IMG/VR virus record: IMGVR_UViG_3300023174_000038
Coordinates: 186,001-250,000 of that record
Strand: one strand, 5' to 3'
Length of the DNA: 64,000 bases
Shown: positions 1-64,000 of the stretch, in pieces
How positions within the stretch are numbered: the first letter of the stretch is position 1
How the letters are laid out: each line of letters opens with the position of its first letter
Notes under the pieces: generated by a model
Databases searched by the model: none
Seen by the model: only the letters and a program-made list of their open reading frames with translations
What the model was told of the DNA's origin: nothing
Made by a program: the position numbers and the translations under genes

Positions 1-1
1 C

Positions 2-79
2 CCAAAAGATTATACGTTTAAAAAGCAATGGTGGGAATTTGACATATCTGGACTTATCATAAAACTGATAAAAATTTAA
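2..79 (+). CDS. 3' end of probable fatty acid (delta-9-type) desaturase, partial
   Basis: Reads PKDYTFKKQWWEFDISGLIIKLIKI*; WWEFD resembles the C-terminal WWE(I/F)D motif of acyl-lipid desaturases; next gene is desaturase-like. Confidence 0.55.
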   Translation, partial: PKDYTFKKQWWEFDISGLIIKLIKI

Positions 80-511
80 ATGTTTGTTTTGTATTTTTTG
101 TTATGGACTCTAATGTTATATTGGATCCATAGAATAGGTCATTATCTACCTGTGATGCGTAATATACATATGCATCATCATAGATTTGTACTACAACATA
201 AGACCACGTGGCATTGGTCTAATCTATTCTTGTTTAATGATGACTGGACTAGTACTATAGATTTATGGCTTACTGAAGTTATACCTACATTACTTTTTAG
301 TCTAGTAACAGGACAATGGTGGATAAGTATATTTTATTATATATGGGCAGCGTTTATACAAGAAACAATAGAACACAATAAAAATTTTAACACCCCTATA
401 TTAACTAGTGGCAAATGGCATTTAATACATCACCGCTCTACTTTTAATTACGGGTTGTTTATACCCATATGGGATATAATATTTAGGACATACATACGTG
501 TACACAAGTGA
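80..511 (+). CDS. Fatty acid hydroxylase / sterol desaturase family protein
   Basis: His boxes YWIHRIGH, HMHHH, EH, HLIHH, NYG and hydrophobic segments. Confidence 0.8.
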   Translation: MFVLYFLLWTLMLYWIHRIGHYLPVMRNIHMHHHRFVLQHKTTWHWSNLFLFNDDWTSTIDLWLTEVIPTLLFSLVTGQWWISIFYYIWAAFIQETIEHNKNFNTPILTSGKWHLIHHRSTFNYGLFIPIWDIIFRTYIRVHK

Positions 512-1424
512 AAACAATTGGTATCAATGGCAATATGGTGATGAACCACTATTTGGTCGTCAAACAAGTAATTTGCCGTTTAACACATTCTACAGTAAAT
601 CAGATGTGCTGATTGGTTCCTTTAAGGAAGAATTACAGAAGGCAGCAAAAAGTACATTGGATCATTACCCCGGATTAAAACCTTGCATATTCTTTAGTGG
701 TGGGGTAGATAGTGAATTGATTCTACGTGCTTATTTAGATATAGGTGCTAATCCTGAAGTATATATTGTACGATATAAAAACGATTTAAACATTTATGAT
801 GTAAGCTATGCTATAACCATTTGTACGATATTAAAAGTTGAATATAATTTAATAGATTTTAATTTACAACAATTTTATGAAAATGATGCTGAAAAAATAG
901 CAGAGGATGCTCAGATAGATCGTCCTAGAATGTTGCCTCACATTAAATTTACTGAATGTGCAGATGGATTAATTATTGTAGGTCATAGCGATATCCGATG
1001 GTATAGACCACACGATGATTATACTAAAAAAGCTACGTGGTTAGCACAAGACTTTGAGCATGATATTGGTTGTGACAAATATAATATATTGCACAATCGT
1101 CCTGCAATCTATCAATGGTGGAAATGGACACCCGGTTTAGTAATATCTTATACTCAACTTAAATGGTTTAAACAATTAGTCAATGATGAAATAATAGGAA
1201 AATTGGGACTTAATTCTTCAAAACTATTAGGATTCAGAGAAGCATATCCCGACTTAATAACTAGAGAAAAACAAACTGGTTTTGAAAAGACTGATGAATT
1301 AATAAATGAATTTGAATCTTTCCTCAAACAAAAATATAAAGGTTTGCCTTATAGACAACTAGTAAATAGAACGTTAGATGACCTATTGACAGAGATAATT
1401 GGAATCCCGCATGATATTAAGTAA
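498..1424 (+). CDS. PP-loop (adenine nucleotide alpha hydrolase-like) protein
   Basis: FFSGGVDSE motif; paralog of 20304-21209. Confidence 0.7.
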   Translation: MYTSENNWYQWQYGDEPLFGRQTSNLPFNTFYSKSDVLIGSFKEELQKAAKSTLDHYPGLKPCIFFSGGVDSELILRAYLDIGANPEVYIVRYKNDLNIYDVSYAITICTILKVEYNLIDFNLQQFYENDAEKIAEDAQIDRPRMLPHIKFTECADGLIIVGHSDIRWYRPHDDYTKKATWLAQDFEHDIGCDKYNILHNRPAIYQWWKWTPGLVISYTQLKWFKQLVNDEIIGKLGLNSSKLLGFREAYPDLITREKQTGFEKTDELINEFESFLKQKYKGLPYRQLVNRTLDDLLTEIIGIPHDIK

Positions 1425-2589
1425 TAAAACTAATGGCTATTACATTGTCAATGGTGTCTCTACTGGTAACAAATTACAAGCAATACTTGAGGCTAGTAAA
1501 ACAAAATCAGAATTACGTTGGAATTTCTATGATGATATATTTTCTGCAGCCAGTAGTAAATTCAACAACAATCACATATTGCTTAAAGAATTATATAGAG
1601 CAAGAGCCCAGCAATTAAGAGATAGTAATGAATATCTAATTCTAAATTATAGTGGCGGTAGCGATAGTCATAATATACTAATGACTTTTTTAGAGTATAA
1701 TATAAAACTAGATCATATTTTTGTTCAATGGCCTGAACAATTAATGGACAAAGGTATATATACTCCTAATAGATTAGACAGAACTAACGCAAATTTTCAC
1801 AGTGAATGGGATTTAGTATTAAAGAAAGACTTAGTTTGGTTGAGTAGTAAGTATCCTGAAATTACTATTGAGATAGCAGATTGGACTACTACAGTAAAAG
1901 AGCAATTTTACAAAGATGATATATTTGCCAATGATGTTAGTAACCTGCCTAGCATTGCTAGGGCCCAAAAACAAAATACATTTAGTATAACAGAAGGTAC
2001 GCTAGCACTTCAGGGCAAAAAAGTGGCTAGTATATTTGGAGTTGATAAGCCGTGTGTAATTCATAAAGAAGGTAAATGGTTCTTTTACTTTGTTGATACT
2101 GCTTGTATGGCTCAACCAAATCCTGATAATCCATATGGTACTGAGTATTTTTATTGGTCTCCTAATTTTCCTGATATTGCAGTAGCACAGGCTCATATGA
2201 TGAAACGTTATTTTGAAATAAATAATACCAAAGCATACTTAGTACAGGCACCGTCTGAGCGTATAAAAGTAGACCCGTCATTTATTAATATCAGCTATGA
2301 ACATCATTACCTTGAATATGCACAAGTAGCAGAAATTGCAAAACTAGTTTGTTATCCATATTGGGACTTCAATCGCTTTCAAGCAGATAAACCTTTTGCA
2401 GTATTAGATGGATTTAAATTGGGAACAAGAGCGTGGGATAATGTTCTTACTAAAATACCTAATTTTAACCGTGTACAACAAGCATGGGAATATCATTGGA
2501 AAAGTTATTTAAAACAGATAGATATGAAGTTTATGAGAAATCAGGACACAGTTAATGTTTGTAAAACTAAATGGCATCATTTTGGATAA
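1411..2589 (+). CDS. PP-loop (adenine nucleotide alpha hydrolase-like) protein
   Basis: NYSGGSDSH motif; ATG at 1411 preferred over TTG at 1399. Confidence 0.7.
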   Translation: MILSNKTNGYYIVNGVSTGNKLQAILEASKTKSELRWNFYDDIFSAASSKFNNNHILLKELYRARAQQLRDSNEYLILNYSGGSDSHNILMTFLEYNIKLDHIFVQWPEQLMDKGIYTPNRLDRTNANFHSEWDLVLKKDLVWLSSKYPEITIEIADWTTTVKEQFYKDDIFANDVSNLPSIARAQKQNTFSITEGTLALQGKKVASIFGVDKPCVIHKEGKWFFYFVDTACMAQPNPDNPYGTEYFYWSPNFPDIAVAQAHMMKRYFEINNTKAYLVQAPSERIKVDPSFINISYEHHYLEYAQVAEIAKLVCYPYWDFNRFQADKPFAVLDGFKLGTRAWDNVLTKIPNFNRVQQAWEYHWKSYLKQIDMKFMRNQDTVNVCKTKWHHFG

Positions 2590-2623
2590 TTTCCCGCAAT
2601 CTTAGGCTAGGAATAAATATTTT

Positions 2624-2938
2624 ATGTATACAATTTTTAAAAAACAAATAAGGGAGTCATTAAACATCCCTTTTTATTTTGAGAAACATCTTACACCAAA
2701 TGAGTATAAGGTATATTTTCACACTAATTTTGTTGTAAATGAAAAATTTATTTCACATGAAGTAACTTATTCAGAAGATAAATTAATTATTATTGACAAA
2801 TTAGTTTGGTCATCACGTGATGCATTTTTAGATTATGCGTCAGATGCATTTTGTTATGACATATTAATGTTTCCGAATAAAATGTATAATATTAAAAATA
2901 AAATTGCAACAGTAATATCAGTAGAGGGGATATCATAA
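2624..2938 (+). CDS. Small hypothetical protein, paralog of 3562-3867
   Basis: Shared pattern (R..NI.PFY; SEDKL/SDDNL; W.S.D); TAAATA 4 nt upstream of ATG. Confidence 0.7.
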   Translation: MYTIFKKQIRESLNIPFYFEKHLTPNEYKVYFHTNFVVNEKFISHEVTYSEDKLIIIDKLVWSSRDAFLDYASDAFCYDILMFPNKMYNIKNKIATVISVEGIS

Positions 2939-3528
2939 TGACAATAGGGTTACCAATTTGGAAGACGTTTGAATCCAACGATTTTTTTAAAGATTTACAG
3001 ATCCCTAAAGATTGGGATACATTAGAAGATTTTGTTAATTGGTATATGGAATCTAAAATTCCTATTATGATTCCATGGAATGCTAAAGTTATACGTAGTG
3101 ATGATGCTGTGGCTATTTCTATTTTCAGAAAAGGCCAGTATCAAGTAGAATTTTATTTAGAATATCCTGAAATGTATATACGTAAACATTCACATCCTAG
3201 AATGGAAGTTATAACTATGGATTTGGGTGGAGGAGGATTAACACCTAGAAATGAAAATAATACGTCAAGGATATGGGGTACTGCTTATATGAAATTATTA
3301 GCAGGCGAGTATCATGGTGGTGACACTAGTAGTTTATTAAGTAATGGTTTTTGCACACTTGCATTTCAAAAATGGGAAGATCCTACTGAAATGACTTCTG
3401 CAGCCATTCAATGGAAAGGTGAAATCCAAGGGCCTATTCAAGCAAAACTTATTAAAGATAATGTTAAAACAGCATTAGTTCAGGATAATTATGCAGATGC
3501 TACTGGAATAGATAAAAACAATCAATAA
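2938..3528 (+). CDS. Cupin-like protein, paralog 1
   Basis: HSHPxME and later HG; shares SDDA..I..FRKG..QVE.YL and WKG...GPI with 5018-5587. Confidence 0.6.
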   Translation: MTIGLPIWKTFESNDFFKDLQIPKDWDTLEDFVNWYMESKIPIMIPWNAKVIRSDDAVAISIFRKGQYQVEFYLEYPEMYIRKHSHPRMEVITMDLGGGGLTPRNENNTSRIWGTAYMKLLAGEYHGGDTSSLLSNGFCTLAFQKWEDPTEMTSAAIQWKGEIQGPIQAKLIKDNVKTALVQDNYADATGIDKNNQ

Positions 3529-3561
3529 TTGGACTAAATATTATAACGGAGAAAAACAATC

Positions 3562-3867
3562 ATGTCATACAAAATAACAAGAACAGTAGTCAGACCTAAC
3601 ATCAGCACACCTTTTTATGAAGACCATGCTGATACCACCATTATAGCTTCTTATATTCAAACTACTTACCAGAATACTAATAAAATGATAGAAAAAACTA
3701 CTACAATTAGTGATGATAATTTAACATCTGTTACCGAAATTACCTGGGATTCATCTGATAGTTGGAATGAATTTCTTACTGATAACTATTTAATGACAAC
3801 ATATTTTATGCCTAGTAAAATTTATGAAGGTACACATGGTATGTTTTCTACATTTGTAGGTGCTTAA
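3562..3867 (+). CDS. Small hypothetical protein, paralog of 2624-2938
   Basis: ORF with GGAG SD and TAAATA upstream. Confidence 0.7.
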   Translation: MSYKITRTVVRPNISTPFYEDHADTTIIASYIQTTYQNTNKMIEKTTTISDDNLTSVTEITWDSSDSWNEFLTDNYLMTTYFMPSKIYEGTHGMFSTFVGA

Positions 3868-3876
3868 ATTTGATGT

Positions 3877-5016
3877 ATGACTCATTTTAATCCTCATTCA
3901 AATGATTGGTTAAAAAATAAATTTGATATATATAAAGAACTTAGAGCTAGAGATAAAGCATACTGGAGTGAAACCTATCAATTATATGTTATTACTAGAT
4001 ATGCCGATGTAAAATATGCGCTAAGTGAACATGATATCTTCTCATCTGCTAAGGGAAACTTAATAGTAGAAATGCCCTTTAGATTTGGCAGAACGTTAGG
4101 TGCTAGTGACAACCCATCACATGATGTATTTAAAAATATAGTAAAAAATGCGTATAGTAAGGATAATATAAATCGTATAGTAGATTTATTTTCTATTAAG
4201 GCAATAGAGTTACTTGAGAATAAACAATCGTTTAATGTTTCTACCGTTATAGAAGAACTAAGTGCTTGGGTAACTGCAGAAATATTAAACCTACCTTATG
4301 ATAAAGAACAGGTTAAAAATATCATTTTAGGTATACAGCGTCATAGTCCAGGATGTGTTTCAGTTAATGTAGATAGAACGTATTTAAATATATTTACTAA
4401 GTTACTTGATGACTTAACATCTAGAAAAGTAAAACCCACTGGTCCGGGTATATATAAAGAATTTATGACTAATCATCCAGATGTACAACCGGTAATGTCT
4501 TTGTTTCATGGACCAACTATATCCGGAGCTAGTTCACTTACCGGAGCATTAGAATTTTTAACATTAGATGTAGTTAGAGAAAATCAATTAGATATATTAT
4601 TAGAAGATAGGAATAATATTCCCAGCGTAATAGAAGAATCATTAAGATTTCATGCATCAACTGGTAGATTTTCTAGAACAGTAACTAAAGATGTAACACT
4701 ACATGGGATTGACCTTAAACCAGGTGATAGAGTTGCGTTATGTTTAGAATCTGCAAATAGAGACCCTGAAAAATTCATAGACCCTGAGAAATTCATTCTT
4801 AATAGAAGTACAGTTGGTCAATTAGCATTTGGTCATGGATTACATGCTTGTATAGCATTAGCTATTAGTAAATCAATAATGACTAAATATTTAGATATAT
4901 TATTAGATGTTGTTGGCAAATACAAAATAACAACATCTAATTCTGAATTAGAATATGTAATGACTGCATCCGGCAATGATGATATGATATCTAATATATG
5001 TATAGAAAAAATATAA
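3877..5016 (+). CDS. Cytochrome P450
   Basis: EESLR (ExxR), SANRDPEKF, heme motif FGHGLHACIA. Confidence 0.93.
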   Translation: MTHFNPHSNDWLKNKFDIYKELRARDKAYWSETYQLYVITRYADVKYALSEHDIFSSAKGNLIVEMPFRFGRTLGASDNPSHDVFKNIVKNAYSKDNINRIVDLFSIKAIELLENKQSFNVSTVIEELSAWVTAEILNLPYDKEQVKNIILGIQRHSPGCVSVNVDRTYLNIFTKLLDDLTSRKVKPTGPGIYKEFMTNHPDVQPVMSLFHGPTISGASSLTGALEFLTLDVVRENQLDILLEDRNNIPSVIEESLRFHASTGRFSRTVTKDVTLHGIDLKPGDRVALCLESANRDPEKFIDPEKFILNRSTVGQLAFGHGLHACIALAISKSIMTKYLDILLDVVGKYKITTSNSELEYVMTASGNDDMISNICIEKI

Positions 5017-5017
5017 T

Positions 5018-5587
5018 ATGACAACTAGATACAATGATAATCCTGACTATGTAAGAAAGGCATTCAATCAACTAGCAGATCCATTTGCTGATTTTGTTGT
5101 GCCTGAAACTTGGGACAACGTACAAGAATTTGCAGATTGGTGGATGGGAATACGTATGCCTATTGTTTTTCCTAAGTATCCGGAAGTATTTTTGTCAGAT
5201 GATGCTACTGCTATATGTTTATTCCGTAAAGGACGATTTCAAGTTGAGTTGTATTTAATACACCCAAAGCCCGGTGTTCCAACACATGAACATCCTGATG
5301 TTGAAGTGATTAAAATACGTACCGGGTTACCCGGAGGACCAGTAGCAAGTGATGTATTATATAATGGTCAAGCACACGGGTCTGGTATGAAATTAGAAGC
5401 AGAGATAAGAGGGTTCCCCTTACTTGCCATTCAGCATTGGCTTACTAGGGAGCCTACTACTATTGCATCAATGTGGAAAGGTCCTACTGCAGGACCTATA
5501 CATGAAGCACTTATACGCAGATACAATCCAGATGCGTATGTAATAGAAGGCTATGCAGATATTACACAAAAGATGAATAAGTCATAG
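5018..5587 (+). CDS. Cupin-like protein, paralog 2
   Basis: HEHPDVE and AHG motifs; similar to 2938-3528. Confidence 0.6.
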   Translation: MTTRYNDNPDYVRKAFNQLADPFADFVVPETWDNVQEFADWWMGIRMPIVFPKYPEVFLSDDATAICLFRKGRFQVELYLIHPKPGVPTHEHPDVEVIKIRTGLPGGPVASDVLYNGQAHGSGMKLEAEIRGFPLLAIQHWLTREPTTIASMWKGPTAGPIHEALIRRYNPDAYVIEGYADITQKMNKS

Positions 5588-6055
5588 TGACTTTAACATT
5601 TCTTCATGAATAGGACCTAGTGGCTCTCCACGATATTCTATAGTAGCACTTAATGGGTTTTTGATATCGGCAGGCCAACGTTGAATGTTATAAACTACTG
5701 CACCACGTGGTCCTATATCAAACCCATGTGTAATACTACTAGGACTAATTTTTCCTATAACACCCACATCTTCATCAGTAAGAACAATTGTCATAAGTGG
5801 TACAGGGTCGGGAAATTTAAGATAAGCAGTCATATCCCCACTTATAAAAATTACTTGATTCTCAAAAGGATGTGAATGCATTACTGTTGTTTTGTTTGGA
5901 AACAATAAGTAATATTCAATTACTACATTACCCTCAACCCATGCTAATGTACTAGCACTAGTGTCGGTATAGAAAACTCTATTATTTGGGATGTTAGGCA
6001 TATGGCAAAAACCACTGTCAACAAACGATTGTATTATCTCATCTGCGCTACGCAT
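5582..6055 (-). CDS. Cupin-like protein, paralog 3
   Basis: HSHPFEN, THG, EYRGEPLGPIHE matching paralogs 1 and 2. Confidence 0.6.
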   Translation of the reverse strand: MRSADEIIQSFVDSGFCHMPNIPNNRVFYTDTSASTLAWVEGNVVIEYYLLFPNKTTVMHSHPFENQVIFISGDMTAYLKFPDPVPLMTIVLTDEDVGVIGKISPSSITHGFDIGPRGAVVYNIQRWPADIKNPLSATIEYRGEPLGPIHEEMLKSL

Positions 6056-6134
6056 ATTTTAGTACTCTCTTTCAATATATTTATTCACATTTAGTACTCA
6101 TATTGATTTTTGGGTCATTTGTTTTTTAAAATGC

Positions 6135-6163
6135 TTGACATTAATTCTTGGCTGTGTTATACT
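6135..6163 (+). promoter_or_regulatory. Sigma70-type promoter
   Basis: TTGACA-17 nt-TATACT. Confidence 0.8.
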
Positions 6164-6227
6164 TCAGCATGAATTGAAAAAAGGTGTAAAAATACACTAA
6201 TTTACAACCAGGACTAAATAAAAGACT

Positions 6228-6365
6228 ATGATGAATAAAACTTGTAACATGCTAAAGCATATCGGACAGTGGCTAACGTTAGTCAGTGTATCCTTTGTAC
6301 CAGCATATCCAACAAGTATTCGCGGTTCAAATGATAACCAAGAAAGAACCCCGGGGACTAGGTAA
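6228..6365 (+). CDS. Putative attenuator leader peptide (45 aa, all 20 amino acids)
   Basis: MMNKTCNMLKHIGQWLTLVSVSFVPAYPTSIRGSNDNQERTPGTR*; TAAATA at 6215-6220; terminator follows. Confidence 0.65.
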   Translation: MMNKTCNMLKHIGQWLTLVSVSFVPAYPTSIRGSNDNQERTPGTR

Positions 6366-6392
6366 CAAGTTAACATCATAACAACTTTATCT

Positions 6393-6433
6393 AACCCCTG
6401 GGAAACTAAAAAGTCTCAGGGGTTTTTGCTTTT
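6393..6433 (+). terminator. Intrinsic terminator / attenuator hairpin
   Basis: AACCCCTGGGA...TCTCAGGGGTT stem followed by TTTGCTTTT. Confidence 0.8.
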
Positions 6434-6445
6434 ACAGAGAGGAAT

Positions 6446-6474
6446 TTGACAAGAAATGGATAAACAGATAGAAT
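6446..6474 (+). promoter_or_regulatory. Sigma70-type promoter
   Basis: TTGACA-17 nt-TAGAAT. Confidence 0.65.
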
Positions 6475-6623
6475 ACAAAACTTCTGAAAACAAACGTGAT
6501 TGGTTTAGCAATCATGTTTTGACTAAGGAACAAGTAGCACAGTTGATAGAGAATAAACTTCAACGTGCTAAAGTCTATCAAGAGGCTATTGAGAAAGTTA
6601 AAAAACTAACTTATACCAATTGA
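6456..6623 (+). CDS. Small hypothetical protein (55 aa)
   Basis: MDKQIEYKTSENKRDWFSNHVLTKEQVAQLIENKLQRAKVYQEAIEKVKKLTYTN*; GAGG upstream. Confidence 0.55.
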   Translation: MDKQIEYKTSENKRDWFSNHVLTKEQVAQLIENKLQRAKVYQEAIEKVKKLTYTN

Positions 6624-6624
6624 T

Positions 6625-6750
6625 AGATAGCGTGAATAGGCAACGAGAGCCGTAATACAGCGCAAAATGTATAGAATGGGCGGACTGAGGCATAAAATCT
6701 GTGGCGGTAACACAGAAAGTCAGAATCAGGCGGAGGTAACGATCTCCGCA
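6625..6750 (+). ncRNA. Candidate structured ncRNA A
   Basis: GC-enriched non-coding stretch; hairpins TCTGTG/CACAGA and GCGGAG/CTCCGC. Confidence 0.45.
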
Positions 6751-6759
6751 GAAAAGGAT

Positions 6760-7374
6760 TTAGTTCCTTTTCTTATATAAATCTCTTTCATTATTGTAAC
6801 GATTGAATTTACGACCTTTAATCCAACCCTGGTCATAATAGTGAGGATAAAGCGCATATGGAATACATTGACTCTTGCTCAAATCAAAGTTTGAAACCCA
6901 GATAGTATTTCCTTTAGCATTTCCTTTCCTTTCTTTTGTCCAACTAAGGCGTTGTCCATGTGAACTGGCCGCTAGGTATTTTTCACGATAAACGGCATCA
7001 TTTAACATTCTATCTCGGTGCTTTAATCCTGCAATCTTAGCAGCCTTGGTTTGCTGTCCCGGTTGATGTCCTTGATTAGGTAATGTGTTTATATAAGAAA
7101 AGGAACCGTGGCCCCCTTCTACTATATTATAAGTAGTGTCTAAACTAACGAAATCCGCGTTTACGACCTGTTTTTCTCTAAATAACATTGATTCTTTGTC
7201 ATTGAAGTGTTCAATGATTTCTTTGACAAAATTCTCTTTACCATATTTTTTGATTGCACGATGAAGATTCAGACCGGATCCAAAGTACCCATCATTTAAG
7301 TCGGAAGTTTGATGAACACCTATATAGATTTTATTATTTAATGTATTGGTGATTTTGTATAGATAATAGAACAT
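6760..7374 (-). CDS. GIY-YIG homing endonuclease (Seg-like)
   Basis: YLYKITN...KIYIG, YFGSG, AIKKYGKENF, YNIVEGG. Confidence 0.88.
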   Translation of the reverse strand: MFYYLYKITNTLNNKIYIGVHQTSDLNDGYFGSGLNLHRAIKKYGKENFVKEIIEHFNDKESMLFREKQVVNADFVSLDTTYNIVEGGHGSFSYINTLPNQGHQPGQQTKAAKIAGLKHRDRMLNDAVYREKYLAASSHGQRLSWTKERKGNAKGNTIWVSNFDLSKSQCIPYALYPHYYDQGWIKGRKFNRYNNERDLYKKRN

Positions 7375-7428
7375 ATTGTATTTATACGGACAGTAAGATG
7401 AAACTATATTAATATACTAACCCTATCA

Positions 7429-7529
7429 TGTCGTGTAGTGATACACGGCATTCTAAAACATACATCGTGGAAAATAAGGCCAAGAGGGCAACCCTGTTGA
7501 TTAGGGTGTACTATGTGTGTTTTAGAATG
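7429..7529 (+). ncRNA. Candidate structured ncRNA B (long closing stem)
   Basis: Hairpin TGTCGTGTA/TACACGGCA then 17-bp stem CATTCTAAAACATACAT/ATGTGTGTTTTAGAATG ending at the tRNA-Arg start. Confidence 0.55.
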
Positions 7530-7605
7530 CGACCGTAACTCAGTGGATTAGAGTACCTGTCTACGAAATAGGGAGTCGGAGGTTCAAGTCCTTCCGGTCG
7601 CACCA
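7529..7605 (+). tRNA. tRNA-Arg(ACG)
   Basis: Cloverleaf, anticodon arm CCTGT-CT ACG AA-ATAGG, encoded CCA. Confidence 0.95.
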
Positions 7606-7611
7606 ATATAT

Positions 7612-7687
7612 GGGACCATAGCTCAGTCGGTAGAGCAGTGGACTTTTAATCCATTGGTCGGGCGTTCGAACCGCCCTGGTCCCACCA
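7612..7687 (+). tRNA. tRNA-Lys(TTT)
   Basis: GTGGA-CT TTT AA-TCCAT, CCA. Confidence 0.95.
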
Positions 7688-7693
7688 TAATAT

Positions 7694-7783
7694 GGAAACG
7701 TGGCAGAGTTTGGTTTATTGCAACAGTCTTGAAAACTGTCGGTCCGAAAGGGCCCGTGAGTTCAAATCTCACCGTTTCTACCA
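7694..7783 (+). tRNA. tRNA-Ser(TGA)
   Basis: ACAGT-CT TGA AA-ACTGT, long variable arm, CCA. Confidence 0.95.
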
Positions 7784-7784
7784 T

Positions 7785-7861
7785 GGTGCTTGTCGTCAAG
7801 CGGTTAAGACCTCGGATTGTGATTCCGATATGCGTGGGTTCAAATCCCATCAAGCACCCCA
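7785..7861 (+). tRNA. tRNA-His(GTG)
   Basis: TCGGA-TT GTG AT-TCCGA, G-1:C73, CCA. Confidence 0.95.
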
Positions 7862-7862
7862 T

Positions 7863-7937
7863 GGATGTATAGCACAGCGGTAGTGCAATTCCTTCATACG
7901 GAATAGGTCAGTAGTTCAAATCTACTTACATCCACCA
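7863..7937 (+). tRNA. tRNA-Met(CAT), probably elongator
   Basis: ATTCC-TT CAT AC-GGAAT, CCA. Confidence 0.85.
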
Positions 7938-7942
7938 AACAT

Positions 7943-8016
7943 GCCCGGTTAGTTAAAAAGTATAACACACCCCTGATAAGGGTGAATCAGAGGAGCATTA
8001 CCTCTACTGGGTACCA
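7943..8016 (+). tRNA. tRNA-Ile(GAT), atypical D and T loops
   Basis: CACCC-CT GAT AA-GGGTG; acceptor GCCCGGT/ACTGGGT-A-CCA; T loop AGCATTA. Confidence 0.8.
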
Positions 8017-8023
8017 AATTTAC

Positions 8024-8097
8024 TGGGGGTTAGTTAAATGGTATAACATCGGATTTTGATTCCGAGATCACAAGTTCAATTCTTGTACCCTCTGCCA
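8024..8097 (+). tRNA. tRNA-Gln(TTG)
   Basis: TCGGA-TT TTG AT-TCCGA, CCA. Confidence 0.92.
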
Positions 8098-8179
8098 GTT
8101 ACGGAATATAATAAAGCCAAATTGATTGACAATCTGATATTAATCCTATTATAATGTTAAAAATTATATAGAAAGGTAT

Positions 8180-8503
8180 GTGATGGCAGGCAGATACATC
8201 GTTAGAAAATTTAAAAACGGAGTTAAGCATTTTTGGGATACTGATACAGGCAGTTGTATACACTGGTCTAAAGTCCAAGAGCGTATACCTAAAAAAGAAT
8301 TTGACAAATTATTTGAACAATTCAACAATAAACAACCAAAAAAAGAAAATGTTACTGAGCCACTTCCAAAACTATCTGAAATTTTGAGTGAAGTAATTAA
8401 CTTATATTCTGAAAAAATTTCAATAGAAGAAATAGTTGGAGCATTGGAGTTGTGCAAGACCCGTGCGTTAACAATGCATAAAATAAAAAAAATAAATCAA
8501 TGA
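8180..8503 (+). CDS. Hypothetical protein
   Basis: ORF after TTGACA-18-TATAAT (8126-8155) with AAGG SD. Confidence 0.65.
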   Translation: MMAGRYIVRKFKNGVKHFWDTDTGSCIHWSKVQERIPKKEFDKLFEQFNNKQPKKENVTEPLPKLSEILSEVINLYSEKISIEEIVGALELCKTRALTMHKIKKINQ

Positions 8504-8664
8504 GAGTGCCAGTTATGGGATAGACGATAGATTTGAGTCCCTGTCAATCTAGTCACAGTGGGGTTAACTGTGATGACACTATAGTATGATTTACGGGTGT
8601 ATAAACTTGCCTATACGAGACAATCTAACGAGGCTTACTAACAATAAGATAGTTAGGCTCCCTC
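8502..8664 (+). ncRNA. Candidate structured ncRNA C
   Basis: Hairpins TAGATT/AATCTA, TCACAGT/ACTGTGA, GTATA/TATAC, CTAAC/GTTAG; partial end pairing. Confidence 0.5.
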
Positions 8665-8671
8665 TTTTATC

Positions 8672-8746
8672 GGGTCCTTAGTTCAATGGATAGAATACGA
8701 TGCTTCGAACTTCGGGATGTGGGTTCAATTCCTGCAGGACCCGCCA
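8672..8746 (+). tRNA. tRNA-Arg(TCG)
   Basis: CGATG-CT TCG AA-CTTCG, acceptor GGGTCCT/AGGACCC-G-CCA. Confidence 0.88.
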
Positions 8747-8793
8747 TATGGCATTAAATACATATAGTGATAATAACAGAAAAGGAGTACTAC

Positions 8794-9354
8794 ATGGCTG
8801 TTCTAGCACTAGATATCTCGGGAGTTCCCCGGCAATGGATATCAAATGATGACGCAATTACCTATAAAGCAAAAGATGCCATAGCATGGTCAATGGGTAA
8901 TATTGTGGCTAAATATCGTGGTGGCATACAAAATGACGGTACATTAAGTTACTTAGAAGCTAATAGCATTATTGCTATCAAAGGTCATGGATTCAATCCA
9001 TACAAACACTCATGTGTTGCATTAACTAATAAAACATTGTTTGGTCGTGATAGACATGTATGTGCTTATTGCGGTGAACAGTTTCCAAACTATCATCTAT
9101 TAAGTCGTGACCACATTGTTCCACGTAGCAAAGGTGGTGAAAACACTTGGATGAATGTTGTTACCAGTTGTAAAACTTGTAACAGCAAAAAAGGACATAA
9201 GAGTTTAAAAGAAGTACGTATGGAATTACTATATGCACCTTATGTCCCAAACCACTACGAAAATATGATATTACAACATAGAACAATACTTGCTGACCAA
9301 ATGGAATATTTGTTAGCAGGTGTTCCAAAACATAGTAGAATATTATTAAGTTAG
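8794..9354 (+). CDS. HNH endonuclease family protein
   Basis: RDRHVCAYCG, SRDHIVPRSKGG, NVVTSCKTCNSKK; AAGGAG SD before ATG 8794. Confidence 0.9.
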   Translation: MAVLALDISGVPRQWISNDDAITYKAKDAIAWSMGNIVAKYRGGIQNDGTLSYLEANSIIAIKGHGFNPYKHSCVALTNKTLFGRDRHVCAYCGEQFPNYHLLSRDHIVPRSKGGENTWMNVVTSCKTCNSKKGHKSLKEVRMELLYAPYVPNHYENMILQHRTILADQMEYLLAGVPKHSRILLS

Positions 9355-9379
9355 TGTATAATACTATTAAATAAAATAC

Positions 9380-9454
9380 TCCCTTATAGCTCAGTGGTAG
9401 AGCAGCGCCCTTGTAAGGCGAAGGTCCCGTGTTCAAGTCATGGTGGGGGAACCA
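9380..9454 (+). tRNA. tRNA-Thr(TGT)
   Basis: CGCC-CT TGT AA-GGCG, CCA. Confidence 0.93.
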
Positions 9455-9461
9455 AATATAT

Positions 9462-9537
9462 TCTCTTGTAGCTCAGTCGGTAGAGCGTTTGACTGTTAAT
9501 CAAAATGTCCCTGGTTCGAGCCCAGGCAAGGGAGCCA
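9462..9537 (+). tRNA. tRNA-Asn(GTT)
   Basis: TTTGA-CT GTT AA-TCAAA, CCA. Confidence 0.95.
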
Positions 9538-9542
9538 AATTT

Positions 9543-10241
9543 ATGCATAAGATAAAAATATTCAGTCATATCATTGATACCCCAGATAGTTTAATGATTT
9601 TTAATAATCAATTCTCTTTACTTAAAGAAACTGGGTTACTAGACGTGGCATACAAAATATATCTATGCGTTAACGGAGAAGTATCTAAATTTGATACAAT
9701 ACAAGAATTAGCGAATCAATATCATAATGTAGAAATGATTCATACCAATACTAGTATTGAACATTATGAATATCCCACATTAAATTTTCTTAAAGAAAAT
9801 ATTGATAACGATACTGATTCTTATATTTTGTATTTTCATGTTAAAGGTGCTAGTAAAAACGAATCCAAAGATATACGTAATTGGCGTTTTCTATTAGAAT
9901 ACTATAATATCATAAAATATCAAACCTGTATAGATTATCTTAACAAGGGATATGATACAGTTGGTATACTATATAGAGAGGGTTTTCATAGTCAATGGCT
10001 ACACTATAGTGGAAACTTTTGGTGGGCTAATTCTAATCATATTAAGCGTTTACCTAAATTACCTCACCCATCTGATACATTAGGTGGCGGGAATAGTAAA
10101 ATTAGTATGTTGCCGTATATGAATGAAAACTTTAGATATGACCATGAAGCTTGGATAGGTTGTGTCAAACCCTGGAATTATATATCGTTGTTCCAAGATG
10201 ATATAGAAGAAGAAACACGTAGGATAATGAAATTATGTTAG
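9543..10241 (+). CDS. Hypothetical protein, possibly glycosyltransferase-like
   Basis: YEYPTL, LYFHVKG, HYSGNFWWA motifs; start moved past the tRNAs. Confidence 0.6.
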   Translation: MHKIKIFSHIIDTPDSLMIFNNQFSLLKETGLLDVAYKIYLCVNGEVSKFDTIQELANQYHNVEMIHTNTSIEHYEYPTLNFLKENIDNDTDSYILYFHVKGASKNESKDIRNWRFLLEYYNIIKYQTCIDYLNKGYDTVGILYREGFHSQWLHYSGNFWWANSNHIKRLPKLPHPSDTLGGGNSKISMLPYMNENFRYDHEAWIGCVKPWNYISLFQDDIEEETRRIMKLC

Positions 10242-10951
10242 TATCAGTAGACCCTTTTTATCATGTAACCATTGACAATTTTTTTGAGGAATCTTTAGCA
10301 GAAAAACTATCTAATGAATTTATTGATTATAATGATGAACGTTGGTTTTATTACAATAATGTTATTGAAAATAAAAAAACATTAAACGATTGGAGATTTT
10401 TACCCAAACATATATATCAAGCATTCACTCAGTTTTGCTCAGATGAATTTGTTAAAAAACTACAAGATATGACTGGTATAGAAAAATTGTATCCTGATTA
10501 TGGATTGCATGGTGGCGGCTGTCATATGCATGGTAGAAACGGTAAACTTAATATACATAGAGATTATTCTATACACCCTAAATTAGGATTAGAACGAAAG
10601 TTAAATCTTATTATATATCTATCTAAAGATTGGGATACGTCATGGGGAGGTGGATTAGAATTATGGTCACACGATGATGAAAACAATCAACCAAAAGAAA
10701 AAGTAAAAGAAGTAGAATGTGTTTTTAATCGTGCTGTACTTTTTGATACGACACAAGATTCTTGGCATGGTTTACCTGAACCCTTACGTTGTCCTGCAGG
10801 TGTCTATAGAAAAAGTTTAGCTATGTATTATATGACTAACCCTAGCCTAGAGGTTGACCCAAGACAACGGGCATTATTTGCACCCACAGAAAATCAGAAA
10901 AATGATATTGAAGTAAAAAACTTCATAGAAGAAAGAACAAAGCTTTCTTAA
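10235..10951 (+). CDS. 2OG-Fe(II) oxygenase
   Basis: HRD...LIIYL..WGGGLELW..FNRAVLF..SWHG..RKS. Confidence 0.88.
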   Translation: MLVSVDPFYHVTIDNFFEESLAEKLSNEFIDYNDERWFYYNNVIENKKTLNDWRFLPKHIYQAFTQFCSDEFVKKLQDMTGIEKLYPDYGLHGGGCHMHGRNGKLNIHRDYSIHPKLGLERKLNLIIYLSKDWDTSWGGGLELWSHDDENNQPKEKVKEVECVFNRAVLFDTTQDSWHGLPEPLRCPAGVYRKSLAMYYMTNPSLEVDPRQRALFAPTENQKNDIEVKNFIEERTKLS

Positions 10952-10954
10952 TAG

Positions 10955-11029
10955 CTGGCGTTAGTATAATGGATAATACAATCGGCTTCTACCCGATGAA
11001 TGTGGGTTCGATTCCTGCACGCCGGACCA
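10955..11029 (+). tRNA. tRNA-Arg(TCT)
   Basis: ATCGG-CT TCT AC-CCGAT, CCA. Confidence 0.92.
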
Positions 11030-11083
11030 AATAATATACGTATTTTATAGGTTAGAGATAAATACTCTAACCGAGGAGAGAGT

Positions 11084-11425
11084 ATGTGGAAATGTAAAAC
11101 ATGTGAAAAAGAAGGACAGGAACATTTTTATAAAAGCCAAGCTTGGTATTGTAAAAGTTGTTGGAATGTTCGTACGGCACACCGATCTAAAAACAATGTA
11201 AAAATTCTTAAAGAAGAATACGGTGGAAAATGCACCAAGTGTGGTTACAATAAATGCATGGATGCACTACAGTTTCACCATGTTGATCCTACTAAAAAGG
11301 AATTTTCATTAGGGTTAGCAAGACAAAAAAATTTAGATAAACTTAGAAAAGAGATGGACAAGTGTATTTTGGTTTGTAGTAATTGTCATATTGAAATTCA
11401 CCATGACATACATAAAAATAAATAA
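11084..11425 (+). CDS. HNH endonuclease with Zn-binding Cys pairs
   Basis: CxxC pairs, LQFHHVDP, CILVCSNCH. Confidence 0.85.
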   Translation: MWKCKTCEKEGQEHFYKSQAWYCKSCWNVRTAHRSKNNVKILKEEYGGKCTKCGYNKCMDALQFHHVDPTKKEFSLGLARQKNLDKLRKEMDKCILVCSNCHIEIHHDIHKNK

Positions 11426-11427
11426 AA

Positions 11428-11456
11428 TAGAGGTTCGATTCCTCTACGCCGGACCA
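11428..11456 (+). repeat. Duplicated 3' end (T arm and acceptor strand) of tRNA-Arg(TCT)
   Basis: AGAGGTTCGATTCCTCTACGCCGGACCA vs GTGGGTTCGATTCCTGCACGCCGGACCA at 11002-11029. Confidence 0.9.
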
Positions 11457-12035
11457 TTATTGAATTAGAAGTTGCCAATCTTCATTGCTATAGTGATAAT
11501 CTTCCAACACTTCTAGCATTCTTGCAAAGACAATTAATCCTCTTTTGTGATTAATTAATTCTATTTGATGTAATTTTATCTTCTTTTCAGCAAAAGTTTT
11601 TAATAAATTCTCACCCTCTTTTTTCAACTTAATTTTTTTTGAAACAATATTCAATTTGGCTATTAGATTGTTACATTCTACGATGGCAACAGAGGTTTGT
11701 TGTTGTAATGCACGTATTTCTATTTTCATTTTTAGTATTAAGTCATCAAATTCTGGGTTAATGTGTGGTAGAAATTGTGTTATCATAACAGACAGTCTAC
11801 CAAAGACTTCAGTATTAAGATTGAAGTCATCATAGTGATCACCTGTTGAATCATAGTGTTCACGTTTAGTTGGATCACTTAACACTTCATATGCTAATTT
11901 CATTCGCTTAAACTTTTCTACATCTCCTCCCTTGTCAGGATGATATAATTGTGCCAAGATTCTGTATTTTTGTTTGATTTCTTCAGACGTACAGGTTTTT
12001 GGTAATTCTAAATCATCGTATAGGGAGGTTGTCAT
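11457..12035 (-). CDS. DnaJ-domain protein
   Basis: LYDDLEL...YHPDKGG...AYEVLSDPTKREHYD. Confidence 0.88.
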   Translation of the reverse strand: MTTSLYDDLELPKTCTSEEIKQKYRILAQLYHPDKGGDVEKFKRMKLAYEVLSDPTKREHYDSTGDHYDDFNLNTEVFGRLSVMITQFLPHINPEFDDLILKMKIEIRALQQQTSVAIVECNNLIAKLNIVSKKIKLKKEGENLLKTFAEKKIKLHQIELINHKRGLIVFARMLEVLEDYHYSNEDWQLLIQ

Positions 12036-12088
12036 AACAATATTTATCATGAAATATTGCATGTAGTATTAAGTACTATGTTTAAAAT

Positions 12089-12198
12089 TTGACAATAAAT
12101 CCTCAATCTGCTATACTCTAGTTATAGATTGATTGAACAAGTTTTTGGGAAACAGTGAAACAAAAGAATTTGACAATAAATGGTAGTTATGATACAAT
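12089..12198 (+). promoter_or_regulatory. Two tandem sigma70-type promoters
   Basis: TTGACAATAAAT...TATACT and TTGACAATAAAT...TACAAT, 17-nt spacers. Confidence 0.75.
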
Positions 12199-12286
12199 CA
12201 TAGCATGAGTTGAGAAAGTCATCGTACTAATCAACAAGGTTCTTTAAAATTCTGAGTTATCATATAGCCCTGTTTAAGTTACAGGG

Positions 12287-12501
12287 ACTATATGAAAATA
12301 CATTAAGGTCACCTAATCCGTTAGGCAGGTCTATGGGGTCAGCCGGTGGACGACGCCGGGTCGCATAGGGTGCAAGAAGCGTATCGACAATAGCAATATT
12401 GTTTAACGTGACGGGCAGTTAGGCAGTAATGACAGAAACAACGATCCAGTAGACGGTACTGGTGGATACAGTTTACGTTCCTTAATGTGTTTTCATATAG
12501 T
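12287..12501 (+). ncRNA. Candidate structured ncRNA D (22-bp closing stem)
   Basis: ACTATATGAAAATACATTAAGG/CCTTAATGTGTTTTCATATAGT enclosing a GC-rich multibranch core. Confidence 0.65.
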
Positions 12502-12502
12502 G

Positions 12503-12629
12503 TGTTATTAGTTTTGCTGACGTAAGCGCCTGAGTAAACGTCAACTCTAACTAACTATGTATAGAAACGGTAAACTTGCAAATAATTCCGTTGAGCATAG
12601 CAAATAGTGCGTCAGCAAAACTAATAACA
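12503..12629 (+). ncRNA. Candidate structured ncRNA E (22-bp closing stem)
   Basis: TGTTATTAGTTTTGCTGACGTA/TGCGTCAGCAAAACTAATAACA, ends 1 nt before tRNA-Glu. Confidence 0.65.
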
Positions 12630-12630
12630 T

Positions 12631-12705
12631 GGAGCATTCGTCTATCGGTTAGGACATTAGGTTTTCATCCTAAGAAGAGGAGTTCGATTCTCCTATGCTC
12701 TTCCA
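12631..12705 (+). tRNA. tRNA-Glu(TTC)
   Basis: TTAGG-TT TTC AT-CCTAA, CCA. Confidence 0.93.
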
Positions 12706-12708
12706 AAG

Positions 12709-12905
12709 AATCCCGTTACTACTTTCGTTAAAGTAGCGTTTGAATAGCGATAGAGTTCCGGTGGCAGAAAACCGTTAGCGTGAGGATTAAAAATACCCTC
12801 GCAGGCTCTGATAGGCAGAATCTCAACTGCACACAGACTTTGAATAAATGGAGATGGACAGAGTAACTGCTCAATTAAGGGCTTGTGTGGAAACAAGTAG
12901 CTTAT
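12709..12905 (+). ncRNA. Candidate structured ncRNA F
   Basis: Hairpins CTACTTT/AAAGTAG, CGGT/ACCG, GCGTGAGG/CCTCGC, GAG-TAACTG-CTC, CTTGT/ACAAG. Confidence 0.5.
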
Positions 12906-12915
12906 ACTAATTTTT

Positions 12916-12978
12916 TGAGTTACATCGCCTTGATACTTCTCTCAGTAATGAGACACTAGGTCTTGCAACCGTAACTCA
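12916..12978 (+). ncRNA. Small tRNA-sized structured element G
   Basis: TGAGTTAC/GTAACTCA closing stem; inner TCTCA-GTAA-TGAGA. Confidence 0.4.
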
Positions 12979-12982
12979 TCTT

Positions 12983-13068
12983 GGAGATGTAGGAAAATTG
13001 GTAACCCCAGGAGACTGTAAATCTTCCGCCTTATGGCACTACTGGTTCAACTCCAGTCGTCTCCACCA
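12983..13068 (+). tRNA. tRNA-Tyr(GTA)
   Basis: GGAGA-CT GTA AA-TCTTC, variable arm, CCA. Confidence 0.93.
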
Positions 13069-13135
13069 AGAATATAGGAGGGTCGCTGGGCAGGCGTACT
13101 CTTAAACGACCTAGGCCAAAGGGGTGTCCTATTCT
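13069..13135 (+). ncRNA. Small structured element H
   Basis: ATAGGA/TCCTAT outer stem, GGGTCG/CGACCT inner stem. Confidence 0.4.
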
Positions 13136-13141
13136 GTGTTA

Positions 13142-13216
13142 GGTCTCAAAGTGTTCACGGACGCATACATGCCTGTCACGCATGAGGAGCGGGATCGTTA
13201 CCCGCTGGGACCGCCA
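13142..13216 (+). tRNA. tRNA-Asp(GTC), atypical T loop
   Basis: CATGC-CT GTC AC-GCATG; T loop ATCGTTA; GCCA end. Confidence 0.88.
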
Positions 13217-13262
13217 AAATATTTGACAACAATCATTGTATGATATATAGATAACAAGTTTT

Positions 13263-13347
13263 GCGAGTGTGGTGGAATCGGAATACACACAAGACTTAAA
13301 ATCTTGCGCCGCAAGGATTGAGGGTTCAAGTCCCTCCACTCGCACCA
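13263..13347 (+). tRNA. tRNA-Leu(TAA)
   Basis: CAAGA-CT TAA AA-TCTTG, variable arm, CCA. Confidence 0.95.
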
Positions 13348-13356
13348 AAGAATGAT

Positions 13357-13433
13357 GCCTCTATAGCGCAATTGGTTAGCGCAGCGGACTCATAATCCGT
13401 TGGTTCCTGGTTCGAGTCCAGGTGGAGGCACCA
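13357..13433 (+). tRNA. tRNA(CAT), probably Ile2 (lysidine type)
   Basis: GCGGA-CT CAT AA-TCCGT; context resembles proteobacterial tRNA-Ile2. Confidence 0.8.
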
Positions 13434-13441
13434 GTTAAGCA

Positions 13442-13533
13442 GGAGACGTGGCCGAGTGGCCGAAGGCAGCAGGTTGCTAACCTGTCGTATGTAGTAATAT
13501 GTACCGTGAGTTCGAATCTCACCGTCTCCACCA
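13442..13533 (+). tRNA. tRNA-Ser(GCT)
   Basis: GCAGG-TT GCT AA-CCTGT, long variable arm, CCA. Confidence 0.95.
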
Positions 13534-13534
13534 A

Positions 13535-13717
13535 TTAGCGATGGTTTGTTTTGTTTATGATTTGATGTAAGATGTTAGGATCATCACTCATCATCCTAGC
13601 TAGTAAACCAGTAAGATAACCCCGTTCATATAATAATTGTTCGTGGCTATCTTTGTAATTACGTTTGTTTTGACGCAACAACTTTTCAACAACATCAATA
13701 CAGTTTTGTAGTTCCAT
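13535..13717 (-). CDS. Small hypothetical protein (MELQNC...)
   Basis: TAAATA 4 nt upstream of ATG 13717. Confidence 0.6.
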   Translation of the reverse strand: MELQNCIDVVEKLLRQNKRNYKDSHEQLLYERGYLTGLLARMMSDDPNILHQIINKTNHR

Positions 13718-13732
13718 ACTGTATTTATAAAA

Positions 13733-13930
13733 GAACGTTCCGGGTGTCTCCGGATAGTGTGACCCACACGATGAGAAGTAGTGTGACAACTACGGGTGGT
13801 AGTCTTTAAACCGAAAGGCCGCTAGCAATGCGAGAACGGTCCCTGTCGGGAAGCGGGTGGAAGGAGTGTGTGATGGGTATGATAGCGTCATATCTTGATA
13901 CTCTATAATTACCGCCGGGGGATGCAGAGC
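13733..13930 (+). ncRNA. Candidate structured ncRNA I
   Basis: GC-rich; hairpins TCCGG/CCGGA, GTGTG/CACAC, GTAGT/ACTAC, TATGA/TCATA; TCCCT/GGGGA. Confidence 0.55.
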
Positions 13931-13936
13931 ATATAT

Positions 13937-14014
13937 GCAACGGTGGCAGAGTGGTCCAATGCAACGGATTGCAAATCCGTAAAACCGTCAGTTCAAATCT
14001 GACCCGTTGCTCCA
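13937..14014 (+). tRNA. tRNA-Cys(GCA)
   Basis: ACGGA-TT GCA AA-TCCGT, U73-CCA. Confidence 0.93.
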
Positions 14015-14019
14015 AACAA

Positions 14020-14184
14020 TTATAGTGCTTGTATAAAAGCAAGTGCTGTTTCAATATTATTGAAGAATTTCATAGTCAATTTGAAATTGTCAACATCAAA
14101 TACCATAATGTAAAATGTATGTTCAGCACTCATTGATAAGTGTATAACAAGTCCTGTTTTCGTGATAGCGTCATATATGTACAT
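14020..14184 (-). CDS. Small hypothetical protein (MYIYDAITK...)
   Basis: TAAATA 5 nt upstream of ATG 14184; longer ORF overlaps tRNA-Gly. Confidence 0.55.
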   Translation of the reverse strand: MYIYDAITKTGLVIHLSMSAEHTFYIMVFDVDNFKLTMKFFNNIETALAFIQAL

Positions 14185-14196
14185 AAATATATTTAT

Positions 14197-14270
14197 GCGG
14201 GGTTCGTATAGTGGTAATACCTCAGCCTTCCAAGCTGATGCGGAGAGTTCGATTCTCTTACCCCGCTCCA
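14197..14270 (+). tRNA. tRNA-Gly(TCC)
   Basis: TCAGC-CT TCC AA-GCTGA, U73-CCA. Confidence 0.95.
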
Positions 14271-14286
14271 TTATTATAAATATCAT

Positions 14287-14817
14287 ATGAAATTACTATT
14301 TGTGCCATTAGATATAAAAGTCACTGATATCAACTTTGATTTAGGTGAAAAACAAAACTATCACATAAATCATTGGGAAACATTTGATGTTATTGGGAAA
14401 GAAAATAATTATCAAAACTATAACAGTTTATTAAATCAACTTCCAATAACGGATATCACTATCTTTACACATAAGATTCAAAAAACTAAAATTGGACCTC
14501 ATTATGATTATCATGGTTTGCATGATGAATTATATAAACATTTCAAAGAAAATGAGCCAGCCGGCTATCATGTAGTTTTAAAAGGTAAAGGTGACTCATT
14601 AGAAATTTTTAACGGCAAAGAATGGATTAACCCTATATTACCTAAAGTGCCTATAGCATACTTACTAAATTTAACTTCTTGCATACATAGAGTAAAAGAA
14701 GATAATTCAAGAGAAACACTGTATATACAAGGTTGGTTAGATATTAAAAAACATAATCAATTAATAGAACGCAGTTTAAAACAATATGGCAATCTAGCAG
14801 TATATAGCCAAGCTTAA
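14287..14817 (+). CDS. Hypothetical protein, possible double-stranded beta-helix oxygenase
   Basis: PHYD...IHRV...R pattern; TATAAATA upstream. Confidence 0.5.
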   Translation: MKLLFVPLDIKVTDINFDLGEKQNYHINHWETFDVIGKENNYQNYNSLLNQLPITDITIFTHKIQKTKIGPHYDYHGLHDELYKHFKENEPAGYHVVLKGKGDSLEIFNGKEWINPILPKVPIAYLLNLTSCIHRVKEDNSRETLYIQGWLDIKKHNQLIERSLKQYGNLAVYSQA

Positions 14818-15093
14818 TTATTTACCAATTCTATTTAAAATGTTCATTGCTCTGGTTCTTAACCGTTCAGTAAATTCTGATTCAGTTAATGCTCCTTTAG
14901 CAAGATTACATTTTCTACAAGTTACTTGAAGATTATTATACGTGGTTTCTCCACCTTTACTTTCAGCAATCACATGATCTATGTGTATTTCTTTATCGGA
15001 TAAGTCTTCATCACAATAGACACACCATTTTCCGTCCCTTTCAATAACTCTACGACGTAGGTTAAGAGGGATGTATTGTTTCTTTTGTAGCAT
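14818..15093 (-). CDS. HNH endonuclease
   Basis: RDGKWCVYC, HIDHVIAESKGG, NLQVTCRKCNLAK. Confidence 0.9.
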   Translation of the reverse strand: MLQKKQYIPLNLRRRVIERDGKWCVYCDEDLSDKEIHIDHVIAESKGGETTYNNLQVTCRKCNLAKGALTESEFTERLRTRAMNILNRIGK

Positions 15094-15158
15094 AAATTTA
15101 TTTAGCTACCCAAATATAGTAGACAGATAAATAGTTTTCTGTTATTATGAATAATAAA

Positions 15159-15243
15159 GCGGACGTGGCGTAATTGGCAGCCGCACCAGATTTAGGTTCT
15201 GGCGTCGTAAGATGTGTGAGTTCGAGTCTCACCGTCCGCACCA
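15159..15243 (+). tRNA. tRNA-Leu(TAG)
   Basis: CCAGA-TT TAG GT-TCTGG, CCA. Confidence 0.95.
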
Positions 15244-15247
15244 AACA

Positions 15248-15321
15248 GGGGGATTGATGTAATGGGAGCCTGGGACCTTTGCAAGGTCTTCGTAACAGTT
15301 CGATTCTGTTATCCTCCACCA
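15248..15321 (+). tRNA. tRNA-Ala(TGC)
   Basis: GGACC-TT TGC AA-GGTCT; G3:U70; CCA. Confidence 0.9.
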
Positions 15322-15327
15322 AGATAG

Positions 15328-15402
15328 CGCGGGGTAGAGAAGTAGTAACTCATCAGGCTCATAACCTGAAGATCGGCGGTGCGAATCCGTCCCCCGCATC
15401 CA
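15328..15402 (+). tRNA. Initiator tRNA-fMet(CAT)
   Basis: CGCGGGG/CCCCGCA with C1:A72 mismatch; TCAGG-CT CAT AA-CCTGA. Confidence 0.9.
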
Positions 15403-15406
15403 GTTA

Positions 15407-15483
15407 CGGAGTGTGGCGCAGTCTGGTAGCGCACCTGGTTTGGGACCAGGGGGTCCAAGGTTCGAATCCTTGTACTCCGACCA
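15407..15483 (+). tRNA. tRNA-Pro(TGG)
   Basis: CCTGG-TT TGG GA-CCAGG, CCA. Confidence 0.95.
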
Positions 15484-15505
15484 ATGTTTTTAAAAAGGAA
15501 ATAGT

Positions 15506-15670
15506 ATGACATGCAGAGGATATGATGCGAAAGCAGTGAAAGTTTCAAAGACAGTTAAACGTGCCGCGGCAAAAATTATGGACAACCATAAGCGTGGTGA
15601 CTTTATTCGTAGTTATGTAGAGATTGAAAGAAGTAATTCACGTACAGGTTCTCGTAAGGATAGCAAATGA
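15506..15670 (+). CDS. Small basic hypothetical protein (MTCRGYDAK...)
   Basis: 54-aa ORF with AAGGA SD. Confidence 0.55.
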   Translation: MTCRGYDAKAVKVSKTVKRAAAKIMDNHKRGDFIRSYVEIERSNSRTGSRKDSK

Positions 15671-15846
15671 GTAAAGGTAGCTTGCCAAGACCTTATAGTG
15701 TTGATTTGAAAACTTTCAACAATAATTGGGATAATATCTTTCGCAAGCCTGATCCAAGAATTATTGAGGATCAAAAGAATGAAGATGAAGCATTTGAACA
15801 AATTGCTAGTCAATCAGAAGTTAAAGATAGTACCCAAGGTGGTTAA
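15667..15846 (+). CDS. Small hypothetical protein (MSKGSLPRP...)
   Basis: 59-aa ORF coupled by ATGA overlap. Confidence 0.55.
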   Translation: MSKGSLPRPYSVDLKTFNNNWDNIFRKPDPRIIEDQKNEDEAFEQIASQSEVKDSTQGG

Positions 15847-15855
15847 ATAGAATGT

Positions 15856-15930
15856 GGATCGTTAACTCAGTGGTAGAGTAGCGCCTTTACACGGCGAATG
15901 TCGGGAGTTCGACCCTCTCACGATCCACCA
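15856..15930 (+). tRNA. tRNA-Val(TAC)
   Basis: CGCC-TT TAC AC-GGCG, CCA. Confidence 0.93.
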
Positions 15931-15945
15931 AACAAAGGAGTAATT

Positions 15946-16086
15946 ATGAGCAAAAGTGAAGATGTAATTAATAGAGCATACGGACACATTGTCAAAGAAG
16001 TTACTCCGGTACTTATTTTTGATATTACTATATTTCGTGGTTTTAAATACTATTGGTACAAATTACTTAGAAAAGTAACAAGATAA
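15946..16086 (+). CDS. Small hypothetical protein
   Basis: AAGGAG SD then ATG 15946. Confidence 0.5.
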   Translation: MSKSEDVINRAYGHIVKEVTPVLIFDITIFRGFKYYWYKLLRKVTR

Positions 16087-16090
16087 AATT

Positions 16091-16627
16091 ATGGCACATC
16101 CGCAACAATTTAATTATATACAAAAACTTAAACTATTATATCCAACTCATTTCTTTAATAGCAAAGTACTTGAAGTGGGTAGTCTTAACATTAATGGTTC
16201 AATACGAATCTTTTTTAGTCATTGTGATTATTTAGGAATTGATGTTGGTCCGGGTAATGATGTTGACTTAGTATGTGAAGGTCAAACGTTAGATCATCCA
16301 GACAATACATATGATACAGTTGGTAGCTGTGAATGTTTTGAACATAATCCTTATTGGGTAGAAACATTCGTTAACATGCATCGTATGGCTAAACCAAATG
16401 GACTAGTGTTTATGACATGTGCTACTACTGGTAGACCAGAACACGGTACTACTCGTACTACACCACAAGATAGTCCTCTTACTACAGGTATAGGGTGGGA
16501 CTATTATAGAAATTTAACTGAAGAAGATTTCAGAAAAGAATTAGACATAGATAATATGTTTAGTACATATAAATTTGAAGTGGGTTCACCCCATGCAGAT
16601 TTGTATTTTTATGGTATTAAAAAATAA
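16091..16627 (+). CDS. Class I SAM-dependent methyltransferase
   Basis: VLEVGS, YLGIDVGPG, CFEHNP. Confidence 0.8.
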   Translation: MAHPQQFNYIQKLKLLYPTHFFNSKVLEVGSLNINGSIRIFFSHCDYLGIDVGPGNDVDLVCEGQTLDHPDNTYDTVGSCECFEHNPYWVETFVNMHRMAKPNGLVFMTCATTGRPEHGTTRTTPQDSPLTTGIGWDYYRNLTEEDFRKELDIDNMFSTYKFEVGSPHADLYFYGIKK

Positions 16628-16635
16628 AGGTAAAT

Positions 16636-16857
16636 ATGTCACAAAGCAGAGCAAGATATTCAAGTGAAGAAGCCGCACTTATGGTCGGTAATCGTTTTGA
16701 TTTAGTTCTTATCGCTTCACAAAGAGTAAGAGAATTAAAGCGAGGACATCGTTCACTACTTACTACTAAAGCAGGACCAATGGTAACTGCATTAGAAGAA
16801 ATTGAACAAGGACTTGTTGGACGTGAATATCTTAAACGTATTAGAAAAAATTTGTAA
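16636..16857 (+). CDS. rpoZ: RNA polymerase omega subunit
   Basis: ARYSSEEA..VGNRFDLVLIASQRVREL..ALEEIEQG. Confidence 0.9.
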   Translation: MSQSRARYSSEEAALMVGNRFDLVLIASQRVRELKRGHRSLLTTKAGPMVTALEEIEQGLVGREYLKRIRKNL

Positions 16858-16861
16858 ATAT

Positions 16862-16935
16862 ATCTCCCTAATGTAATGGCAGCATACCGGTCTCCAAAAC
16901 CGTTAGTCAAGGTTCGAGTCCTTGGGGGGATGCCA
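16862..16935 (+). tRNA. tRNA-Trp(CCA)
   Basis: CGGT-CT CCA AA-ACCG, G73-CCA. Confidence 0.9.
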
Positions 16936-16949
16936 AATAAAGGAATGTT

Positions 16950-17552
16950 ATGCCCGCTGTATTTTTAACAAGTGACACCCACTTTGGGCATGCCGGAGTA
17001 TGCCATTTCACACGTAACGATGGGGTTACAAAACTTCGCCCATGGACTGATCCAGATGAGATGGATGAAGAAATGGTTAAGCGTTGGAACGAAACAGTAC
17101 GACCTAATGATAAAGTATATCATTTGGGTGATGTTGTAATCAATCGTAAAGCACTAAAGATTATGAGTCGGTTAAACGGTGACAAAGTATTGATTCGTGG
17201 TAACCACGATATCTTCCGTGATGATGAGTATAGAGAACACTTTAGAGAGTTACGTGCCTATCATGTTATGAATGGAATGATATTAAGTCATATTCCTATA
17301 CATGAAGAATCATTGGGACGATTTGGTGTTAACATTCACGGTCATTTACATGCCAATCGTGTAATGAAACATGTTGAGACTTTACATGAGTTTCATGAAC
17401 GTGGTAGTAGACATTATATTGATGTACGTTATCATTGTGTATGTGTAGAACATACAGACTATAGACCTATATTGTTTGAAGATGTTATCAAACGCATTGA
17501 AAGTGAAGGTGGTACTGTAGGATTTAAGAACGGTAATGGACCTACAATGTAA
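16950..17552 (+). CDS. Calcineurin-like metallophosphoesterase
   Basis: SDTHFGH, LGD, GNHD, SH, HGHLH. Confidence 0.9.
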   Translation: MPAVFLTSDTHFGHAGVCHFTRNDGVTKLRPWTDPDEMDEEMVKRWNETVRPNDKVYHLGDVVINRKALKIMSRLNGDKVLIRGNHDIFRDDEYREHFRELRAYHVMNGMILSHIPIHEESLGRFGVNIHGHLHANRVMKHVETLHEFHERGSRHYIDVRYHCVCVEHTDYRPILFEDVIKRIESEGGTVGFKNGNGPTM

Positions 17553-17580
17553 AAATAGACCCTTCGGGGTCTATTTTTTT
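17551..17580 (+). terminator. Bidirectional intrinsic terminator
   Basis: AAAATAGACCC-TTCG-GGGTCTATTTTTT. Confidence 0.85.
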
Positions 17581-17585
17581 GGCTA

Positions 17586-18806
17586 TCATCTGACTATTTG
17601 ATTGTTAGAATAATCTTGTAGATACATACGACCTCTAGGTACTCTATTCTTTACAGCGTATTTTTCTAGGTCTTGCATAGCTTGTTGTTGTGTTTTATTT
17701 ACTGCGGTTGCAACTTGCCTTCCTGCATTATATATTCTCCAATCACTTATACGTGGACCTTCAGGTTCAGTAGGTTGTGTTGCTTGAGTTGGTTCAGGTT
17801 CAGCTGGTTGATTTACAAAAACATTATCATCCGGTGGTATATCCTTGCTCGGTGCACCTGGGGTTGATTTATAACTTTGAGGGAATTTTGCTACTATTTG
17901 TTTGGCAGCTTCTCTAACATCATATCCGTCAGGTGGACTAATTTCTTTACTACCGGCTTTTACTTCACCAGCTTTTGTAAGTATTGCTTTAACAATTTCT
18001 TTCATTAATCCGGGAAATCTTTTAGCAAACTCAGCATCAGCGCCAACTCTATTATATCTTTGATCCTGTGTACTATTTACAAGTTGACTAGTAGGTGCAT
18101 GTAATTGCCACTTTCCATTTTTATTATCAATGTTTTGTTTATCAACAATACTAACGATAGGACCATCAGGAGCATAATTATTAAACCAATTTAATCCACT
18201 AGATCCACCTGTACAGAAGTTACTCATGTGTCCTGTTTGGTTATTAAATGTATAACAAGCACCGTAGTTCAATGGCATGATAACATGAAATCTATCATTA
18301 TCTAGTAATACAATTTCTTTTCTATTACGTTTATGCTTTTCTAATGCTTCAGCATCTTTAATTCTTCGTAGAGTATTACGATACTCATCTTTTCCCATTG
18401 CCTGTTGTAATGCCCGTATACTAGGAAACTTATTAAAGTCTTGATCTGGCTTCTGTAATAAACCACGTGTACTTAATGCTTGCCATGCACCTAATGCATC
18501 TCCGCCCTCACCATTCAAATCTTCATAATCTATAGCATGATTGTTATATAGTTTTAATAACCAATTATCAAACTTACCTTCTTTGCTCAAATCACCATAC
18601 TCATTTTTAGCTAGTGTTTGATTAACTAATTTACTCCAAGATTGAACATAATCAGCGACTGTGGGTCTTGGACCCATATCTGCTATTTCATTTTTAGGGA
18701 ATGTCCTATCATGTCTGACAGCAATAGCTAACATTTTTGCTAGCTTTGGGTCCTTCATTATATTAGTACCTATATTAGCTTCTGTTAAAAAGTGTGTTGC
18801 TCTCAT
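17586..18806 (-). CDS. Hypothetical protein, possible virion internal protein
   Basis: 406-aa ORF; N-terminus MRATHFLTEA. Confidence 0.7.
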   Translation of the reverse strand: MRATHFLTEANIGTNIMKDPKLAKMLAIAVRHDRTFPKNEIADMGPRPTVADYVQSWSKLVNQTLAKNEYGDLSKEGKFDNWLLKLYNNHAIDYEDLNGEGGDALGAWQALSTRGLLQKPDQDFNKFPSIRALQQAMGKDEYRNTLRRIKDAEALEKHKRNRKEIVLLDNDRFHVIMPLNYGACYTFNNQTGHMSNFCTGGSSGLNWFNNYAPDGPIVSIVDKQNIDNKNGKWQLHAPTSQLVNSTQDQRYNRVGADAEFAKRFPGLMKEIVKAILTKAGEVKAGSKEISPPDGYDVREAAKQIVAKFPQSYKSTPGAPSKDIPPDDNVFVNQPAEPEPTQATQPTEPEGPRISDWRIYNAGRQVATAVNKTQQQAMQDLEKYAVKNRVPRGRMYLQDYSNNQIVR

Positions 18807-19708
18807 TATACTAAACTCCTTTTTAGATAAGCAAGAACCGCACTTAATTTCTGTCTATCTCCGTTAGCTATATCTGACAACACTTTTGTAGGACCGTCAT
18901 TCTTTTCTGATGATAAACTACTATCACGATATCTATAACCACTGGTTACATTACCTGTTAATTCTGGATAGTAATATCTTGCCGTTAAAACTATACTATT
19001 GTTTACAGCACTAGTAAGTAATTCAGTCATGGCACCATTATCTAAACCTTCAATTGCCTGATCAATTAATTTTACCTGATCAATTTTCTTATCTACTTTG
19101 TGATGAGCATCATTTTTTGCCATACTAGCAATAACGCCATTAATATCAGCTTTAGAAGCAATTAGTATTTTCTTAAAAAGTGGTTTGAATCGTTTGGTTA
19201 ATTTATTCGTAGTAGTAAAGCCTGCAGGCTCTGGTTTATTGCTAGCACGATCCTGGCGTAATTGTTTAGAGTACTCACTATCCATGAAGTAAAATTTTCT
19301 AGCATCACCTACAATCTTTTTTAACAAACTATTAGCATCGGTAACATTGTCTGCAAAGGTAGAATATACCATATTGCCCTCATCAGGATCAGGTTTACCG
19401 TTACTAGCGAATATTTGATATGAACCAGACCTTGATGCTCTTCTTCCATAGCTATCGGATACCATAAATCTTACTGCGCCGAATCCTTTATTACCTGCTA
19501 TTAATAACCATGTCCCGGGATGATCTTTTAGATCAGTCCATTTGGGTCTGACCGCAGGTTCAGGCTGAATATCATGACCAAAAGCTTCTTTAGAGTGTAA
19601 CTGTTTTAATATTTCTTGTGCACCTGGCCCGGTAAATTGAGCCATAGCTGTACTGGCTTCTGAAACTATGCTTTCGCATAATTGTGAAAAATACTTATAA
19701 TTATCCAT
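18806..19708 (-). CDS. Hypothetical protein, possible virion internal protein
   Basis: 300-aa ORF; N-terminus ...LCESIVSEA; TAAATA upstream. Confidence 0.7.
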   Translation of the reverse strand: MDNYKYFSQLCESIVSEASTAMAQFTGPGAQEILKQLHSKEAFGHDIQPEPAVRPKWTDLKDHPGTWLLIAGNKGFGAVRFMVSDSYGRRASRSGSYQIFASNGKPDPDEGNMVYSTFADNVTDANSLLKKIVGDARKFYFMDSEYSKQLRQDRASNKPEPAGFTTTNKLTKRFKPLFKKILIASKADINGVIASMAKNDAHHKVDKKIDQVKLIDQAIEGLDNGAMTELLTSAVNNSIVLTARYYYPELTGNVTSGYRYRDSSLSSEKNDGPTKVLSDIANGDRQKLSAVLAYLKRSLV

Positions 19709-19729
19709 ATATGTATTTATTCTTTCCGT

Positions 19730-20320
19730 TTATTTACGTCCTATAATCATATATCGTTTATAGCCATTAGTCTCATATTGTATGTTTGTAACACCGGAAT
19801 ATATCAAATTACTTAAATTAAACCGATTAACTAACTCATCTAAACTATCGGTTGTTTGTTTTATAAACCAAGGGAATTCAGGATCTTTCATATTAGTAGT
19901 TTGAATACATACCAATTTTCCTTTTGGAACTGAATCATACCATTTATTACTATCCATTTGGTCTATACTACAGTTAATAAAAATGCTATTAATACAGTTA
20001 CTAAAATCATAGTCATTAACGTCCTGTACATGATTATAAACTCTAGGTAATTCATATTTCCACATATTACATATTTTATTAGCATTAGTTATTGCTTCTG
20101 GATTTATATCATAACCATGAACCTCATAATAGAATGTAGGGTTACGTGTAAGTAGCATAAATGCTAATAGATTATCCCAGCACCCTAGAATATGTAATGA
20201 GGGTATGCTAATACATTCACGATGTATAGCGTTTTCTAGTTCCTCACATAGCCATAGTTTGCTTTTAATCAATCCATGATAAAAGGATTCATGTGTATCA
20301 AATTTAGTTGAATTTGTCAT
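19730..20320 (-). CDS. Methyltransferase-fold protein
   Basis: SKLWL, ILGCW, GYDIN, FINCS, RYMIIG. Confidence 0.6.
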   Translation of the reverse strand: MTNSTKFDTHESFYHGLIKSKLWLCEELENAIHRECISIPSLHILGCWDNLLAFMLLTRNPTFYYEVHGYDINPEAITNANKICNMWKYELPRVYNHVQDVNDYDFSNCINSIFINCSIDQMDSNKWYDSVPKGKLVCIQTTNMKDPEFPWFIKQTTDSLDELVNRFNLSNLIYSGVTNIQYETNGYKRYMIIGRK

Positions 20321-21209
20321 TTTCAGTTACCGTTGTATTTAATAGTGTTTTGATAGTATTATTCCATTTAATGTGAGATTTAGTAAGTTTTAATTGTTTA
20401 ATTAAATCTATTTTATATTTTAATAAATTGAATTTTGACGTTTTATGATTTTCCCAACCATAACTTCTTAGTCTGGGTTTTAATTCAGGGTACATAGTTT
20501 GATACATACGTGATTTAAAATTGGATACATCTTCTCCTAGTACATAATTATCCAAATGTATTTGTATTAGTTTACTACTAGATTCTAAACTATATCCGAT
20601 CATATTACCTATACCGTGTATACCGTTATCAGTCATAAACCGTTCATAACTGGCAAACTCTAGTCTAAAAGGTGATAATACTTTATTTGGAATGTGTGTT
20701 TGCGGCCAAGGCCAATCTCCCCCTATAATAGGGAAATAATTACATTGTTCAATTAACCATAAATGTGTTGCTACATGAGGTTCTATGATATAATAAGGTG
20801 TCAAATAGGACAAATGTTTCCCATTCTCAAAAAATTTATCAGCATCTAATTCAACCAGTTTATGAGTTATATTATTTTCTCTACAAAATTTTTCAGCATA
20901 ATATAAATCATGGGTATTAATGATTAACCCTTCTATTTTAATCATCAATGTGATAGCTATTACCGGTATATTGTTTTTTAAACAGTATAACAATACTAAT
21001 TCACTATCTAATCCACCACTATATAATACCTCTACATATTTGGTCTGTCTGTTGGATAAATGGTCATTAAATATATCCGTAATATCACGCCCATATTCAA
21101 ATGGCACATCTAATAATTCTGTGGTAAATCTATGATAATTTTCTCCTAATTCTAGGGTACATTTCTTAAAATCATTTAATCCAACAGTCCATTCAATAAC
21201 ATTTTCCAT
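20304..21209 (-). CDS. PP-loop protein, paralog of 498-1424
   Basis: LYSGGLDSE; NTHDLYYA; matching layout. Confidence 0.7.
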   Translation of the reverse strand: MENVIEWTVGLNDFKKCTLELGENYHRFTTELLDVPFEYGRDITDIFNDHLSNRQTKYVEVLYSGGLDSELVLLYCLKNNIPVIAITLMIKIEGLIINTHDLYYAEKFCRENNITHKLVELDADKFFENGKHLSYLTPYYIIEPHVATHLWLIEQCNYFPIIGGDWPWPQTHIPNKVLSPFRLEFASYERFMTDNGIHGIGNMIGYSLESSSKLIQIHLDNYVLGEDVSNFKSRMYQTMYPELKPRLRSYGWENHKTSKFNLLKYKIDLIKQLKLTKSHIKWNNTIKTLLNTTVTENDKFN

Positions 21210-21297
21210 GATAATATTTAGTTGCTAAAAAATGTCGCTAAATAATAGCATATTTTAAATTTATGCTAAATACGAATAACACTACTCCGAGGCTAAA

Positions 21298-21798
21298 ATG
21301 CTACATTTCATCAAAGATATCACACACAAACTATTAGAATTTATTAAAGACGATCCAGTAAGACCGGAAATATCAACCGATTTTCGTGTTAGTAATGGAC
21401 GATTAGTTGCCGCATTAACTGATGAATCACCAGATAATCCTGATGCTATGGTATGTGTTAGTTTTCATGATTTTATTCCAGAGAATGTTAAAGATTTAGA
21501 TAATACTACCCAAGTACCAACAACAGCAGTATTTTATACTATATGGAGTTATAAAGCCGGTAAAGGTGCCGAATTATTATATCAAGCGGTTAAGGGTATT
21601 CAGGAACAATATCCCAGTGTTAATAGATTTGTAACATTAAGTCCTAAAACTAATATGGCAAGAAGATTCCATTTACGTAATGGTGCTATTGTTTTTAGAG
21701 AGAATATAGAAACTATTAATTATGAATATACACCAACAGTAAATACAGATAATAACTCGGAGAATAATAATGAGCAAAGAGAATCTATTAATAGTTAA
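21298..21798 (+). CDS. GNAT-fold protein resembling the malonyl-CoA decarboxylase C-domain
   Basis: TTAVFYTIWS and FVTLSP motifs. Confidence 0.5.
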   Translation: MLHFIKDITHKLLEFIKDDPVRPEISTDFRVSNGRLVAALTDESPDNPDAMVCVSFHDFIPENVKDLDNTTQVPTTAVFYTIWSYKAGKGAELLYQAVKGIQEQYPSVNRFVTLSPKTNMARRFHLRNGAIVFRENIETINYEYTPTVNTDNNSENNNEQRESINS

Positions 21799-22063
21799 TG
21801 AAGTAGAAGATGAAGATCCGGAAATGTGGCAATATGAACATAGTGCCATTATTGCATCAGAATTTATTAATGATGTATTATTAAATCAATTAGATAAATT
21901 TGAACTAGATAATGATGATGACACCTATATATATGGTATTGCTAGTCATGGATTATTTGTTTCATTAATAGCACGTTTAGGTGAAATGGGATATTCTGAA
22001 AAAGAATTACGTAAAGAAATTAAAACGTGGCTTAATACAAGTGTAGGACAAGTAATACATTAG
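21770..22063 (+). CDS. Acidic hypothetical protein
   Basis: ORF with GGAG SD. Confidence 0.6.
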   Translation: MSKENLLIVNEVEDEDPEMWQYEHSAIIASEFINDVLLNQLDKFELDNDDDTYIYGIASHGLFVSLIARLGEMGYSEKELRKEIKTWLNTSVGQVIH

Positions 22064-22209
22064 TATTACATTTTTCACAAACAAAAGTACTACTTTTGCT
22101 CCCTTAGGGGCTTCAAAATCGCTAGAAAGTTCAGGAACTTATACTGATACACTTCTAGCGGTTTTTGCCAATATTTGACAATAAATGGGCTTTCATGTAC
22201 AATTCATCT

Positions 22210-22548
22210 ATGAACTCAAAAATCGCCCGTAAACGTAGAACAGATCGCAATCAAGTGATATACTATATACAAGATACAGTAACACTTGAGTATTATGTTG
22301 GTTTGACTGCCCTTTGTTTTGCAGGTAATGTCCGTAAGACACTAGTCCGTCGTATGCAAAAACATATGCAACGGGCCATGACTGAAAACAAAACTTGGGG
22401 TTTAAGTCGTGCATTACGTGAGCGAGGTGCTGAACGTTTTGTATTTGGAGTAGTTGAAGTTGTGCGTGGCAAACGTCCTGCACATGCCCGTGAAACAGAA
22501 TTGATTAACACATTGCAACCAGCATTGAACACATTTGGAGTAAAATGA
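22210..22548 (+). CDS. GIY-YIG domain protein
   Basis: VIYYI...YYVG...R..KH...E..LI...LN; sigma70 promoter at 22176-22204. Confidence 0.7.
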   Translation: MNSKIARKRRTDRNQVIYYIQDTVTLEYYVGLTALCFAGNVRKTLVRRMQKHMQRAMTENKTWGLSRALRERGAERFVFGVVEVVRGKRPAHARETELINTLQPALNTFGVK

Positions 22549-22772
22549 AATTAAACAATATATTGCAATGGATCGGTGCAGTATTCATTATTGTTGGTCA
22601 TATATGTAATGCAGTTGGACCTGATGCTCATCCCTACAATATTGTAGCATTTACATTGGGTACAATTATGTTTTTAACATGGACAATACGTGTAAAGAAT
22701 AATCCGCAACTGGTAGTAAACATTGTAGCAATAGTCACTTGTTTAATTGGTTTAGTTAATGCATGGAGATAA
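22545..22772 (+). CDS. Small membrane protein
   Basis: Three hydrophobic segments. Confidence 0.65.
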   Translation: MKLNNILQWIGAVFIIVGHICNAVGPDAHPYNIVAFTLGTIMFLTWTIRVKNNPQLVVNIVAIVTCLIGLVNAWR

Positions 22773-22773
22773 T

Positions 22774-23034
22774 ATGAACAAAAAAATTGAAGAATTGATG
22801 TATCATGCTGGCCTTACTGCACAAGGATGCTGGGATGAAATGGATGAATACGACCGTAATGCTATTGAAACTTTTGCCGAACTAATTGTTTTGGAATGCG
22901 TTACTGTACTAGATACGGCTCATGAGGATGCTAGATTAAGTAGTAATTTTGGTGAATCTTTGTTAGCCCTATTAAAGTGTTTTGGTCAAGGTCATGCAAC
23001 ATATTTAAAAGAACATTTTGGAGTTGAAGAATGA
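22774..23034 (+). CDS. Hypothetical protein
   Basis: GGAG SD; FAELIVLEC motif. Confidence 0.6.
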   Translation: MNKKIEELMYHAGLTAQGCWDEMDEYDRNAIETFAELIVLECVTVLDTAHEDARLSSNFGESLLALLKCFGQGHATYLKEHFGVEE

Positions 23035-23339
23035 ACAAATTAGTTAGAGATGGAATGGTTGCTGTATTGTATAGTCCCGACTACGGTTCGGGATGGTATA
23101 CGTGGAATCACGACCATCCTGAAATATTATTTGATCCTGCTATCGTTAAGTTAGTAGAAGAAAATAAATGGGATGAATTGAAAACATATGTTACACTAAA
23201 ATATCCTAAAATATTTATTGGTGGTATGGATGATTTGAGAGTAGCATGGATACCTGAAGGTGCAATGTTTAGAGTAAACGAATATGACGGAGATGAATCT
23301 ATTGAATTGAAAGATGATGCGGATTGGTTTACGGCATAA
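23031..23339 (+). CDS. Hypothetical protein
   Basis: VAVLYSPDYGSGW...EYDGDE. Confidence 0.65.
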   Translation: MNKLVRDGMVAVLYSPDYGSGWYTWNHDHPEILFDPAIVKLVEENKWDELKTYVTLKYPKIFIGGMDDLRVAWIPEGAMFRVNEYDGDESIELKDDADWFTA

Positions 23340-23364
23340 GTAATGTATTATTGGGGGCTGATTA

Positions 23365-23601
23365 ATGAATAAAAAAATTAAAGATATTGCCAAAGAGGCT
23401 GGCTTTGTTACTTGGGCCAATGAATCATGGGGGCCAGGTGCAGGCAAGATTGATTGGGCTGGCCCGTATGATAAAGAACTAGAAAAGTTTTATGAATTAG
23501 TTGTACGTGAATGTGCCAAAGAAGTTAAGGATGTATATAAACAGGGCGGTGGCACATATGGTGAAGTTATTTTAAAAAAAATGAATGTTAAAATCAAATG
23601 A
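23365..23601 (+). CDS. Hypothetical protein
   Basis: FYELVVRECA, related to 22774-23034. Confidence 0.6.
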   Translation: MNKKIKDIAKEAGFVTWANESWGPGAGKIDWAGPYDKELEKFYELVVRECAKEVKDVYKQGGGTYGEVILKKMNVKIK

Positions 23602-23709
23602 TACTTTATATAACTAATAAAGCTCGTACAGTCTTTCTACCCTACGAAGAAGGTATGATTGAATGGCTACATGAGAATTATCCTTTCAGTCAATATAGAA
23701 TAGAAGAAT

Positions 23710-23913
23710 ATGAAAAGTAAAGAACAAATTATAACTGATATGTGTTATACATATCGGCAAGATTATGGTTTAGATAAAGACCCAAATAGTCCATCATGGT
23801 GTGCAGGCATGACACCGGAAGAACGCAACGGATTATATAATACAATGGCTCAAATTTATGAAAATAACATTGCACCACTATTAAAACATTATGGAGAGAA
23901 AAATGGAAAATGA
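23710..23913 (+). CDS. Hypothetical protein
   Basis: ORF in co-oriented string. Confidence 0.55.
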   Translation: MKSKEQIITDMCYTYRQDYGLDKDPNSPSWCAGMTPEERNGLYNTMAQIYENNIAPLLKHYGEKNGK

Positions 23914-24067
23914 TAACCGTGTTGAAATTGAATTAGATTTAAATGAACATGAAGTATATTTGTTGGCTATGGAAGCACATAAACGTGATATTACGCTAAA
24001 TAAGATGATAGAGAGTATTTTACAAGAAGTGGTTGACAAACATAAAGTCAACGAAACACTAGTGTAA
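23903..24067 (+). CDS. Small protein, possible ribbon-helix-helix
   Basis: MENDNRVEIELDLNEHEVYLLAMEAHKRDITLNKMIESIL...; GGAG SD. Confidence 0.5.
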   Translation: MENDNRVEIELDLNEHEVYLLAMEAHKRDITLNKMIESILQEVVDKHKVNETLV

Positions 24068-24094
24068 AACGTTATATAAGTATAGGAGATAGTT

Positions 24095-24397
24095 ATGAAA
24101 AAAATTCTATTAGCATTATCATTACTAGCGGTAACCGGAACAGCAATGGCACAACACTATCATGGACACGGTTTACGTCACGGTGGTTACTATCGTGGTC
24201 CTGGAGTAGGTTGGTGGGTAGCTCCTGTAGTTGTAGGAGCGATCGGTTATGAATTAGGTCGTCAACAAGTTATTGTACAACAACAGCCGGTAGTTATACA
24301 ACAGCAAACTGTGCCAGCTAATGTAACATGTACCGATTGGAAAGAGGTACAAACATCAGATGGAAAAATATATAGAGAACGAACTTGTACACAGTAA
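24095..24397 (+). CDS. Secreted hypothetical protein
   Basis: Signal peptide; AGGAG SD. Confidence 0.7.
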   Translation: MKKILLALSLLAVTGTAMAQHYHGHGLRHGGYYRGPGVGWWVAPVVVGAIGYELGRQQVIVQQQPVVIQQQTVPANVTCTDWKEVQTSDGKIYRERTCTQ

Positions 24398-24442
24398 CCA
24401 AAATGTCTTGTGTGATATTGTTCAATATGTTACAATATTCAT

Positions 24443-24730
24443 ATGAACGATATTTTTTATGGAATTTTTAATTGGATCAAAGATGATTACCGTACTCATC
24501 CTATTAGGTTTATCATTGAGTTGCTTGCTTGGGGCATTTCAATTGGGTGTTCAATTACCATGGCTCTCACAGTCCCCAATCCGCCTTTACTTGCTTTGTA
24601 CCCTATTTGGATCTTCGGCTGTAGTCTCTATGCTTGGGCTAGTTTTACTAGGAAATCTTTTGGGATGTTGGCTAACTACTTGTTACTTGTGACAATTGAT
24701 AGTGTGGGATTAATAAGGATGATAATGTGA
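24443..24730 (+). CDS. Membrane protein
   Basis: Three hydrophobic helices. Confidence 0.65.
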   Translation: MNDIFYGIFNWIKDDYRTHPIRFIIELLAWGISIGCSITMALTVPNPPLLALYPIWIFGCSLYAWASFTRKSFGMLANYLLLVTIDSVGLIRMIM

Positions 24731-25104
24731 TAAACAAATTAGAACAATATAAAAAATACTTTGCCTTTACCGGTACTAGTACTCGTAGTGAATATTGGGG
24801 TGTATACTTAATTAGTTGGGCCCTATTAGGTCTTACTAGTACATTGGCTTTTATAGTATTTGTATTAAGTTTACCCTTTACTATTGTAGTAATAGGATTA
24901 CTCGGATGGATTACTTCACTGGCAATATTATGTGTAGGTAGTGTACTATCATGTTGGTTATGGATTGCAACCACAATTAGGCGTTGTAATGATGCTGGAA
25001 TCAATTCATGGTTTGCTATTACCGTATTATTACCCCCACCTTTTGGAACTATTCCAGTCGTTGTATTTGGGTGCTTAGATCCTGACACTACTGCCAAAAA
25101 TTGA
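24727..25104 (+). CDS. DUF805 family membrane protein
   Basis: YFAFTG...RSEYW...RRCNDAG. Confidence 0.8.
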   Translation: MINKLEQYKKYFAFTGTSTRSEYWGVYLISWALLGLTSTLAFIVFVLSLPFTIVVIGLLGWITSLAILCVGSVLSCWLWIATTIRRCNDAGINSWFAITVLLPPPFGTIPVVVFGCLDPDTTAKN

Positions 25105-25137
25105 CATAAATACGTTTCCTATGTTATAATATGCATT

Positions 25138-25296
25138 ATGAAACAAAAAATACTATCATTCATTATTGAACAGCCCAAACATCGGGCACATAGAGTGTTG
25201 TTTTCTTGCAACACACCGTTCAAACCTAAGGTTGTACAATCTAAAAAAGGTCTGTACAATCGTAAACCTAAGCATCCAAACCGCACTGAAATTTAA
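25138..25296 (+). CDS. ArfA-like alternative ribosome rescue factor (52 aa)
   Basis: TPFKPKVVQSKKGLYNRKPKH vs E. coli ArfA [23 protein letters not shown]; own sigma70 promoter 25101-25130. Confidence 0.6.
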   Translation: MKQKILSFIIEQPKHRAHRVLFSCNTPFKPKVVQSKKGLYNRKPKHPNRTEI

Positions 25297-25308
25297 CAAG
25301 GTAAACAT

Positions 25309-26040
25309 ATGAAATCCTACATAACATTATTGTTGGCAATAATTGCCTCAATTTCGGCCATGGCTCAGGACTATGATATTAGTGATACTATAATTAATAG
25401 TTCACATTTAAGATCAACCTATTATACAAAAAGTTCATTTTTTGATTCCGGTACTGATTTTGATACATTTATTAAAACAGTTGATAAAACAAAACCAACA
25501 GTCATTCATTCGCATGGCTGTTCAGGTATTTGGGGTGATGATACTACATTAAAAAATTTCTATACAGGGTTAGGCTTTAACTTTGTAATGCTTAATTTTC
25601 ACAAGAGAGGTGATGCAAGTGCATCATGTTCATCCTCCGGAGGATTTAGTTATCACGCAGATCCCTATAAACGAATACCACCTAGATTATTGGAATTAGT
25701 AAACCACATAAATGTTCTTAAAGCCAATGGAATAACTACCATATATGCGACTGGTCACAGTGAAGGTGGAATGGTAGTACAATTATTGCAGGACGAAGTG
25801 TCAAAGGCCATCATTCATTCTATGAGTTGTGTACCTCTTATAGAAAATGAGCGTAATGCCAAAGTACAATATTTACATTTGGTTTCACGGAATGATCCAT
25901 TATTAACCCGACCCGGAGTTAGTCATATATGTACAAATCGTAACAATTATACAACCGTTACCTCATCCGTACGGTCACATTCAGCACTAGCAGACCCATC
26001 CTGGGAATCAAAAATTAAAGAATTTTTAAATGTAAAATAA
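25309..26040 (+). CDS. Secreted alpha/beta hydrolase
   Basis: Signal peptide, HGC, GHSEGG nucleophile elbow, downstream D and H. Confidence 0.75.
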   Translation: MKSYITLLLAIIASISAMAQDYDISDTIINSSHLRSTYYTKSSFFDSGTDFDTFIKTVDKTKPTVIHSHGCSGIWGDDTTLKNFYTGLGFNFVMLNFHKRGDASASCSSSGGFSYHADPYKRIPPRLLELVNHINVLKANGITTIYATGHSEGGMVVQLLQDEVSKAIIHSMSCVPLIENERNAKVQYLHLVSRNDPLLTRPGVSHICTNRNNYTTVTSSVRSHSALADPSWESKIKEFLNVK

Positions 26041-26049
26041 CACCAAAAT

Positions 26050-26078
26050 TTGACAATAAATGGATTTGGTGCTACAAT
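26050..26078 (+). promoter_or_regulatory. Early promoter repeat
   Basis: TTGACAATAAATGGATTTGGTGCTACAAT. Confidence 0.8.
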
Positions 26079-26109
26079 ACTTATATTGAATCATTAAAAG
26101 GAAACAAAA

Positions 26110-26334
26110 ATGTCACTTAAACAAAAAGCATTACTTCAAACACTGGCCATCATTGTCGGAACCGTACTAGGATCAGTACTAATTGCATATCTTATTTCTG
26201 TACTTGATAGAGATACTTTAGTATACATTACTGGTACAGCATTTTTCGGATTTATGTTTTATTCTATTTATGGGCTTGTTTTGAGCAGGCTTGAGTCTAA
26301 AGAAACTTTGGATAAATTGTCATCCAAAATTTGA
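26110..26334 (+). CDS. Small membrane protein
   Basis: Two TM segments; stop lies inside the next TTGACA. Confidence 0.6.
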   Translation: MSLKQKALLQTLAIIVGTVLGSVLIAYLISVLDRDTLVYITGTAFFGFMFYSIYGLVLSRLESKETLDKLSSKI

Positions 26335-26359
26335 CATTAAATGGTTTTGGTGCTATAAT
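26331..26359 (+). promoter_or_regulatory. Early promoter repeat
   Basis: TTGACATTAAATGGTTTTGGTGCTATAAT. Confidence 0.8.
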
Positions 26360-26388
26360 AGAGTCTTATTCAGTCAAAAGGAGTTCTT

Positions 26389-26664
26389 ATGAACATTAAG
26401 CAAATTAATACTGCTATCATGCAGGGTGATCTTACTAATGAAGAATTGAACAGTATCAATGATGCTATTCGTTTTGCTCGTGCCCAACTAGTGGTACGAA
26501 ACAAATCGGCATTGACGATTGGATCCAATGTTAAATTTACTAGTTCAACCCGTGGTACAATCTCTGGTGTTGTAAAGAAAATCAATCGTAAATTTGTAAT
26601 TGTAGATCAACCGGGTCAGTTCCGTAGTTGGAGAGTGCCCGCTAACATGTTGGAGGTTTTATGA
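26389..26664 (+). CDS. Hypothetical protein, SH3-like C-terminus
   Basis: AAGGAG SD; IGSNVKF...GVVKKINRK...WRVPANML. Confidence 0.65.
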   Translation: MNIKQINTAIMQGDLTNEELNSINDAIRFARAQLVVRNKSALTIGSNVKFTSSTRGTISGVVKKINRKFVIVDQPGQFRSWRVPANMLEVL

Positions 26665-26834
26665 GTTATTTTGTCGGAATCGTTATCGTTATTGCCCTCG
26701 TTGCAATTGGCCCGTTACTGACTATTTGGTCGTTGAACGTATTGTTCCCGGCATTAGCTATTAAGTACTCATTAGAGTCTTGGTTAGCTGTAGTAATTTT
26801 AGGTGGATTGTTTAAAGTAGGAAAAACAAAATGA
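26661..26834 (+). CDS. Small membrane protein
   Basis: MSYFVGIVIVIALVAIGPLL...; GGAGG SD. Confidence 0.55.
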   Translation: MSYFVGIVIVIALVAIGPLLTIWSLNVLFPALAIKYSLESWLAVVILGGLFKVGKTK

Positions 26835-26992
26835 GTGATTTGGAAATTGATATCGTTGAAATGTTGGGTCAAGGCACACACCCTGCAACTATCTCCGCTG
26901 TACTTGAAGTGCCTGTCACTTGGGTTTATGAAGTGTCCGATTCCTTACAGGATAGGGAACTGTTTAGCCCGTACAAAACAGTCAACTCCTAA
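26831..26992 (+). CDS. Small HTH-like protein
   Basis: MSDLEIDIVEMLGQGTHPATISAVLEVPVTWVYEV... Confidence 0.55.
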   Translation: MSDLEIDIVEMLGQGTHPATISAVLEVPVTWVYEVSDSLQDRELFSPYKTVNS

Positions 26993-26994
26993 AT

Positions 26995-27051
26995 TTGACA
27001 ATAAATGGATTTGGTGCTATAATAGAATCTTAGACAGTTAAACAAAGGACT
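26995..27051 (+). repeat. Promoter-leader cassette repeat
   Basis: TTGACAATAAATGG...TATAATAGAATCTTAGACAGTTAAACAAAGGACT; near-identical copies at 47-48.7 kb. Confidence 0.85.
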
Positions 27052-27056
27052 AACAA

Positions 27057-27470
27057 ATGGCTTACATGAATCAGGAACGCAAAGCAAAGATTACACAAGC
27101 ACTTAAGCCTATCTTGGCTAAGTACAAGGTTAAAGGATCTTTGTCGGTTCGTAATCACATGACCATCGTATTGACCCTCAAATCCGGTGCTATTGACTTT
27201 ATTGGCAATAGCAACAAGGTTTGTGGCAATGATTTTTATCAAGTGGCTCGTGGGTTCAAACCCAATACAAATGGATACGATCAGGTGAATCAATATTGGT
27301 TCCAGGATCACTATGATGGTGTTGCTAAGGAATTCTTGACCGAGGCATTTCAGGCGTTAAAAGCTGCCGATTGGTATGACGAATCGGATGCAATGACAGA
27401 TTATTTTAACACGGCATACTATGTTGATGTTAACATTGGCAAATGGAACAGTCCATATATTGTTCAATGA
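27057..27470 (+). CDS. Hypothetical early protein
   Basis: ORF directly behind cassette promoter and SD. Confidence 0.75.
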   Translation: MAYMNQERKAKITQALKPILAKYKVKGSLSVRNHMTIVLTLKSGAIDFIGNSNKVCGNDFYQVARGFKPNTNGYDQVNQYWFQDHYDGVAKEFLTEAFQALKAADWYDESDAMTDYFNTAYYVDVNIGKWNSPYIVQ

Positions 27471-27584
27471 ATCAAATAATGGGTAACACAATGGTTGACA
27501 ACAAATGGCTATTGTGTTATCATTATATCAGTGCTGAGTGATATCAGTACATTTTTAAACTTAGCTTTTTTTAAAGGAAACATA

Positions 27585-27965
27585 ATGGCTAATTCTAATC
27601 AAACTTTCAAAGTCGCTGGTATTACTATTCACAATGGTAACGCTAAAGTTCGTTTCACAGATGACATGGTCCGTCGTATTAAGCAATTCACTAAAGGTGG
27701 TGCTAGTCGTGTAGACTTTGTTGAGTTGCCGTCAGAAATGACAAAAGTAGAAGCATTAAAGTATCTTGCAACACTTCCTGAGTTTGCTAGTGCGTCAGAT
27801 CAGGCAACTATTGCTGATACACTTGAAGATAAAACAAAAGAAGCAAGTAAAGGTGAAGTTAAAGTAAAAGCTTCTAAATCAAAGCCTAGCATTGATGCTA
27901 TCAAAGCTCGTGCTAAAAAAGCAAAAGTGTCCGCAGAAGATGTATTGTCTGCTATTGCTGAATAA
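27585..27965 (+). CDS. Hypothetical protein
   Basis: AAAGGA SD before ATG 27585. Confidence 0.7.
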   Translation: MANSNQTFKVAGITIHNGNAKVRFTDDMVRRIKQFTKGGASRVDFVELPSEMTKVEALKYLATLPEFASASDQATIADTLEDKTKEASKGEVKVKASKSKPSIDAIKARAKKAKVSAEDVLSAIAE

Positions 27966-27990
27966 TTAACAGGGCTTCGGCCCTACAAAT

Positions 27991-28203
27991 ATGAACCTAA
28001 ATCTATCTACATTCCGTCGCTCGTTTAACCCTCGTAGAGAATTTAATCCTGCAGATAGAAAAGATTTGCTGGAATTCAAATTTTTTAAGAAGCATGGTAA
28101 ATGGAAAACAGGTTGTCCATTCTTTCTTGAGGATCCATTTGTTGAGATTCCGGCAATGTGTGAAAACAAATTCACAACTTATATGCTAGAGAAGATGAAA
28201 TAA
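27991..28203 (+). CDS. Hypothetical protein
   Basis: WKTGCPFFLE. Confidence 0.6.
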   Translation: MNLNLSTFRRSFNPRREFNPADRKDLLEFKFFKKHGKWKTGCPFFLEDPFVEIPAMCENKFTTYMLEKMK

Positions 28204-28205
28204 AT

Positions 28206-28230
28206 AAAGCCCCTTAATTGGGGCTTTTTT
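28206..28230. terminator. Bidirectional terminator
   Basis: AAAGCCCC-TTAATT-GGGGCTTTTT between convergent genes. Confidence 0.8.
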
Positions 28231-29065
28231 ACGGATTGTTAACAGATTTGATAACCCAATAGTCACTACTCATATCAGGTTTAATTACGTCAAATGGCAT
28301 ATAAAAATAACCTCTATCACCCCAAGCTTCTCCCCAGCTATTTCTGACAATAAACACTTTTTTAGTTTTGTCATATCCAACAAGTAATACAGCATGTCCG
28401 CCTAATAGCTTTTCACGTTTTTTATTTGGATAAGGCATATTACCAGTTCTAGCAACAGTAGCTGACATGAAACTTTCATACACATAGAAGCCCATCACAA
28501 CTGGATAGCCGTTCGTTAATGCGTCAATACATCCATTAAAATCTTCCACTCTTTCGTATCGTGTTACTTTACGATTCAATGCGTCACTCTTTGCCTCATT
28601 GATTGGTTCTTGTTTAAACTTATTAATATTATATGGCCAATAAGTTTCTAAACTAACACCATACTTGTTTGTAGCTTTGATTCCATCACGTATGAATGCA
28701 CCGCTATCATAGTTAATCGTGCCCATTATTAATCGTTCATAGTAGTATATAAACAATCTACTAACATCAGTTGGTTTACCATTACGTTTGTTTAGTAGTT
28801 CTATTGCACCTGCGATAGATTGACCGGTACAGCTACCTAGTGTACCTTGATTCTCAATCGGGCTACAATGACTTCTTAAATCAACAATGTCAATAACTGT
28901 TTTCTGTGTTATTTGATATTTGTAATCTCTGTGGTCTAGTTTATCAGCTTTCCATATTAATGAAAATGTGTCAAGTGTCCTAGGTATAACTTTTTTGCTG
29001 ACAGGTGGATTAAAGGTATGATCCTCGTTAGTGTTTATGATTGTGCGTGGATCTTGTTTTGGCAT
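28229..29065 (-). CDS. Papain-like (C1) cysteine peptidase
   Basis: QGTLGSCT, GGHAVLLVGY, RNSWG. Confidence 0.92.
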   Translation of the reverse strand: MPKQDPRTIINTNEDHTFNPPVSKKVIPRTLDTFSLIWKADKLDHRDYKYQITQKTVIDIVDLRSHCSPIENQGTLGSCTGQSIAGAIELLNKRNGKPTDVSRLFIYYYERLIMGTINYDSGAFIRDGIKATNKYGVSLETYWPYNINKFKQEPINEAKSDALNRKVTRYERVEDFNGCIDALTNGYPVVMGFYVYESFMSATVARTGNMPYPNKKREKLLGGHAVLLVGYDKTKKVFIVRNSWGEAWGDRGYFYMPFDVIKPDMSSDYWVIKSVNNP

Positions 29066-29074
29066 AATTTTCCT

Positions 29075-29746
29075 TTATTGTAAATCAAATAAAATTATTT
29101 CAGATTCATTTGTATTGGTTATTGTGATGATTGATTCTTCACTAAAACTTAAACCATCACCTTCAATTAATTCTATATTATTTATTGTTATTGTCCCTGT
29201 AATGATATACATATAGTATTTGCGTGTAGGGTCTATGTTGTATGTGTAATCATTTGTAAAAATACCGGCTAGTAGTTTGGCATCTTGTTTGATTGGGAGT
29301 TTCTCTGTAATATTACAGAACTTGTTTAGTTTATCTTCACGTGTAAACTGATACCAGTTGTGTCTTGGTTCAGTATCAAACAGATTAGGTCTAATCCAAA
29401 GTTGTAGATAACGATTAGGTGTGTCTGCGGTATTGCCTTCAGTATGACTTATACCTTTACCTGCACTCATTCGTTGAACACCACCGGCCGGTACTTCAAC
29501 ATCATTTCCTAAACTATCTACATGATGACTACTACCTTCTACAACATAACCAAATATTTCCATGTTCTTATGTTCATGCCAAGGCACTTGCCAAGCATAC
29601 TGAACACGGTCGTCATTGATAGTTTGAAGGTCACTAAAGTTCATATAGCGAGCATCAAAGTAACTTGGGAAGCTAAACGTCCTGTAACTGTTTATAAAAT
29701 CTGCTCTAGGATTGCCCCTGGTGTCAGCTGGTCGGTGAACAATCAT
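29075..29746 (-). CDS. Pirin family protein
   Basis: TFSF..YFD, INDDRV, HEHKNME, H.DSLGN, MSAG.GISHTE, LQLWI. Confidence 0.9.
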   Translation of the reverse strand: MIVHRPADTRGNPRADFINSYRTFSFPSYFDARYMNFSDLQTINDDRVQYAWQVPWHEHKNMEIFGYVVEGSSHHVDSLGNDVEVPAGGVQRMSAGKGISHTEGNTADTPNRYLQLWIRPNLFDTEPRHNWYQFTREDKLNKFCNITEKLPIKQDAKLLAGIFTNDYTYNIDPTRKYYMYIITGTITINNIELIEGDGLSFSEESIITITNTNESEIILFDLQ

Positions 29747-30286
29747 TTAGCACCATTGGTTTCCGTTGACAATGAGTGGTTTGATTACGGTAAATGTAGC
29801 AGGTAAGTTCCAAGTGCCTGCCAATGTGTAAATTGGACCGTTGAAGTAATTGGTTCCAGAAGTTTGCCAGATAGGATTACCGGTATCAACCACACCCATA
29901 TTCAAAAATACGTTATTGTCGCCGTAGTCATAAAGACACATAATAACCACACCAGAGGCAAGTGTGCTACCGGCTCCCCAGGTAACATCGAACATATAAG
30001 CATTAGTATCAGGATTCAATCCATTACTAGCCCAGTACGCACGAATCTCAGCAAGTTTGGCAGGACTACCGCCGTTGTTTAAACTTAAACTAGGAGTCCA
30101 AACTGCTTCTCCTGGCCCACTTTGTCCAGTAGTAGTAAATCCTGTATTACCGTTAGGGGTTATATAGGTTCCTCCATAGGAAACAGTAAAGTCTGTTGAA
30201 CTTAGTGAGAATGATGCAACGGGTGTACCGGCGCCAATTACTATTCCGCCACCGACGTTTATTCCGTTTTCTATTACTATTGCCAT
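29747..30286 (-). CDS. Probable virion accessory protein
   Basis: Gly/Thr-rich; N-terminal IENGINVGGGIVIG. Confidence 0.55.
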   Translation of the reverse strand: MAIVIENGINVGGGIVIGAGTPVASFSLSSTDFTVSYGGTYITPNGNTGFTTTGQSGPGEAVWTPSLSLNNGGSPAKLAEIRAYWASNGLNPDTNAYMFDVTWGAGSTLASGVVIMCLYDYGDNNVFLNMGVVDTGNPIWQTSGTNYFNGPIYTLAGTWNLPATFTVIKPLIVNGNQWC

Positions 30287-30311
30287 GTTATATCCTTTTG
30301 TTTATTTATCT

Positions 30312-31022
30312 TCATACACCATACCTAGTTCTTATGGTTGTGTAATTTGATTGAATCTCTGTTGATGATAAAGCACGATTGTAAATTAATGCCTGACCAA
30401 TGTTGCCCTTTAAGGTTTCAGTTCCGCCGACATTGGTAGCACCAACTTGTAGTAGACTTGATGATACATTGAGTCCACTGGCAGCGGCTGACGCAACTTG
30501 TGTGCCGTTGACCCAAATTTTTCTAGTAGTTCCGTCCCATTGCGCTACAATATTAACCCACTGTGATGCAGGACTGACTGTGCTGGTTGCGGCTAGATCG
30601 TTAGTATACCAGTAGTTTATTAAAGTATTTGTACCAGTGGTTCTAAGTTGATTGGTTTGATTAACAATACTTGAATTACCTATGCCAATCATGCCCCCAA
30701 AAGTGGGCCAAGTGCCTGTGGGCCACTGAACCCATACGCTCATAGTATATGCACTTGTGCCTATAGGAATACCTGTAGTGGTTGCTTTGTTAAAATAGCC
30801 GTTGCTAGACAAAGTAAAGTATCCACCGCCCGAACTAGTATATGAGATATTGCCAGAGTTCTGCATTACAACATTGTTGTTTTGCCCGCTTAGATCATAC
30901 CAAGTGGTACCTGAACCCGCATAACTTGCAGATACGGCTGCATCAAGATACAATTGTAGTCCACTAGATACAATACTATCAATTACAGTTACGCCTTTAA
31001 GAGTTACACCTTGTATTATCAT
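30312..31022 (-). CDS. LamG / concanavalin A-like lectin domain protein
   Basis: GLQLYLDA..SY.GSGTTWYDLSG...IYNRALSSTEI. Confidence 0.85.
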   Translation of the reverse strand: MIIQGVTLKGVTVIDSIVSSGLQLYLDAAVSASYAGSGTTWYDLSGQNNNVVMQNSGNISYTSSGGGYFTLSSNGYFNKATTTGIPIGTSAYTMSVWVQWPTGTWPTFGGMIGIGNSSIVNQTNQLRTTGTNTLINYWYTNDLAATSTVSPASQWVNIVAQWDGTTRKIWVNGTQVASAAASGLNVSSSLLQVGATNVGGTETLKGNIGQALIYNRALSSTEIQSNYTTIRTRYGV

Positions 31023-31032
31023 AGTTGATCCA

Positions 31033-34000
31033 TTAACTGATTGCTATCCAACCGTAACGAACAGTGACATTACCGCCGCTAGTGTTGTTGATGCCAAAGT
31101 CAAATCTATTAGTAGTTGCACTTGGAGCGGTATTACTACGAACTATGGCATTTGCTGTACCTACAAACTGATTGGGTATACTGGTAAAGTCTATGGGTGT
31201 GCCACCACCGTTGTAGACCCAGGCATACTGAGCACCCACAACAGGCACATTGGTGTTGGTAACAGTGGCTGTGGCATTCCAAACCAAGATACCATTGGGG
31301 ATATTGCAATCAACCCACATTTGATAAGTCTCGCTGGAACCCACAGTAAAACTCTGGGTGCTGTTGCCTGTAGGCACCGTCCAAGTGCCTGAAAACCGTG
31401 TGACCGCATCCACCGGTGTGTTGTTGGCATAGTTTACGGCAAATGTGTTGCCAGGCAACTTCAAGTTGCCGGTGTTGTCAAATGTCCAATTGTATGAGCC
31501 GGCTACCAAGGTTACATTTGATTGTGTACCAACAATGTTACCAGCTACATTTACAGTTACATTGGTTAATGCCGCACCATTACCAACAAAGTTTCCTGAT
31601 GTAGTAATATTACCTGTGGCGCTTAATTGTCCAGCAGTGTTTACATTACCACTAATGTTTGCAGTACCTGTGATATTAGCACCAGTACCGGTTATTGTCA
31701 TTGTAGTGTTACCAACAGCCGCTATAGTTACATTACCATTAGCAGTTGCGATATTGACATTACTATTACCATTAGCTATTCTTGCTACATTACCGGTCCA
31801 CGCTGTATTTTGTACAGTAGAATCAGGGAATTTAATAGTTGCACCAGCACGTGATAACTCAAAAGAATTATTAGCATGTGATATTCTACCAAATATATTA
31901 CCTGTTAAGAATCCACCTGTACCAAAGATAATGTCTTTTGTTGTACCTTGACTTCCTGTTGCTAATATTAAATTACCACCTTTGGGTCCTGTAATAAGTT
32001 GTCCAGGAGCATATGATTCTACGAATAAATATCCATCTCCTGGGCCTGTAATAGTATAATTGGCATCACCAAATCCACCACTAGTAAAGCCCATATCAGC
32101 CCAACCACCAGTATCATCACCAAGACGACCTTGTGCTACCCAGTCTGCACTACCGTTGTCAGATACATTATTAATAACAGCTTGTATATAAGCATTATGA
32201 TTGCTACTTGCAATCATTACTGCATGTTCTAATCCAGCCAATGTGTTAGCACCTGGACCAATATAGATAGTGTTACCACCTAATACAACTGTATCCGGAG
32301 CATAGAATGTTCCATCTTGGGCAAATATAAAATCATGCACACCTGCATTTGCGTATATAGTAAAGTTAGCACTAGCTGGACCTATTAAATCGCCGGGCAC
32401 TGATAAGTTACCATCTGTTCCAAATGTCCACATAGCAGTATTACTATTACCATCATTACTGTTGATAACAACATTACCTGTATTTGCTAACTTAACATAT
32501 AAGTTATCACTACCTAAGAACAACTCTGTTTCATACAAGTTGCCACTTGTCATATGTATATGGTCACCGTCATTCGCTGTTGGATATATTAATAACTGTT
32601 GATTGGCAGTAGTTCCACCTGCTGGTTTTAAAGCAATAGCACTACCACTAAGTGATTGGTCTGGAATGTTAGTTTCATAAACAACACTATTTAATGGCAA
32701 GGTCAAGTTACCAGTAGTATCAAAGTTCCAAGTCTTTGTGCCACTGACATTACCTGCCTGTATGGCCACATTGCCGCCCTGTAAAACAGCAATATTGGCT
32801 TCTTCATCTGTACCTAAAATCAAATTAGCACCAGCGGCACCGGCTGCCATATGTATATCCGCGGCCCCGGTCAAGTAAATATTTACATATGCGGCAGCAT
32901 CAGCAGGGTCTGGTTGTAGTTTTAAGTTACCGTCACCGATAATATTGATATCATTGAATGTAACATTGCCTGTATTACCACCGATTGATACTTGAGTACC
33001 ATTAGCATAGTTAACTGCAAATGTATTACTTGGTAGTGTTAGGTTACCGCTAGCGCCAAATGACCATGTCTGTACAGATTGGCTATTTCCAATATTACCT
33101 GCTAGTAAATTAACATTACCATAAGTATTATATAATGCTACTGCATTACCATCTCCCTGTACAGGAATTGACATTCCGGCAGTTTGACCATTACCTAAAT
33201 CTGAATTGTTTACAACAACACCAGTATTAGAATAAATGACCGTGTCATCAAAACCTATATTACCTGTGTTAGCACCACCTGCTACTGCCGCAAATACTCC
33301 GTTGCCGTATAATACATTGCTACTATTACCAGTTAAGTTAATGTTAGCAATGTTGCCTATGTTAGTAGCAATAATATTACCTACTGTAACATTAGCATTG
33401 ATAGAAATATTTCCAGCCGTATTAGCTACAAGGGTTACACCGTTATTAAAGCGAATATCTGCTTGTTTGAATTTAGAAGTAGTAACTCCTCCCAAATTTA
33501 AACTAATAAATTGCAAGTCTAATCCGTAATTAAATCCTGAATTAGGGGTTGAATTTTTCATACTTACAGCATAGGCTGCATTTGCAGTAGTTAATCCACC
33601 GTCACCATCTAAATATGCAACAACAGCACCATCTGCTGTTGTAGTTTGATCACCCACTACACCAAGTACGCCTGCTTTAATAAACTCACTAGCATTAGTA
33701 CCGGTAACTAAATATTGACCAGTTACACCTGTAACATAGTTACGTGTTTGAGTTAAATTACTACCTGTCACTCGTCCGCGAATAGCTTGTGCGCTAGCCG
33801 GATCTGATGAGGAGTTACTACCAAATGTAGAATCAACATTAAGAACTGATTTTGTGGCTACAGTTGCACCGCCACCTACAATGTTAGCTACTCCGGAAAC
33901 ATTGGCAAACGGTGTAGCAAATACGCCAGTTGTTTTGTCAAACGTAAATCCTGTATTACCACCAAATGCCCCCACATCATTAAATTGAATTTGTGTATTA

Positions 34001-34425
34001 GTGCCACTTGGTATACCGTTTCCACCAGAAACAGTTGTCCAACTTAAATTACCACTACCATTTGTAGTTAATGTTTGACCATTACTACCACCTGTTATAT
34101 GTAAATTAGCTACCGCTCCTAATGTTACATTAGCAGTATTACTAAAGTTAACAACACCGGTTGCATTACTTACAGTCAAGCCAGTTAAATTACCTATGCT
34201 TGTTATATTTGGTTGTGCATTAGTTGTTACTGTATTTGCTGTTGTAGCTTTGGCAGCCGCAACATAATTTCCACCAGCACCTGCAAGTACTAAATTAGCA
34301 ATATTAGCCATAACAGTTTTCTGTGTTGTAGGCGTACCCGACATATTAACTACTGGTAGTACTGTAGAACTTGCTAAGTTTGCACCAATGTCTACTAATT
34401 CTGTAATTTTAATTGTTGTTGTCAT
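31033..34425 (-). CDS. Long tail fibre-like protein
   Basis: 1130 aa, Asn/Gly/Thr-rich, repeated W.F...GNL.LP modules. Confidence 0.75.
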   Translation of the reverse strand: MTTTIKITELVDIGANLASSTVLPVVNMSGTPTTQKTVMANIANLVLAGAGGNYVAAAKATTANTVTTNAQPNITSIGNLTGLTVSNATGVVNFSNTANVTLGAVANLHITGGSNGQTLTTNGSGNLSWTTVSGGNGIPSGTNTQIQFNDVGAFGGNTGFTFDKTTGVFATPFANVSGVANIVGGGATVATKSVLNVDSTFGSNSSSDPASAQAIRGRVTGSNLTQTRNYVTGVTGQYLVTGTNASEFIKAGVLGVVGDQTTTADGAVVAYLDGDGGLTTANAAYAVSMKNSTPNSGFNYGLDLQFISLNLGGVTTSKFKQADIRFNNGVTLVANTAGNISINANVTVGNIIATNIGNIANINLTGNSSNVLYGNGVFAAVAGGANTGNIGFDDTVIYSNTGVVVNNSDLGNGQTAGMSIPVQGDGNAVALYNTYGNVNLLAGNIGNSQSVQTWSFGASGNLTLPSNTFAVNYANGTQVSIGGNTGNVTFNDINIIGDGNLKLQPDPADAAAYVNIYLTGAADIHMAAGAAGANLILGTDEEANIAVLQGGNVAIQAGNVSGTKTWNFDTTGNLTLPLNSVVYETNIPDQSLSGSAIALKPAGGTTANQQLLIYPTANDGDHIHMTSGNLYETELFLGSDNLYVKLANTGNVVINSNDGNSNTAMWTFGTDGNLSVPGDLIGPASANFTIYANAGVHDFIFAQDGTFYAPDTVVLGGNTIYIGPGANTLAGLEHAVMIASSNHNAYIQAVINNVSDNGSADWVAQGRLGDDTGGWADMGFTSGGFGDANYTITGPGDGYLFVESYAPGQLITGPKGGNLILATGSQGTTKDIIFGTGGFLTGNIFGRISHANNSFELSRAGATIKFPDSTVQNTAWTGNVARIANGNSNVNIATANGNVTIAAVGNTTMTITGTGANITGTANISGNVNTAGQLSATGNITTSGNFVGNGAALTNVTVNVAGNIVGTQSNVTLVAGSYNWTFDNTGNLKLPGNTFAVNYANNTPVDAVTRFSGTWTVPTGNSTQSFTVGSSETYQMWVDCNIPNGILVWNATATVTNTNVPVVGAQYAWVYNGGGTPIDFTSIPNQFVGTANAIVRSNTAPSATTNRFDFGINNTSGGNVTVRYGWIAIS

Positions 34426-34443
34426 TTTTATTTCCTGATATCT

Positions 34444-35061
34444 TTAAGCAAATACTGCACCGTTATTACCTACACAGAACCATTTGCTTGCTATATATTG
34501 TAATGTACATGCGTCGCCGGTATTGCTAAATGTCATTGTGCCTGAACCACCCCATCCTGGATTGGTTACGGTGACAACCATATTGCCACCCGAACTGAAC
34601 ATCATAAACGTTTTAATTTGTCCTGCTGTACCAATAGCTAATGTCGCTGTACTTGCTGTTGTTGTTGTAAAATAACTAGCAGTAACCGCAACATTTACAG
34701 CCGATCCGCTTGATAAATTCTCACTACTATTCAATAACAATTGTCCTGAAACACTTACATTTGAGGGTAAATCTACAGTTACTGTTCCTGTAGTTGTTAC
34801 TGGGCTACCGGTAATTGTTAAATTATTACTTGTGAAACTGACGTTAGTTACACCCGTGTTAATTATATCTACTGTGCCTGCAGTACTGTTAGCATTTACT
34901 GTAATTCCGGTGTTTCCGGTAAATGTATCGTATGGGCTAGCATCCGTAAATAGTGTTGCAAAATTGTCTTTTGTCTTATTAAATGCTGTGTATAGGCTGT
35001 CGCTACCCGTAGATTCGTTTTGTAATCCAATATTAATTACTTGTAGTCCTGAAATTGCCAT
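34444..35061 (-). CDS. Baseplate / tail fibre connector-like protein (T4 gp9/gp10-type N-terminus)
   Basis: INIG......GSDSLYTAFNKTKDNF. Confidence 0.6.
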   Translation of the reverse strand: MAISGLQVINIGLQNESTGSDSLYTAFNKTKDNFATLFTDASPYDTFTGNTGITVNANSTAGTVDIINTGVTNVSFTSNNLTITGSPVTTTGTVTVDLPSNVSVSGQLLLNSSENLSSGSAVNVAVTASYFTTTTASTATLAIGTAGQIKTFMMFSSGGNMVVTVTNPGWGGSGTMTFSNTGDACTLQYIASKWFCVGNNGAVFA

Positions 35062-35110
35062 AATTTAATCCTTATTATGTATTTATCAATAAGGACTAAA
35101 TGTAATATCG

Positions 35111-35437
35111 TCAGGATGGACTAAAACTACTCCCGCATCCGCATGTTGTTACCGCATTAGGATTACTGATTTTGAACTGCGAACCGTTCAAATCTTCAAC
35201 ATAATCTATGCTGGCATTCTGTAAATATTGTGCTGATATGCTATCAACCAACATACTTAATGACCCTACAGGTATCTCAAAATCATCTTCATTTTGTTCT
35301 TCATCTATAGTAAAACCATATTGCATTCCACTACATCCTCCACCTTGAACAAATACACGAATTCTAGCTTTTGGATTGTTTTCCTCTGCTAAAATATCAG
35401 CTATCTTTATAGTAGCATTCTCTGTTATTGCTATCAT
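35111..35437 (-). CDS. erpA: Fe-S cluster insertion protein ErpA/IscA
   Basis: [20 protein letters not shown]. Confidence 0.9.
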
Positions 35438-35988
35438 AAACTCTTACCCCATCTTGTGTTAATTACATTCCAATTGATGATTTTCCATTGTTCTTTTAGA
35501 TACTTTTGCTTATCACTACCATAATCTAATATCCAGGCATGCTCCCATCTATCAACTAATAACAATATATCATTACGTACTGCATGGTTCTTAATTGTTT
35601 TAATCTTACCATCAGTTGCTAAGTATACCCATCCAGATCCTTCTAACTTCATGAATTCAATTTCAAACTGAGACTTCATATCGTCATATGTTTTATAATG
35701 TTTGTTGATAAAACCTAACATAGGGCCGTTTGGCTTGTTGTTATTTCTAACTTCACGGAATTGTGGGAATAATGTGTTATGCAAGAAAGCACCTGCATAG
35801 TTGAAATCTTTGTCACCCTCACCCTTGTTATAACGTTCGGCATAGCCCTTAGCTAGTTTATCATAATGTAGGTCAAGGGTATCCTGGCTTAAAACAGGTT
35901 TAACCTCACTCGCAGTGAAGTTTAGTGGTATGATTTCTATGTCTTGAGGTTTAGCTTTATCCTCAAGTAATTGAATTATATCTCTCAT
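35434..35988 (-). CDS. Fe/Mn superoxide dismutase
   Basis: LHY, FLHN, GSGWVYL, DRWEHAW. Confidence 0.88.
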
Positions 35989-36053
35989 ACATATATTTAT
36001 TCATTTTTAATAAAAGGACATAAATAAATTATAAGGAGTGAAATCTAACTATT

Positions 36054-36824
36054 ATGGATGAAAAATATAAATTTAGGGGAGAAAGAATTTCTGAAGCTAA
36101 AAGAATGAAACAATCAGAATTTTTAAACAGAGCCACATCTGTGCATGGTAGTAGATATGATTATTCTAAATCATTGTATGTGAATGCACATACCAAAATA
36201 AAAATTGGTTGTTCAGAACACGGAATATTTGAACAGAGACCTCACGACCACGTTAAAGGTAAAAACGGATGCCCAGTATGTGGCGCAATTAACAGAAGAA
36301 AAAACCATTCAAAACAAGCATTTGATAAATTTTTAATATTAGCAAAAAAAATACATCAAAACAAATATCAATATATTGTTGAATCATATACCGGGATAAC
36401 AGATTTGATGGAAATAGTTTGTCCAATACATGGTGTATTTAAACAAAGTGCTGATATTCATAAAAGAGGAAATGGGTGCCAAAGGTGCGGCTCCGGTCCT
36501 ATTTCAAATATGTCACAACAATGGCTTGATTCTTTGAATATAGTAGACCGAGAATATTGGATAACAATTAATGAAAAAAGATATAAAGTAGATGGATATG
36601 ATATTAATTCAAATACCATTTACGAATTTTTAGGTGATTATTGGCATGGAAATCCAAAAGTACATCACCCAGAAAAAATTAATTCGCATAATAAACATAC
36701 CTTTAAGGAACTATATGAAGGTACTATTGTAAGATTAGAAATTTTTAAAAAAGCAGGATATAATTTAGTTTTTATATGGGAAAATGATTATTTAAAGCCG
36801 TCTGACAATTCTTCCCTTGGATAA
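36054..36824 (+). CDS. Putative homing endonuclease (Zn-ribbon repeats plus PD-(D/E)xK domain)
   Basis: Two C..HG.F.Q...H..G.GC..CG repeats; [16 protein letters not shown]. Confidence 0.8.
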
Positions 36825-37004
36825 ATCATACGGTGAAAATTCTATTAAAACCGTATCCCCTAACAAAATTTTAATATCATGCTGGCGCATCTTGCCAGAG
36901 ATATAACCTATTACATTTGTGTTATTTACTTTAACACGAAACATGGCATTGGGTAACACATCTGTTACCGTACCATCCATTCGTAAACCTTCTTCTTTTG
37001 CCAT
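36792..37004 (-). CDS. infA: Translation initiation factor IF-1
   Basis: [43 protein letters not shown]. Confidence 0.95.
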
Positions 37005-37026
37005 GTGTTTTGCTTTACGCTCCTTT

Positions 37027-37422
37027 TTAATTCCTACGCATTGTGCTAATTGCTTTAGCCTCTTCATCACTAAAGACCGGCACAGCATTACTTTTATGCA
37101 TAGTGCCAATCCCAATAATTTTATTACCTGTATATTGTGGAATATCTTTAGTGCGTACCGCACCTTTGTGACCTGTATCTAAACTGTTAATACGTACAGA
37201 CTCACGACCTACGGGTGCAGATAGTGTATATTGTAATGGTTCTGCCGCTAAAGCACGTTTGCGCTTTTTGTCATCCGCATCAACTTCCCATTTTTTTTGT
37301 AGTTCTTTCCAGTCGGCATCAAGCTGACGGGCTTTTTGTGCCTCTGCGCTATTGCGAAACTTAATTTTGCCTTTGCGTTTACCGCCGGTATTAAGCCAGG
37401 GTCCTTCTAAATGCATGGTCAT
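37027..37422 (-). CDS. Hypothetical protein
   Basis: [20 protein letters not shown]. Confidence 0.7.
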
Positions 37423-37487
37423 GATGTGTGGGTCATAGTTATTAAACAGTTATAATTATAGCAAAATATGGATTATTTGTCAAGTTT

Positions 37488-37871
37488 TTACTTCTTTAAT
37501 ATTGCCCAAACACGCTCTTTTTCTATGATCTCGGCTTCTAATTCTTTATAGCGTTTACCCAATTCTTTTAGTTCATCCCATCTATCTTCTAGTTCGGGAT
37601 TGGTGTGAAGAATCGCTAATCGTTCTTCAATCTTAGAAAACATATCAGTAAGGCTTTTGCCCTTGATAGTTACTTCACCTTCAAAATCAGCATTACCCTT
37701 TACAGATAGAGAATTACCTTTAAGGCTAGGATCAGTTGAAATAACGTTTGAGGTACCATTTAAACCCCAATATATCCCATTTGAAGTAGTATTAGGTATA
37801 GTAACTGTACCGGTGGTAACCGTATTGAAAGAATCACCTATCATAGTGTTATTATAATTTGGATAACTCAT
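37488..37871 (-). CDS. Hypothetical protein
   Basis: ORF, C-terminal coiled coil. Confidence 0.65.
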   Translation of the reverse strand: MSYPNYNNTMIGDSFNTVTTGTVTIPNTTSNGIYWGLNGTSNVISTDPSLKGNSLSVKGNADFEGEVTIKGKSLTDMFSKIEERLAILHTNPELEDRWDELKELGKRYKELEAEIIEKERVWAILKK

Positions 37872-38053
37872 TTGTTTGCTCGTTTTAAGATATATTTGCC
37901 CTTCTCATCTATAGCAAATTCAATCTCATCACCCTCACGCCAGCCTAATTCATCTAACAATTGTTGTGGTATAGGCAACATTAAATCGCCTGTTTCAGGA
38001 TCTTCATGTGTAATTACTTCATAACGAACTAAATCTTTGCCAAGTTTCTTCAT
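37868..38053 (-). CDS. AbrB/MazE-type DNA-binding protein
   Basis: GDLMLPIPQQLLDELGWREGDEIEF. Confidence 0.75.
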   Translation of the reverse strand: MKKLGKDLVRYEVITHEDPETGDLMLPIPQQLLDELGWREGDEIEFAIDEKGKYILKRANK

Positions 38054-38061
38054 ATCAATAC

Positions 38062-38619
38062 TTATCTAGTTAGATAGGGGGCATAAATCTTTTCTAGTGA
38101 ATTAATAGTATGCTCAGTATTTTCATCCTCATGCTTAACAGCAATGCCACCTGCATTACTCCAAAGATTTAAATACTTACCATAATCATCTACTAAGACA
38201 TTTGGCTCACTATTACTCAATGCGTATTTGTGTTTATGTTGAGTAAAGATAGCATTTTGTGTAGCATTTGGATTGTGTTCATCTAACCAATCTTTTTTAG
38301 CTTCTACACTAGCACTAGCATATGGTCCACGTAATGGGGCACTTAATACAGTATATGGAATTTTATGTTGATTTAACCATTGTACAACTTTGCCTCCGCC
38401 TTGAAGAGGTTTTAGTTCTCTAAAAAACTTATATACTTCTTCAGGGCTACTTGAAGCTAACTCATTTATTGATGTTTCAGTATCAGGAATCTCTTTGTAA
38501 TTACCAACATTATGTTTTGCGGCCCAAGCCCCAAAGAAATCAGCTTGTACTCCATCCATATCTAAGTATAGATGCGGCATCTTTTTGTTTGTATTTTCCA
38601 TCAATTCCTTAAGTTTCAT
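38062..38619 (-). CDS. 5'(3')-deoxyribonucleotidase, HAD family
   Basis: LDMDGV, LSAP, KKDWL, LVDD. Confidence 0.85.
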   Translation of the reverse strand: MKLKELMENTNKKMPHLYLDMDGVQADFFGAWAAKHNVGNYKEIPDTETSINELASSSPEEVYKFFRELKPLQGGGKVVQWLNQHKIPYTVLSAPLRGPYASASVEAKKDWLDEHNPNATQNAIFTQHKHKYALSNSEPNVLVDDYGKYLNLWSNAGGIAVKHEDENTEHTINSLEKIYAPYLTR

Positions 38620-38626
38620 TTAGCTA

Positions 38627-39163
38627 TTATATCACAAACGGTATAATAAGCCAAATGCCTTGGGCTAATAGTAATGAACCAAATATACTAACTCCAATAC
38701 TACCCCAATACATACGTTTATCTACAGCTAGAATACTAGCAGATAATAACACAATAGCTAATTGAAATGCCATTGCGGCAAATGTTAACCATGGCGTATG
38801 CTTTTTGGCTTCATCACGTTCACTTTCAATCTGTAATGCTTTAGCCATTAACTCTTTCTTGCCCTCACCTTTAGCCGGATCACTTTCATAACGGTCAATC
38901 TTAGCTTGTAATATTTCTTTACGTTTTATATCGGTAGTAGCTTCTAATTGCCCTTCAGCAATACTTTGCTTGATAGATTTTGCTTGGTAAAAGTTCCAAG
39001 TATCATTTGCTTTGATAGTGTTACTTAATATTTTACCACTAAATCCACTAGACATATAGGTTGTAATTGCTAATAATAGTGCAATGACAGTAATTACCCA
39101 TCCTGCTCTATCTTTAATTTGTGCTTCACGTTCACTGCGTGATAATGTTTTTACTTCTGCCAT
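38627..39163 (-). CDS. DUF4337-like membrane protein
   Basis: ANDTWNFYQAKSIKQ; three TM segments. Confidence 0.7.
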   Translation of the reverse strand: MAEVKTLSRSEREAQIKDRAGWVITVIALLLAITTYMSSGFSGKILSNTIKANDTWNFYQAKSIKQSIAEGQLEATTDIKRKEILQAKIDRYESDPAKGEGKKELMAKALQIESERDEAKKHTPWLTFAAMAFQLAIVLLSASILAVDKRMYWGSIGVSIFGSLLLAQGIWLIIPFVI

Positions 39164-39397
39164 TTTGTTTCCTTTAGTATTATGCTATTTTATTGAATTT
39201 GTTCAATTAAATATATATTTATACCCAATCTGAAGGAGTAAGCCTATGAGTTGGTTCAAGCATAAACCCAGAACAAAAACACCCCCAAAATTACATGCAC
39301 ATCATTCAAGCCCTATAGCAGAAAAACTATTAAAAGAGACAAAACTTGAAGTAACTGGCGTAAAAGCTAAGTTAGCAGAACAAGAAAAAAAGAAAAA

Positions 39398-39580
39398 ATG
39401 ACGGGAAGAGAACTACATACAATGTACCAACAATGGTGCCAGGGTAATGACCAGTATGATTTTCGTTGGTTAGACTTTGTTGAGATGGCTGCAAGACAGT
39501 TTAAACAGCCGGAAAGTGAAGTATTAAGAGAGTTACAGAAACACTATTGGTTTGTTAAAAATAACAAAGAATGTAAGTAA
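39398..39580 (+). CDS. Small hypothetical protein
   Basis: ORF track. Confidence 0.45.
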   Translation: MTGRELHTMYQQWCQGNDQYDFRWLDFVEMAARQFKQPESEVLRELQKHYWFVKNNKECK

Positions 39581-39633
39581 CTTAAAGATAAATATAAGCA
39601 TATTAATGGTGTTTTAACCATAAAGGAAATACA

Positions 39634-40524
39634 ATGCAAATAAGTAGTGGAATAGTTTTTACCAGTGGACTTAGTATAACCGGAAGTGATGGTCCGTCAG
39701 TTACACCTACAGTAGAATATCTTGTTGTTGCTGGTGGCGGCGGTGGAGGTGCCCTTGGTGGAGGTGGTGCAGGTGGTTTTAGAACAAATACTGGATTGTC
39801 TGTAACTTCTGGCTCTGCTATTACAGTTACAGTTGGCGCTGGAGGAACGGGTGGTAATGGTGCAGGAAGTCCTGCACATACAAGCGGCTCTAATTCTGTT
39901 TTTAGTTCTATAACCTCTGCCGGCGGCGGATATGGTGGAAATTTTGCTGCTCCAACAGCAGAATCTGGTGCTAGTGGCGGATCTGGTGGCGGTGGCGGTG
40001 GAACTGACGCAGGCGGTACTGCAGGTAGCGGTGGTACTGGAAATACTCCATCTGTTTCTCCAGCACAAGGAACCAATGGAGCTTCTGGTACTGTCCAAAA
40101 CACCACCTCAACGGGCGGTGGAGGTGGTGGTGCTACTAGTGCCGGCGCAGTAGGAACAAATAGTTCATTTGGCGGCCAAGGTGGTGCTGGTACAGCATCT
40201 TCAATCTCTGGTTCATCAGTAACTTACTCGGGCGGAGGCTCTGGCGGAGGCTCAGTTTCTAGGTCGGGGGGAACAGGGGGCGGTGGCGCCGGTGGTGCTG
40301 CTAATTCAGTAGGAACTGCGGGCACATCAAATACCGGTGGAGGTGGAGGTGGCGGTGGCAATTCTTCACCGCAAACAGGTGGTAATGGAGGTTCCGGTAT
40401 AGTAATCATTCGCTATGCAGATACATATGCAGCCGCAACAAGTACTACTGGATCTCCGACAATAACAGTTTCAGGTGGATATAGAGTATATCAATGGACT
40501 AGTTCTGGTTCAATAACCTTCTAA
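39634..40524 (+). CDS. Glycine-rich virion accessory protein
   Basis: VEYLVVAGGGGG...GGSGIVIIRY...YRVYQWTSSGSITF. Confidence 0.8.
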   Translation: MQISSGIVFTSGLSITGSDGPSVTPTVEYLVVAGGGGGGALGGGGAGGFRTNTGLSVTSGSAITVTVGAGGTGGNGAGSPAHTSGSNSVFSSITSAGGGYGGNFAAPTAESGASGGSGGGGGGTDAGGTAGSGGTGNTPSVSPAQGTNGASGTVQNTTSTGGGGGGATSAGAVGTNSSFGGQGGAGTASSISGSSVTYSGGGSGGGSVSRSGGTGGGGAGGAANSVGTAGTSNTGGGGGGGGNSSPQTGGNGGSGIVIIRYADTYAAATSTTGSPTITVSGGYRVYQWTSSGSITF

Positions 40525-40586
40525 GGGTAAATCTGATTAGTATATTCTCTAGTTGTATGATATACTATAACGAATAGGAGAATATA

Positions 40587-40904
40587 TTGAAATCACTTTA
40601 TCTAATACTACTAACTTTAGGAATATCAACATGCTCCTACTCACAAGAACTAAAAGACACTATAGAAGCAGAATTACCCTGCTATAACACAAAAGAACTC
40701 TTTAAAAGTCTTAGAGAAAAATATAAAGAAATGCCTCTACTTACTGGTAAGGCAACAGATATAGCTAGGTCAACTCTCAGTGTTTGGATGAACTCAACTG
40801 ATAAAAATTGGACAATAGTCGCTACTACAAAAGATATTAGCTGTATCGTTGGTATGGGAACTGATATTAAACTAATCAGCTACAAGACAGGTACAAGTAT
40901 ATGA
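40587..40904 (+). CDS. Secreted hypothetical protein
   Basis: AGGAG SD, TTG start, signal peptide. Confidence 0.6.
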   Translation: MKSLYLILLTLGISTCSYSQELKDTIEAELPCYNTKELFKSLREKYKEMPLLTGKATDIARSTLSVWMNSTDKNWTIVATTKDISCIVGMGTDIKLISYKTGTSI

Positions 40905-41632
40905 TTAAAAAATTAATAACAATTCTAGCATTAACAATATCTTCGGTATACGCCGATCCACTAACAGCACAAGCTTGGTTAGTAGCTGATAGTAATGGTA
41001 AAATACTAGAAGGCTCTAATATGTCCGAAGTACGTAGCATAGCTAGTATCACTAAACTAATGACTGCTATGGTAGTATTAGATAGTGGTCAATCATTAAC
41101 TGAAATCATCCCAAAGAAACTGTACAATAAACTTCTAACAAGAGAAACACTAATAGATTTGGCAATCGTTAAATCAGATAACAATGCCGCTAAACTATTA
41201 TGTGATTACTATCCAGGTGGATATAACAAATGTATTGATGCTATGAATTATAAAGCGGCATCATTACAAATGGATAACTCAATCTTCACCGATCCTACCG
41301 GTAGGATGCATACTAATGTTAGTACAGCACATGACTTAATTAAACTTGTATTTGCAGCCAGTACATATCCATTGATAGTAGAAGCAAGTAATATGGATGC
41401 TGTACGTTGGAGTATTGGTAAGAAGAAAACAGCAGAATTTAAGAACACTAATACTTTAGTAGGACATGGTTATAAATTCTTAGTAAGTAAAACTGGCTTT
41501 ATCAATAAAGCAGGTGGCTGTATTGTTATGATGATGGATACAGCAAATGGAATCAGGACCGTAGTCCTGTTGGGTTCAAAGAATACTAAAACTCGTATTC
41601 CAGAAGCAAAGATGCTATCTATGCTTTATTAA
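40901..41632 (+). CDS. Peptidase S11 D-Ala-D-Ala carboxy/endopeptidase (PBP)
   Basis: SITK, SDN and KTG motifs; signal peptide. Confidence 0.9.
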   Translation: MIKKLITILALTISSVYADPLTAQAWLVADSNGKILEGSNMSEVRSIASITKLMTAMVVLDSGQSLTEIIPKKLYNKLLTRETLIDLAIVKSDNNAAKLLCDYYPGGYNKCIDAMNYKAASLQMDNSIFTDPTGRMHTNVSTAHDLIKLVFAASTYPLIVEASNMDAVRWSIGKKKTAEFKNTNTLVGHGYKFLVSKTGFINKAGGCIVMMMDTANGIRTVVLLGSKNTKTRIPEAKMLSMLY

Positions 41633-41898
41633 TCTTTAGGTCCAAACTTAGTGATATCTTTCTTAGGAACATAATCAACACCGGGTACTGGACTATAGTC
41701 TTTTGTTATACTTGGTATCATCTCATCACCGTATTTTAATGTAATATAGCTGAATGTTCCGCTATTAGTAGTTTCTTTTAAACCAATCATTAAATGTCTA
41801 TGCCATGATATTTTCATATCAACAACCTTTTTAATATTATTGTCGGTTAGTATATCTGTGAAATTGTTGTTCTCACGGTAAAAAGTATAATATTTCAT
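41629..41898 (-). CDS. Hypothetical protein
   Basis: ORF in minus-strand string. Confidence 0.55.
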   Translation of the reverse strand: MKYYTFYRENNNFTDILTDNNIKKVVDMKISWHRHLMIGLKETTNSGTFSYITLKYGDEMIPSITKDYSPVPGVDYVPKKDITKFGPKD

Positions 41899-42095
41899 TT
41901 TTTCCAAAGTATAAAGTTTATGTAATCGGATTCAGTTTCAAAATAGAAATCATATAATCCACCATCACGTCCTGCAGGTACTTGACAATCGTAGCCCCAG
42001 TCGTTAGCACAGTTTCGTTGACACCAATCAATTACGGGTTTTAATTCTCCGTAACCAATTGTAATTCTAGTTTTGTATTGGGTATCGGGTGACAC
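41895..42095 (-). CDS. Hypothetical protein
   Basis: WC..NC...W...F.F....D...F.L.W pattern. Confidence 0.55.
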   Translation of the reverse strand: MSPDTQYKTRITIGYGELKPVIDWCQRNCANDWGYDCQVPAGRDGGLYDFYFETESDYINFILWKK

Positions 42096-42567
42096 TTACG
42101 TTGCCTTGTTCTAAAAATTCTAATCCTTTAGTATCTCTATATGCGTCACGGTAAAAGACCTGTTTTATACCAGATTGATATATAGCCTTTGCACAATGGA
42201 TACAAGGTGCATGTGTAACAAATAATATAGCATCCTCGCTAGATTCAGTACTTGCGGACACTTTTGAAATTACATTCATCTCGGCGTGGAGTACCTCATC
42301 CTTAGTAACTAACCGATATCTACGATTACTTTCTACTGTACTATCATATTCTTCAAATGGATATAGTTGTCCATCCCAAGCATCTCCTGGCATGTATTCT
42401 TTATATTCACATTCGTTAGTCCATCCAGTTGGCATGCCATTGTATCCTGTACCTAGGATCTTGTTACCTTTAACAATAACTGCACCAACATTTAATCTGA
42501 TAGCTGAACTTAGCTTGCTAGTTAGTTCAGCTATATCCATGTAATAGTCTATAAACTTAGGTTTCAT
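42067..42567 (-). CDS. dCMP deaminase
   Basis: VGAVIV, GYNG, HAE, PCIHC. Confidence 0.92.
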   Translation of the reverse strand: MKPKFIDYYMDIAELTSKLSSAIRLNVGAVIVKGNKILGTGYNGMPTGWTNECEYKEYMPGDAWDGQLYPFEEYDSTVESNRRYRLVTKDEVLHAEMNVISKVSASTESSEDAILFVTHAPCIHCAKAIYQSGIKQVFYRDAYRDTKGLEFLEQGNVSVTRYPIQN

Positions 42568-42803
42568 TTAACGTAGAATTTCTTAATATGTATTTTTGCA
42601 CTATGATCGGGTAAGATACTTAGTACATAGTTTGGCTCGTCATACTTTTTGCAAAAGGCTTCACCTAGTTTATAGTCACCTTTTATTTGTTCAAATAGAA
42701 ACTCTTTGCAAAAATTATCAAACTCTTGTTTACTAATACTAAAATCTTTTTGTCCTTTACCTAGAGTTTGTAAGTATAGTTGTTGCGCCATTTTATCAAA
42801 CAT
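42564..42803 (-). CDS. Hypothetical protein
   Basis: ORF. Confidence 0.55.
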   Translation of the reverse strand: MFDKMAQQLYLQTLGKGQKDFSISKQEFDNFCKEFLFEQIKGDYKLGEAFCKKYDEPNYVLSILPDHSAKIHIKKFYVK

Positions 42804-42806
42804 TAA

Positions 42807-43343
42807 TTAATCCCAAAGTGCTCTAAAATATTTACCAAACAGATCCAAACCTTCTTGGATACGATCTTCATGTAGTTGATGCCCTTCAGCATCATACCAA
42901 TGTGCGTCAGGATCTTTATCAACCATTTGAAATGTATCTTCTACTTTACCTGTTATAGGATTGGGGTATGTTTTATCAGTTTTAATCCAATCATAGTCAC
43001 TTTTGCCATGATGATATTTGTCACCATAATCTTCAAATGCAATTTGGTGAAAAGCCCAAATCATTTTGTCTAGTGTTTCATCCCAACGTTTAGCACCTTC
43101 TTCCCATGCCTCATCGTGTGATTCAATATAGAAATCAAAACTTTGTTGTGTACTATATTCTTCTCCGCCAACATCTACAAAATCACTGGGGATACCCTGT
43201 TTAGTTTGTTTTAGTTGAATTAATGCCGGATAGATAATAGTAGCTAGCGTGTGGTCTGTACTCCAAGTATCAAATCTATCAATTTGTACATTGATTTTTC
43301 TACGATTACCTTTTCTAGGGTAATTGCCAATATTTATTTTCAT
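42807..43343 (-). CDS. Hypothetical protein
   Basis: DTWSTDHTLA...GLDLFGKYFRALWD. Confidence 0.7.
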   Translation of the reverse strand: MKINIGNYPRKGNRRKINVQIDRFDTWSTDHTLATIIYPALIQLKQTKQGIPSDFVDVGGEEYSTQQSFDFYIESHDEAWEEGAKRWDETLDKMIWAFHQIAFEDYGDKYHHGKSDYDWIKTDKTYPNPITGKVEDTFQMVDKDPDAHWYDAEGHQLHEDRIQEGLDLFGKYFRALWD

Positions 43344-43666
43344 ACTTTTTCAGTTACCTTGCCTTCAATAAATGCAACAAAATAATCTCCGTGCTTTACT
43401 GTAGCATATTCAATTTTCTTGTATTCTCTACTTAGTTGTGCTAGTTGCTCCAATGAATTACCTTGACAAATAAAATCGTTTGTTTCACGGTCATATAACA
43501 AAATAATATCATCTACTAATTCTGTTTCTAATTTATAAACATTAGGTTTAGTTACTTCTTCAACAATGATAAATGAACGTAAGTTTTTACGTAGTTTATA
43601 CATTGTGTAGAACTCACCCATAACCCATCCTAGGGCTAGTATAAGAATGATATCAAGTAGTGTCAT
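43340..43666 (-). CDS. Membrane-anchored hypothetical protein
   Basis: N-terminal TM segment. Confidence 0.6.
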   Translation of the reverse strand: MTLLDIILILALGWVMGEFYTMYKLRKNLRSFIIVEEVTKPNVYKLETELVDDIILLYDRETNDFICQGNSLEQLAQLSREYKKIEYATVKHGDYFVAFIEGKVTEKV

Positions 43667-43670
43667 AATA

Positions 43671-43952
43671 TTATTTATTGATAGTTAAGTTAGACCATTT
43701 CTTTAATTTCTTAAACTTATTCTTTTTAGCCTGATCTAAACCTTCAACTGTAATACCCACATTGTTATCTGTAATCAATTCAACCATGGCCAGCAAGTCA
43801 CCCAATTCTTCTTCAAGCATTTGGATATTAGTCATTGGCTTATTAGGTTTCATTTGATCTGGACCGAACCTAAAACACTTGCTAACAGCTTGTGTAACCT
43901 CGGCACATTCCTCTTGTAAGATTAGTAGTATTTCTCTTGTATCTTCGTTCAT
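43671..43952 (-). CDS. MazG-like NTP pyrophosphohydrolase
   Basis: EECAE...EEELGDLL. Confidence 0.8.
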   Translation of the reverse strand: MNEDTREILLILQEECAEVTQAVSKCFRFGPDQMKPNKPMTNIQMLEEELGDLLAMVELITDNNVGITVEGLDQAKKNKFKKLKKWSNLTINK

Positions 43953-44179
43953 TTTTTATTCCATCTAAAATTGTTTAATTCTGCTACTACTTCATCTAAT
44001 GATTCCTGTACTTCCCATGTACCATGAGGAGGACAAAATACATATGTAATATTTTCAATTATACCATCTTCTTTTTTAGCAAGATTGGGTGTATTGAATA
44101 CTGTTGAAATCAAATCAATATTGATTGCAATTTTATTGCCTTTGTGTGCGTCACTGGCATTTGTAAGAGAGATAAACAT
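43949..44179 (-). CDS. Hypothetical protein, FlbD-like pattern
   Basis: IAINIDLI...VQESLDEVV. Confidence 0.55.
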   Translation of the reverse strand: MFISLTNASDAHKGNKIAINIDLISTVFNTPNLAKKEDGIIENITYVFCPPHGTWEVQESLDEVVAELNNFRWNKK

Positions 44180-44336
44180 TAAATTCCGATCATATTAGTT
44201 ATATATAAAAAAACAATTGCAAAATTAACTGCAAAAATTATTCCATCCATGTAGTACATCCACTTGGGACTATCTTTGTAATCTTTAGTTGCTAATATAT
44301 AACCAAAGAACAATACTACTCCTATGTTTATTAAAA

Positions 44337-44852
44337 TCATTGTTGTTTCCTATTAGCTTTAGTCATTACATATTTTTCGTGATAGGGTTTCCAATCGGTC
44401 AAGTAATGGTCATGTTTAATCCAACGATGTATACCTTTCTTTGCTTCTACTAAGAAGCCCCATTCACGTTTTTGTGGACCCATAAAAAATAGTGTTGTTG
44501 CTGGTTCCTCACCGTCAAGTTCAAGCCAATGATATTCACCTGCACCACGCTTAATGATACTACCAGGACCACGCCATGTTTGAAATTCTGTAAGCATTTT
44601 GCCATCATCATTAAACACTGGTGTATGTTCCCAATAACCACCTTTAAGAACAATAGTCATATAGCCCCAAGGATGGTCATGAAATATAGGGTCATCACTA
44701 CGCACAATTTTGTGCAATGTAACATTGAAGGGGAACCAATTACGGTCTTTGAGAAATAAATAATACCGATGCATGTAATCTAATCCTGTCCTACGATCAG
44801 GAATCAAACGATAACGACCTAACTTATTCATTACTTTGTGAAATAAACTCAT
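44337..44852 (-). CDS. Cupin-fold protein
   Basis: FHDHPW...GGYWE...YHWL...TLFFMGP. Confidence 0.7.
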   Translation of the reverse strand: MSLFHKVMNKLGRYRLIPDRRTGLDYMHRYYLFLKDRNWFPFNVTLHKIVRSDDPIFHDHPWGYMTIVLKGGYWEHTPVFNDDGKMLTEFQTWRGPGSIIKRGAGEYHWLELDGEEPATTLFFMGPQKREWGFLVEAKKGIHRWIKHDHYLTDWKPYHEKYVMTKANRKQQ

Positions 44853-44961
44853 TACTATCTCCTATCTGATTGACTATTATAACATACAACTGAATTAAAC
44901 ACAAGTATAAAGGCAGAAAAAGGGTGACGAATCACCCTTTATTCACATCTCAAATTTGAGA

Positions 44962-45222
44962 TTAAACAAGGCCCATTGCCATGGCCTTGTAACCAGCGGC
45001 TACAACTTCACGACTAGGAGTACCCAAACGATACTTAGTGTATGTACCACCAAGTTTGTTTGTACGCTTGTTAGCGTAGATTGCCAAACCGCCACGCAAG
45101 CGCAAATCGCTTACTGTTGCTGTTGGATTAGCAAACCCAAAACGTTGGGTAATTTGCTTTGCAGTCAATTCTTGACCTTGCTCAAATGCCTGGATAAGGC
45201 GTGCTTGTTTAGTTAATGTCAT
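44962..45222 (-). CDS. Winged helix-turn-helix protein
   Basis: LTAKQITQRFGFANPTATVSDLR; AAGGA SD; terminator 44917-44941. Confidence 0.65.
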   Translation of the reverse strand: MTLTKQARLIQAFEQGQELTAKQITQRFGFANPTATVSDLRLRGGLAIYANKRTNKLGGTYTKYRLGTPSREVVAAGYKAMAMGLV

Positions 45223-45319
45223 TTTATTTTCCTTTAAAAAAATCGCTGTTCTCACAACGTGTTACTATTGTATAACAACTAAGAGTTATATACAATATCT
45301 TTTGGTCACCTAGTTTAAA

Positions 45320-46168
45320 TTAGATGTCCAAAAACTTTAACTCAAACACATCGGCTTGAGGATCAGCACCCTTGTAACCACGAGGATTACATACCACTCG
45401 GGTAGTGCCAATATTATAATCAAATGGGTCATGCATATGACCATGCGTCCATAAGGTAATTTGTGGATGATTTAAAATGAATTCACTCAATTCACTATGA
45501 TAACCACCATTCATTACATAATGAACATTATGCTTATATCTGTCATGGGTACTCATTGCACTAGGTGCATGATGTCCTACAAATACAACTTTCTTATCCT
45601 TCATATCAACCAACACTTGTTTCAAATAACTTAGTGTTTGTTGATGACGATATACAGTATGTGCTGGTCGTAACTTACTATATCCATGCTCATCATTACG
45701 GATAACTCTGTAATCATTCATCATATCAGTTAATGCATGTAATGTTAATGGGTCACCCTTATTACAATCAGTCCACAATGTAGCACCAATAAAGGACACT
45801 TCATTGATAACCTTGATATCGTTCTCAAGGAAGTAAACATTGGGGTAAACAGCACACGCTTCACGCAGGTGATCTAAACTAGCTTTCCATCGTCCGTGAT
45901 AGAATTCATGATTGCCGGCAACATAAACAACATGAGGGAACTCATTGCTTACTCTACTGAGGAAAGCACGAAATCTTTGTGCGGCTTTTTGTCTTGTACC
46001 CAATTTAGTATAAGATTCATATGGGCTAGAGACTGTAGGAGGATGATTATGTAAATCCTCTGCTAACATAATATCGCCGGATAGGATAAGGACCTCAGCA
46101 CCGCCGGTGTTCTTAAGGTCAATATCTTCAAACTCTAAATGCAGGTCACTGCACAACGCTATTTTCAT
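45320..46168 (-). CDS. Metallophosphoesterase
   Basis: SDLHLE, GD, GNHE, HH, HGHMH, NPRGY. Confidence 0.9.
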   Translation of the reverse strand: MKIALCSDLHLEFEDIDLKNTGGAEVLILSGDIMLAEDLHNHPPTVSSPYESYTKLGTRQKAAQRFRAFLSRVSNEFPHVVYVAGNHEFYHGRWKASLDHLREACAVYPNVYFLENDIKVINEVSFIGATLWTDCNKGDPLTLHALTDMMNDYRVIRNDEHGYSKLRPAHTVYRHQQTLSYLKQVLVDMKDKKVVFVGHHAPSAMSTHDRYKHNVHYVMNGGYHSELSEFILNHPQITLWTHGHMHDPFDYNIGTTRVVCNPRGYKGADPQADVFELKFLDI

Positions 46169-46493
46169 TTAATTCTGCTATATGTTTACAAGTTCCACGA
46201 TACATATATCCCGGGCATGTACAAGTTTTTTCATCAGTATCAACAGAGTAAACATTACCTTTACTGCCAGACACTTTAATGATTGTACTCTTTTCTTTAA
46301 TTACCTTGAAAGGATTTGGCTTAACTGCTACAAACTTACGACCACGCTTGTCAATTGTGATCGGATTTTTGAAGTAATGAGGAGTAGTAGAACCAACCTT
46401 GATGTATGCAACCATTTTGCTTCCGTCAAGTAAGTATGTATGATTAGCATTGTTGCCATCATTCCAAACTGTTGTTTCTACTACTGATTCCAT
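46146..46493 (-). CDS. SWIM zinc-finger protein
   Basis: CTCPGY...CKH. Confidence 0.8.
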   Translation of the reverse strand: MESVVETTVWNDGNNANHTYLLDGSKMVAYIKVGSTTPHYFKNPITIDKRGRKFVAVKPNPFKVIKEKSTIIKVSGSKGNVYSVDTDEKTCTCPGYMYRGTCKHIAELNENSVVQ

Positions 46494-46494
46494 A

Positions 46495-46986
46495 TTAAGC
46501 TACCTCTGTTTCTTCTTGTGCAATACGATCTTCCTCGTCCATAATTGCAGACTCTAATGTAACAAAGGCTCCGTCGTGGTCACAGACAAACCAAACAGCC
46601 TTGCCATCAATGTTGCGCAGGATATAGTCATATTCCTGATGTTCGCACTTATTAAAATAATCATTGATATCATTGTAATAGCGAGCCTCGCAACCTACTT
46701 CACCGCGGTCACGACTATAGAATACACACATGTCCCGATATAGATTATTGTATTCAACCAATGTCATGTCTTCCATATCATAGTGACTGAAGGGATGCTT
46801 TGTTCCAATTTGAGGACGCAAACTTGACAAGTCACCGAGGTCAATCAAGTCACGCAAGATGAAGGGATTAGAATAATACTCCATCAACATTTTACCGTTG
46901 TGAGCCAAGTAACCATCCCAATGACAATATACTTGACCAATAGTACCATCAGCGAATTCTAATGCAATTGTAGAACGAGTAGCCAT
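46495..46986 (-). CDS. Hypothetical early protein
   Basis: MATRS...YCHWDGY. Confidence 0.75.
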   Translation of the reverse strand: MATRSTIALEFADGTIGQVYCHWDGYLAHNGKMLMEYYSNPFILRDLIDLGDLSSLRPQIGTKHPFSHYDMEDMTLVEYNNLYRDMCVFYSRDRGEVGCEARYYNDINDYFNKCEHQEYDYILRNIDGKAVWFVCDHDGAFVTLESAIMDEEDRIAQEETEVA

Positions 46987-47045
46987 TTTGTAAGTCCTTT
47001 ATTTAACTGTCTAAGAATATATTATAACACCAAAACCATTTATTG

Positions 47046-47324
47046 TCAAGCCGCAAGCCGCTCTATAATCCAACCCTCTTGGACCATATATTGATGGAAA
47101 TCCCGTGTAGCACGAATCTCAGGAGAGTCGGATGTAGTACCGCACATCTGCAAAGACCGTTCACGCATTTCAACAATTTCTGATCCAGTCCAGGTTGCTG
47201 TTGGATCAGTCATCATTTCATTAAACATGAATTGTTTTGACCTCTTATCCAATGTATTACTGAACGGGTCCAATTGCAAAATAAATCCAGGACCAAGTGA
47301 ATAAACTGTTTGAAGACTAGCCAT
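47046..47324 (-). CDS. Hypothetical early protein
   Basis: Cassette gene with AAGGAG SD. Confidence 0.65.
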   Translation of the reverse strand: MASLQTVYSLGPGFILQLDPFSNTLDKRSKQFMFNEMMTDPTATWTGSEIVEMRERSLQMCGTTSDSPEIRATRDFHQYMVQEGWIIERLAA

Positions 47325-47392
47325 TTTAAAACTCCTTTAATTAACTGTTGATAAGATATATTATACACCCAAACTCATTTATTGTCAACCTT

Positions 47393-47665
47393 TTACACCA
47401 AGTCAACTTGGACTTGTTTGCCTCGGAAAGTGTCACCGAGACCTGTTGGAACTACCTCGTTTTTACGTTTGGCTTCATAACGCAAATAAGACAATTTAAG
47501 CATAGCATCCCAGCAAAGTGTGCGGGCTGTGACTGTAGCGAATTGCTCGGTCATTTGCTTGATAGTCATATACATACCAATATCGTTCTCAGACCCATCA
47601 CCTTTAAAAATTACACGGAATTTTTGTGAGTTATTGAATCCGTCAATGATAGTTTTTGTACGCAT
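47393..47665 (-). CDS. Hypothetical early protein
   Basis: Cassette gene. Confidence 0.65.
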   Translation of the reverse strand: MRTKTIIDGFNNSQKFRVIFKGDGSENDIGMYMTIKQMTEQFATVTARTLCWDAMLKLSYLRYEAKRKNEVVPTGLGDTFRGKQVQVDLV

Positions 47666-47728
47666 TTTCTAGTCCTTTTCTTTACTGTCTAAGATTCTAT
47701 TATAGCACAATTCCCATTTATTGTCAAA

Positions 47729-47989
47729 TTACATTGACCAGTAAGTCTCGCTGGCCGGGTTGCAACAGTTGGGGGTGTCCGCATCAATTTCAACAAGCTT
47801 TCCGGTCATCAGATTCTTGACCGTTTTCTTAGGGAAAACGTAGTATGGATTAAGAACCTTAAAAGCTTCCAAAGTCTTTTGAGTTTGAGCCAAGGGGTTA
47901 GTTTCAATAAACTTAACCATTGAGATAAAACTCATACCCAAAAATTCTGCATCTTTTTGGATAACTTTAACTGCTGTAACTTCTTTCAT
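47729..47989 (-). CDS. Hypothetical early protein
   Basis: VKNLMTG...DTP.CCNPASETYWSM. Confidence 0.7.
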   Translation of the reverse strand: MKEVTAVKVIQKDAEFLGMSFISMVKFIETNPLAQTQKTLEAFKVLNPYYVFPKKTVKNLMTGKLVEIDADTPNCCNPASETYWSM

Positions 47990-48052
47990 TTGTTGTCCTT
48001 TAGTTGACTGTCTAAGATTCTATTATATACCCAAAACCATTTATTGTCAAAT

Positions 48053-48277
48053 TTAGGCTACTTTTGAATCCATCATTTCTGCTAAGATAAACTTGGCAAT
48101 ATTCAATTGTTTACGTACGGCCTCAGAGCGGCCCATAGCACCCAATTCCTGAGCATCAGAAAGAATGCCCATTACGACCATTTCCAGACCAGAAAACTGT
48201 GCGGTAATACTTTCCATGTACTGTTTACGGATGTCCTGTTCTGTCATTCCGTAGCAGTTAGTTTCAAAATTAGTCAT
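48053..48277 (-). CDS. Hypothetical early protein
   Basis: Cassette gene. Confidence 0.65.
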   Translation of the reverse strand: MTNFETNCYGMTEQDIRKQYMESITAQFSGLEMVVMGILSDAQELGAMGRSEAVRKQLNIAKFILAEMMDSKVA

Positions 48278-48332
48278 TGCAAGCTCCTTTAATCAATCAA
48301 TACATGTATTATAGACCCAAAACCATTTATTG

Positions 48333-48599
48333 TCAAATTTTGTATGAGCAATAACCACGGATTTTGCTTTGTTTATTGGTGTAGCTTTCATTGAATTTGA
48401 CTTCATAGCCCTTAGCTTTAAGAGCCGTCATTAGTGTTGACAGGTCACAGTCTTCCTCAAGGAAAGCATTAGTACCATTTTGGTAACTGTAAGGGGTGAT
48501 CTTATCAGCGATACCAAGACTAACCAACTTTGCTTTGGGGAAACGTGCCCATGCATGTCCGGGGTCACCAAATACTTTGATAGAGATTTTCTTTGTCAT
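48333..48599 (-). CDS. Hypothetical early protein
   Basis: DPGHAW...FLEEDCD. Confidence 0.7.
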   Translation of the reverse strand: MTKKISIKVFGDPGHAWARFPKAKLVSLGIADKITPYSYQNGTNAFLEEDCDLSTLMTALKAKGYEVKFNESYTNKQSKIRGYCSYKI

Positions 48600-48657
48600 T
48601 GCATAGTCCTTTATTTAACTGTCTAAGATTCTATTGTAGCACAATGTCCATTTATTG

Positions 48658-49185
48658 TCAAATTTCCCAATTATAGGGACATAACGCTAGTTGACGAAAA
48701 GACCGAAATCTAAAGTTTTCAAATTTTTTAATATTGTCTTTTTTAATATTGTAAGAATATGTAATTAATCCACAATTCTTTTTATTATGCATTGTAATAT
48801 GTTTACTCCAAAAGCTTTTGGGTAAGAAATAATACATTAAAGAATCGGTGTGCGGGTTGTAAACTATAACTCTTAATCCACCTTGTTTAAGTGTACCGGC
48901 AGATGTGACTACACTATGTACTGCACCTGTAAAACTAGTGTTTGATGTACCTGAAGAATTAACACCAATACTAGCTGTTTTACTATCGGTACCATCTGAA
49001 AAATCACAATGGCTACCATCAATAAATTTATAAGATCCTACTGCCGCAAAACTTTCCTCTATTAACCTAGTAACGTTAAACATATCAGGATTCTTGTAAG
49101 CCCAATTACACAAGTCCTGACTGCGTTTGAATGCAGGGTGATATTTGAAAATTACTTCACGGAACAATACTGCATTTTTAGACAT
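48658..49185 (-). CDS. Hypothetical protein, possible PD-(D/E)xK-like nuclease
   Basis: EE...DFSDGTDSK pattern. Confidence 0.5.
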   Translation of the reverse strand: MSKNAVLFREVIFKYHPAFKRSQDLCNWAYKNPDMFNVTRLIEESFAAVGSYKFIDGSHCDFSDGTDSKTASIGVNSSGTSNTSFTGAVHSVVTSAGTLKQGGLRVIVYNPHTDSLMYYFLPKSFWSKHITMHNKKNCGLITYSYNIKKDNIKKFENFRFRSFRQLALCPYNWEI

Positions 49186-49251
49186 AAAAAATTCCTATTA
49201 AAGTTACAATCAGATGTAAGTTTAACAGGAATTCAGTTTATTGTCAAATTA

Positions 49252-49845
49252 TTAACTGTTGCGTTTTTGCAACACACTATCAGCTAGGCCATATGCTACG
49301 GCCTCACTTGCACTCATAAAAAAGTCACGTTCCATGTCTTTTGCAAGTTCCTCAAACGTCTTTCCAGCACTATTGTGGTCAACATAGATTTGTGTTAGTG
49401 ACTTTTTCATAGCCAGTATCTCTTTAACTTGAATCTCCATATCAGTAGCTTGACCACGGGCACCACCACTTGGTTGATGAATCATATGTCGTGCATTAGG
49501 TAGAATACTACGTTTACCTTTTGCACCTGCTTGACCTAACAAACTACCCATTGAACAGGCCTGACCCATAACAATTGTTTGAACATCGGGTCTAATAAAT
49601 TGCATACAATCATAGATTGCCATACCAGCTGTTACTGAGCCACCTGGACTATTAACATAGAGGCTAATGTCTTTATCTGAATCTTCGCTTTCCAAATATA
49701 GTAGTTGTGCAACGATTAGATTTGCCATTTGGTCATGTACTTCACCTTCAAGTAAAATTACACGGTCTTTTAACAGACGACTATAAATGTCATAACTACG
49801 TTCACCTTTACTTGTTTGTTCTAATACCATTGGGACTAAGCTCAT
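49252..49845 (-). CDS. clpP: ClpP protease
   Basis: [29 protein letters not shown]. Confidence 0.97.
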
Positions 49846-49930
49846 ATTGTTTCCTTCTTTAAAAATATTTTGCGATAAATACTTAATGGTGCTATAATTA
49901 GCACTTCATTAACTCTTTGAGATATTATAC

Positions 49931-51007
49931 ATGAGATATACTGAATTTACAAGAACTTTGGTTGAAGCTGTTGACCAAATTAAAACTGTTACCAAACATG
50001 ATGTGGAACAGACTTTGCGTAAAGCTGGGTATGAAGATTTCAAAATCAACGGCAATAAAATCAACGTTTTGGTACAGATACCTGATGGTGCAAAGAAAGC
50101 TGAATTTCGCAATGATATCTTACAAGAAGTATTGGCTGTACTCAAAAAAGCATATCCACAAGATGGGGTAGAGTATTCAAGTGATCCTGGTATTAGTAGT
50201 TTGGGTGGTATAATATTTGCTAATAGTCCTGTACAAGTTGTTGTAAAAGACAGTGGTAAACAGGGTGAAAAAAGTGCTGGTGTAGCTAACGAAATAGAAT
50301 TAGCTAGTATTATTCAATCAGTAGTTGAAACATATGGTTCAGCTAATGTAACATTTGTTGATCCACGTGGTAAGAAGATGACCATTAAGAACTGCATAAA
50401 TGTTGACGTTGCAGGGCGTGATACAGGTGGACGCAAAAAAGCTGACGTAGTGTTACAAAGTCCTAAAGGATTCTTGCCAATTAGTATTAAGAAATTAGAT
50501 GCTGATATGTGGGAAAGTGCTGACAATTTGTTTGGTCAACGTGCCCGTAGTATCTTAGATAGTTTGGTAAAGAACGGTGATGTTAAACTTAATAAGATTG
50601 GCGAACGCAAGTCAAAAACAGGAAGTGTTCCTGTATATGAATTAAGTAAAGAGATTGTTATGGAGCCTACTGAAGAAGAAGCATTAAATGCAATCTTTGG
50701 TAGTGATTTAAATCCTAAAGGTGGAATTGTTATTCAGACCTTTAAGCCAGAGCATTTTGTACAAGATGGTGCTACTGTAACTGTTGATGCACATGCTGTT
50801 ATTACTAGTGCAGCCGATATACCAGAAAGTCATTTAATGGTTTGGTTGTTACGTAATGATAGTACACGTAATGGTGGTAGTTTAGGTGTTGCTGGTATTC
50901 GTCCCTTAGGAGTTACATTAACTCGCGGTATAGGTAAGAAGGGTACAAAAGATGTTATCTTAGTGGATCAACACGGTAACGTAGTTAAGAATCCAAATAT
51001 CAAATAA
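49931..51007 (+). CDS. PD-(D/E)xK-like nuclease-fold protein
   Basis: GVANE...KKADVVL...ISIKK; N-terminus MRYTEFTRTLVEA. Confidence 0.55.
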   Translation: MRYTEFTRTLVEAVDQIKTVTKHDVEQTLRKAGYEDFKINGNKINVLVQIPDGAKKAEFRNDILQEVLAVLKKAYPQDGVEYSSDPGISSLGGIIFANSPVQVVVKDSGKQGEKSAGVANEIELASIIQSVVETYGSANVTFVDPRGKKMTIKNCINVDVAGRDTGGRKKADVVLQSPKGFLPISIKKLDADMWESADNLFGQRARSILDSLVKNGDVKLNKIGERKSKTGSVPVYELSKEIVMEPTEEEALNAIFGSDLNPKGGIVIQTFKPEHFVQDGATVTVDAHAVITSAADIPESHLMVWLLRNDSTRNGGSLGVAGIRPLGVTLTRGIGKKGTKDVILVDQHGNVVKNPNIK

Positions 51008-51499
51008 TTAACATTTATCAAAACGTTGATGTTTAAACCAACGTTTACGACCGTGTCCTAATTTCAATGAAATTCCATGTTTGGCTAACCTTTCACGATG
51101 TGCGTAAAAGCTAGGACCATGACTCATTATTCTGTCCTTACCCTCACGTTCACGTTTTTCCCCGTCAATATCCCATTGATATTGATGAACCATTTCATGT
51201 GCTAGAGTAGTGATTAACCATTGTTTACAGAACCATTTGTCCATAAGACGGATTTTACAATAGGTTTTACGATATTTGACTATTTCATAACTAGCAAAGC
51301 ACATGCCCCAGTATTTTCTACAGCGGGCCGTAACCTCAATTTCAGGCATGTTCAACTTATTGTTAAAGCATGCCTGATTGATTATTTTATATAGTTCTAT
51401 TACTTCAGCTACATTTGTTCGGTAGCTTAGACGTTTTTGGTAACCGATACTTGGTAGCGGTTCACGCATTAGTTTGGAAAGTTCGGATTTTTTTGTCAT
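51008..51499 (-). CDS. SprT-like metalloprotease
   Basis: TLAHEMVH...SHGPSF. Confidence 0.85.
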   Translation of the reverse strand: MTKKSELSKLMREPLPSIGYQKRLSYRTNVAEVIELYKIINQACFNNKLNMPEIEVTARCRKYWGMCFASYEIVKYRKTYCKIRLMDKWFCKQWLITTLAHEMVHQYQWDIDGEKREREGKDRIMSHGPSFYAHRERLAKHGISLKLGHGRKRWFKHQRFDKC

Positions 51500-51597
51500 A
51501 CTGTATTTATTGTAGCAGGAACCTGTAATCTAACAATATATTAGGAAAAATAACCAATTTGTCGTCCGTGAGTAAATATATGTTTAGGAGAAATTAA

Positions 51598-51924
51598 ATG
51601 GAAATTATTATAGGATTGGTCATTTTGGCCGGGGTATCTTGGTTTTTTATTATGCGTAACGGTAAGAAAATAGAAGTTGCGGCACCTTATAAGGTAGAAA
51701 CACCTGCTCCAGTATCAGAGCCAGTTAAGGTTGAGGAAACTAAAGTTGAAGTAATCCCTGCGGGAACTGAAGCTTCGGTTGCGGCACCGGTTAAAAAGGC
51801 ACCTGCTAAGCCAAAAGCGGCAGCAAAACCTAAGGCAACTGCTAAAACAGCTACAGCCAAAGAGCCTGCTAAAACTACTAAAGCTAAAGCACCTGCTAAG
51901 CCAAAAGTTACAGTAGCAAAATAA
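51598..51924 (+). CDS. Membrane-anchored Lys/Ala/Pro-rich protein
   Basis: N-terminal TM then KAPAKPK repeats. Confidence 0.7.
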   Translation: MEIIIGLVILAGVSWFFIMRNGKKIEVAAPYKVETPAPVSEPVKVEETKVEVIPAGTEASVAAPVKKAPAKPKAAAKPKATAKTATAKEPAKTTKAKAPAKPKVTVAK

Positions 51925-51939
51925 CTACTGATTTGATTA

Positions 51940-52632
51940 ATGAAAATAGGATTTGATGTAATCAGTGACTTAAATCTTGTACCAGAAGAACAATTCAACT
52001 GGGAAGGGAAAGCAACAAGTCTCTATTGTATTATAGCAGGTAACATCAGTAATGATTTACGTACTATACATCAAATCCTATTACATTTATCACGTTTTTA
52101 TCAAGGTGTGTTCTACACCGCAGGAACATTAGAATATGAAGGTGTATCACATATACCATCACGTACTACTGAACTTTTTAATATATGTAAAAATATACGC
52201 AATGTAGCATATTTACATAATCATGTAGTTATAATAGATGGGATTGCTATTGTAGGTACAAATGGTTGGTATAACACTAATCTGTCTCATTCTTTATTAA
52301 CTCTATCCGATATAGAAAATGAACGTTATGAAGATATAGGATATCTAAGTAACACCTTAGAAAAATTACAATTACACTTAGATGTAACAAAAATTCTAAT
52401 TGTTAGTCATTCCGCTCCCAGTTTTGATTTACTATTTGGGGAAGAATCGGATGACATATATACAATCCCCCCTTTGAAATTAACATTAATTAAAGACCTA
52501 GAGGGTAAGGTAACTCATTGGGTATACGGTGATTACAATAAAACCGTTGATATTGTAATGGACAATGTTAATTACATTAACAACAGTTATTATAAAAGAA
52601 ACCCTTATTGGGCTAAAAGAATAGAAATTTAG
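51940..52632 (+). CDS. Degenerate metallophosphoesterase-fold protein
   Basis: ISDLNL, AGNIS, AGTLEY, WVYGD replace the canonical DxH, GD, GNHE and HGH. Confidence 0.65.
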   Translation: MKIGFDVISDLNLVPEEQFNWEGKATSLYCIIAGNISNDLRTIHQILLHLSRFYQGVFYTAGTLEYEGVSHIPSRTTELFNICKNIRNVAYLHNHVVIIDGIAIVGTNGWYNTNLSHSLLTLSDIENERYEDIGYLSNTLEKLQLHLDVTKILIVSHSAPSFDLLFGEESDDIYTIPPLKLTLIKDLEGKVTHWVYGDYNKTVDIVMDNVNYINNSYYKRNPYWAKRIEI

Positions 52633-52937
52633 TTAGTTTCTGACTCTACTTTAACTTGTAGAGGATAACCTTGACTACGTGCAGATACCGTTACTTCAAT
52701 TCCTTTTTGTTCAGCAATTTCGTAAGGTAAAACAGCAACAACTGCACTGCCGTTACTATGTATGTTCTCAGTAATATGTGCAGCCGTGTCATCAGTATAA
52801 TTGAAATATTCAATTAAACTACTTACAACAAATTCCATACTTGTTACTTCATCATTCAAATAAATGATTTTGAATAATGGGGGTTCCGTCAAATTCAAGT
52901 TAGGTTTGATTGTGGTTTTGATTTCTGTTTTAGACAT
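52629..52937 (-). CDS. clpS: ClpS adaptor
   Basis: LNDEVTSMEFVV...IHSNGSAVV...EIAEQK...YPL. Confidence 0.9.
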   Translation of the reverse strand: MSKTEIKTTIKPNLNLTEPPLFKIIYLNDEVTSMEFVVSSLIEYFNYTDDTAAHITENIHSNGSAVVAVLPYEIAEQKGIEVTVSARSQGYPLQVKVESETN

Positions 52938-52999
52938 AGTATTATATTAGTTATGTGTGTGAGTTGCCCCACACACTTATTTATAGAAGTTTTATTATA

Positions 53000-53449
53000 T
53001 TACTTAGTGTAAGTTATTGCAATAGATTTCGGCTTCTTCTCTTCAGGAATCTTACGTTCCAAATATACAGAAAGAATTCCGTTTTTTACTTCAGCATGTA
53101 TCACTTCAACATGTTCCGCTAATGGGAATGTTTGTGTGAAGTCTCTGCTACTTAAACCTCTATGTAAATATTCATAGTTAAGCATTTCTTCACGAACCTT
53201 AGATCCAGATATAATTAATGCATTATTATCTAATTTTATATCTACTTCGTTCTCTCCAAACCCTGCTACAGCGACCTCAATAGTGACAGTCTCCTCGCCA
53301 GTTTTTATAACGTTATGTGGTGGATAATTAGTATTTGTTTGTCCAGCCGTTAGACGCATTAATTCATCTAACATAGAATCAAATCCTATTCCAAATTTGT
53401 GAATTGATGGAATATCAATAGCACGAAGGGTTAATGTTTTTGTTGTCAT
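53000..53449 (-). CDS. Small heat shock protein (IbpA-like)
   Basis: IGFD, NYPPHN, AVAGF, YLHRGLSSR, NGIL. Confidence 0.93.
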   Translation of the reverse strand: MTTKTLTLRAIDIPSIHKFGIGFDSMLDELMRLTAGQTNTNYPPHNVIKTGEETVTIEVAVAGFGENEVDIKLDNNALIISGSKVREEMLNYEYLHRGLSSRDFTQTFPLAEHVEVIHAEVKNGILSVYLERKIPEEKKPKSIAITYTK

Positions 53450-53508
53450 GTTTTTCTCCTAATAAGCAAGTTATGACGATATCGGGCCCGCCGAATGCGG
53501 CACCCGAT
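53450..53508 (-). promoter_or_regulatory. ROSE-like RNA thermometer of hsp20
   Basis: CUUGCU-UAUU-AGGAG plus upstream GC hairpin. Confidence 0.7.
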
Positions 53509-53517
53509 TTTTTTAAG

Positions 53518-55413
53518 TTAAATTGATTCTTTAACTTCTGCATCAACTACATTGTCATCAGACTTTTGTGATTGAGATGCCTCTTTAGCTTTTTGTTCCT
53601 CTTCGGATTTAACCTTAGTAATAGGACCAATAGCTTCATATAGTTCTTTAACCTTGTTGTCAATGGCTTCAACATCGGTTCCGGCTAATGCAACTTCTAG
53701 TGCATCAATAGCATTAGATGCTTTTTCTTTTTCTTCGGCTGACACTTTGTCACCGTATTTTTCATAATCTTTACGGAAACTATTTAATGTTGATTCACCA
53801 CTATTTTTTGTTTGAATGAACTTAACTTGTTTAGCATCAGATTCAGCATTCGCTTCAGCTTCATCAACCATCTGTTGAATTTCTCTTTCAGATAATCCTG
53901 AATCAGATTTGATTGTAATCTTATTCTCTTTACCAGTACCTTTGTCTCTAGCACTTACATTAAGAATACCATTAGCATCAATATCTAATGTAACTTCAAT
54001 TTGCGGGACACCTCGCATTGCAGGAGGAATACCCTCTAAATTAAATTCACCCAATGACTTGTTATATGTAAACAAATCACGTTCACCTTGTGCAACTTTA
54101 ATAGTTACGGCTGGCTGATTGTCATCTGCTGTACTGAATACTTGACTATGTTTAGTTGGAATAGTTGTATTCTTTTTAATTAATTTAGTGAATACACCAC
54201 CTGAGGTTTCAATACCTAAGCTTAATGGTGTTACATCTAGTAACAATACGTCGGTACGTTCACCGGCTAATACACTACCTTGAAGTGCCGCACCTGCTGC
54301 CACTGCTTCATCTGGGTTAACATCTTTACGTGGTTGTTTACCAAATAACGCTTCAACCGTTTCCTGTACCTTAGGCATACGTGTCATACCACCAACAAGA
54401 ATAACCTCATCAATATCAGATGTAGATACACCTGCATCTTTCATGGCTTGCTTGCATGGCTGAATACTACGTTGGATTAATTCATCTACCAATGATTCTA
54501 ATTTGGCACGACTTAATTTAACATTTAAATGTTTAGGACCACTAGCATCTGCTGTAATATAAGGTAAGTTAACATCTGTTTGTGCTGAACTTGACAATTC
54601 AATTTTAGCCTTTTCAGCCGCTTCTTTTAAGCGTTGTAGTGCTAGCATATCTTTCTTAAGGTCAACCGCATTGTCTTTCTTAAATTCATCAACCAAGTAA
54701 TCCATGATACGTTGGTCAAAGTCTTCACCACCTAAGAATGTATCACCATTAGTTGATAATACTTCAATTTGAGTTTCACCTTCAACGTCTGCTAATTCAA
54801 TGATAGATACATCAAATGTACCACCACCTAAGTCATAGACAGCAATCTTACGATCCTTCTTGTCTTGTTTGTCTACGCCATATGCTAACGCAGCCGCTGT
54901 GGGTTCGTTGATAATACGCAATACTTCTAAACCAGCAATGCGTCCTGCATCTTTAGTAGCTTGTCTTTGACTGTCATTGAAGTAAGCTGGTACTGTAATA
55001 ACTGCTTGAGTAACTGTTGTACCCAAATAGTCTTCCGCAGTCTTTTTCATTTTGCGTAGTACTTCAGCACTGATTTGTGGTGGGGCTAATTTTTGTCCGT
55101 TTACTTCTACCCATGCATCACTATTCTCGTTTTTAACGATTTTATATGGCATTAAATCAATATCTTTTTGAACAGCGTTTTCTGTGAACTTACGTCCAAT
55201 TAATCGCTTGGCAGCATAGATAGTGTTTTTTGGGTTTGTAACTGATTGACGTTTGGCACTTGCACCTACTAGAATCTCATCATTGGCATAGGCAACGATT
55301 GAGGGTGTAGTTCTTGTACCTTCACTATTTTCAATTATTTTGGGAATTCCGTTTTCAATAACGGCTACACAGGAATTTGTGGTTCCGAGATCTATTCCAA
55401 TTACTTTGCTCAT
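53518..55413 (-). CDS. dnaK: DnaK / Hsp70
   Basis: [25 protein letters not shown]; start MSKV after AGGAG. Confidence 0.98.
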
Positions 55414-55482
55414 TGTTTTCTCCTTTGTAAAGCAAGATTTTTTCTCTATAGACCCGTTAGGCATCTATAGAAAAGTATTTAT
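55414..55482 (-). promoter_or_regulatory. TAAATA promoter and ROSE-like thermometer of dnaK
   Basis: CUAUAGAUGCC..GGGUCUAUAG hairpin then UCUUGCUU-UACA-AAGGAGA. Confidence 0.65.
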
Positions 55483-55521
55483 TATACTAGATTGTGTAAA
55501 GAAATATATTATTTAGGGAAA

Positions 55522-55740
55522 TTAATACAACTTTTTAGGCAATTGCTGGTCACGCAAATATTTGTCCCAACGTCTTTTAGCCTGACTTTTAGCTAGTTTA
55601 CGTTTAACTGTAGGTTTCACAAATTCTTGTCGGTCACGGGTTTCTTGTAAAGTACCATAATCTGTAATCATTTTCTTGAACTTACGTAAGGCCTTTTCTG
55701 TATTTCCGTCATTAACTAAAACTTTGCGTCCTCTAATCAT
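55522..55740 (-). CDS. rpsU: Ribosomal protein S21
   Basis: EKALRKFKK...RQEFVKPTVKRK. Confidence 0.88.
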   Translation of the reverse strand: MIRGRKVLVNDGNTEKALRKFKKMITDYGTLQETRDRQEFVKPTVKRKLAKSQAKRRWDKYLRDQQLPKKLY

Positions 55741-56942
55741 ATTGCGGCTTTTGGCTGTAAAATTTGCTCCTGATTAATATTTATCTTTTTAATGTTGTTT
55801 TCACGGTACTTCTTAGTGTTATACATATGAGGCATTAAAACCTTCTCAATCTCTGTATGTAAACCACGAGCACCGGTCTTTAATTTCATTGTATTTTCAG
55901 CTAACTGAGAAATAGCATCTTCTGTAAAATTTAACTCAATATCATCTAAACTTAATAGATACTTATATTGGTCGATATAGTTGTTTTTAACTTTTGTCAG
56001 GACCTGAACCATTTCGTCTTTTGTAAGATTTTCAACATTTACTGTAGTAGTAAAACGTCCGATGAATTCAGGAATCATACCAAATCGTGTTAAATCATCC
56101 GGGCTAACCATAGATAAATCACCCTCTTTGCGGGAGTCCTTAATATCAGCACCAAATCCAATACTAGTTCCATTGATACGATTGTTAACAATATCCTTTA
56201 ATCCAACAAATGCACCACCGGCAATGAATAGAATGTTCTTTGTATTAACCTCAATCATATCACCACTAGGATGCTTACGTCCTCCACCAGCTGGGATACG
56301 ACATGTTGTACCCTCAACCATCTTTAATAGTGCTTGTTGTACACCTTCGCCGGATACGTCACGGGTAATACTTGCACCTTCGCTTTTACGGGCAATTTTG
56401 TCAATCTCATCAACAAACACAATACCACGTTCTGCCAGTTTAGCATCACCACCGGCAGCATTAACTAGCATACTAATCATTGATTCAACATCATCACCTA
56501 CATATCCAGCCTCGGTCAAGCTAGTAGCATCAGCAACAATAAAGGGCACTTCTAAGTATTTTGCTACAGTTTTAGCTAATAGTGTTTTACCTGAACCTGT
56601 TGGTCCAATTAATAATACGTTACCTTTTTGTATTTCTAAGTCTTTTGGCGGATTATTAATACGTTTATAGTGATTAGCAATAGCTACACTAAGAACCATT
56701 TTAGCATTAATTTGACCAATAATATGTTGGTCTAAAAATTCTTTAATAGTTTCCGGATCATATCTTATATGGTCTTTGTTTATTGAATCTTCGGAATTGT
56801 TATTTTCATCAACCATTAATTGAGTACATAACTCAATACAGTCGCTACAGATAGCAACATCTTCTCCGACAATTAATTTATTTACGACATCTTTATGATT
56901 GCCGCAAAATGAGCAATGGCTTAATTTTGTTTCTGTTGACAT
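55737..56942 (-). CDS. clpX: ClpX ATPase
   Basis: CSFCG..ICSDC Zn finger, GPTGSGKT, DEIDK, RKH, IGF. Confidence 0.97.
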   Translation of the reverse strand: MSTETKLSHCSFCGNHKDVVNKLIVGEDVAICSDCIELCTQLMVDENNNSEDSINKDHIRYDPETIKEFLDQHIIGQINAKMVLSVAIANHYKRINNPPKDLEIQKGNVLLIGPTGSGKTLLAKTVAKYLEVPFIVADATSLTEAGYVGDDVESMISMLVNAAGGDAKLAERGIVFVDEIDKIARKSEGASITRDVSGEGVQQALLKMVEGTTCRIPAGGGRKHPSGDMIEVNTKNILFIAGGAFVGLKDIVNNRINGTSIGFGADIKDSRKEGDLSMVSPDDLTRFGMIPEFIGRFTTTVNVENLTKDEMVQVLTKVKNNYIDQYKYLLSLDDIELNFTEDAISQLAENTMKLKTGARGLHTEIEKVLMPHMYNTKKYRENNIKKININQEQILQPKAAI

Positions 56943-56955
56943 ACTAATACTTATC

Positions 56956-57969
56956 TTAATTATTTTTTACACATACTTTTTTAGGCACCACTGACAATTC
57001 AATTTTAGATAAATTGTGCATAATATGTGCTAACTTACTATCCTGATGAATTTTTAATTCAATTTTATTGATCGCACTAGAACTTTGATTAATACCTACA
57101 TTAATTGTTTTTACATAATTAATGTTATAAAACGGGTTGTTTAAACGATTTACTGCCGTAGTCTCAAAACATTGACTATATTGCGTTCTGTTATAGAAGT
57201 CTTTAATTTCCATATTAACCCGAACTTCATTCCAATCCATCATAGCATCTAATAACTTATTGGGAATAACAAATTCATTAAAATAATATTTCTCAGAACC
57301 TACTCTAACAGTAGAAGGGTATTGTTGTGAAAATCCTTTTTCTTGTGTCCATAATGAGGGTTTACCATCAGCTACTAATTGTATCGCATCATGCAGGGAT
57401 GCTACATAATTTGGGTTCCATGCCAATGTATAGGGAATAGTTAACGTTAGATTTCTATAGGTGTCTACCTTAACGACATAATCACTTTGATTAATATCAT
57501 ATGCCCGTCTAGGGTAATCATTTAATACACTAGAGAGAATCCGATCACCATTATTTTTATTTTCTAAGAATGATTTATATTGAGTATTATGTTTAGCACC
57601 GTCAAGGTTTTTACTATCCTTACCCTTAGATAGGATTCTGTCACTTAATCTTAATAAAGACAATTTAACATCTACAACTACCTGAACCTTATTACCTATG
57701 TTTTGTTGTGATATAATTTTATACTCATCAACAAAGGCTGAACTATATGCTAGGATTTCATTCTTAATAAGTTTTTCGTTGTATGATTCACGTTCACTTG
57801 CAATCACTACACCAACTTGATACTCAATAGCCTCTTTAAAAGCATTATGTTTAGCTTCTTCGTATGTGTTACCTAGACCGGTAGTACGAATGTAATTATC
57901 AGATTTAGAGGTAGACGCACATGCGGTAAGTATAAAACATACCGCTAGCAATAATAAACGCATAATCAA
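56956..57969 (-). CDS. Lipoprotein
   Basis: Lipobox LTAC. Confidence 0.7.
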   Translation of the reverse strand: MIMRLLLLAVCFILTACASTSKSDNYIRTTGLGNTYEEAKHNAFKEAIEYQVGVVIASERESYNEKLIKNEILAYSSAFVDEYKIISQQNIGNKVQVVVDVKLSLLRLSDRILSKGKDSKNLDGAKHNTQYKSFLENKNNGDRILSSVLNDYPRRAYDINQSDYVVKVDTYRNLTLTIPYTLAWNPNYVASLHDAIQLVADGKPSLWTQEKGFSQQYPSTVRVGSEKYYFNEFVIPNKLLDAMMDWNEVRVNMEIKDFYNRTQYSQCFETTAVNRLNNPFYNINYVKTINVGINQSSSAINKIELKIHQDSKLAHIMHNLSKIELSVVPKKVCVKNN

Positions 57970-58601
57970 TTACCGAATTTTTTACGCAATTGATTAGAAA
58001 CTTGTTCGGATTCTTTATCCCAACGAATTGTTACAGCAACTTCTTGTGGACCAACTATCTCTTGTTTGATAACCTTAAATCCACGCAAGATACCTTGAGC
58101 ATTAACACGAATGGTCTCGTTTAATTGATAAGCAGTATCATTGCTGTTTTCACGCACAGAATGATTTGTATCTTTTTCTGCATCTGTATCACTCATTGCA
58201 ACAACTTCTCCTGTTGTTGTGCGTGACTTCATTCGGTCGCTTGCTTTCTCAACGTTCTTGGCAAGTGTGTTAGTTACACGTGTGCTAGAAACATCTTCCT
58301 GAATAAAGTGACGTACATTTGCACGGGCACGATCACCTGCACGAATTAATGCAGTACGGCGATTGTTATCAGTGTTGCCATTTGAACTTGCAGTACCGAC
58401 TGATTCAATACTAGTGATTGCACAATTTGATTTGTCCCATGAATACCAAGCGCAATCAGTTTCAATACGAATTGTATCTTGTTTAAATGATGTGGAAAGC
58501 TTTTGATTACGGATCTGCTCAAATTCGCCTTCACCGCGTTTCATACTAGAACAGCCCACTAATGAGAGAGCAGTTACTAAAGCCAATAATTTGAAATTCA
58601 T
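57966..58601 (-). CDS. LPP20-like lipoprotein
   Basis: Lipobox LVGC; GGAG SD before ATG 58601. Confidence 0.7.
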   Translation of the reverse strand: MNFKLLALVTALSLVGCSSMKRGEGEFEQIRNQKLSTSFKQDTIRIETDCAWYSWDKSNCAITSIESVGTASSNGNTDNNRRTALIRAGDRARANVRHFIQEDVSSTRVTNTLAKNVEKASDRMKSRTTTGEVVAMSDTDAEKDTNHSVRENSNDTAYQLNETIRVNAQGILRGFKVIKQEIVGPQEVAVTIRWDKESEQVSNQLRKKFGN

Positions 58602-58659
58602 TTCAATCTCCGATAAGTTAAGATATGTGTATATTAACACAATAGCCAATTATTGTCAA

Positions 58660-60207
58660 TTATTTTTGATTCTTTAGGAACAATTCTATCTGTTCTTTTT
58701 CATTTTCGGACAACAAATCAAGGTCATATTCGCCCTTTTCTATCTTTTCAACCAAATATTTGATGTATTTTTGGTTATGTAGATAGGTATCCGACTGTTC
58801 CTTTTGAACCTCAATCCATTTGCGACTGTCATACTTATAAACACGGTTTGGTAATGCATCTACACGTACAAATACATCACCTTTATTAGCAACATTTGGG
58901 AATTTTATACCAAAATTTGTATTAATTGTACGTTGACTATCAGCGGTTAACATAAAGATATCTGGACGCAAACTCTTTAATGCTTCCATTTGATAATGCT
59001 TATCTTCAAACATTACATAACCACCATCTAATTCCTTATAAGGTTTTTCGGGTTCAATTGTTACTTCAGTATCTTTTACTTCAAATACCGATTCTTCTAC
59101 TACTTCTTCTTTTGTAGCAACCATTGGCTTAGTATCAAAACTTACAAATGGTTTACTTAAGTAAGGATGTTTTTCTAATAAAGATTTTGGTTCTTCTGGT
59201 TCTTCAAAGGGTCCGTCCTTTACATCACAATTTTTATTTGGACAGAATAAACCTATACCGGGTGCATTAACCAACTCAGTATCGCACATATAACAGTTAA
59301 TAGGATGTTTGGGAGTTCCAGCCATTGCAACAATTTGTTTAATTTGTTCATCGGTTAATGGACCGTCATCAGGTTCATATGCTGGTTCTGTGACAGTGGG
59401 AGTTGATATTGGTTCAGTCCCTAGAGGGCTGTCACCCTCCTCATCCCATTCTTTACTTGCATTAGCGGCAAGAACAAGCGCAATAGCTAATGGATCAAAT
59501 ACAATAACAAGTAAAATAATAACCCAACGTACCGCACTCTCTAACATATTGTTATCAGCATTATCACCATAAATCAATGCGGCAATATATTTGATAGGAC
59601 CAACTTCTGCTTCTACTTTGCGATTCTCTGCCGCAATAGGTGCTCGTTCTTCATTAAGTTTAGCAATTTCTTTCTGTGCATCACCAATATCTTTTTGCAG
59701 TTTACTACGTTCACCGGCTTGTTGTCTACGAATTTGTACCGCACGTTCAGCACTATTCTCGCTATCACCACGACTTAATCGTTGGTCAACTTGATTATCC
59801 ATTTGAGTTAATGCTTTACGTGCTAACTCAATATTGTCTCGTTGTGTTTTAATCTTTTCATCATACAAAGATAATTTGTCTTGACTATCACCAGTACTGA
59901 TGCCATGCTCCATGTGAGCTTTACTTAAGAAGCCAAATATACCCATACTTGTTAGTAATGCTAATGCAATAACGGCAGGTACAAGATAGAGTTTGAGTAA
60001 GAAACCTGCACGACCCCAGTACTTACGTAGCCAAACGGTTGTGGTGATCTTTCCTATTTCAAGGATACCTCCCATAATGATAACGGGAATAACCGCACCT
60101 GCAAAGATAGCGGTTAAGCCGATAATACTATACCAGGCAGCTACCGAACTAAGTGATAGTGCTACTAATAGTGTAAGATTTGAGAATGATAAAAATTTAA
60201 GGCGCAT
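58660..60207 (-). CDS. Membrane / coiled-coil protein
   Basis: TM segments, TSMGIFGFLSKAH, GPIKYIA, VFDPLA. Confidence 0.75.
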   Translation of the reverse strand: MRLKFLSFSNLTLLVALSLSSVAAWYSIIGLTAIFAGAVIPVIIMGGILEIGKITTTVWLRKYWGRAGFLLKLYLVPAVIALALLTSMGIFGFLSKAHMEHGISTGDSQDKLSLYDEKIKTQRDNIELARKALTQMDNQVDQRLSRGDSENSAERAVQIRRQQAGERSKLQKDIGDAQKEIAKLNEERAPIAAENRKVEAEVGPIKYIAALIYGDNADNNMLESAVRWVIILLVIVFDPLAIALVLAANASKEWDEEGDSPLGTEPISTPTVTEPAYEPDDGPLTDEQIKQIVAMAGTPKHPINCYMCDTELVNAPGIGLFCPNKNCDVKDGPFEEPEEPKSLLEKHPYLSKPFVSFDTKPMVATKEEVVEESVFEVKDTEVTIEPEKPYKELDGGYVMFEDKHYQMEALKSLRPDIFMLTADSQRTINTNFGIKFPNVANKGDVFVRVDALPNRVYKYDSRKWIEVQKEQSDTYLHNQKYIKYLVEKIEKGEYDLDLLSENEKEQIELFLKNQK

Positions 60208-60214
60208 CTAATAT

Positions 60215-60427
60215 TTAGTCTAGTGTTACGTCAAATAAGTGACTATAATAACTAAGAAATTCAGCTACAGGTAAAACAAGTTTTTGAGGGATATTGGGAC
60301 CTCTGGACACATGATATGTAACTAAATAATCACCGCGGTTCTCATCGGTCTTTTTTACCTGTATTACTTCAATCTTGTTACCATCTTCAAACACATAGGA
60401 TTGTCCTATCAAGGTATATGCGTTCAT
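60215..60427 (-). CDS. Hypothetical protein
   Basis: ORF. Confidence 0.55.
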   Translation of the reverse strand: MNAYTLIGQSYVFEDGNKIEVIQVKKTDENRGDYLVTYHVSRGPNIPQKLVLPVAEFLSYYSHLFDVTLD

Positions 60428-61518
60428 TTTGTATTATGATATACATCAAACTGTGCCCACTGTCCGCGCCAGTTGTCATGTTCACTATCCATACCATTAT
60501 CATCAAGTTCATCACCGTCATATACTAAACGTGTAACTACACTTGTACCTTGAACATCCCAATTGAATACTTTAAGTTTTTTAGGTTCAAATACACCTTC
60601 AATAGTAGTTTGAATGCAACTACCTTTACCACCTTGTGTCCACATCAACCAATAACCCTTACCTAGATGTTCTGGATATAGTTCTTCTTGTTCTTCTGAT
60701 GTTTCCCAACGACTATCTTCTTCACCATGTGCGTCACTAAAGAATGATTCTAAGTCACCCTCATAGATTGTTTCACCTTCGCTATTCTCAATAGTCATAT
60801 GTGTATCGTCTTGGTCAAAGCCCCAGAACGAATGTTTACCTTGATACTCATAATAAGGCAAATCAAATCGTGCCGCTTTAGGAGTACCATTCTCATCATA
60901 GTCATAGTTCTCGTTAAGAGCATCACTCAAATCATCTTCGTGTTCTTCACTACTCCAATGTTCATATTGTTGTTTCTTAATCTTGTGTACACCAATCTCA
61001 CGTGTACGACCCCAAATACGAATTGTATATGTATCTTCGGGATAACTTTCTTTTAATGAACCCTCATCTTCTGTATCGTCACCAAAAGGCCATTTAGCAG
61101 TTTCTACAAAATCACTATCTGGTGTTGGCCAATGTGCGGAAATTTTATCTACTACTGGTAGTTTTTCAAATTCACGTTTAAGTTCTTCAAGGTCTGCTTC
61201 CAAATCAGCCTCATCAATCGGTTCTTCTACATTGTGCCAACTTGATTCATCACCTAATTCATAAGTAACATCATACCCACCTTTGCGGTCAGTCCAACAG
61301 TCATCGTATTGAAACTCCCATTCCATCTCTACATCATTCTCATAGGCATCATTAATAACTTCTTCAAAATCAACTTCACCTAATTGAATGTCTGTAAGTT
61401 TTTGTACAATCTCATCCTCATCTAAGTCAGGGTAGATTTCACTTAATAATGCTTCATCAAGTTTAATAGCATATTGTCTATCATGTTGATGCCATTCATG
61501 TTTTACGATTGTTACCAT
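60424..61518 (-). CDS. Highly acidic hypothetical protein
   Basis: 364 aa, Asp/Glu-rich; AGGAG SD. Confidence 0.75.
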   Translation of the reverse strand: MVTIVKHEWHQHDRQYAIKLDEALLSEIYPDLDEDEIVQKLTDIQLGEVDFEEVINDAYENDVEMEWEFQYDDCWTDRKGGYDVTYELGDESSWHNVEEPIDEADLEADLEELKREFEKLPVVDKISAHWPTPDSDFVETAKWPFGDDTEDEGSLKESYPEDTYTIRIWGRTREIGVHKIKKQQYEHWSSEEHEDDLSDALNENYDYDENGTPKAARFDLPYYEYQGKHSFWGFDQDDTHMTIENSEGETIYEGDLESFFSDAHGEEDSRWETSEEQEELYPEHLGKGYWLMWTQGGKGSCIQTTIEGVFEPKKLKVFNWDVQGTSVVTRLVYDGDELDDNGMDSEHDNWRGQWAQFDVYHNTK

Positions 61519-61543
61519 TATATTCTCCTAATTATAGATTATA

Positions 61544-62878
61544 TCACTTGTCGTCACGAAAACGAACAAATCTGGGGAAACGCAAACTATACGTTCCATC
61601 TTGGTTCTGTGTAATCACATCACATAGGACTTCAGCAGTACGACCAATGACCATATTACGATTAGTCCAATAATCATCTCTATCAACATCACTAAAGCCA
61701 CTACCCACATTGACTGTAATTTCTTTCCCGTCGTCAACTCCATGACAAACAAGTGCTCCAAGTCTTCCCAAATTTCTACCAGTTCCTTCTTCAACACCCA
61801 CGACCTCCAAGTCTACAGTTAATGTTGGCTTCCATTTCATCCAGTCAGTACTGCGCTTGCAGATATAGGGAGCTTCTAATTCTTTAATCATAATGCCTTC
61901 AAATCCTGCATTAACTTGATCCTTAGCATAACGTTCAAGTTGATCCTTACCTGCGGCTGTGTCTAAGTCAACCATAATATGCGGTAACAACTCTACGTTA
62001 GGCATAGTGTCAACTACGTGCCGAATATGTTCAAGTATGGCTATGCGTTTACGCAGTTGAGCATTCCAATGTCCTTCACGGAAATCACTTAATGGAATAA
62101 TATCAAAAATATTAAACACACTATCATCTGCTTGCACATCAGTCTTACGGCGTGCTTGTCGCATCAGTTCTTGGAATGTATTACCAATTACTTCTCCATC
62201 TAATACAAATCCGTTAATCAATGCGTTCTGATGTCCTCTAGCAATCTTAATAAAGTTGTCGCTAATCTGTTTTTCAATGTGACCAAAGTTATCAAACACT
62301 TTACCATTACGGCTGTAGCAAACTGTAGTCACACCCTCACTTGCACCGGGTATTACAAACATCAATACACGAACACCATCTAACTTAGGCTCAAGGCGTT
62401 TAGTACCTTTCATCTCAGGACGACCTTCACTATTAGTTGCTAGTTGACAACCAAAGATTGGAATTTCGTAATCAGTTTTCTTACAGATTTTGTTGATTGT
62501 TTTTTCAGATATACCAGCACGTAAATCTCTACGAATAACAGGAGCACAGAATGTATTCCATTCTATGCTATCAAATCGTTCACTCATTTCATTGATAGCA
62601 TCAAGTGCGGCATTGCCTGACAAATCACGGTGCGACAATAGTGTAAGCAATGTATTAAAATCACTCCAAGGATTTTCAGCATCAACAATACCTACAGTAT
62701 CAGGAACTTTACGTACACCAAATGTCACATAAGGATTGTAACAAGCTTTTGTCAAACCCAAAAAAATCTGAGCATTAGTGCTACCTAGGACACTTGCCTC
62801 AAGCGCCTGTAAAATGATATCTTCCTTGTGCAGGCGACTATCACTTTCATTTAACTTTGTTATCCACGATGCTGACAT
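61544..62878 (-). CDS. ATP-dependent DNA ligase
   Basis: EPKLDGVR, LDGE, FDI, EGIMIK, WMKWK, SLRFPRF. Confidence 0.95.
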   Translation of the reverse strand: MSASWITKLNESDSRLHKEDIILQALEASVLGSTNAQIFLGLTKACYNPYVTFGVRKVPDTVGIVDAENPWSDFNTLLTLLSHRDLSGNAALDAINEMSERFDSIEWNTFCAPVIRRDLRAGISEKTINKICKKTDYEIPIFGCQLATNSEGRPEMKGTKRLEPKLDGVRVLMFVIPGASEGVTTVCYSRNGKVFDNFGHIEKQISDNFIKIARGHQNALINGFVLDGEVIGNTFQELMRQARRKTDVQADDSVFNIFDIIPLSDFREGHWNAQLRKRIAILEHIRHVVDTMPNVELLPHIMVDLDTAAGKDQLERYAKDQVNAGFEGIMIKELEAPYICKRSTDWMKWKPTLTVDLEVVGVEEGTGRNLGRLGALVCHGVDDGKEITVNVGSGFSDVDRDDYWTNRNMVIGRTAEVLCDVITQNQDGTYSLRFPRFVRFRDDK

Positions 62879-62887
62879 TTAAAATCC

Positions 62888-63070
62888 TTATTTTACCTTA
62901 CGTTTATTACATTCTTCATATGCCTGATCAGGAACTTGTTCATATGTATCTAGTTTGGAACATTGATACTCTAGTACAATATAATCAGGGTCATCAGTAC
63001 TTTCTCGCACTAACCACAATATTCCTATAATTACTAATATTGTGATAACTGTTGATTTGATGGTATCCAT
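62888..63070 (-). CDS. Small membrane protein
   Basis: TM segment; start MDTIK. Confidence 0.5.
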   Translation of the reverse strand: MDTIKSTVITILVIIGILWLVRESTDDPDYIVLEYQCSKLDTYEQVPDQAYEECNKRKVK

Positions 63071-63096
63071 GATATTACCCCTTACGGGGTATTTAG

Positions 63097-63525
63097 CTAC
63101 CAACTACTATTATAAAATACTTTCAATCCTAGGAACACTTCTGCCTTAGCGTTGTTTACAAACTCAAGGTCTTGTTCATAGTAATAATTATCTGCAGGAT
63201 TACCAAAGAAGAAACCTTCTGTACTAGGAAGTTTGCCGTGACGAATAGCACGTTCAAGATTATCTAAATCATCCCAAGTAAGTTCTAACTCAATGCCATT
63301 GAATTTTTGATCTTTACTTTGCAGACCAGGTTCTTTTTTACTATGCCAAAGTTGTTCCATCCAACCATGCAAGTTAGGATGTTTACGCCAATAAGCAATC
63401 TCATATGGCTTAGTAACTGTCTTACTCACAAACTCACTTGTAGTTGCATCAAACTCTGCGGTTTCATAGAAGTCATTATATTGACCTTTTTTGTTAGCAA
63501 CATAAGCATACATATCTAATCCCAT
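63097..63525 (-). CDS. Hypothetical protein
   Basis: MGLDMY...YWRKHPNLHGWME...YNSSW; GGAGG SD. Confidence 0.75.
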   Translation of the reverse strand: MGLDMYAYVANKKGQYNDFYETAEFDATTSEFVSKTVTKPYEIAYWRKHPNLHGWMEQLWHSKKEPGLQSKDQKFNGIELELTWDDLDNLERAIRHGKLPSTEGFFFGNPADNYYYEQDLEFVNNAKAEVFLGLKVFYNSSW

Positions 63526-63684
63526 AATATCCTCCACCTTTTTACGTTTATATTTCACTTAGCTTGTTCAACAGTTACCTGTTTAACTTTTTCTACACCG
63601 TTGTCAGCAATTTTGGCAATGCCACTAAAGCCCACAGTTGAGACTACAATACCAAGAATAAACCCTACTAATAATTTTGTCATT

Positions 63685-63918
63685 TTAAATCTCCGGAAAT
63701 TGATATAGTTCCCACTCTTCGGCATACTCTGTTTCTAAAACAGTTGCCGCATCTGTATAGCCATGATTGACTAATGTTTGAATGCAATTTTTAATAATCA
63801 AATTAGCAAACATGTCAGGATCAAAATCGTATGTATACGTAGAACGATTGCCGTCCTCATCAGTTTCAACATAGCCCTTAGCCTGTTTAAAAAGTTTTTC
63901 AATATCTTTATTCATCAT
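63685..63918 (-). CDS. Hypothetical protein
   Basis: FANLIIKNC, related to 22774-23034 motif. Confidence 0.55.
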   Translation of the reverse strand: MMNKDIEKLFKQAKGYVETDEDGNRSTYTYDFDPDMFANLIIKNCIQTLVNHGYTDAATVLETEYAEEWELYQFPEI

Positions 63919-64000
63919 TCATCTCCACCATCCCAAAATGTATTAACAAATCTCTACCTAACAACGGACCATGTTCCCATGCACTACATGCATAACGATC

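What the first reader, a model, noticed from the sequence alone, without database searches (positions are those of the whole stretch)
1..6055. Phage biosynthetic-like cluster: desaturases, PP-loop ATPases, cupin triplet and P450
Seen: two His-box desaturase/hydroxylase genes, two SGGxDS proteins, two small paralogs, three HxHPxxE paralogs and a P450, tightly coupled with TAAATA boxes. Established: PP-loop enzymes adenylate substrates (asparagine synthetase, lasso cyclase, tRNA-modifying families). Inference: a late pathway modifying a lipid, small molecule or virion protein; the product is unknown.
Basis: partly seen in the sequence, partly recalled or inferred. Interest (0 to 1): 0.7.

Follow-up and report, generated by a model that had tools for sequence, protein, structure and literature searches.

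The report
Lake jumbo-phage oxygenase and PP-loop island
An uncultivated 349-kb lake phage carries a tightly packed, probably late-transcribed gene array that recurs in related phage contigs: lipid desaturases, two ATP-dependent carboxylate-activating enzymes, small oxygenase-fold proteins, metal-binding cupins and a cytochrome P450. It most likely remodels host lipids and a carboxylic-acid metabolite, but no product is known.

Summary
Window 1-6055 holds the 3' end of a desaturase, a fatty-acid-hydroxylase-family gene, two SGGxDS PP-loop genes, two small paralogs, three cupin paralogs and a P450. Gaps run from -14 to +34 nt, and a TAAATA box sits in every real spacer.

The array is the right half of a larger island. 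It starts at least 3.6 kb upstream of the window (B12 radical SAM, two DesA-type desaturases), probably about 6 kb (AhpC/AhpD, GNAT).

The host genome is a complete 348.7-kb T4-related jumbo phage from lake water, probably infecting Burkholderiales.

The island is co-conserved in gene order in IMG/VR and metagenome contigs. PP1, PP2 and the P450 have no tblastn match in 50,697 GenBank phage records, and PP2 had none in a pattern scan of GTDB species genomes.

- The small paralogs are ABM-fold (dimeric alpha+beta barrel) proteins, not precursor peptides. They are repeatedly fused to the cupin in relatives.
- PP2 is a stand-alone asparagine-synthetase-type synthetase domain. It belongs to a large unannotated family known so far only from phage and metagenome contigs.
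- The P450 is CYP203A-like.

Best reading: a late auxiliary island with a membrane-lipid block and a carboxylate-adenylating, oxidative tailoring block. The substrate is inferred, not shown.

The parts
1..79 (+). 3' end of Des2, a 257-aa membrane fatty-acid desaturase. The gene starts 694 nt upstream of the window (genome 185306-186079).
   Evidence: ORF. Pfam FA_desaturase 9e-15. NCBIfam DesA-family hit 2.4e-25, below the equivalog cut-off. His boxes HRRLTH / HINHH / HNNHH read from the sequence.
80..511 (+). FAH: a 143-aa integral-membrane di-iron enzyme of the fatty-acid hydroxylase / sterol desaturase superfamily. Its stop overlaps the PP1 start.
   Evidence: PF04116 9.3e-12, 45.9 bits against 31, covering profile positions 1-132 of 132; the His motifs are conserved in six relatives; followed by a PP-loop gene in 6 of 6 gene-order patterns.
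498..1424 (+). PP1: a 308-aa PP-loop ATP pyrophosphatase (FSGGVDSE) in a family with no Pfam or NCBIfam model.
   Evidence: only a weak QueC hit (0.027); the family profile hits NH3-dependent NAD synthetase (1.4e-4), MJ0690 and QueC; hhalign to the PP2 profile gives 82% probability, E 1e-5; no tblastn match in GenBank phages.
1411..2589 (+). PP2: a 392-aa (396 from TTG at 1399) stand-alone asparagine-synthetase-type synthetase domain with PP-loop YSGGSDSH.
   Evidence: AF2 model pLDDT 89.9; best matches are AsnB 1ct9 (Z 9.8, 281 residues, model 3-387), human ASNS 9.5, TsnB9 8.4, beta-lactam synthetase 8.1 and CarA 7.0; 770 homologues and 1513 representatives at 50% identity; no PDB sequence hit and no Pfam hit; absent from GenBank phages; none found in a GTDB pattern scan.
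2614..2619 (+). TAAATA box (gaATAAATAttt), 10 nt before the smA start; a late-promoter-like element.
2624..2938 (+). smA: a 104-aa ABM-fold (dimeric alpha+beta barrel) protein. Its stop overlaps the cup1 ATG.
   Evidence: pLDDT 96.6, beta-alpha-beta-beta-alpha-beta. Foldseek matches FasU, SnoaB, IsdG and ActVA-Orf6 at probability 1.0. Z 9.3 to ActVA-Orf6. R10 and D74 are invariant.
2938..3528 (+). cup1: a 196-aa divergent cupin with HSHPRME(x6)G and a later invariant His.
   Evidence: H84, H86, P87 and H126 are invariant in 35 sequences; the profile weakly hits PDB cupins (0.039-0.4); the Atlas points to cupin / PCO_ADO; fused to the ABM domain in about 50 clusters.
3535..3540 (+). TAAATA box (gacTAAATAtta), 27 nt before the smB start, followed by a GGAG ribosome-binding site.
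3562..3867 (+). smB: a 101-aa paralog of smA (ABM fold by homology).
   Evidence: 26% identity, E 1.5e-10; aligned over its full length.
3877..5016 (+). A 379-aa cytochrome P450, CYP203A-like, with ExxR (EESLRF) and the heme-thiolate loop FGHGLHAC.
   Evidence: PF00067 8.5e-15; best PDB match 8FBC (P450-T2), E 1.4e-40, aligned over residues 3-140 and 241-340; no tblastn match in GenBank phages; the only P450 in the genome.
5018..5587 (+). cup2: a 189-aa cupin paralog (HEHPDVE).
5582..6055 (-). cup3: a 157-aa short cupin paralog (HSHPFEN), convergent with cup2 and overlapping it by 6 nt.
   Evidence: Orthologues sit at the same position in L001 and L136.
6078..6083 (-). TAAATA box on the minus strand (gaATAAATAtat), 28 nt before the cup3 start.

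Best explanation
This is the right half of a phage-specific auxiliary gene island in an uncultivated freshwater jumbo phage. The phage is T4-related (Rak2 / PA5oct-like capsid) and probably infects Burkholderiales. The island is most likely transcribed late, from TAAATA-type promoters, and consists of two modules that can occur apart.

(A) A membrane-lipid module. It holds two Delta9/DesA-type acyl-lipid desaturases, a minimal fatty-acid-hydroxylase-family di-iron enzyme translationally coupled to the PP-loop enzyme PP1, and a B12-type radical-SAM enzyme. A GNAT and AhpC/AhpD flank it. This module would desaturate, hydroxylate or otherwise alter host envelope lipids, while the peroxiredoxin pair removes peroxides.

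(B) A soluble tailoring module. PP2 is an asparagine-synthetase-type synthetase domain without a glutaminase domain. It would adenylate a carboxyl group with ATP and pass it to an amine, forming an amide or lactam. The ABM-fold proteins working with the cupins, together with a CYP203A-like P450, would oxidise the same molecule. That molecule is most likely a small, possibly aromatic, carboxylic acid, or a lipid-derived one. Electrons for the P450 and the desaturases would have to come from host redox partners.

Shown: gene content, folds, paralogy, co-conservation, the ABM-cupin fusion, and promoter-box placement. Inferred: timing, chemistry, substrate and the purpose for the phage.
For: - Gene families.
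- Tight coupling, and a TAAATA box in every spacer. Genome-wide positional enrichment of the box.
- Co-conservation: the order AhpC-AhpD-GNAT-rSAM-Des-x-Des-FAH-PP1-PP2-ABM-(cupin|P450) recurs in IMG/VR and metagenome contigs. Among 30 distinct gene-order patterns around PP2 homologues, PP1 is present in 20, a desaturase in 19, ABM in 15, rSAM in 10, and cupin and P450 in 9 each. FAH is followed by a PP-loop gene in 6 of 6.
- Modularity: L049 has PP2-cupin-ABM-P450-ABM with no desaturase within 10 kb. L136 has the lipid block plus PP1, an ABM-cupin fusion, ABM and a cup3-like gene, but no PP2 or P450.
- ABM and cupin act together: a fused 295-308-aa architecture occurs in about 50 clusters at 48-100% identity.
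- PP2 fold: AsnB, beta-lactam synthetase and TsnB9 are the best structural matches over nearly the whole protein. No Cys is invariant in PP1 or PP2, which argues against thiolase-type PP-loop chemistry.
- Carboxylate substrate: divergent PP2-like genes in four phage or metagenome contigs are directly followed by TctC/Bug solute-binding genes (E down to 2.8e-57). The one translated has a signal peptide.
- P450: the nearest solved relative is the CYP203A subfamily, which binds aromatic acids and phenols (PMC7780096).
- Phage Delta9 desaturases are an established auxiliary gene type (PMC5776448).
- No 2Fe-2S ferredoxin was found in the genome.
Against: - No expression data exist; no RNA run was listed.
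- No substrate is identified, and the aromatic-acid idea rests on distant analogies: about 45% identity to CYP203A over two segments only, and TctC neighbours seen only in relatives and absent from this genome.
- The cupin assignment is by motif and weak profile hits only.
- The conserved FAH-PP1 and PP1-like-Des pairs, and the overlap of PP1 with PP2, could equally mean that all genes act on one lipid.
- The co-occurrence sample was gathered through PP2 homologues, and many contigs are truncated.
- The complex prediction for cup1 with smA gave no verdict.
Confidence: 0.45

Rival explanations
1. All the genes form one pathway on a single lipid. Acyl chains or a lipid head group are desaturated, hydroxylated or methylated. 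A carboxyl group is then adenylated by PP1 or PP2 and amidated, and the product is further oxidised by the P450, cupins and ABM proteins. The result would be a phage-specific amide lipid or oxylipin-like molecule in the host envelope.
For: - The whole plus-strand array from Des1 to cup2 runs without a gap over 41 nt. FAH/PP1 and PP1/PP2 overlap by 14 nt.
- FAH is followed by a PP-loop gene in 6 of 6 patterns, and 'PP1-like then Des-like' pairs recur in at least eight loci.
- The lipid block sits directly next to an ABM-cupin fusion in L136.
- Second-tier PDB hits of the P450 include CYP153 alkane hydroxylases.
Against: - PP2-cupin-ABM-P450 occurs in other phages with no desaturase or hydroxylase within 10 kb.
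- From my own knowledge, not tested here: PP-loop enzymes are not known to activate fatty acids; ANL-type adenylating enzymes do that.
- The best P450 relative binds small aromatic compounds (PMC7780096).
Confidence: 0.2
2. The array is a loose collection of independent auxiliary genes gathered in a hypervariable region, with no shared substrate. This would resemble the oxygenase-rich islands of marine T4-like phages.
For: - Gene content varies between relatives, by presence or absence of PP2, the P450, cupins and extra PP2 copies.
- A divergent relative in run X6 matches 1-2540 and then departs.
- Pelagibacter phage Mosig has a comparable mix: desaturase, peroxiredoxin, TauD, GNAT and Asp/Arg hydroxylases.
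Against: - Overlapping stops and starts.
- Conserved adjacency of FAH-PP1 and PP2-ABM-cupin/P450 across identities down to about 30%.
- A recurrent ABM-cupin fusion.
- All members of these families in the genome lie in this one array.
Confidence: 0.15
3. The PP-loop enzymes modify nucleic acid. This could be tRNA from the adjacent 25-gene tRNA array (lysidine-, thiolation- or queuosine-type chemistry) or phage DNA, with the oxygenases being unrelated or further decorating a base.
For: - The array lies 1.5 kb from a block of 25 tRNA genes that includes three CAU-anticodon tRNAs.
- There are weak QueC hits for PP1.
- Foldseek hits of the PP2 core include TilS, MnmA, TtcA and LarE.
- The genome has a GTP cyclohydrolase I.
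Against: - Whole-protein structural matches are to AsnB-type synthetases (Z 9.8), not QueC (Z 5.0) or TilS (Z 5.8-6.8).
- No Cys is invariant.
- There is no TGT/DpdA in the genome, and the GTP cyclohydrolase gene lies about 80 kb away.
- In relatives the PP2 module sits in other contexts, beside TctC, PhyH and the P450.
Confidence: 0.08
4. The array is a RiPP or virion-protein modification system. The small paralogs would be precursor or carrier proteins processed by an asparagine-synthetase-like (lasso-cyclase-like) enzyme and by oxidases.
For: - The small genes lie directly after PP2, and PP2 has the fold family to which lasso cyclases belong.
- Late-type promoter boxes fit virion-related timing.
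Against: - The small proteins are confidently folded ABM domains.
- They are conserved along their whole length, with only about 10 variable C-terminal residues.
- They are often fused to the cupin.
- No leader peptidase or RiPP recognition element was found among the array's genes.
Confidence: 0.04

Closest known systems
Cyanophage-encoded Delta9 lipid desaturases (vFAD; Roitman et al., PMC5776448)
   Same: A phage-borne membrane desaturase with the three His boxes of the Delta9 / stearoyl-CoA-type family. It is interpreted as an auxiliary gene that alters host membrane lipids.
   Different: Here there are two paralogs (34% identical) in a non-cyanophage; the genome has no psbA. They are embedded in an array with a hydroxylase, B12 radical SAM, PP-loop enzymes, ABM proteins, cupins and a P450. 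The only distant tblastn matches among GenBank phages are Pelagibacter phage Mosig and an Acinetobacter phage assembly.
Oxygenase-rich accessory island of Pelagibacter phage Mosig EXVC030M (MT647606, annotated region)
   Same: A T4-like aquatic phage with a block holding FA_desaturase, peroxiredoxin, GNAT, TauD, Asp/Arg hydroxylases and radical-SAM genes.
   Different: Mosig has no annotated PP-loop, ABM, cupin or P450 genes in that block. Only the desaturase shows sequence similarity, at 25% identity.
Asparagine synthetase B family synthetase domains (AsnB, beta-lactam synthetase, carbapenam synthetase, TsnB9, lasso-peptide cyclases)
   Same: The PP-loop SGGxDS motif and the whole-domain fold (Z 9.8-7.0, 260-287 aligned residues). 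The expected chemistry is carboxylate adenylation followed by amide or lactam formation.
   Different: There is no Ntn glutaminase domain, only a remnant of about 60 residues. Identity is 7-8%. There is no Pfam Asn_synthase match. The family is known so far only from phage and metagenome contigs.
CYP203A subfamily P450s (P450-T2, PDB 8FBC; CYP203A1 of Rhodopseudomonas palustris; PMC7780096)
   Same: The best sequence match among solved structures (E 1.4e-40). It shares the ExxR and heme-Cys loop. P450-T2 has a Ser (S239) at the site equivalent to P450 BM3 T268 (PMC11334723), and the phage protein reads GASSLTG where that I-helix site is expected; this register was read by eye, because the stretch lies outside the HMMER alignment.
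   Different: Only residues 3-140 and 241-340 align. The phage protein is shorter (379 aa). Its substrate is unknown and no redox partner is encoded.
Virus-encoded P450s (giant viruses; Mycobacterium phage Adler; summarised in PMC9405906)
   Same: A P450 carried by a virus without its own redox partners.
   Different: That paper names a single phage P450. Here a P450 family recurs in 11 of 43 related IMG/VR loci and sits in a conserved gene context. It has no tblastn match at E 1e-5 in GenBank phages.
Tailoring enzyme sets of aromatic (type II) polyketide clusters: ABM monooxygenases/cyclases (ActVA-Orf6, SnoaB, FasU), cupins, P450s and AsnB-like amide synthetases (recalled from my own knowledge; a lead, not a test)
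   Same: The same combination of folds. The ABM model's top structural matches are exactly these enzymes.
   Different: No scaffold-forming enzyme was seen in the array or the flanks examined. A genome-wide search for polyketide or peptide synthases was not made. The substrate must therefore come from the host or the environment.

Membership tests
PP-loop ATP pyrophosphatase superfamily | SGGxDS/T pyrophosphate-binding loop at the end of the first strand of a Rossmann-like alpha/beta domain | tested here: met
   PP1 has FSGGVDSE and PP2 has YSGGSDSH. The motif residues are invariant in 17 and 37 homologues. The PP2 model superposes on AsnB, NadE, GMP synthetase, LarE and TilS cores. The PP1 profile hits NadE at 1.4e-4.
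Asparagine synthetase B (class II glutamine amidotransferase) family | N-terminal Ntn glutaminase domain with catalytic Cys, plus Pfam Asn_synthase in the C-terminal domain | tested here: not met
   PP2 is 392 aa and aligns to AsnB residues 116-515 only. None of 37 members has an Asn_synthase hit, and there is none in the genome. It works like the synthetase half but is not a member by sequence.
Lasso-peptide cyclase / RiPP system | A short precursor peptide with a variable core, plus a leader peptidase next to the cyclase | tested here: not met
   The adjacent small genes are ABM-fold domains that are conserved over their full length. No peptidase was found in the array.
ABM / dimeric alpha+beta barrel superfamily | A ferredoxin-like beta-alpha-beta-beta-alpha-beta fold of about 100 residues | tested here: met
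   Model pLDDT is 96.6. Foldseek gives probability 1.0 to FasU, SnoaB, IsdG and ActVA-Orf6, and Z 9.3-8 for 14 chains. There is no significant Pfam ABM sequence match. Dimer formation was not tested.
Cupin superfamily | Motif 1 G(x)5HxH(x)3-4E(x)6G and a further metal-binding His in motif 2, on a double-stranded beta-helix | tested here: inconclusive
   The HxHPxxE(x)6G region and a later His are conserved; H84, H86, P87 and H126 are invariant. Only weak profile hits to PDB cupins were found (E 0.039-0.4). One of 35 members hits Cupin_2 at 2.8e-4. The Atlas points to cupin families.
Cytochrome P450 | Pfam p450 above threshold, the ExxR motif and the FxxGxxxCxG heme-thiolate loop | tested here: met
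   PF00067 scores 54.9 bits against a cut-off of 22.8. EESLRF and FGHGLHAC are aligned to 8FBC. The I-helix acid-alcohol pair is not evident (GASSLTG, read by eye). Heme binding was not tested.
Membrane fatty-acid desaturase (Delta9 / DesA type) | Three His boxes (HxxxxH, HxxHH, HxxHH) in an integral-membrane protein, with Pfam FA_desaturase | tested here: met
   Des1 scores 6.2e-17 and Des2 9e-15, both above cut-off. The His boxes were read. The DesA equivalog cut-off is not reached (89 against 400 bits), so regiospecificity is not established.
Fatty-acid hydroxylase / sterol desaturase superfamily (PF04116) | A Pfam match over the whole domain, with conserved His clusters | tested here: met
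   45.9 bits against 31, covering profile positions 1-132 of 132. HRIGH, HxHHH, EHN and HLIHH are conserved in six relatives.
T4-type late transcription unit | A TATAAATA-like box about 10-35 nt upstream of starts, recognised by a gp55-type sigma factor | tested here: inconclusive
   The TAAATA core sits in every spacer of the array and is positionally enriched genome-wide. The full octamer is not enriched. A gp55 homologue was not searched for, and no transcript data exist.

The most novel reading that the evidence does not exclude
Freshwater jumbo phages may encode a self-contained small-molecule pathway. A phage-specific asparagine-synthetase-like amide or lactam synthetase (PP2, PP1) would work with an ABM-cupin oxygenase pair and a P450. 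A B12 radical-SAM enzyme and a GNAT are encoded beside them in this phage and some relatives. Together they would convert a host or imported carboxylic acid into a phage-made metabolite; some relatives also carry a secreted TctC/Bug binding protein that could capture such an acid. This would be natural-product-like biosynthesis by a phage, for example to act on the host, on competitors or on defence systems.
Probability: 0.15. Interest if true: 0.9.

Novelty: new variant of a known kind. Interest (0 to 1): 0.6.

Why it matters
Phage auxiliary genes are usually single borrowed host enzymes. Here a conserved multi-enzyme array is built largely from families with no cellular counterpart found so far.

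- The PP2 family has over 1,500 representative clusters (at 50% identity), no Pfam model and no named member.
- The array includes a P450, which the literature reports for only one phage.

If the enzymes act together, lake jumbo phages reprogramme host lipid or aromatic-acid chemistry late in infection in a way not yet described. The PP2, PP1 and ABM-cupin families would then become accessible targets for enzymology.

The array also offers a concrete test bed for what the many Fe/O2 enzymes in aquatic phage genomes are for.

Tried and rejected
- Megablast of 1-6100 against GenBank phages gave no match. tblastn of the P450, PP2 and PP1 gave no match either. Records near the window's own genome may be masked.
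- PHROGs gave only a weak QueC-like hit for PP1. NCBIfam gave nothing for FAH, PP1, PP2, cup1, orf197 or orf191.
- A sequence or profile search of PP2 against the PDB found nothing meaningful. Foldseek PDB and Swiss-Prot matches were weak and covered the core only. The VIA-align wide search was needed to find the fold.
- The ESM Atlas was not useful for smA because its model there is poor.
- A pattern scan of 185,579 GTDB species genomes with the PP2 alignment found no relative. This has limited sensitivity.
- Complex prediction on cup1 with smA gave no verdict (score 0.22 against a mark of 0.32). It is not evidence either way.
- No RNA sequencing run could be listed, so co-transcription is untested.
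- Rfam found no RNA element in 1-7600 apart from the first tRNA.
- Sigma-70-like sites are not enriched in the array (51 against 40.9 +/- 6.4).
- Literature searches found no description of this cluster.
- 7-deazaguanine DNA modification was considered and set aside, because the genome has no TGT/DpdA.
- A cyanophage identity was considered and rejected, because there is no psbA and the capsid is closest to Rak2 / PA5oct-type jumbo phages.

Full report
**What is there**

- Window 1-79 is the tail of a 257-aa fatty-acid desaturase gene that starts 694 nt upstream.
- 80-511 encodes a 143-aa member of the fatty-acid hydroxylase superfamily (PF04116, above cut-off).
- 498-1424 (PP1) and 1411-2589 (PP2) carry SGGVDS and SGGSDS PP-loops.
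- 2624-2938 (smA) and 3562-3867 (smB) are paralogs (E 1.5e-10).
- 2938-3528, 5018-5587 and 5582-6055(-) are three paralogs with HxHPxxE (E 4e-33 to 6e-6).
- 3877-5016 is a cytochrome P450 (PF00067 above cut-off; 392 PDB P450 chains matched).
- Gaps between genes run from -14 to +34 nt.

Every copy of these families in the 348.7-kb genome lies in this one array. Contigs of the probable source run tile the region without a difference. A run from another study holds identical pieces, so this is not an assembly artefact.

**The array is larger than the finding**

The window is bases 186001-250000 of a single 348,701-bp contig. Upstream lie, in order:
- an IscU fragment;
- AhpC and an AhpD-like protein;
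- a GNAT on the minus strand;
- an unassigned 191-aa gene;
- a B12-binding radical-SAM enzyme on the minus strand, with sub-threshold hits to class-B methyltransferases and a lipid-associated rSAM family;
- desaturase 1;
- an unassigned 197-aa gene;
- desaturase 2.

**Promoter boxes**

Every spacer of 33 nt or more holds a TAAATA box 10-55 nt before the next start. The boxes precede AhpC, rSAM, Des1, Des2, smA, smB and cup3. Genome-wide the hexamer piles up 10-35 nt upstream of starts. This pattern resembles the T4 late promoter, but the full octamer is not enriched. No transcript data could be found, so 'late' is an inference.

**Whose genome**

The record is an IMG/VR virus rated 100% complete. 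It has a T4-type Gp23 (E 5e-99). Its capsid protein is 67-73% identical to those of jumbo phages such as Sinorhizobium phage Phosso, Vibrio phage 2.275.O, PA5oct, GAP32 and Serratia BF. The sequence occurs in lake-water and freshwater metagenomes from several studies. The phage's DnaK is most similar (70-76%) to DnaK of Burkholderiales, especially Comamonadaceae such as Limnohabitans, Rubrivivax and Rhodoferax. That is a weak pointer to the host lineage.

**Co-conservation**

PP2 has 770 homologues in the large protein collection, none named. It has 1,513 representatives at 50% identity in the exhaustive search. It has no Pfam family, no match in 50,697 GenBank phage records and none in a pattern scan of GTDB species genomes. 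BFVD and Atlas structural neighbours are all uncultured-phage proteins.

Forty-three IMG/VR loci carrying a PP2 homologue were fetched and searched with the island's proteins. They give 30 distinct gene-order patterns:

| Family present | Patterns (of 30) |
|---|---|
| PP1 | 20 |
| desaturase | 19 |
| ABM protein | 15 |
| AhpD | 11 |
| radical SAM | 10 |
| cupin | 9 |
| P450 | 9 |

The full order AhpC-AhpD-GNAT-rSAM-Des-x-Des-FAH-PP1-PP2-ABM-cupin/P450 recurs, for example in L001, L015, L031, L036 and L047. FAH is followed directly by a PP-loop gene in 6 of 6 patterns. 'PP1-like then desaturase-like' pairs also recur.

The array is modular:
- A 156-kb lake contig has PP2-cupin-ABM-P450-ABM with no desaturase within 10 kb.
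- Another relative has the lipid block, then PP1, an ABM-cupin fusion, an ABM gene and a cup3-like gene, with no PP2 and no P450.
- A divergent strain in run X6 matches up to the end of PP2 and then departs.

This sample was collected through PP2, and many contigs are truncated. The frequencies are therefore indicative only.

**What the unknown proteins are**

PP2:
- With an alignment of 37 homologues it folds at pLDDT 89.9.
- An exhaustive structural comparison puts the synthetase domains of E. coli and human asparagine synthetase first (Z 9.8 and 9.5; about 280 residues; model residues 3-387). TsnB9, beta-lactam synthetase and carbapenam synthetase follow. Generic PP-loop cores such as NadE, GMP synthetase, LarE, TilS and QueC score Z 5-7.4.
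- It lacks the glutaminase domain and any Asn_synthase sequence signal.
- PP2 therefore works like the synthetase half of that family without being a member by sequence.

PP1:
- It is a distant relative of PP2 (hhalign E 1e-5).
- Its profile weakly hits NH3-dependent NAD synthetase.
- Neither family has an invariant cysteine, which speaks against sulfur-transfer chemistry.

The small proteins:
- They fold at pLDDT 96.6 into the ABM / dimeric alpha+beta barrel.
- Best matches are ActVA-Orf6, SnoaB, FasU and IsdG.
- They are enzyme-like domains, not precursor peptides.

The three HxHPxxE proteins:
- They fit the cupin motif, with invariant His-x-His-Pro and a later His.
- They give only weak profile hits to known cupins, so this assignment is probable rather than proven.
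- A fused ABM-cupin protein of about 300 residues occurs in roughly 50 protein clusters spanning 48-100% identity, on many contigs.
- In the window the smA stop overlaps the cup1 start.
- This is strong comparative evidence that the ABM and cupin proteins act together. A complex prediction gave no verdict.

The P450:
- Its nearest solved relative is P450-T2 of the CYP203A subfamily (E 1.4e-40), with ExxR and the heme-cysteine loop conserved.
- That subfamily binds substituted aromatic acids and phenols (PMC7780096).
- The genome encodes no 2Fe-2S ferredoxin, so host partners would be needed. The same has been noted for other viral P450s (PMC9405906).

**A clue to the substrate class**

Divergent PP2-like genes in four phage or metagenome contigs are each followed directly by a TctC/Bug-family solute-binding gene (Pfam E down to 2.8e-57). 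The one translated has a signal peptide. From my own knowledge, this family binds carboxylates and is expanded in Burkholderiales. This fits an enzyme that adenylates a carboxyl group. It also agrees loosely with the aromatic-acid preference of CYP203A and with the ABM/cupin oxidases. The window's own genome has no TctC gene, so this is indirect.

**Most likely mechanism**

I read the island as two modules under late-type promoters.
- Module A comprises Des1, Des2, FAH with PP1 and the B12 radical-SAM enzyme, flanked by a GNAT and AhpC/AhpD. It changes host membrane lipids, as shown experimentally for cyanophage Delta9 desaturases (PMC5776448). The peroxiredoxin pair would deal with peroxides.
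- Module B comprises PP2, the ABM-cupin pairs and the P450. It activates a carboxylic acid as an acyl-adenylate, forms an amide or lactam, and oxidises the molecule.

Folds, linkage and fusion are shown. Chemistry, substrate and benefit to the phage are inferred.

The main rival is a single lipid pathway, supported by the FAH-PP1-PP2 overlaps. Less likely are a loose collection of unrelated auxiliary genes, nucleic-acid modification (there is no TGT, no conserved Cys and an AsnB-type fold), and a RiPP or virion-protein system (the small proteins are ABM domains).

**Comparison and novelty**

Phage desaturases and oxygenase-rich islands are known; Pelagibacter phage Mosig has a comparable block. 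The combination of PP-loop synthetases, ABM-cupin pairs and a P450 in a conserved order is not described in the searched literature. Its core families have no named or characterised members. I class it as a new variant of a known kind, the phage auxiliary metabolic island, with a real chance that module B is a new phage-specific pathway.

Noticed in passing
window 53518-55464 (-): The phage encodes a full-length DnaK/Hsp70 (648 aa). Its closest cellular homologues (70-76% identity) are from Burkholderiales, mainly Comamonadaceae such as Limnohabitans, Rubrivivax and Rhodoferax. This is a possible host clue, and an unusual gene for a phage.
   Followed up: partly
window 7529-16935 (+): There is an array of 25 tRNA genes covering 20 amino acids, including three with a CAU anticodon. 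It is interspersed with small ORFs and an HNH-motif ORF at 8767-9354.
   Followed up: no
L007:9484-11233 (genome 179484-181233, upstream of the window): A truncated IscU/NifU_N gene (89 aa, profile positions 38-124), AhpC and an AhpD-like CMD-family gene sit just upstream of the island. They are co-conserved with it in many relatives.
   Followed up: partly
L049:15822-16799, L053:1494-2468, L054:1511-3297: Related phage or metagenome contigs encode TctC/Bug-family solute-binding proteins directly after PP2-like genes. The one translated (L049) has a signal peptide. This would be a phage gene for periplasmic capture of a carboxylate.
   Followed up: partly
window 6100-6480: The spacer after the array holds two near-consensus sigma-70-like promoters (6135-6163 with an extended -10 TG, and 6446-6474). 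Read by eye, a GC-rich hairpin with a T run lies at about 6397-6436; the terminator scan did not list it. This looks like a boundary between transcription units.
   Followed up: no
window 6760-7374 (-): A 204-aa ORF has a GIY-YIG-like N-terminus (read from the sequence). Two weaker paralogs lie elsewhere in the genome, one next to the major capsid gene. It is probably a homing endonuclease.
   Followed up: no
genome 270244-270774 (-), locus L051: There is a GTP cyclohydrolase I gene (E 7.7e-60) but no TGT/DpdA in the genome. Relatives L049 and L135 also carry GTP cyclohydrolase I within about 7 kb of their PP2 gene.
   Followed up: no
L007:11820-12395 and L007:14671-15264: The unassigned 191-aa and 197-aa genes inside the island have HxD...H patterns reminiscent of Fe(II)/2-oxoglutarate oxygenases (read by eye). 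They have no Pfam or NCBIfam hit. The 197-aa gene is co-conserved between the two desaturases.
   Followed up: no
window 61544-62878 (-): This gene is an ATP-dependent DNA ligase (phrog_114, E 1.3e-87).
   Followed up: no
L034 (IMGVR_UViG_GVMAG-S-1101181-88_000001): A 5.2-kb contig labelled as a giant-virus MAG carries two PP2-like genes. It is probably a phage contig binned with a giant virus.
   Followed up: no

What the first reader, a model, noticed from the sequence alone, without database searches (positions are those of the whole stretch)
2614..60218. Systematically leaderless late genes: TAAATA-N4/5-ATG
Seen: TAAATA lies 4-5 nt before the ATG with no intervening SD at starts 2624, 7374, 12035, 13717, 14184, 14287, 19708, 21209, 35988, 51499 and 60207; a TAAGTA variant does so at 38053 and 56942. 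Established: T4 late transcription starts a few nt after TATAAATA. Inference: many late mRNAs begin at or beside the AUG, and phage IF-1, S21 and tRNA-fMet may tune initiation between these and SD-led early mRNAs.
Basis: partly seen in the sequence, partly recalled or inferred. Interest (0 to 1): 0.6.

Follow-up and report, generated by a model that had tools for sequence, protein, structure and literature searches.

The report
Late promoter boxes abutting start codons
In this 349-kb freshwater giant phage, about 35 genes (15 in the window) have the phage's T4-like late-promoter box (A)TAAATA only 4-5 bases before an ATG with no ribosome-binding site, so they are very probably made as leaderless late mRNAs; related cultured phages and T4 use the same kind of box but not this arrangement.

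Summary
All 13 listed sites check out, and two more lie in the window (ATG 15093-, 43666-).

**Counts in the 348,701-bp genome**
- TAAATA-N4/5-ATG occurs 50 times against about 19 expected.
- 31 sites sit at the first ATG of an ORF against 0.5 expected.
- Box-to-ATG spacing is bimodal: N4/5 with no SD (35 genes), almost nothing at N8-11, then N14-29 with an SD in between (about 55 genes, including portal, baseplate and virion proteins).
- Both classes share the extended box (g)ATAAATA(c/t).

**Why the box is read as a promoter**
- The genome encodes a gp55-family late sigma factor.
- T4 geometry (box at -13 to -6) puts the A of an N5 ATG at +1.
- The same box lies 6-7 nt before three tRNA 5' ends.
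- The box and its spacing are kept upstream of orthologues in hundreds of related IMG/VR contigs while the flanks diverge.
- T4, PA5oct, CBB and RaK2 have no N4/5 class.

**Qualifications**
- The leaderless genes are mostly homing endonucleases and accessory genes (SOD, DnaJ-domain, SprT-like, ClpX), not "the late genes" in general.
- No RNA data could be obtained, so the transcription start sites are inferred.
- S21, IF-1 and an initiator-like tRNA are present, but a role in leaderless translation is untested.
- S21 also occurs in PA5oct, which lacks the leaderless class.

The parts
2614..2938 (+). Box TAAATA 2614-2619, N4, ATG 2624; 104-aa ORF of unknown function
6760..7384 (-). Box 7384-7379, N4, ATG 7374; 204-aa GIY-YIG (SegE-like) homing endonuclease beside the tRNA cluster
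11457..12046 (-). Box 12046-12041, N5, ATG 12035; 192-aa DnaJ-domain protein
   Evidence: orthologues keep the box at N5/N6
13535..13727 (-). Box 13727-13722, N4, ATG 13717; 60-aa ORF inside the tRNA region
   Evidence: kept at N4 in relatives
14020..14195 (-). Box 14195-14190, N5, ATG 14184; 54-aa ORF. Part of the palindrome TAAATATATTTA, whose + strand copy (14184-14189) lies 7 nt before tRNA-Gly (14197)
14277..14817 (+). Box 14277-14282, N4, ATG 14287; 176-aa ORF directly after tRNA-Gly
   Evidence: 3 of 3 relatives keep N4
14818..15104 (-).
   Evidence: 4 of 4 relatives keep N5
18806..19719 (-). Box 19719-19714, N5, ATG 19708; 300-aa ORF of unknown function
   Evidence: gAATAAATAcatatATG is invariant in relatives while the 15 nt upstream vary
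20304..21220 (-). Box 21220-21215, N5, ATG 21209; 301-aa ORF of unknown function
   Evidence: 6 of 6 unique upstream sequences keep N5
35434..35999 (-). Box 35999-35994, N5, ATG 35988; 184-aa Fe/Mn superoxide dismutase-like protein
   Evidence: In relatives 36 of 60 unique upstream sequences keep the box at N4-7; others are coupled to the upstream gene or SD-led. The PA5oct orthologue has the box 23 nt upstream plus an SD
37868..38064 (-). Variant box TAAGTA 38064-38059, N5, ATG 38053; 61-aa ORF
   Evidence: weakly conserved (6 of 23)
43340..43677 (-).
51008..51509 (-). Box 51509-51504, N4, ATG 51499; 163-aa SprT-like protein
   Evidence: (29 of 30 unique upstream sequences keep the box at N4-8)
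55737..56953 (-). Variant box gATAAGTA 56953-56948, N5, ATG 56942; ClpX (401 aa)
   Evidence: orthologues keep gATAAGTA or gATAAATT at N5
58660..60217 (-). Box 60217-60212, N4, ATG 60207; 515-aa ORF (weak match to a virion structural protein)
   Evidence: 51 of 52 unique upstream sequences keep the box at N4-7, among orthologues 53-89% identical over the whole protein, with unrelated flanks
55522..55783 (-). Ribosomal protein S21 gene (ATG 55740) with the same box 37 nt upstream; box and spacing conserved in relatives
53518..55481 (-). DnaK/Hsp70 (ATG 55464) with box ATAAATA ending 11 nt upstream and no SD, implying a leader of only a few nt; spacing conserved in relatives
36795..37007 (-). 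Translation initiation factor IF-1 gene; lies inside an operon and has no box of its own
15328..15402 (+). Initiator-like tRNA-Met: C1xA72 mismatch, acceptor stem as I recall it for E. coli tRNA-fMet, and 2 of the 3 G:C pairs in the anticodon stem
9368..9454 (+). Box 9368-9373 ending 6 nt before the 5' end of tRNA-Thr (9380)
15844..15930 (+). Box 15844-15849 ending 6 nt before the 5' end of tRNA-Val (15856); conserved in relatives
36021..36824 (+). Example of the SD-led class in the window: box, 27 nt containing AAGGAG, then ATG 36054 (256 aa). Other examples have ATGs at 3562+, 6055-, 11084+, 21298+, 21770+, 30286-, 35061- and 51598+

Best explanation
(A)TAAATA is this phage's late promoter. 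It is a -10-type box with no -35 element, read by host RNA polymerase carrying the phage's gp55-family late sigma factor, and transcription probably starts at an A 5-6 nt after the box.

The phage uses the box in two layouts:
- About 55 genes, including portal, baseplate and other virion genes, have a leader of roughly 9-24 nt carrying an SD.
- About 35 genes (15 in the window, counting the TAAGTA variants) have the ATG itself at the start point. The late transcript then begins with AUG, or 0-2 nt before it, and must be translated by the leaderless route.

These ATGs have no SD, so read-through transcripts from upstream should leave them largely untranslated. Expression would then be tied strictly to late-promoter firing. 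That logic suits the homing endonucleases and accessory genes (SOD-like, DnaJ-domain, SprT-like, ClpX) that dominate this class. It parallels the late-promoter gating of T4 intron endonucleases, but without an RNA hairpin.

Shown: the motif, its spacing statistics, its conservation, the sigma homologue and the gene classes. Inferred: the transcription start position, leaderless translation and the gating logic.
For: Statistics and spacing:
- 50 sites against about 19 expected, and 31 against 0.5 at the first ATG of ORFs.
- Bimodal spacing: N4 = 15 and N5 = 16, almost nothing at N8-11, then a hump at N14-29 containing an SD.
- Both classes share A at -1 and C/T just after the box, with no conserved upstream positions.

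Promoter identity:
- A gp55-family sigma lies at genome 86530-87381 (phrog_12791 E = 3e-71, phrog_234 E = 6e-22, T4 gp55 E = 2e-5).
- The SD-led class includes baseplate wedge, portal and virion proteins.
- ATAAATA was already predicted as the late promoter of the related phages CBB and GAP32 (PMC5259590).
- 35% of boxes lie in the 7% of the genome that is non-coding, and TAAATA is depleted overall (466 against about 650 simulated).
- Some boxes follow terminator-like hairpins by 10-11 nt.

Start-site geometry:
- The T4 box spans -13 to -6.
- An A lies at offset 5 or 6 in 44 of 47 SD-led cases (p = 1e-9).
- The base before the ATG is a pyrimidine in 30 of 35 leaderless cases against 166 of 347 others (p = 1e-5).
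- After the box at N4/5, ORFs of at least 50 codons open with ATG 37 times, GTG 0 times and TTG 2 times.
- Boxes lie 6-7 nt before three tRNA 5' ends (0.07 expected) and are conserved there in relatives.

Conservation and comparison:
- The box and spacing are conserved upstream of orthologues while the flanks diverge.
- Orthologues in PA5oct, CBB and RaK2 have the box 21-33 nt upstream with an SD.
- T4, PA5oct, CBB and RaK2 have no N4/5 class.
- Homing endonucleases are enriched: 6 of 10 against 29 of 378 other genes (p = 6e-5).
Against:
- At N4, strict T4 geometry would put +1 on the T of the ATG, so start-site flexibility of +/-1 has to be assumed.
- No gp45-type sliding clamp was found, so the late machinery is not fully T4-like.
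- The likely host is a betaproteobacterium (DnaK is closest to Comamonadaceae). In such hosts leaderless mRNAs are expected to be translated poorly.
- Gene starts came from a simple greedy ORF caller, not a trained gene finder.
Confidence: 0.7

Rival explanations
1. The box at N4/5 acts on RNA, not DNA. It would be an A/U-rich, S1-type ribosome landing site or enhancer that replaces the SD on polycistronic transcripts, so these mRNAs would not be leaderless.
For: The box is A/U-rich and sits where an SD would. 23 of 35 class-A genes have a same-strand upstream neighbour that could supply read-through transcripts. No RNA data exist to exclude this reading.
Against: The same extended box occurs 14-29 nt upstream of SD-led virion genes and 6-7 nt before tRNA 5' ends, where translation is irrelevant. 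There is a sharp gap at N8-11. The pyrimidine at -1 fits a transcription start site. Twelve of 35 genes have an opposite-strand neighbour, and some follow terminators. A gp55 homologue is present.
Confidence: 0.12
2. The pattern is inherited baggage. Mobile homing-endonuclease cassettes would carry a box-plus-ATG 5' end and spread it, so the excess would reflect paralogy rather than a general expression mode.
For: 6 of 10 homing-endonuclease-like genes are of this class.
Against: 29 other class-A genes are unrelated to one another, among them SOD-like, DnaJ-domain, SprT-like, acetyltransferase and virion proteins. Their flanks and N-termini are not alike. Orthologues in cultured relatives have the SD-led layout.
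Confidence: 0.08
3. The start codons are mis-assigned. Transcripts would start near the box, but translation would begin at a downstream SD-led codon, and the ATG next to the box would be incidental.
For: Starts were assigned by a simple rule. A few class-A ATGs are the 2nd or 3rd candidate start in their frame.
Against: ATG at exactly N4/5 is 3-fold over background, and 37 of 50 such ATGs open ORFs of at least 50 codons. Protein-level conservation begins at that ATG in orthologues, while the upstream DNA is unrelated. PHROG profiles align from near residue 1.
Confidence: 0.05
4. The pattern is chance or compositional bias in an AT-rich genome.
For: The genome is 36% GC, so A/T hexamers are common.
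Against: 61-fold excess at ORF starts. TAAATA is depleted overall. Markov simulations never reached the observed count. No such peak appears in T4, PA5oct, RaK2 or CBB, which have 32-36% GC where measured.
Confidence: 0.01

Closest known systems
T4 late promoters (TATAAATA, gp55 / gp33 / gp45)
   Same: A -10-type A/T box with no -35 element. A gp55-family sigma is encoded. The box precedes virion genes. T4 geometry (box at -13 to -6) predicts a start 5-6 nt downstream. In T4, a late promoter placed immediately upstream gates the translation of intron endonucleases (PMC2988020, PMC2988022).
   Different: In T4 the box lies 13-29 nt before the ATG and never at N4/5. The sigma here is 284 aa with an N-terminal extension and has only a weak direct match to T4 gp55. 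No gp45-type clamp was found. The core box is (A)TAAATA rather than TATAAATA.
ATAAATA putative late promoter of RaK2-like jumbo phages (CBB, GAP32; also PA5oct, RaK2, Atu_ph07)
   Same: Same sigma family (36-40% identity, phrog_12791) and the same box, predicted upstream of structural genes (PMC5259590).
   Different: PA5oct, CBB and RaK2 show no N4/5 class. Their boxes lie about 22-36 nt before the ATG, and orthologues of this phage's leaderless genes there carry SD leaders. IF-1 is absent from them.
Leaderless middle and late transcripts of Thermus phages phiYS40 and Lalka27a
   Same: A large share of phage transcripts begin at the A/G of the start codon, and phiYS40 is reported to shift the IF2/IF3 balance towards leaderless translation (PMC3594737 and bioRxiv 10.64898/2026.04.20.719267).
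   Different: Different hosts (Thermus, where leaderless genes are common in the host itself), different promoters and unrelated phages. Here only about 10% of genes are of this type, and they coexist with strong SD use.
-10 motif adjacent to ORFs in Deinococcus-Thermus
   Same: A -10 box a few bp upstream of the start codon serves as a minimal promoter that yields leaderless mRNA, and expression depends on the distance (PMC12340547).
   Different: That case involves the host sigma-A and cellular genes. This one involves a phage-encoded late sigma, in a phage whose DnaK is closest to betaproteobacterial ones.
Freshwater bS21-encoding phages (Chen et al. 2022)
   Same: Large freshwater phages that encode S21, reported to be expressed with late genes (PMC9723584). 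The S21 gene here has a late box.
   Different: Those phages have S21 inside the capsid/terminase block and predicted Bacteroidetes hosts. Here S21 lies between ClpX and DnaK, the phage uses SDs heavily, and its DnaK points to Burkholderiales. That paper does not analyse promoters or leaderless genes.

Membership tests
T4-type (gp55-dependent) late promoter | Conserved A/T-rich -10-type box related to TATAAATA, with no conserved -35 element | tested here: met
   Logos of 35 + 55 sites show the invariant core TAAATA (the search pattern), A at -1 in 56-77% of sites, C/T just after the box, and no conserved positions further upstream
T4-type (gp55-dependent) late promoter | Phage encodes a gp55-family sigma factor | tested here: met
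   Genome 86530-87381(+): phrog_12791 E = 3e-71; phrog_234 (T4 gp55 family) E = 6e-22; T4 gp55 itself E = 2e-5
T4-type (gp55-dependent) late promoter | gp45 sliding clamp as mobile enhancer | tested here: not met
   phrog_223 gave no match in the genome at E <= 1; CBB is likewise reported to lack gp33 and gp45
T4-type (gp55-dependent) late promoter | gp33 co-activator | not tested
   No search for gp33 was run
T4-type (gp55-dependent) late promoter | Box precedes virion (late) genes | tested here: met
   Baseplate wedge, portal, virion structural proteins, tail lysin and a tail-fibre-like protein carry the box plus an SD leader
T4-type (gp55-dependent) late promoter | Transcription starts about 6 nt after the box | not testable with these tools
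Indirect support: A at offset 5 or 6 in 44 of 47 cases, pyrimidine at -1, and tRNA 5' ends at N6-7
Leaderless mRNA | Transcript 5' end at, or within about 2 nt of, the start codon | not testable with these tools
   No reads were available; inferred from promoter geometry only
Leaderless mRNA | No Shine-Dalgarno sequence before the start codon | tested here: met
   Positions -10 to -5 are occupied by TAAATA, and the 4-5 nt spacers are mostly A/T/C
Leaderless mRNA | AUG rather than GUG or UUG as start codon | tested here: met
   After the box at N4/5, ORFs of at least 50 codons open with ATG 37 times, GTG 0 times and TTG 2 times. The phage rarely uses GTG or TTG anyway (11 of 145 SD-led starts), so this test is weak
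RaK2 / PA5oct-like jumbo myoviruses | Shared core genes and late sigma of the group | tested here: inconclusive
   Sigma 36-40% identical. Baseplate wedge phrog_10646 E = 4e-261 and portal phrog_213. Only 5 of 35 class-A proteins have tblastn hits in PA5oct, CBB or RaK2. No whole-proteome comparison was done

The most novel reading that the evidence does not exclude
An abundant freshwater clade of giant phages has evolved a two-track late expression programme. Virion genes keep SD leaders. About 10% of genes (homing endonucleases, chaperone and proteostasis genes, other accessory genes, and even some tRNAs) are fused directly to a gp55-type late promoter, so their RNAs start at the functional 5' end. 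Translation of these genes would therefore be possible only from late-initiated, 5'-AUG transcripts. It would be supported by the phage's own initiation toolkit (IF-1, an initiator-like tRNA, S21) in a proteobacterial host that otherwise translates leaderless mRNA poorly.
Probability: 0.15. Interest if true: 0.8.

Novelty: new variant of a known kind. Interest (0 to 1): 0.55.

Why it matters
If transcription start mapping confirms it, this would be the first gp55-type late promoter system found to make leaderless mRNAs on a large scale. It would also be a case outside Thermus phages where a phage splits its late genes into SD-led and leaderless sets.

It offers a simple way to tie translation to promoter choice: a gene with no SD is silent on read-through RNA and active only when the RNA starts at its AUG. 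That is a compact solution for homing endonucleases and accessory genes inserted in either orientation.

It also gives a concrete, testable reason to look at phage-encoded IF-1 and initiator tRNA, whose roles in huge phages remain unknown.

Practically, gene callers that rely on SD models will mis-start such genes, and the box-to-ATG rule can correct start annotation across this clade. The sigma-factor search matched about 450 stretches in IMG/VR.

Tried and rejected
- **DNA similarity.** A near-identity DNA search of 'phages' found nothing. tblastn with the 1130-aa protein gave one weak tail-fibre hit.
- **Bacteroidetes host.** I considered this host and the 'S21 frees the anti-SD' idea. It is unlikely because SD hexamers are 20-27-fold enriched upstream of starts and DnaK is closest to Comamonadaceae/Burkholderiales.
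- **Stop-start coupling.** I tested whether the TAA of the box is the upstream gene's stop codon. Only about 1 of 23 same-strand gaps fits, so this was rejected.
- **S21 as a correlate.** S21 is also present in PA5oct and Atu_ph07, and PA5oct has no N4/5 class, so this was rejected.
- **A miscount corrected.** I first counted window 12035(-) as endonuclease-like. Pfam shows it is a DnaJ-domain protein, and the enrichment was recomputed.
- **Literature.** The PA5oct and RaK2 papers describe no late box and no leaderless genes. The phiYS40 primary paper (PMC1885378) is not held, so it is cited through secondary sources.

Full report
**What the window is.** The 64-kb window is positions 186001-250000 of a single 348,701-bp IMG/VR virus record with 36% GC, rated 100% complete by CheckV. 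It encodes 25 tRNAs, all on the + strand at 7.5-17 kb. It also encodes ClpX, DnaK/Hsp70, an ATP-dependent DNA ligase and a P450-like protein, ribosomal protein S21 and IF-1. No near DNA match exists among deposited phages. The phage DnaK is most similar (70-72% identity) to DnaK of freshwater Burkholderiales/Comamonadaceae such as Limnohabitans, Rhodoferax and Rubrivivax. SD hexamers (AAGGAG, AAAGGA) are 20-27-fold enriched before starts. The host is therefore probably an SD-using betaproteobacterium; this is an inference.

**The observation.** All 13 listed sites are as described. Eleven lie on the minus strand. The window holds 17 TAAATA-N4/5-ATG sites, of which 13 open ORFs of 54-515 aa.

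Genome-wide figures:
- There are 466 TAAATA boxes. An ATG follows at spacing 4 in 22 cases and at spacing 5 in 28, against about 9.3 per spacing. Markov-2 simulations gave 26.7 +/- 3.9, with a maximum of 34.
- 31 boxes lie 4-5 nt before the first ATG of a called ORF, against 0.5 expected. TAAATA is the commonest hexamer at that position.
- TAAGTA is a tolerated variant, at 5 sites against 0.7 expected.
- TAAATA is depleted in the genome overall (466 against about 650 simulated). 35% of copies lie in the 7% of sequence that is non-coding.

**What the box is.** The distance from the box to the first ATG is bimodal. N4 accounts for 15 genes and N5 for 16. Almost nothing falls at N8-11. A broad hump then runs from N14 to N29 (mode 19-22), and in that class an SD such as AAGGA sits between the box and the ATG.

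Both classes share the same extended motif, (g)ATAAATA(c/t), and have no conserved upstream positions. The SD-led class contains the baseplate wedge, portal, virion structural proteins, a tail lysin and a tail-fibre-like protein.

The genome encodes a gp55-family late sigma at 86530-87381. It matches phrog_12791 'sigma factor for late transcription' at E = 3e-71, the T4 gp55 family phrog_234 at E = 6e-22, and T4 gp55 itself at E = 2e-5. Its closest homologues (36-40% identity) are in the jumbo phages PA5oct, Phosso, RaK2, CBB and Atu_ph07. For CBB and GAP32, an ATAAATA motif upstream of structural genes has already been proposed as the late promoter (PMC5259590). I therefore take the box to be the late promoter. 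A gp45-type clamp was not found, as is also reported for CBB.

**Why the N4/5 class is probably leaderless.** The T4 late box occupies -13 to -6 (PMC2988020). TAAATA-N5-ATG therefore puts the A of the ATG at +1, and N4 needs a one-base shift.

Four internal observations fit a transcription start at offset 5-6:
- In the SD-led class, 44 of 47 sites have an A at offset 5 or 6 after the box (binomial p = 1e-9). Those are the positions the A of the ATG occupies in the N4/5 class.
- The base before the ATG is a pyrimidine in 30 of 35 N4/5 genes against 166 of 347 others (p = 1e-5). This matches the usual Y(-1)R(+1) start-site context.
- After the box at N4/5, long ORFs open with ATG 37 times, GTG 0 times and TTG 2 times.
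- The same box ends 6-7 nt before the mature 5' ends of tRNA-Thr (9380), tRNA-Gly (14197) and tRNA-Val (15856), against 0.07 expected. This is conserved in relatives. Translation is irrelevant at a tRNA, so this argues that the box is a DNA signal with a start a few bases downstream.

The empty N8-11 zone is what one expects if a leader must be either absent or long enough to hold an SD. Two further observations support the promoter reading. Some boxes follow terminator-like hairpins by only 10-11 nt, for example at genome 292835 and 345312. One divergent gene pair (genome 181825- and 181847+) has its two ATGs 21 nt apart around the palindrome TATTTATAAATA.

**Comparative evidence.** T4, PA5oct, CBB and RaK2 were fetched whole and analysed in the same way, and none has an N4/5 class. 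Their boxes lie 13-36 nt before the ATG. Orthologues of this phage's leaderless genes in those phages have the box 21-33 nt upstream with an SD.

IMG/VR, by contrast, holds a large freshwater clade. The sigma-factor search matched about 450 stretches, and the best 80 loci are 87-98% identical in that protein. In loci fetched around three window genes, the box and its spacing are kept while the flanking DNA is unrelated:
- 60207: 51 of 52 unique upstream sequences keep the box at N4-7, among orthologues that are 53-89% identical over the whole protein.
- 51499: 29 of 30.
- 19708: 7 of 7.
- 21209: 6 of 6.
- 15093: 4 of 4.
- ClpX orthologues keep gATAAGTA or gATAAATT at N5.

Pooled over 4.2 Mb of these loci, which are not independent of one another, the counts are N4 = 174, N5 = 153, N6 = 61 and N7 = 40. 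For the SOD-like gene (35988), some lineages instead have a coupled or SD-led start, so the layout is evolutionarily labile.

**Which genes are leaderless.** They are not the structural genes. PHROGs and Pfam identify the following:
- GIY-YIG and HNH homing endonucleases. Six of 10 endonuclease-like genes are of this class against 29 of 378 others (p = 6e-5).
- A DnaJ-domain protein (12035).
- An Fe/Mn-SOD-like protein (35988).
- An SprT-like protein (51499).
- ClpX (56942, variant box).
- Outside the window: an acetyltransferase-like protein, a metallophosphoesterase-like protein, a sigma-like regulator and one virion protein family.
- Many ORFs of unknown function.

DnaK has the box at N11 with no SD, implying a leader of only a few nt, and that spacing is conserved.

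In T4, intron endonucleases are translated only from transcripts that start at a late promoter placed immediately upstream, because longer transcripts sequester the RBS (PMC2988022). The layout here would give the same late-only gating more simply. An SD-less internal AUG is silent on read-through RNA and becomes usable only as a 5'-terminal AUG. This step is inference.

**The translation-factor idea.** S21, IF-1 and an initiator-like tRNA are all present. The tRNA at 15328-15402 has a C1xA72 mismatch, an acceptor stem that matches E. coli tRNA-fMet as I recall that sequence, and 2 of the 3 G:C pairs in the anticodon stem. S21 itself has a conserved late box 37 nt upstream, which fits the reported late expression of phage S21 (PMC9723584). 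However, S21 also occurs in PA5oct and Atu_ph07, and PA5oct has no N4/5 class. IF-1 is absent from PA5oct, CBB, RaK2, Atu_ph07 and T4, and it is present in 25 of 39 full-length related loci. That is one lineage-level co-occurrence and not evidence of function. From established knowledge of E. coli, S21 promotes SD-dependent initiation, and IF-1 together with IF-3 tends to disfavour the 70S route. The direction of any effect is therefore unclear.

**Known relatives of the idea.** Leaderless phage transcripts are documented for the Thermus phages phiYS40 and Lalka27a. A '-10 box adjacent to the ORF' is a common expression mode in Deinococcus-Thermus (PMC12340547). I found no paper in the held library that links gp55-type promoters, jumbo or huge phages and leaderless mRNAs.

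**Limits.**
- No RNA data could be obtained.
- Gene starts come from a greedy ORF caller.
- The counts from relatives are not phylogenetically independent.
- gp33 was not searched for.

**Verdict.** The promoter reading is well supported. Leaderless transcripts are likely (about 0.7) but unproven. The link to S21, IF-1 and tRNA-fMet is speculative. I class this as a new variant of known kinds.

Noticed in passing
window 9368-9380, 14184-14197, 15844-15856 (also 16855-16862): The late box ends 6-7 nt before the 5' ends of tRNA-Thr, tRNA-Gly and tRNA-Val, each at the head of a tRNA run, and is conserved there in relatives. Primary tRNA transcripts would have leaders of only 0-2 nt, which would leave little or nothing for RNase P to remove. 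tRNA-Trp has a box 1 nt upstream, which may reflect an ARAGORN boundary error.
   Followed up: partly
genome 181811-181849 (about 4.2 kb upstream of the window start): A divergent gene pair has ATGs only 21 nt apart (181825- and 181847+), each with its own box, forming the palindrome TATTTATAAATA. There is no room for any leader on either side.
   Followed up: partly
window 53518-56953: ClpX, S21 and DnaK form a minus-strand block, and a DnaJ-domain protein lies at 11457-12035. All are preceded by late-type boxes: N5 variant for ClpX, N37 for S21, N11 for DnaK and N5 for DnaJ. This looks like a phage-encoded late chaperone and proteostasis set.
   Followed up: partly
window 35434-35988 and 3877-5016: The phage encodes an Fe/Mn superoxide dismutase-like protein (Pfam Sod_Fe_C, E = 2e-20) and a cytochrome P450-like protein (E = 8.5e-15). 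Both are unusual auxiliary genes for a phage.
   Followed up: no
whole genome: TAAATA is under-represented (466 copies against about 650 in Markov-2 simulations), yet 35% of copies lie in the 7% of the genome that is non-coding. This is consistent with selection against stray late promoters.
   Followed up: partly
window 55741-55783 and the orthologous loci in L183-L262: The S21 leader is conserved (box, then ..caggagcaaatttt.., with the ATG 37 nt after the box). Its GGAG lies about 25 nt before the ATG, which is too far for a normal SD. This may be a regulatory leader.
   Followed up: no
L202 and L227 (IMGVR_UViG_3300027749_002876, 524,565 bp): One 524-kb IMG/VR contig carries two diverged copies (70% and 65% identical to the query) of the 515-aa protein, about 415 kb apart. 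It may be a much larger relative or a chimeric or concatenated assembly.
   Followed up: no
genome 86530-87381 (outside the window): The gp55-family sigma has an N-terminal extension of about 100 aa relative to T4 gp55, shared with PA5oct, RaK2 and CBB. No gp45-type clamp was detected. How this group activates late transcription is open.
   Followed up: partly
genome 25808, 232986, 234599 (window 46986, 48599): A different recurring upstream element, TTAAATAAAGGAC, contains an overlapping SD and is preceded by sigma-70-like TTGACA/TATAAT promoters. It accounts for the small N12-13 group and is probably not a late promoter.
   Followed up: no

Follow-up and report, generated by a model that had tools for sequence, protein, structure and literature searches.

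Why would a bacteriophage carry a cytochrome P450, and how could such an enzyme activate oxygen when its I-helix lacks the usual acidic residue and no ferredoxin is encoded nearby? This question arises from a 64,000-nt stretch of DNA (hereafter the window; positions 186,001 to 250,000 of IMG/VR virus record IMGVR_UViG_3300023174_000038), in which an ORF at 3877..5016 (+) encodes a 379-aa protein. A preliminary description, made from the sequence alone, had noted intact ExxR and Cys-heme motifs, the sequence ISGASSL where A/G-G-x-D/E-T is expected, and the absence of a ferredoxin from the window. It gave as established that P450s are rare in phages and inferred atypical chemistry or the use of host redox partners. 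The observation was confirmed, with one correction concerning the Cys pocket. The interpretation is partly supported, because the motif turned out to mark a whole family rather than this gene alone, and because neither the chemistry nor the electron source has been shown.

A P450 gene in a complete phage genome

The ORF starts with ATG, no alternative genetic code was used, the motif coordinates were checked by translation, and the product matches the Pfam p450 profile (PF00067) with E 8.5e-15 and 54.9 bits against a cut-off of 22.8. In searches of PDB, 392 P450 chains were matched at E<=1e-3, the best being P450-T2 (8fbc) with E 1.4e-40, or 2.9e-58 when a family profile was used. The AF2 model has a pLDDT of 90.5 and a pTM of 0.91, all top 500 Foldseek PDB hits are P450s, and the TM score to 8fbc is 0.86. 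The P450 fold is thus well supported, whereas a 450-nm CO complex of a thiolate-ligated haem was not measured. The K-helix ExxR motif (ESLR, E254-S-L-R257) lies at 4636..4647 (+), and R295 (nt 4759-4761) is taken as the third Arg of the ERR triad. E254, R257 and R295 are invariant in the family, as are C325, H323, R285 and H82, which are also counted among the residues for haem and fold.

The genome is that of a phage. It is a complete jumbo myovirus genome of 348,701 bp from lake water (CheckV 100%), with a Gp23 capsid protein (E 5e-99) and a T4-type terminase. The capsid is closest to jumbo myoviruses of Proteobacteria. A cyanophage origin was considered but rejected, as only a 69-nt tRNA-Asn matched Synechococcus phages and the genome has no psbA. 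The absence of a ferredoxin holds for the window and extends to the whole 349-kb genome: profile searches found no Fer2, Fer4_15, Flavodoxin_1 or Pyr_redox_2, and no ORF contains an Fe-S or rubredoxin motif. A class I three-component system encoded together is therefore not present. The gene is under purifying selection, with an omega (dN/dS) of 0.11 against the 92%-identical copy in L001, one of the related loci. Being embedded among phage genes, recurrent in independent viral genomes and under purifying selection, it qualifies as a phage auxiliary metabolic gene. No RNA run holds the locus, so that expression is untested, and no haem-binding or activity data exist. PHROGs has no family for the P450 or its neighbours.

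Active-site signature and extent of the family

The I-helix motif ISGASSL (aa 215-221) is encoded at 4519..4539 (+). A family profile aligned to the 8fbc structure places S216-G217-A218-S219-S220 on A235-G236-V237-E238-S239, so that Ser (S219) replaces the acid of the acid-alcohol pair and the alcohol residue is also Ser (S220). G217 and S220 are invariant in the family. The conserved (A/G)Gx(D/E)(T/S) pair, a feature common in but not obligatory for the superfamily, is thus lacking. The acid position is never Asp or Glu in the family (0/120, 0/36 and 0/9 in three separate comparisons), whereas 93 of 121 neighbouring non-family P450 representatives have Asp or Glu there. The deviation is more than chance, but about a quarter of ordinary bacterial neighbours (about 23%) also lack the acid, and the trait is therefore unusual but not unprecedented.

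The Cys-ligand loop FGHGLHACIA is encoded at 4828..4857 (+), with the ligand C325 at 4849-4851. Here the preliminary description missed a deviation: the last Gly of the motif, two residues after the Cys ligand, is Ala (A327). This residue is Ala in most of the family but Gly in 120 of the 121 nearest non-family representatives. F318, G321, H323 and C325 of the FxxGx(H/R)xCxG loop are present (G319, H323 and C325 being invariant, and F318 and G321 nearly so), and with the final Gly replaced the comparison does not settle whether the loop conforms to this pattern. The B-C region at 4081..4134 (+) (R69 ... TLGASDNPSHD ... K86) is shared with CYP203A-like P450s, as seen in the alignment to 8fbc. 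R69 and H82 are invariant and K86 nearly so. By analogy, the H82/K86 pair would bind haem propionates. R69 aligns with R73 of P450-T2, a site screened in the directed evolution of that enzyme, for which sites were chosen around the haem pocket and on loops (PMC11334723). These functional roles are inferred.

The altered I-helix marks a discrete family of at least 360 clusters at 90% identity, all from metagenomes, with 33 IMG/VR contigs. Because the claim of a separate, phage-only family rests on the absence of closer relatives, 1.84 billion representatives were searched. Only 19 reached E<=1e-30, with identities of 40-57%, followed by a gap to the next P450s at 32% or less. Close identity to a common bacterial CYP with the same motif, which had been named in advance as an outcome that would overturn the reading, was looked for here and not found: the nearest other P450s (representatives P0137-P0140 and P0142-P0144) are CYP203A-like and carry AGxES. 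Assignment to a CYP family, likewise proposed beforehand, did not place the protein in CYP203, for which the nomenclature convention requires more than 40% amino acid identity to a named member. Identity is 24-25% over the structural alignment to 8fbc, 32-40% by hand count in the two best-conserved blocks only, and 28-32% to CYP203-like library representatives.

Two pattern scans of 185,579 prokaryote species, based on three conserved peptide patterns, found no member of the family. The contexts examined are phage-like, and three of five carry phage hallmark genes within the fetched flanks. Relatives sit next to terminase and tail sheath genes, next to RNR and RNase H, and next to GP38, holin and endolysin. 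The restriction to phages nevertheless rests on pattern-limited genome scans and on a sample of contexts. The contig of the divergent member P0126, which carries TctA, is not clearly viral, and the nearest outsider, P0137, sits on a 1.4-kb contig without context. The statement that P450s are rare in phages is true of cultured phages. There was no relative among 50,697 GenBank phage records, BFVD holds one phage P450 against about 18 from giant viruses, and the literature names only Mycobacterium phage Adler (PMC9405906, PMC11814380), while literature searches for a description of a phage P450 family found none. It is not true of metagenomes, given the size of the present family.

Gene neighbourhood of the P450

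In this phage the P450 lies in a 13-kb virus-specific oxygenase island. Its upstream part contains a 143-aa fatty-acid-hydroxylase-type membrane di-iron oxygenase at 80..511 (+) (PF04116, E 9.3e-12), which is syntenic in the related loci L025 and L034, and a 308-aa protein of unknown function at 498..1424 (+), which is syntenic with the cassette in related phages. The gene at 1399..2589 (+) codes for a 396-aa PP-loop (SGGxDS) ATP-pyrophosphatase-like protein of a phage-restricted family, in which S85-G86-G87 and D89-S90 are invariant. Its assignment by sequence failed, and only structure comparison (model pLDDT 76; VIA Z 8-9 to GMP synthetase, TilS, PAPS reductase, NAD synthetase, AsnB and LarE) together with the SGGxDS motif places it. 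The nearest Atlas clusters are 100% viral.

Three cupin-like paralogues occur close to the P450. The first, a cupin-like metalloprotein of 196 aa, lies at 2938..3528 (+). Its residues H84, H86 and H126 are invariant, whereas the Glu/Asp/Asn position after HxH is variable, and it shows weak profile hits to Cupin_2 (TM1459, E 0.03) and plant cysteine oxidase, with Atlas leads to PCO_ADO and Cupin_2. The second (189 aa) at 5018..5587 (+) starts 1 nt after the P450 stop codon, and the third (157 aa) at 5582..6055 (-) is convergent with the second. A 101-aa protein of a phage-restricted family is encoded at 3562..3867 (+), 9 nt upstream of the P450, and has a 104-aa paralogue at 2624..2938 (+). The 101-aa protein contains no Cys and cannot be an Fe-S carrier; with 0-1 Cys, the ~105-aa proteins in general are not Fe-S carriers. 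An EthD/ABM-like role for them is unsupported, as there was no Pfam or PDB support and only a weak Atlas lead to DUF6974. Gaps between genes in the window are 1-35 nt, and no terminator-like site was found on the + strand between 221 and 7600, although promoter and terminator scans did not exceed shuffled controls in a useful way. Complex prediction was not carried out, as no protein-protein binding is claimed.

Possible functions and relation to known P450s

The explanation favored here, with moderate confidence, is that the phage carries a folded, soluble P450, which very probably binds haem, as a stand-alone auxiliary oxygenase. The gene travels alone between unrelated phage architectures: jumbo-phage oxygenase islands; T4-like phages, where it lies between tail fibres and terminase; phages with RNR, an RNase H-type exonuclease and an unannotated putative ThyX; and phages with a GP38 adhesin and a holin. 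Three changes separate the family from its nearest non-family relatives, which are CYP203A-like at about 30% identity: a small neutral residue in place of the I-helix acid, Ser as the alcohol residue, and Ala two residues after the Cys ligand. Since the phage encodes no ferredoxin, flavodoxin or reductase, the enzyme most likely takes electrons from the ferredoxin or flavodoxin system of the host and activates O2, with Ser220 plus ordered water or the substrate standing in for the missing acid. Loss of the I-helix acid slows proton delivery in model P450s, so ordinary monooxygenation is not assured, but retention of Ser at the alcohol position, as in the closest solved relative, argues against radically different chemistry. 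Of the two possibilities raised in the preliminary description, host partners are the likelier, but neither is shown. By analogy with CYP203A, and given the invariant pocket Arg residues, the substrate is probably a small polar or anionic, perhaps aromatic, metabolite. This inference leans on a relative at only about 25-30% overall identity whose natural substrate is itself unknown, and the neighboring genes differ between phage types, so that context gives no pathway. The analysis itself demonstrates the identity of the protein as a P450, its location in a phage, the boundary of the family, the motif pattern, purifying selection and the absence of partner genes, whereas haem binding, the electron source, the chemistry and the substrate class are deduced.

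Alternatively, although this is only a tentative possibility, the P450 of jumbo phages might be one step of a multi-enzyme phage pathway that includes the PP-loop ATP-pyrophosphatase, the cupin metalloenzymes, the ~105-aa proteins, and the fatty-acid desaturase and hydroxylase genes. Candidate roles are remodelling of host lipids or processing of an imported organic acid. Consistently, the order PP-loop, cupin, small protein, P450, cupin is conserved and tightly packed in 13 loci, and an FA_hydroxylase and two FA_desaturase genes lie directly upstream. Genes for the TctC transporter binding protein occur in the cassette of relatives, and TctA lies beside a divergent member. However, the P450 occurs without any of these partners in the T4-like, RNR-type and GP38-type phages, triads of PP-loop, cupin and small protein also occur away from the P450 in the loci L011 and L025, and TctC is absent from the genome studied here. 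None of the partner families has an assigned reaction.

Somewhat less likely is a partner-independent or non-monooxygenase reaction. Because the I-helix acid is lost and the Cys pocket is altered, the enzyme would work without a ferredoxin and could use peroxide or catalyse a coupling, isomerisation or dehydration, which would suit a virus that brings no electron carrier. The absence of the acid in every family member, the near uniqueness of the Cys+2 change (1 of 121 neighbours) and the lack of a redox partner in a complete genome would be in line with this. An AhpC/AhpD-like pair 5 kb upstream in the same island hints at peroxide traffic, and the best NCBIfam hit is the cyclodipeptide-coupling P450 subfamily (TIGR04538), albeit at 111.7 bits against a cut-off of 500. 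On the other hand, aa 216-220 contain no Arg-Pro pair or other acid/base residue of the kind that defines CYP152 peroxygenases, the Ser at the alcohol position is invariant as in the partner-dependent P450-T2 (PMC7780096), and about 23% of ordinary neighbouring P450s also lack the acid. A more far-reaching combination of these ideas is not excluded but appears unlikely: a P450 family native to bacteriophages and without cellular counterpart, whose re-engineered oxygen-activation site would support chemistry that needs no dedicated redox partner, or a reaction type not yet described for P450s, and which in jumbo phages would work inside a virus-specific oxygenase island (PP-loop adenylating enzyme, Fe-cupins, di-iron desaturases and hydroxylase) that rewires host lipid or organic-acid metabolism during infection.

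A decaying or non-catalytic relic, for example a haem-binding or haem-sequestering protein that no longer turns over substrate, is very unlikely. The loss of the acid and the altered Cys pocket could reflect relaxed catalytic constraint, but dN/dS is low, 35 columns are invariant down to 39% identity, including pocket-region residues such as G60-N61-L62, R69, F265 and R267 and not only haem ligands, and the ORF is intact, at about 380 aa, in the full-length clusters listed. Mis-assembled or mis-binned bacterial DNA, or a recent host pick-up of no viral significance, could be suspected because phage P450s are almost unknown in isolates and that of phage Adler was host-derived (PMC9405906, PMC11814380), but is highly unlikely, as identical contigs from an independent study bridge both junctions of the gene, the same synteny occurs at 64-92% identity in other contigs of 156-345 kb, phage hallmark genes lie directly beside relatives, the GC content matches the genome, and no cellular relative exceeds 32% identity in the representative search and the pattern scans of prokaryote species.

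P450s were thought to be nearly absent from bacteriophages, with one host-derived case in a mycobacteriophage, and the debate on viral P450s has centred on giant viruses. Here a whole P450 family appears to live in phages. It recurs in lake metagenomes from many studies, has moved between unrelated phage types, and has its own active-site signature and no partner genes. It adds a new CYP family to the catalogue, marks the oxygenase island for study, and offers a concrete, expressible target for the questions of what a phage gains from a P450, how a P450 works with only host electron carriers, and what loss of the I-helix acid together with the Cys+2 Gly-to-Ala change does to O2 activation.

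Among known systems, the CYP152 peroxygenases and the CYP121/CYP134 cyclodipeptide enzymes also depart from (A/G)Gx(D/E)T and do chemistry other than classic partner-driven hydroxylation. CYP134A1 (3nc3) is among the better PDB hits, but the score of the phage protein lies far below the TIGR04538 cut-off, no cyclodipeptide synthase was noted in the flanks examined, and the alcohol Ser is kept. CYP152 enzymes carry Arg-Pro in place of the acid-alcohol pair and bind a fatty-acid carboxylate, whereas the phage motif SGASS has no Arg, and no CYP152 chain appears among the listed PDB hits. The closest match in sequence and structure is the CYP203A subfamily (P450-T2; CYP203A1 of Rhodopseudomonas palustris). 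Both are short soluble class-I-type P450s, share the B-C region motif GNL...R.G.TLG.SD.P.HD, and have Ser rather than Thr as the I-helix alcohol. CYP203A enzymes bind phenolics and hydroxybenzoates and accept ferredoxin systems (PMC7780096). However, overall identity is only about 25-32%, and CYP203A-like proteins have AG[VILF]ES with the acid and C-x-G after the ligand, in contrast to SGxSS and C-I-A in this family. P450-T2 comes from a hot-spring metagenome and CYP203A1 from a bacterium (PMC7780096), while this family has been seen only in phage contexts. CYP102L1 of Mycobacterium phage Adler and the giant-virus P450s (Lamb et al., 2019, as cited in PMC9405906 and PMC11814380) likewise are virus-encoded without virus-encoded redox partners, and the use of host partners has been proposed for them as well. 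The gene of Adler is a single recent acquisition from its host (PMC11814380), and the giant-virus P450s are eukaryote-type and structurally distant (TM 0.45-0.72), whereas the present family is diverse (39-92% identity), spread over several phage lineages, and without an identifiable cellular donor.

The P450 gene and its active-site motifs

The window contains an ATG-started ORF of 379 aa at positions 3877-5016 (+ strand), whose product is assigned to the p450 family in Pfam with 54.9 bits against a cut-off of 22.8 (all translations were made with genetic code table 11). A phmmer search of the PDB retrieved 392 distinct P450 sequences, the best being 8fbc_A with an E-value of 1.4e-40. An AlphaFold2 model, which was built on a 31-sequence alignment of the family, has a pLDDT of 90.5 and a pTM of 0.91 and contains a continuous I-helix at residues 207-234. 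Foldseek comparison of this model returned only P450s, with 8fbc as the top hit at a TM score of 0.86. Translation of the exact coordinates confirmed three motifs: ISGASSL at aa 215-221 (nt 4519-4539), E254-S-L-R257 (nt 4636-4647), and FGHGLHACIA (nt 4828-4857) with the ligand C325 at nt 4849-4851. The preliminary description of a phage P450 with an intact ExxR motif, a Cys-heme motif, and a non-standard I-helix was correct in what it observed, except that the Cys-heme motif is not fully canonical.

An alignment of a family profile with 8fbc places S216-G217-A218-S219-S220-L221 on A235-G236-V237-E238-S239-L240. The glycine is kept and the alcohol residue is Ser, as in the closest solved relative, but the conserved acid is replaced by Ser and so is the leading Ala. 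A second deviation, not recognized in the preliminary description, is that the Gly two residues after the Cys ligand is Ala (C-I-A). These positions were compared between the family and its 121 nearest non-family representatives of 330-470 aa. The I-helix acid is Asp or Glu in 93 of the 121 neighbours but in none of the family sequences in three sets (0/120, 0/36, and 0/9). The I-helix alcohol is Thr or Ser in 113 of the 121 neighbours and always Ser in the family where aligned. The residue at Cys+2 is Gly in 120 of the 121 neighbours, but Ala in 7 of the 9 family representatives and in most sequences of the sets of 120 and 36. The motif is therefore real and non-random, although about a quarter of the ordinary neighbours also lack the acid, so that this trait alone is unusual rather than unique.

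Phage nature of the genome and extent of the family

The window represents bases 186,001-250,000 of a single IMG/VR virus record of 348,701 bp, which CheckV rates 100% complete. This genome encodes a T4-type major capsid protein (Gp23, E-value 5e-99) and a T4-type large terminase. The capsid protein is 64-67% identical to those of jumbo myoviruses of Vibrio, Pseudomonas (PA5oct), Sinorhizobium, and E. coli, but the host of this phage is not known. The window itself holds 25 tRNA genes, homing endonucleases, and a DNA ligase. The tRNA genes form an array (7529-16935) that covers nearly all amino acids, includes three tRNA-Met, and is interspersed with an HNH endonuclease (8767-9354), a GIY-YIG homing endonuclease (6760-7374, reverse strand), a 2OG-Fe(II) oxygenase (10235-10951), a DnaJ-domain protein (11457-12062, reverse strand), and a methyltransferase (16091-16627). 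The tRNA-Asn is 95.7% identical to that of Synechococcus phage S-RIM8, but the genome has no psbA and nothing marks it as a cyanophage. An ORF of 1130 aa (31033-34425, reverse strand) has no PHROG match, and the ORFs at 58660-60207, 60424-61518, and 17586-18806 (all reverse strand) are likewise unannotated, whereas 61544-62878 is an ATP-dependent DNA ligase and 53518-55464 matches phrog_22485. The cassette sequence occurs in lake and freshwater metagenomes from 13 studies. Contigs from an independent study are identical and bridge both junctions of the P450 gene (3638-3988, and 4955 onward), which rules out a chimeric assembly.

A word search found at least 360 clusters of relatives at 90% identity. 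The best 120 of these are 56-92% identical, 344-435 aa long (mostly about 380 aa), and all metagenomic, and several sit on contigs of 345-360 kb, the size of this genome. Because the existence of a separate family rests on the absence of closer relatives, an exhaustive search of 1.84 billion representatives was performed. Only 19 reach an E-value of 1e-30 or lower. Full-length representatives fall at 40-57% identity (249-456 bits), followed by a gap to 32% or less (140 bits or less). Of the eight representatives just beyond this gap that were aligned, seven have AG[VILF]ES plus C-x-G (one has AGFAS), like CYP203A. Close identity to a common bacterial CYP with the same motif, which had been put forward beforehand as an outcome that would speak against the observation, was thus looked for and not found among these representatives.

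In IMG/VR, 33 loci with relatives were found. One type comprises jumbo-phage cassettes like that of the window (type A). In T4-like phages (type B) the gene order is tail fibres, P450, small terminase, large terminase, and tail sheath. Phages of a third type (type C) carry RNR, a probable thymidylate synthase ThyX (recognized by eye only), a glutaredoxin-like ORF, a T4 RNase H-type exonuclease, and phrog_11903. A 40%-identical member follows a GP38 tail-fibre adhesin and precedes holin and endolysin genes, a 42% member lies among tiny early-gene-like ORFs, and a 44% member lies beside TctA on a short contig (P0126) of unclear origin. In the T4-like and GP38-type phages (loci L017, 4101-6828, and L039, 869-5985), the P450 sits directly after tail-fibre or adhesin genes and before the packaging or lysis genes, which is an odd late-region position for a metabolic gene. 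The P450 copy in another locus (L033, 7893-9071) lacks part of the Cys-ligand loop in the alignment, where residues before H-A-C are missing, and sits on a long branch; it may be a damaged or mis-assembled copy.

Two pattern scans with three near-invariant peptides, covering one genome from each of 185,579 prokaryote species, found no member of the family. The restriction to phages rests on these pattern-limited scans and on the contexts sampled. A tblastn search of 50,697 GenBank phage records found no member either, and BFVD holds a single phage P450, from an uncultured Caudovirales phage, against about 18 from giant viruses. In a maximum-likelihood tree, for which the root is unknown, the type B and C genes form a supported clade (100/99) nested among type A sequences, which suggests transfer between phage lineages. 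The dN/dS ratio between the window gene and its 92%-identical relative is 0.11.

Redox partners and neighbouring genes

The lack of a ferredoxin, which the preliminary description had stated for the window, extends to the complete genome, where no match to Fer2, Fer4_15, Flavodoxin_1, or Pyr_redox_2 was found although the control genomes did give matches in the same searches. A motif scan of all 1,430 ORFs found no credible ferredoxin, rubredoxin, Rieske, or cytochrome b5 signature. The flanks of relatives listed by Pfam also show none, and the small proteins next to the P450 have 0-1 Cys and cannot carry Fe-S clusters.

The P450 lies in a same-strand block of roughly 13 kb. Just upstream of the window (genome positions C1:179484-186079, locus L045) lies a redox and oxygenase island that encodes, in order, a NifU_N Fe-S scaffold, an AhpC/TSA peroxiredoxin and a CMD (AhpD-like) protein, a GNAT, a B12-binding radical SAM enzyme (reverse strand), and two fatty-acid desaturases (FA_desaturase). 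A motif scan suggests about five radical-SAM-like ORFs in the genome in all. The island leads into the FA_hydroxylase (80-511), which is followed by an unknown protein of 308 aa (498-1424), a 396-aa protein with an invariant SGGxDS motif (1399-2589), a 104-aa protein (2624-2938), a 196-aa cupin (2938-3528), a 101-aa protein (3562-3867), the P450, a 189-aa cupin (5018-5587), and a 157-aa cupin (5582-6055, reverse strand). The SGGxDS protein was modelled at a pLDDT of 76 and resembles PP-loop ATP-pyrophosphatases at Z 8-9, namely GMP synthetase, TilS, PAPS reductase, NAD synthetase, AsnB, and LarE. The cupins keep invariant His residues at positions 84, 86, and 126 and give weak hits to Cupin_2 and to thiol-dioxygenase-type cupins. 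According to the Atlas, the nearest clusters of the PP-loop and small-protein families are entirely viral, and those of the cupins are mostly viral.

The order PP-loop, cupin, small protein, P450 recurs in 13 loci. Paralogous sets of these three virus-restricted families, the PP-loop ATP-pyrophosphatase-like proteins of ~395 aa, His-rich cupins of ~190 aa (sometimes ~310-540 aa), and proteins of ~105 aa, are repeated in the window (1399-6055) and in the loci L003, L009-L012, L011, and L025. They often occur with TctC-type solute-binding proteins, and no reaction is known for any of them. However, the P450 also occurs without these genes and the triads occur without the P450. We therefore treat the cassette as a co-located module and not as an obligatory set of partners. 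Components of a tripartite tricarboxylate transporter are also phage-encoded (TctC in L003:11752-12729 and L025:11164-12048 and 14961-15827; TctA beside the divergent P450 on the P0126 contig), which suggests that the phages modify host uptake of organic acids. TctC is absent from the window genome.

Inferred mechanism and comparison with known P450s

What the analysis itself demonstrates is an intact, conserved, and selected P450 in a phage, with no partner genes and a family-specific active-site signature; the following considerations on its mechanism are inferences from general P450 knowledge. H82 and K86 (C-helix), R285, and H323 are the usual haem-propionate ligands. All of them are invariant except K86, which is nearly so, and haem binding is thus expected, although no data on haem binding, expression, or activity exist. 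Loss of the acid means that proton delivery to the ferric-peroxo species must use Ser220 with water or with the substrate. The closest characterized relatives are the CYP203A enzymes. P450-T2, which is 73% identical to CYP203A1, accepts several ferredoxin systems and binds L-mimosine and emodin, and CYP203A1 binds 4-hydroxybenzoate and chlorophenols (PMC7780096). R69 aligns with R73 of P450-T2, one of the sites screened in the directed evolution of that enzyme, which were chosen around the haem pocket and on loops (PMC11334723). R69 and R267 are invariant and R264 is nearly so.

Our best reading is a stand-alone auxiliary oxygenase that is reduced by host ferredoxin or flavodoxin and acts on a small polar, possibly aromatic-acid, compound. 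The substrate class is an analogy drawn at about 25-30% identity. The TctC and TctA organic-acid transporter genes near relatives would fit an anionic substrate, but the lack of TctC in this genome must be considered. Partner-independent chemistry is a serious rival, although we consider it unlikely, and the enzyme lacks the defining residues of known peroxygenases. The earlier proposal of atypical chemistry or use of host redox partners remains an inference; host partners are the likelier of the two, but neither is shown.

Mycobacterium phage Adler is the only P450-bearing phage named in the searchable literature, and its gene was acquired from the host (PMC9405906, PMC11814380). No description of the present family was found in that literature, which excludes subscription-only papers. 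The protein is not a member of CYP203 (identity below 40%), of CYP152, or of the cyclodipeptide-associated subfamily, for which it scores 111.7 against a cut-off of 500. It is a member of the P450 superfamily, within which we regard it as representing a new, apparently phage-restricted CYP family with a fixed altered oxygen-activation site.
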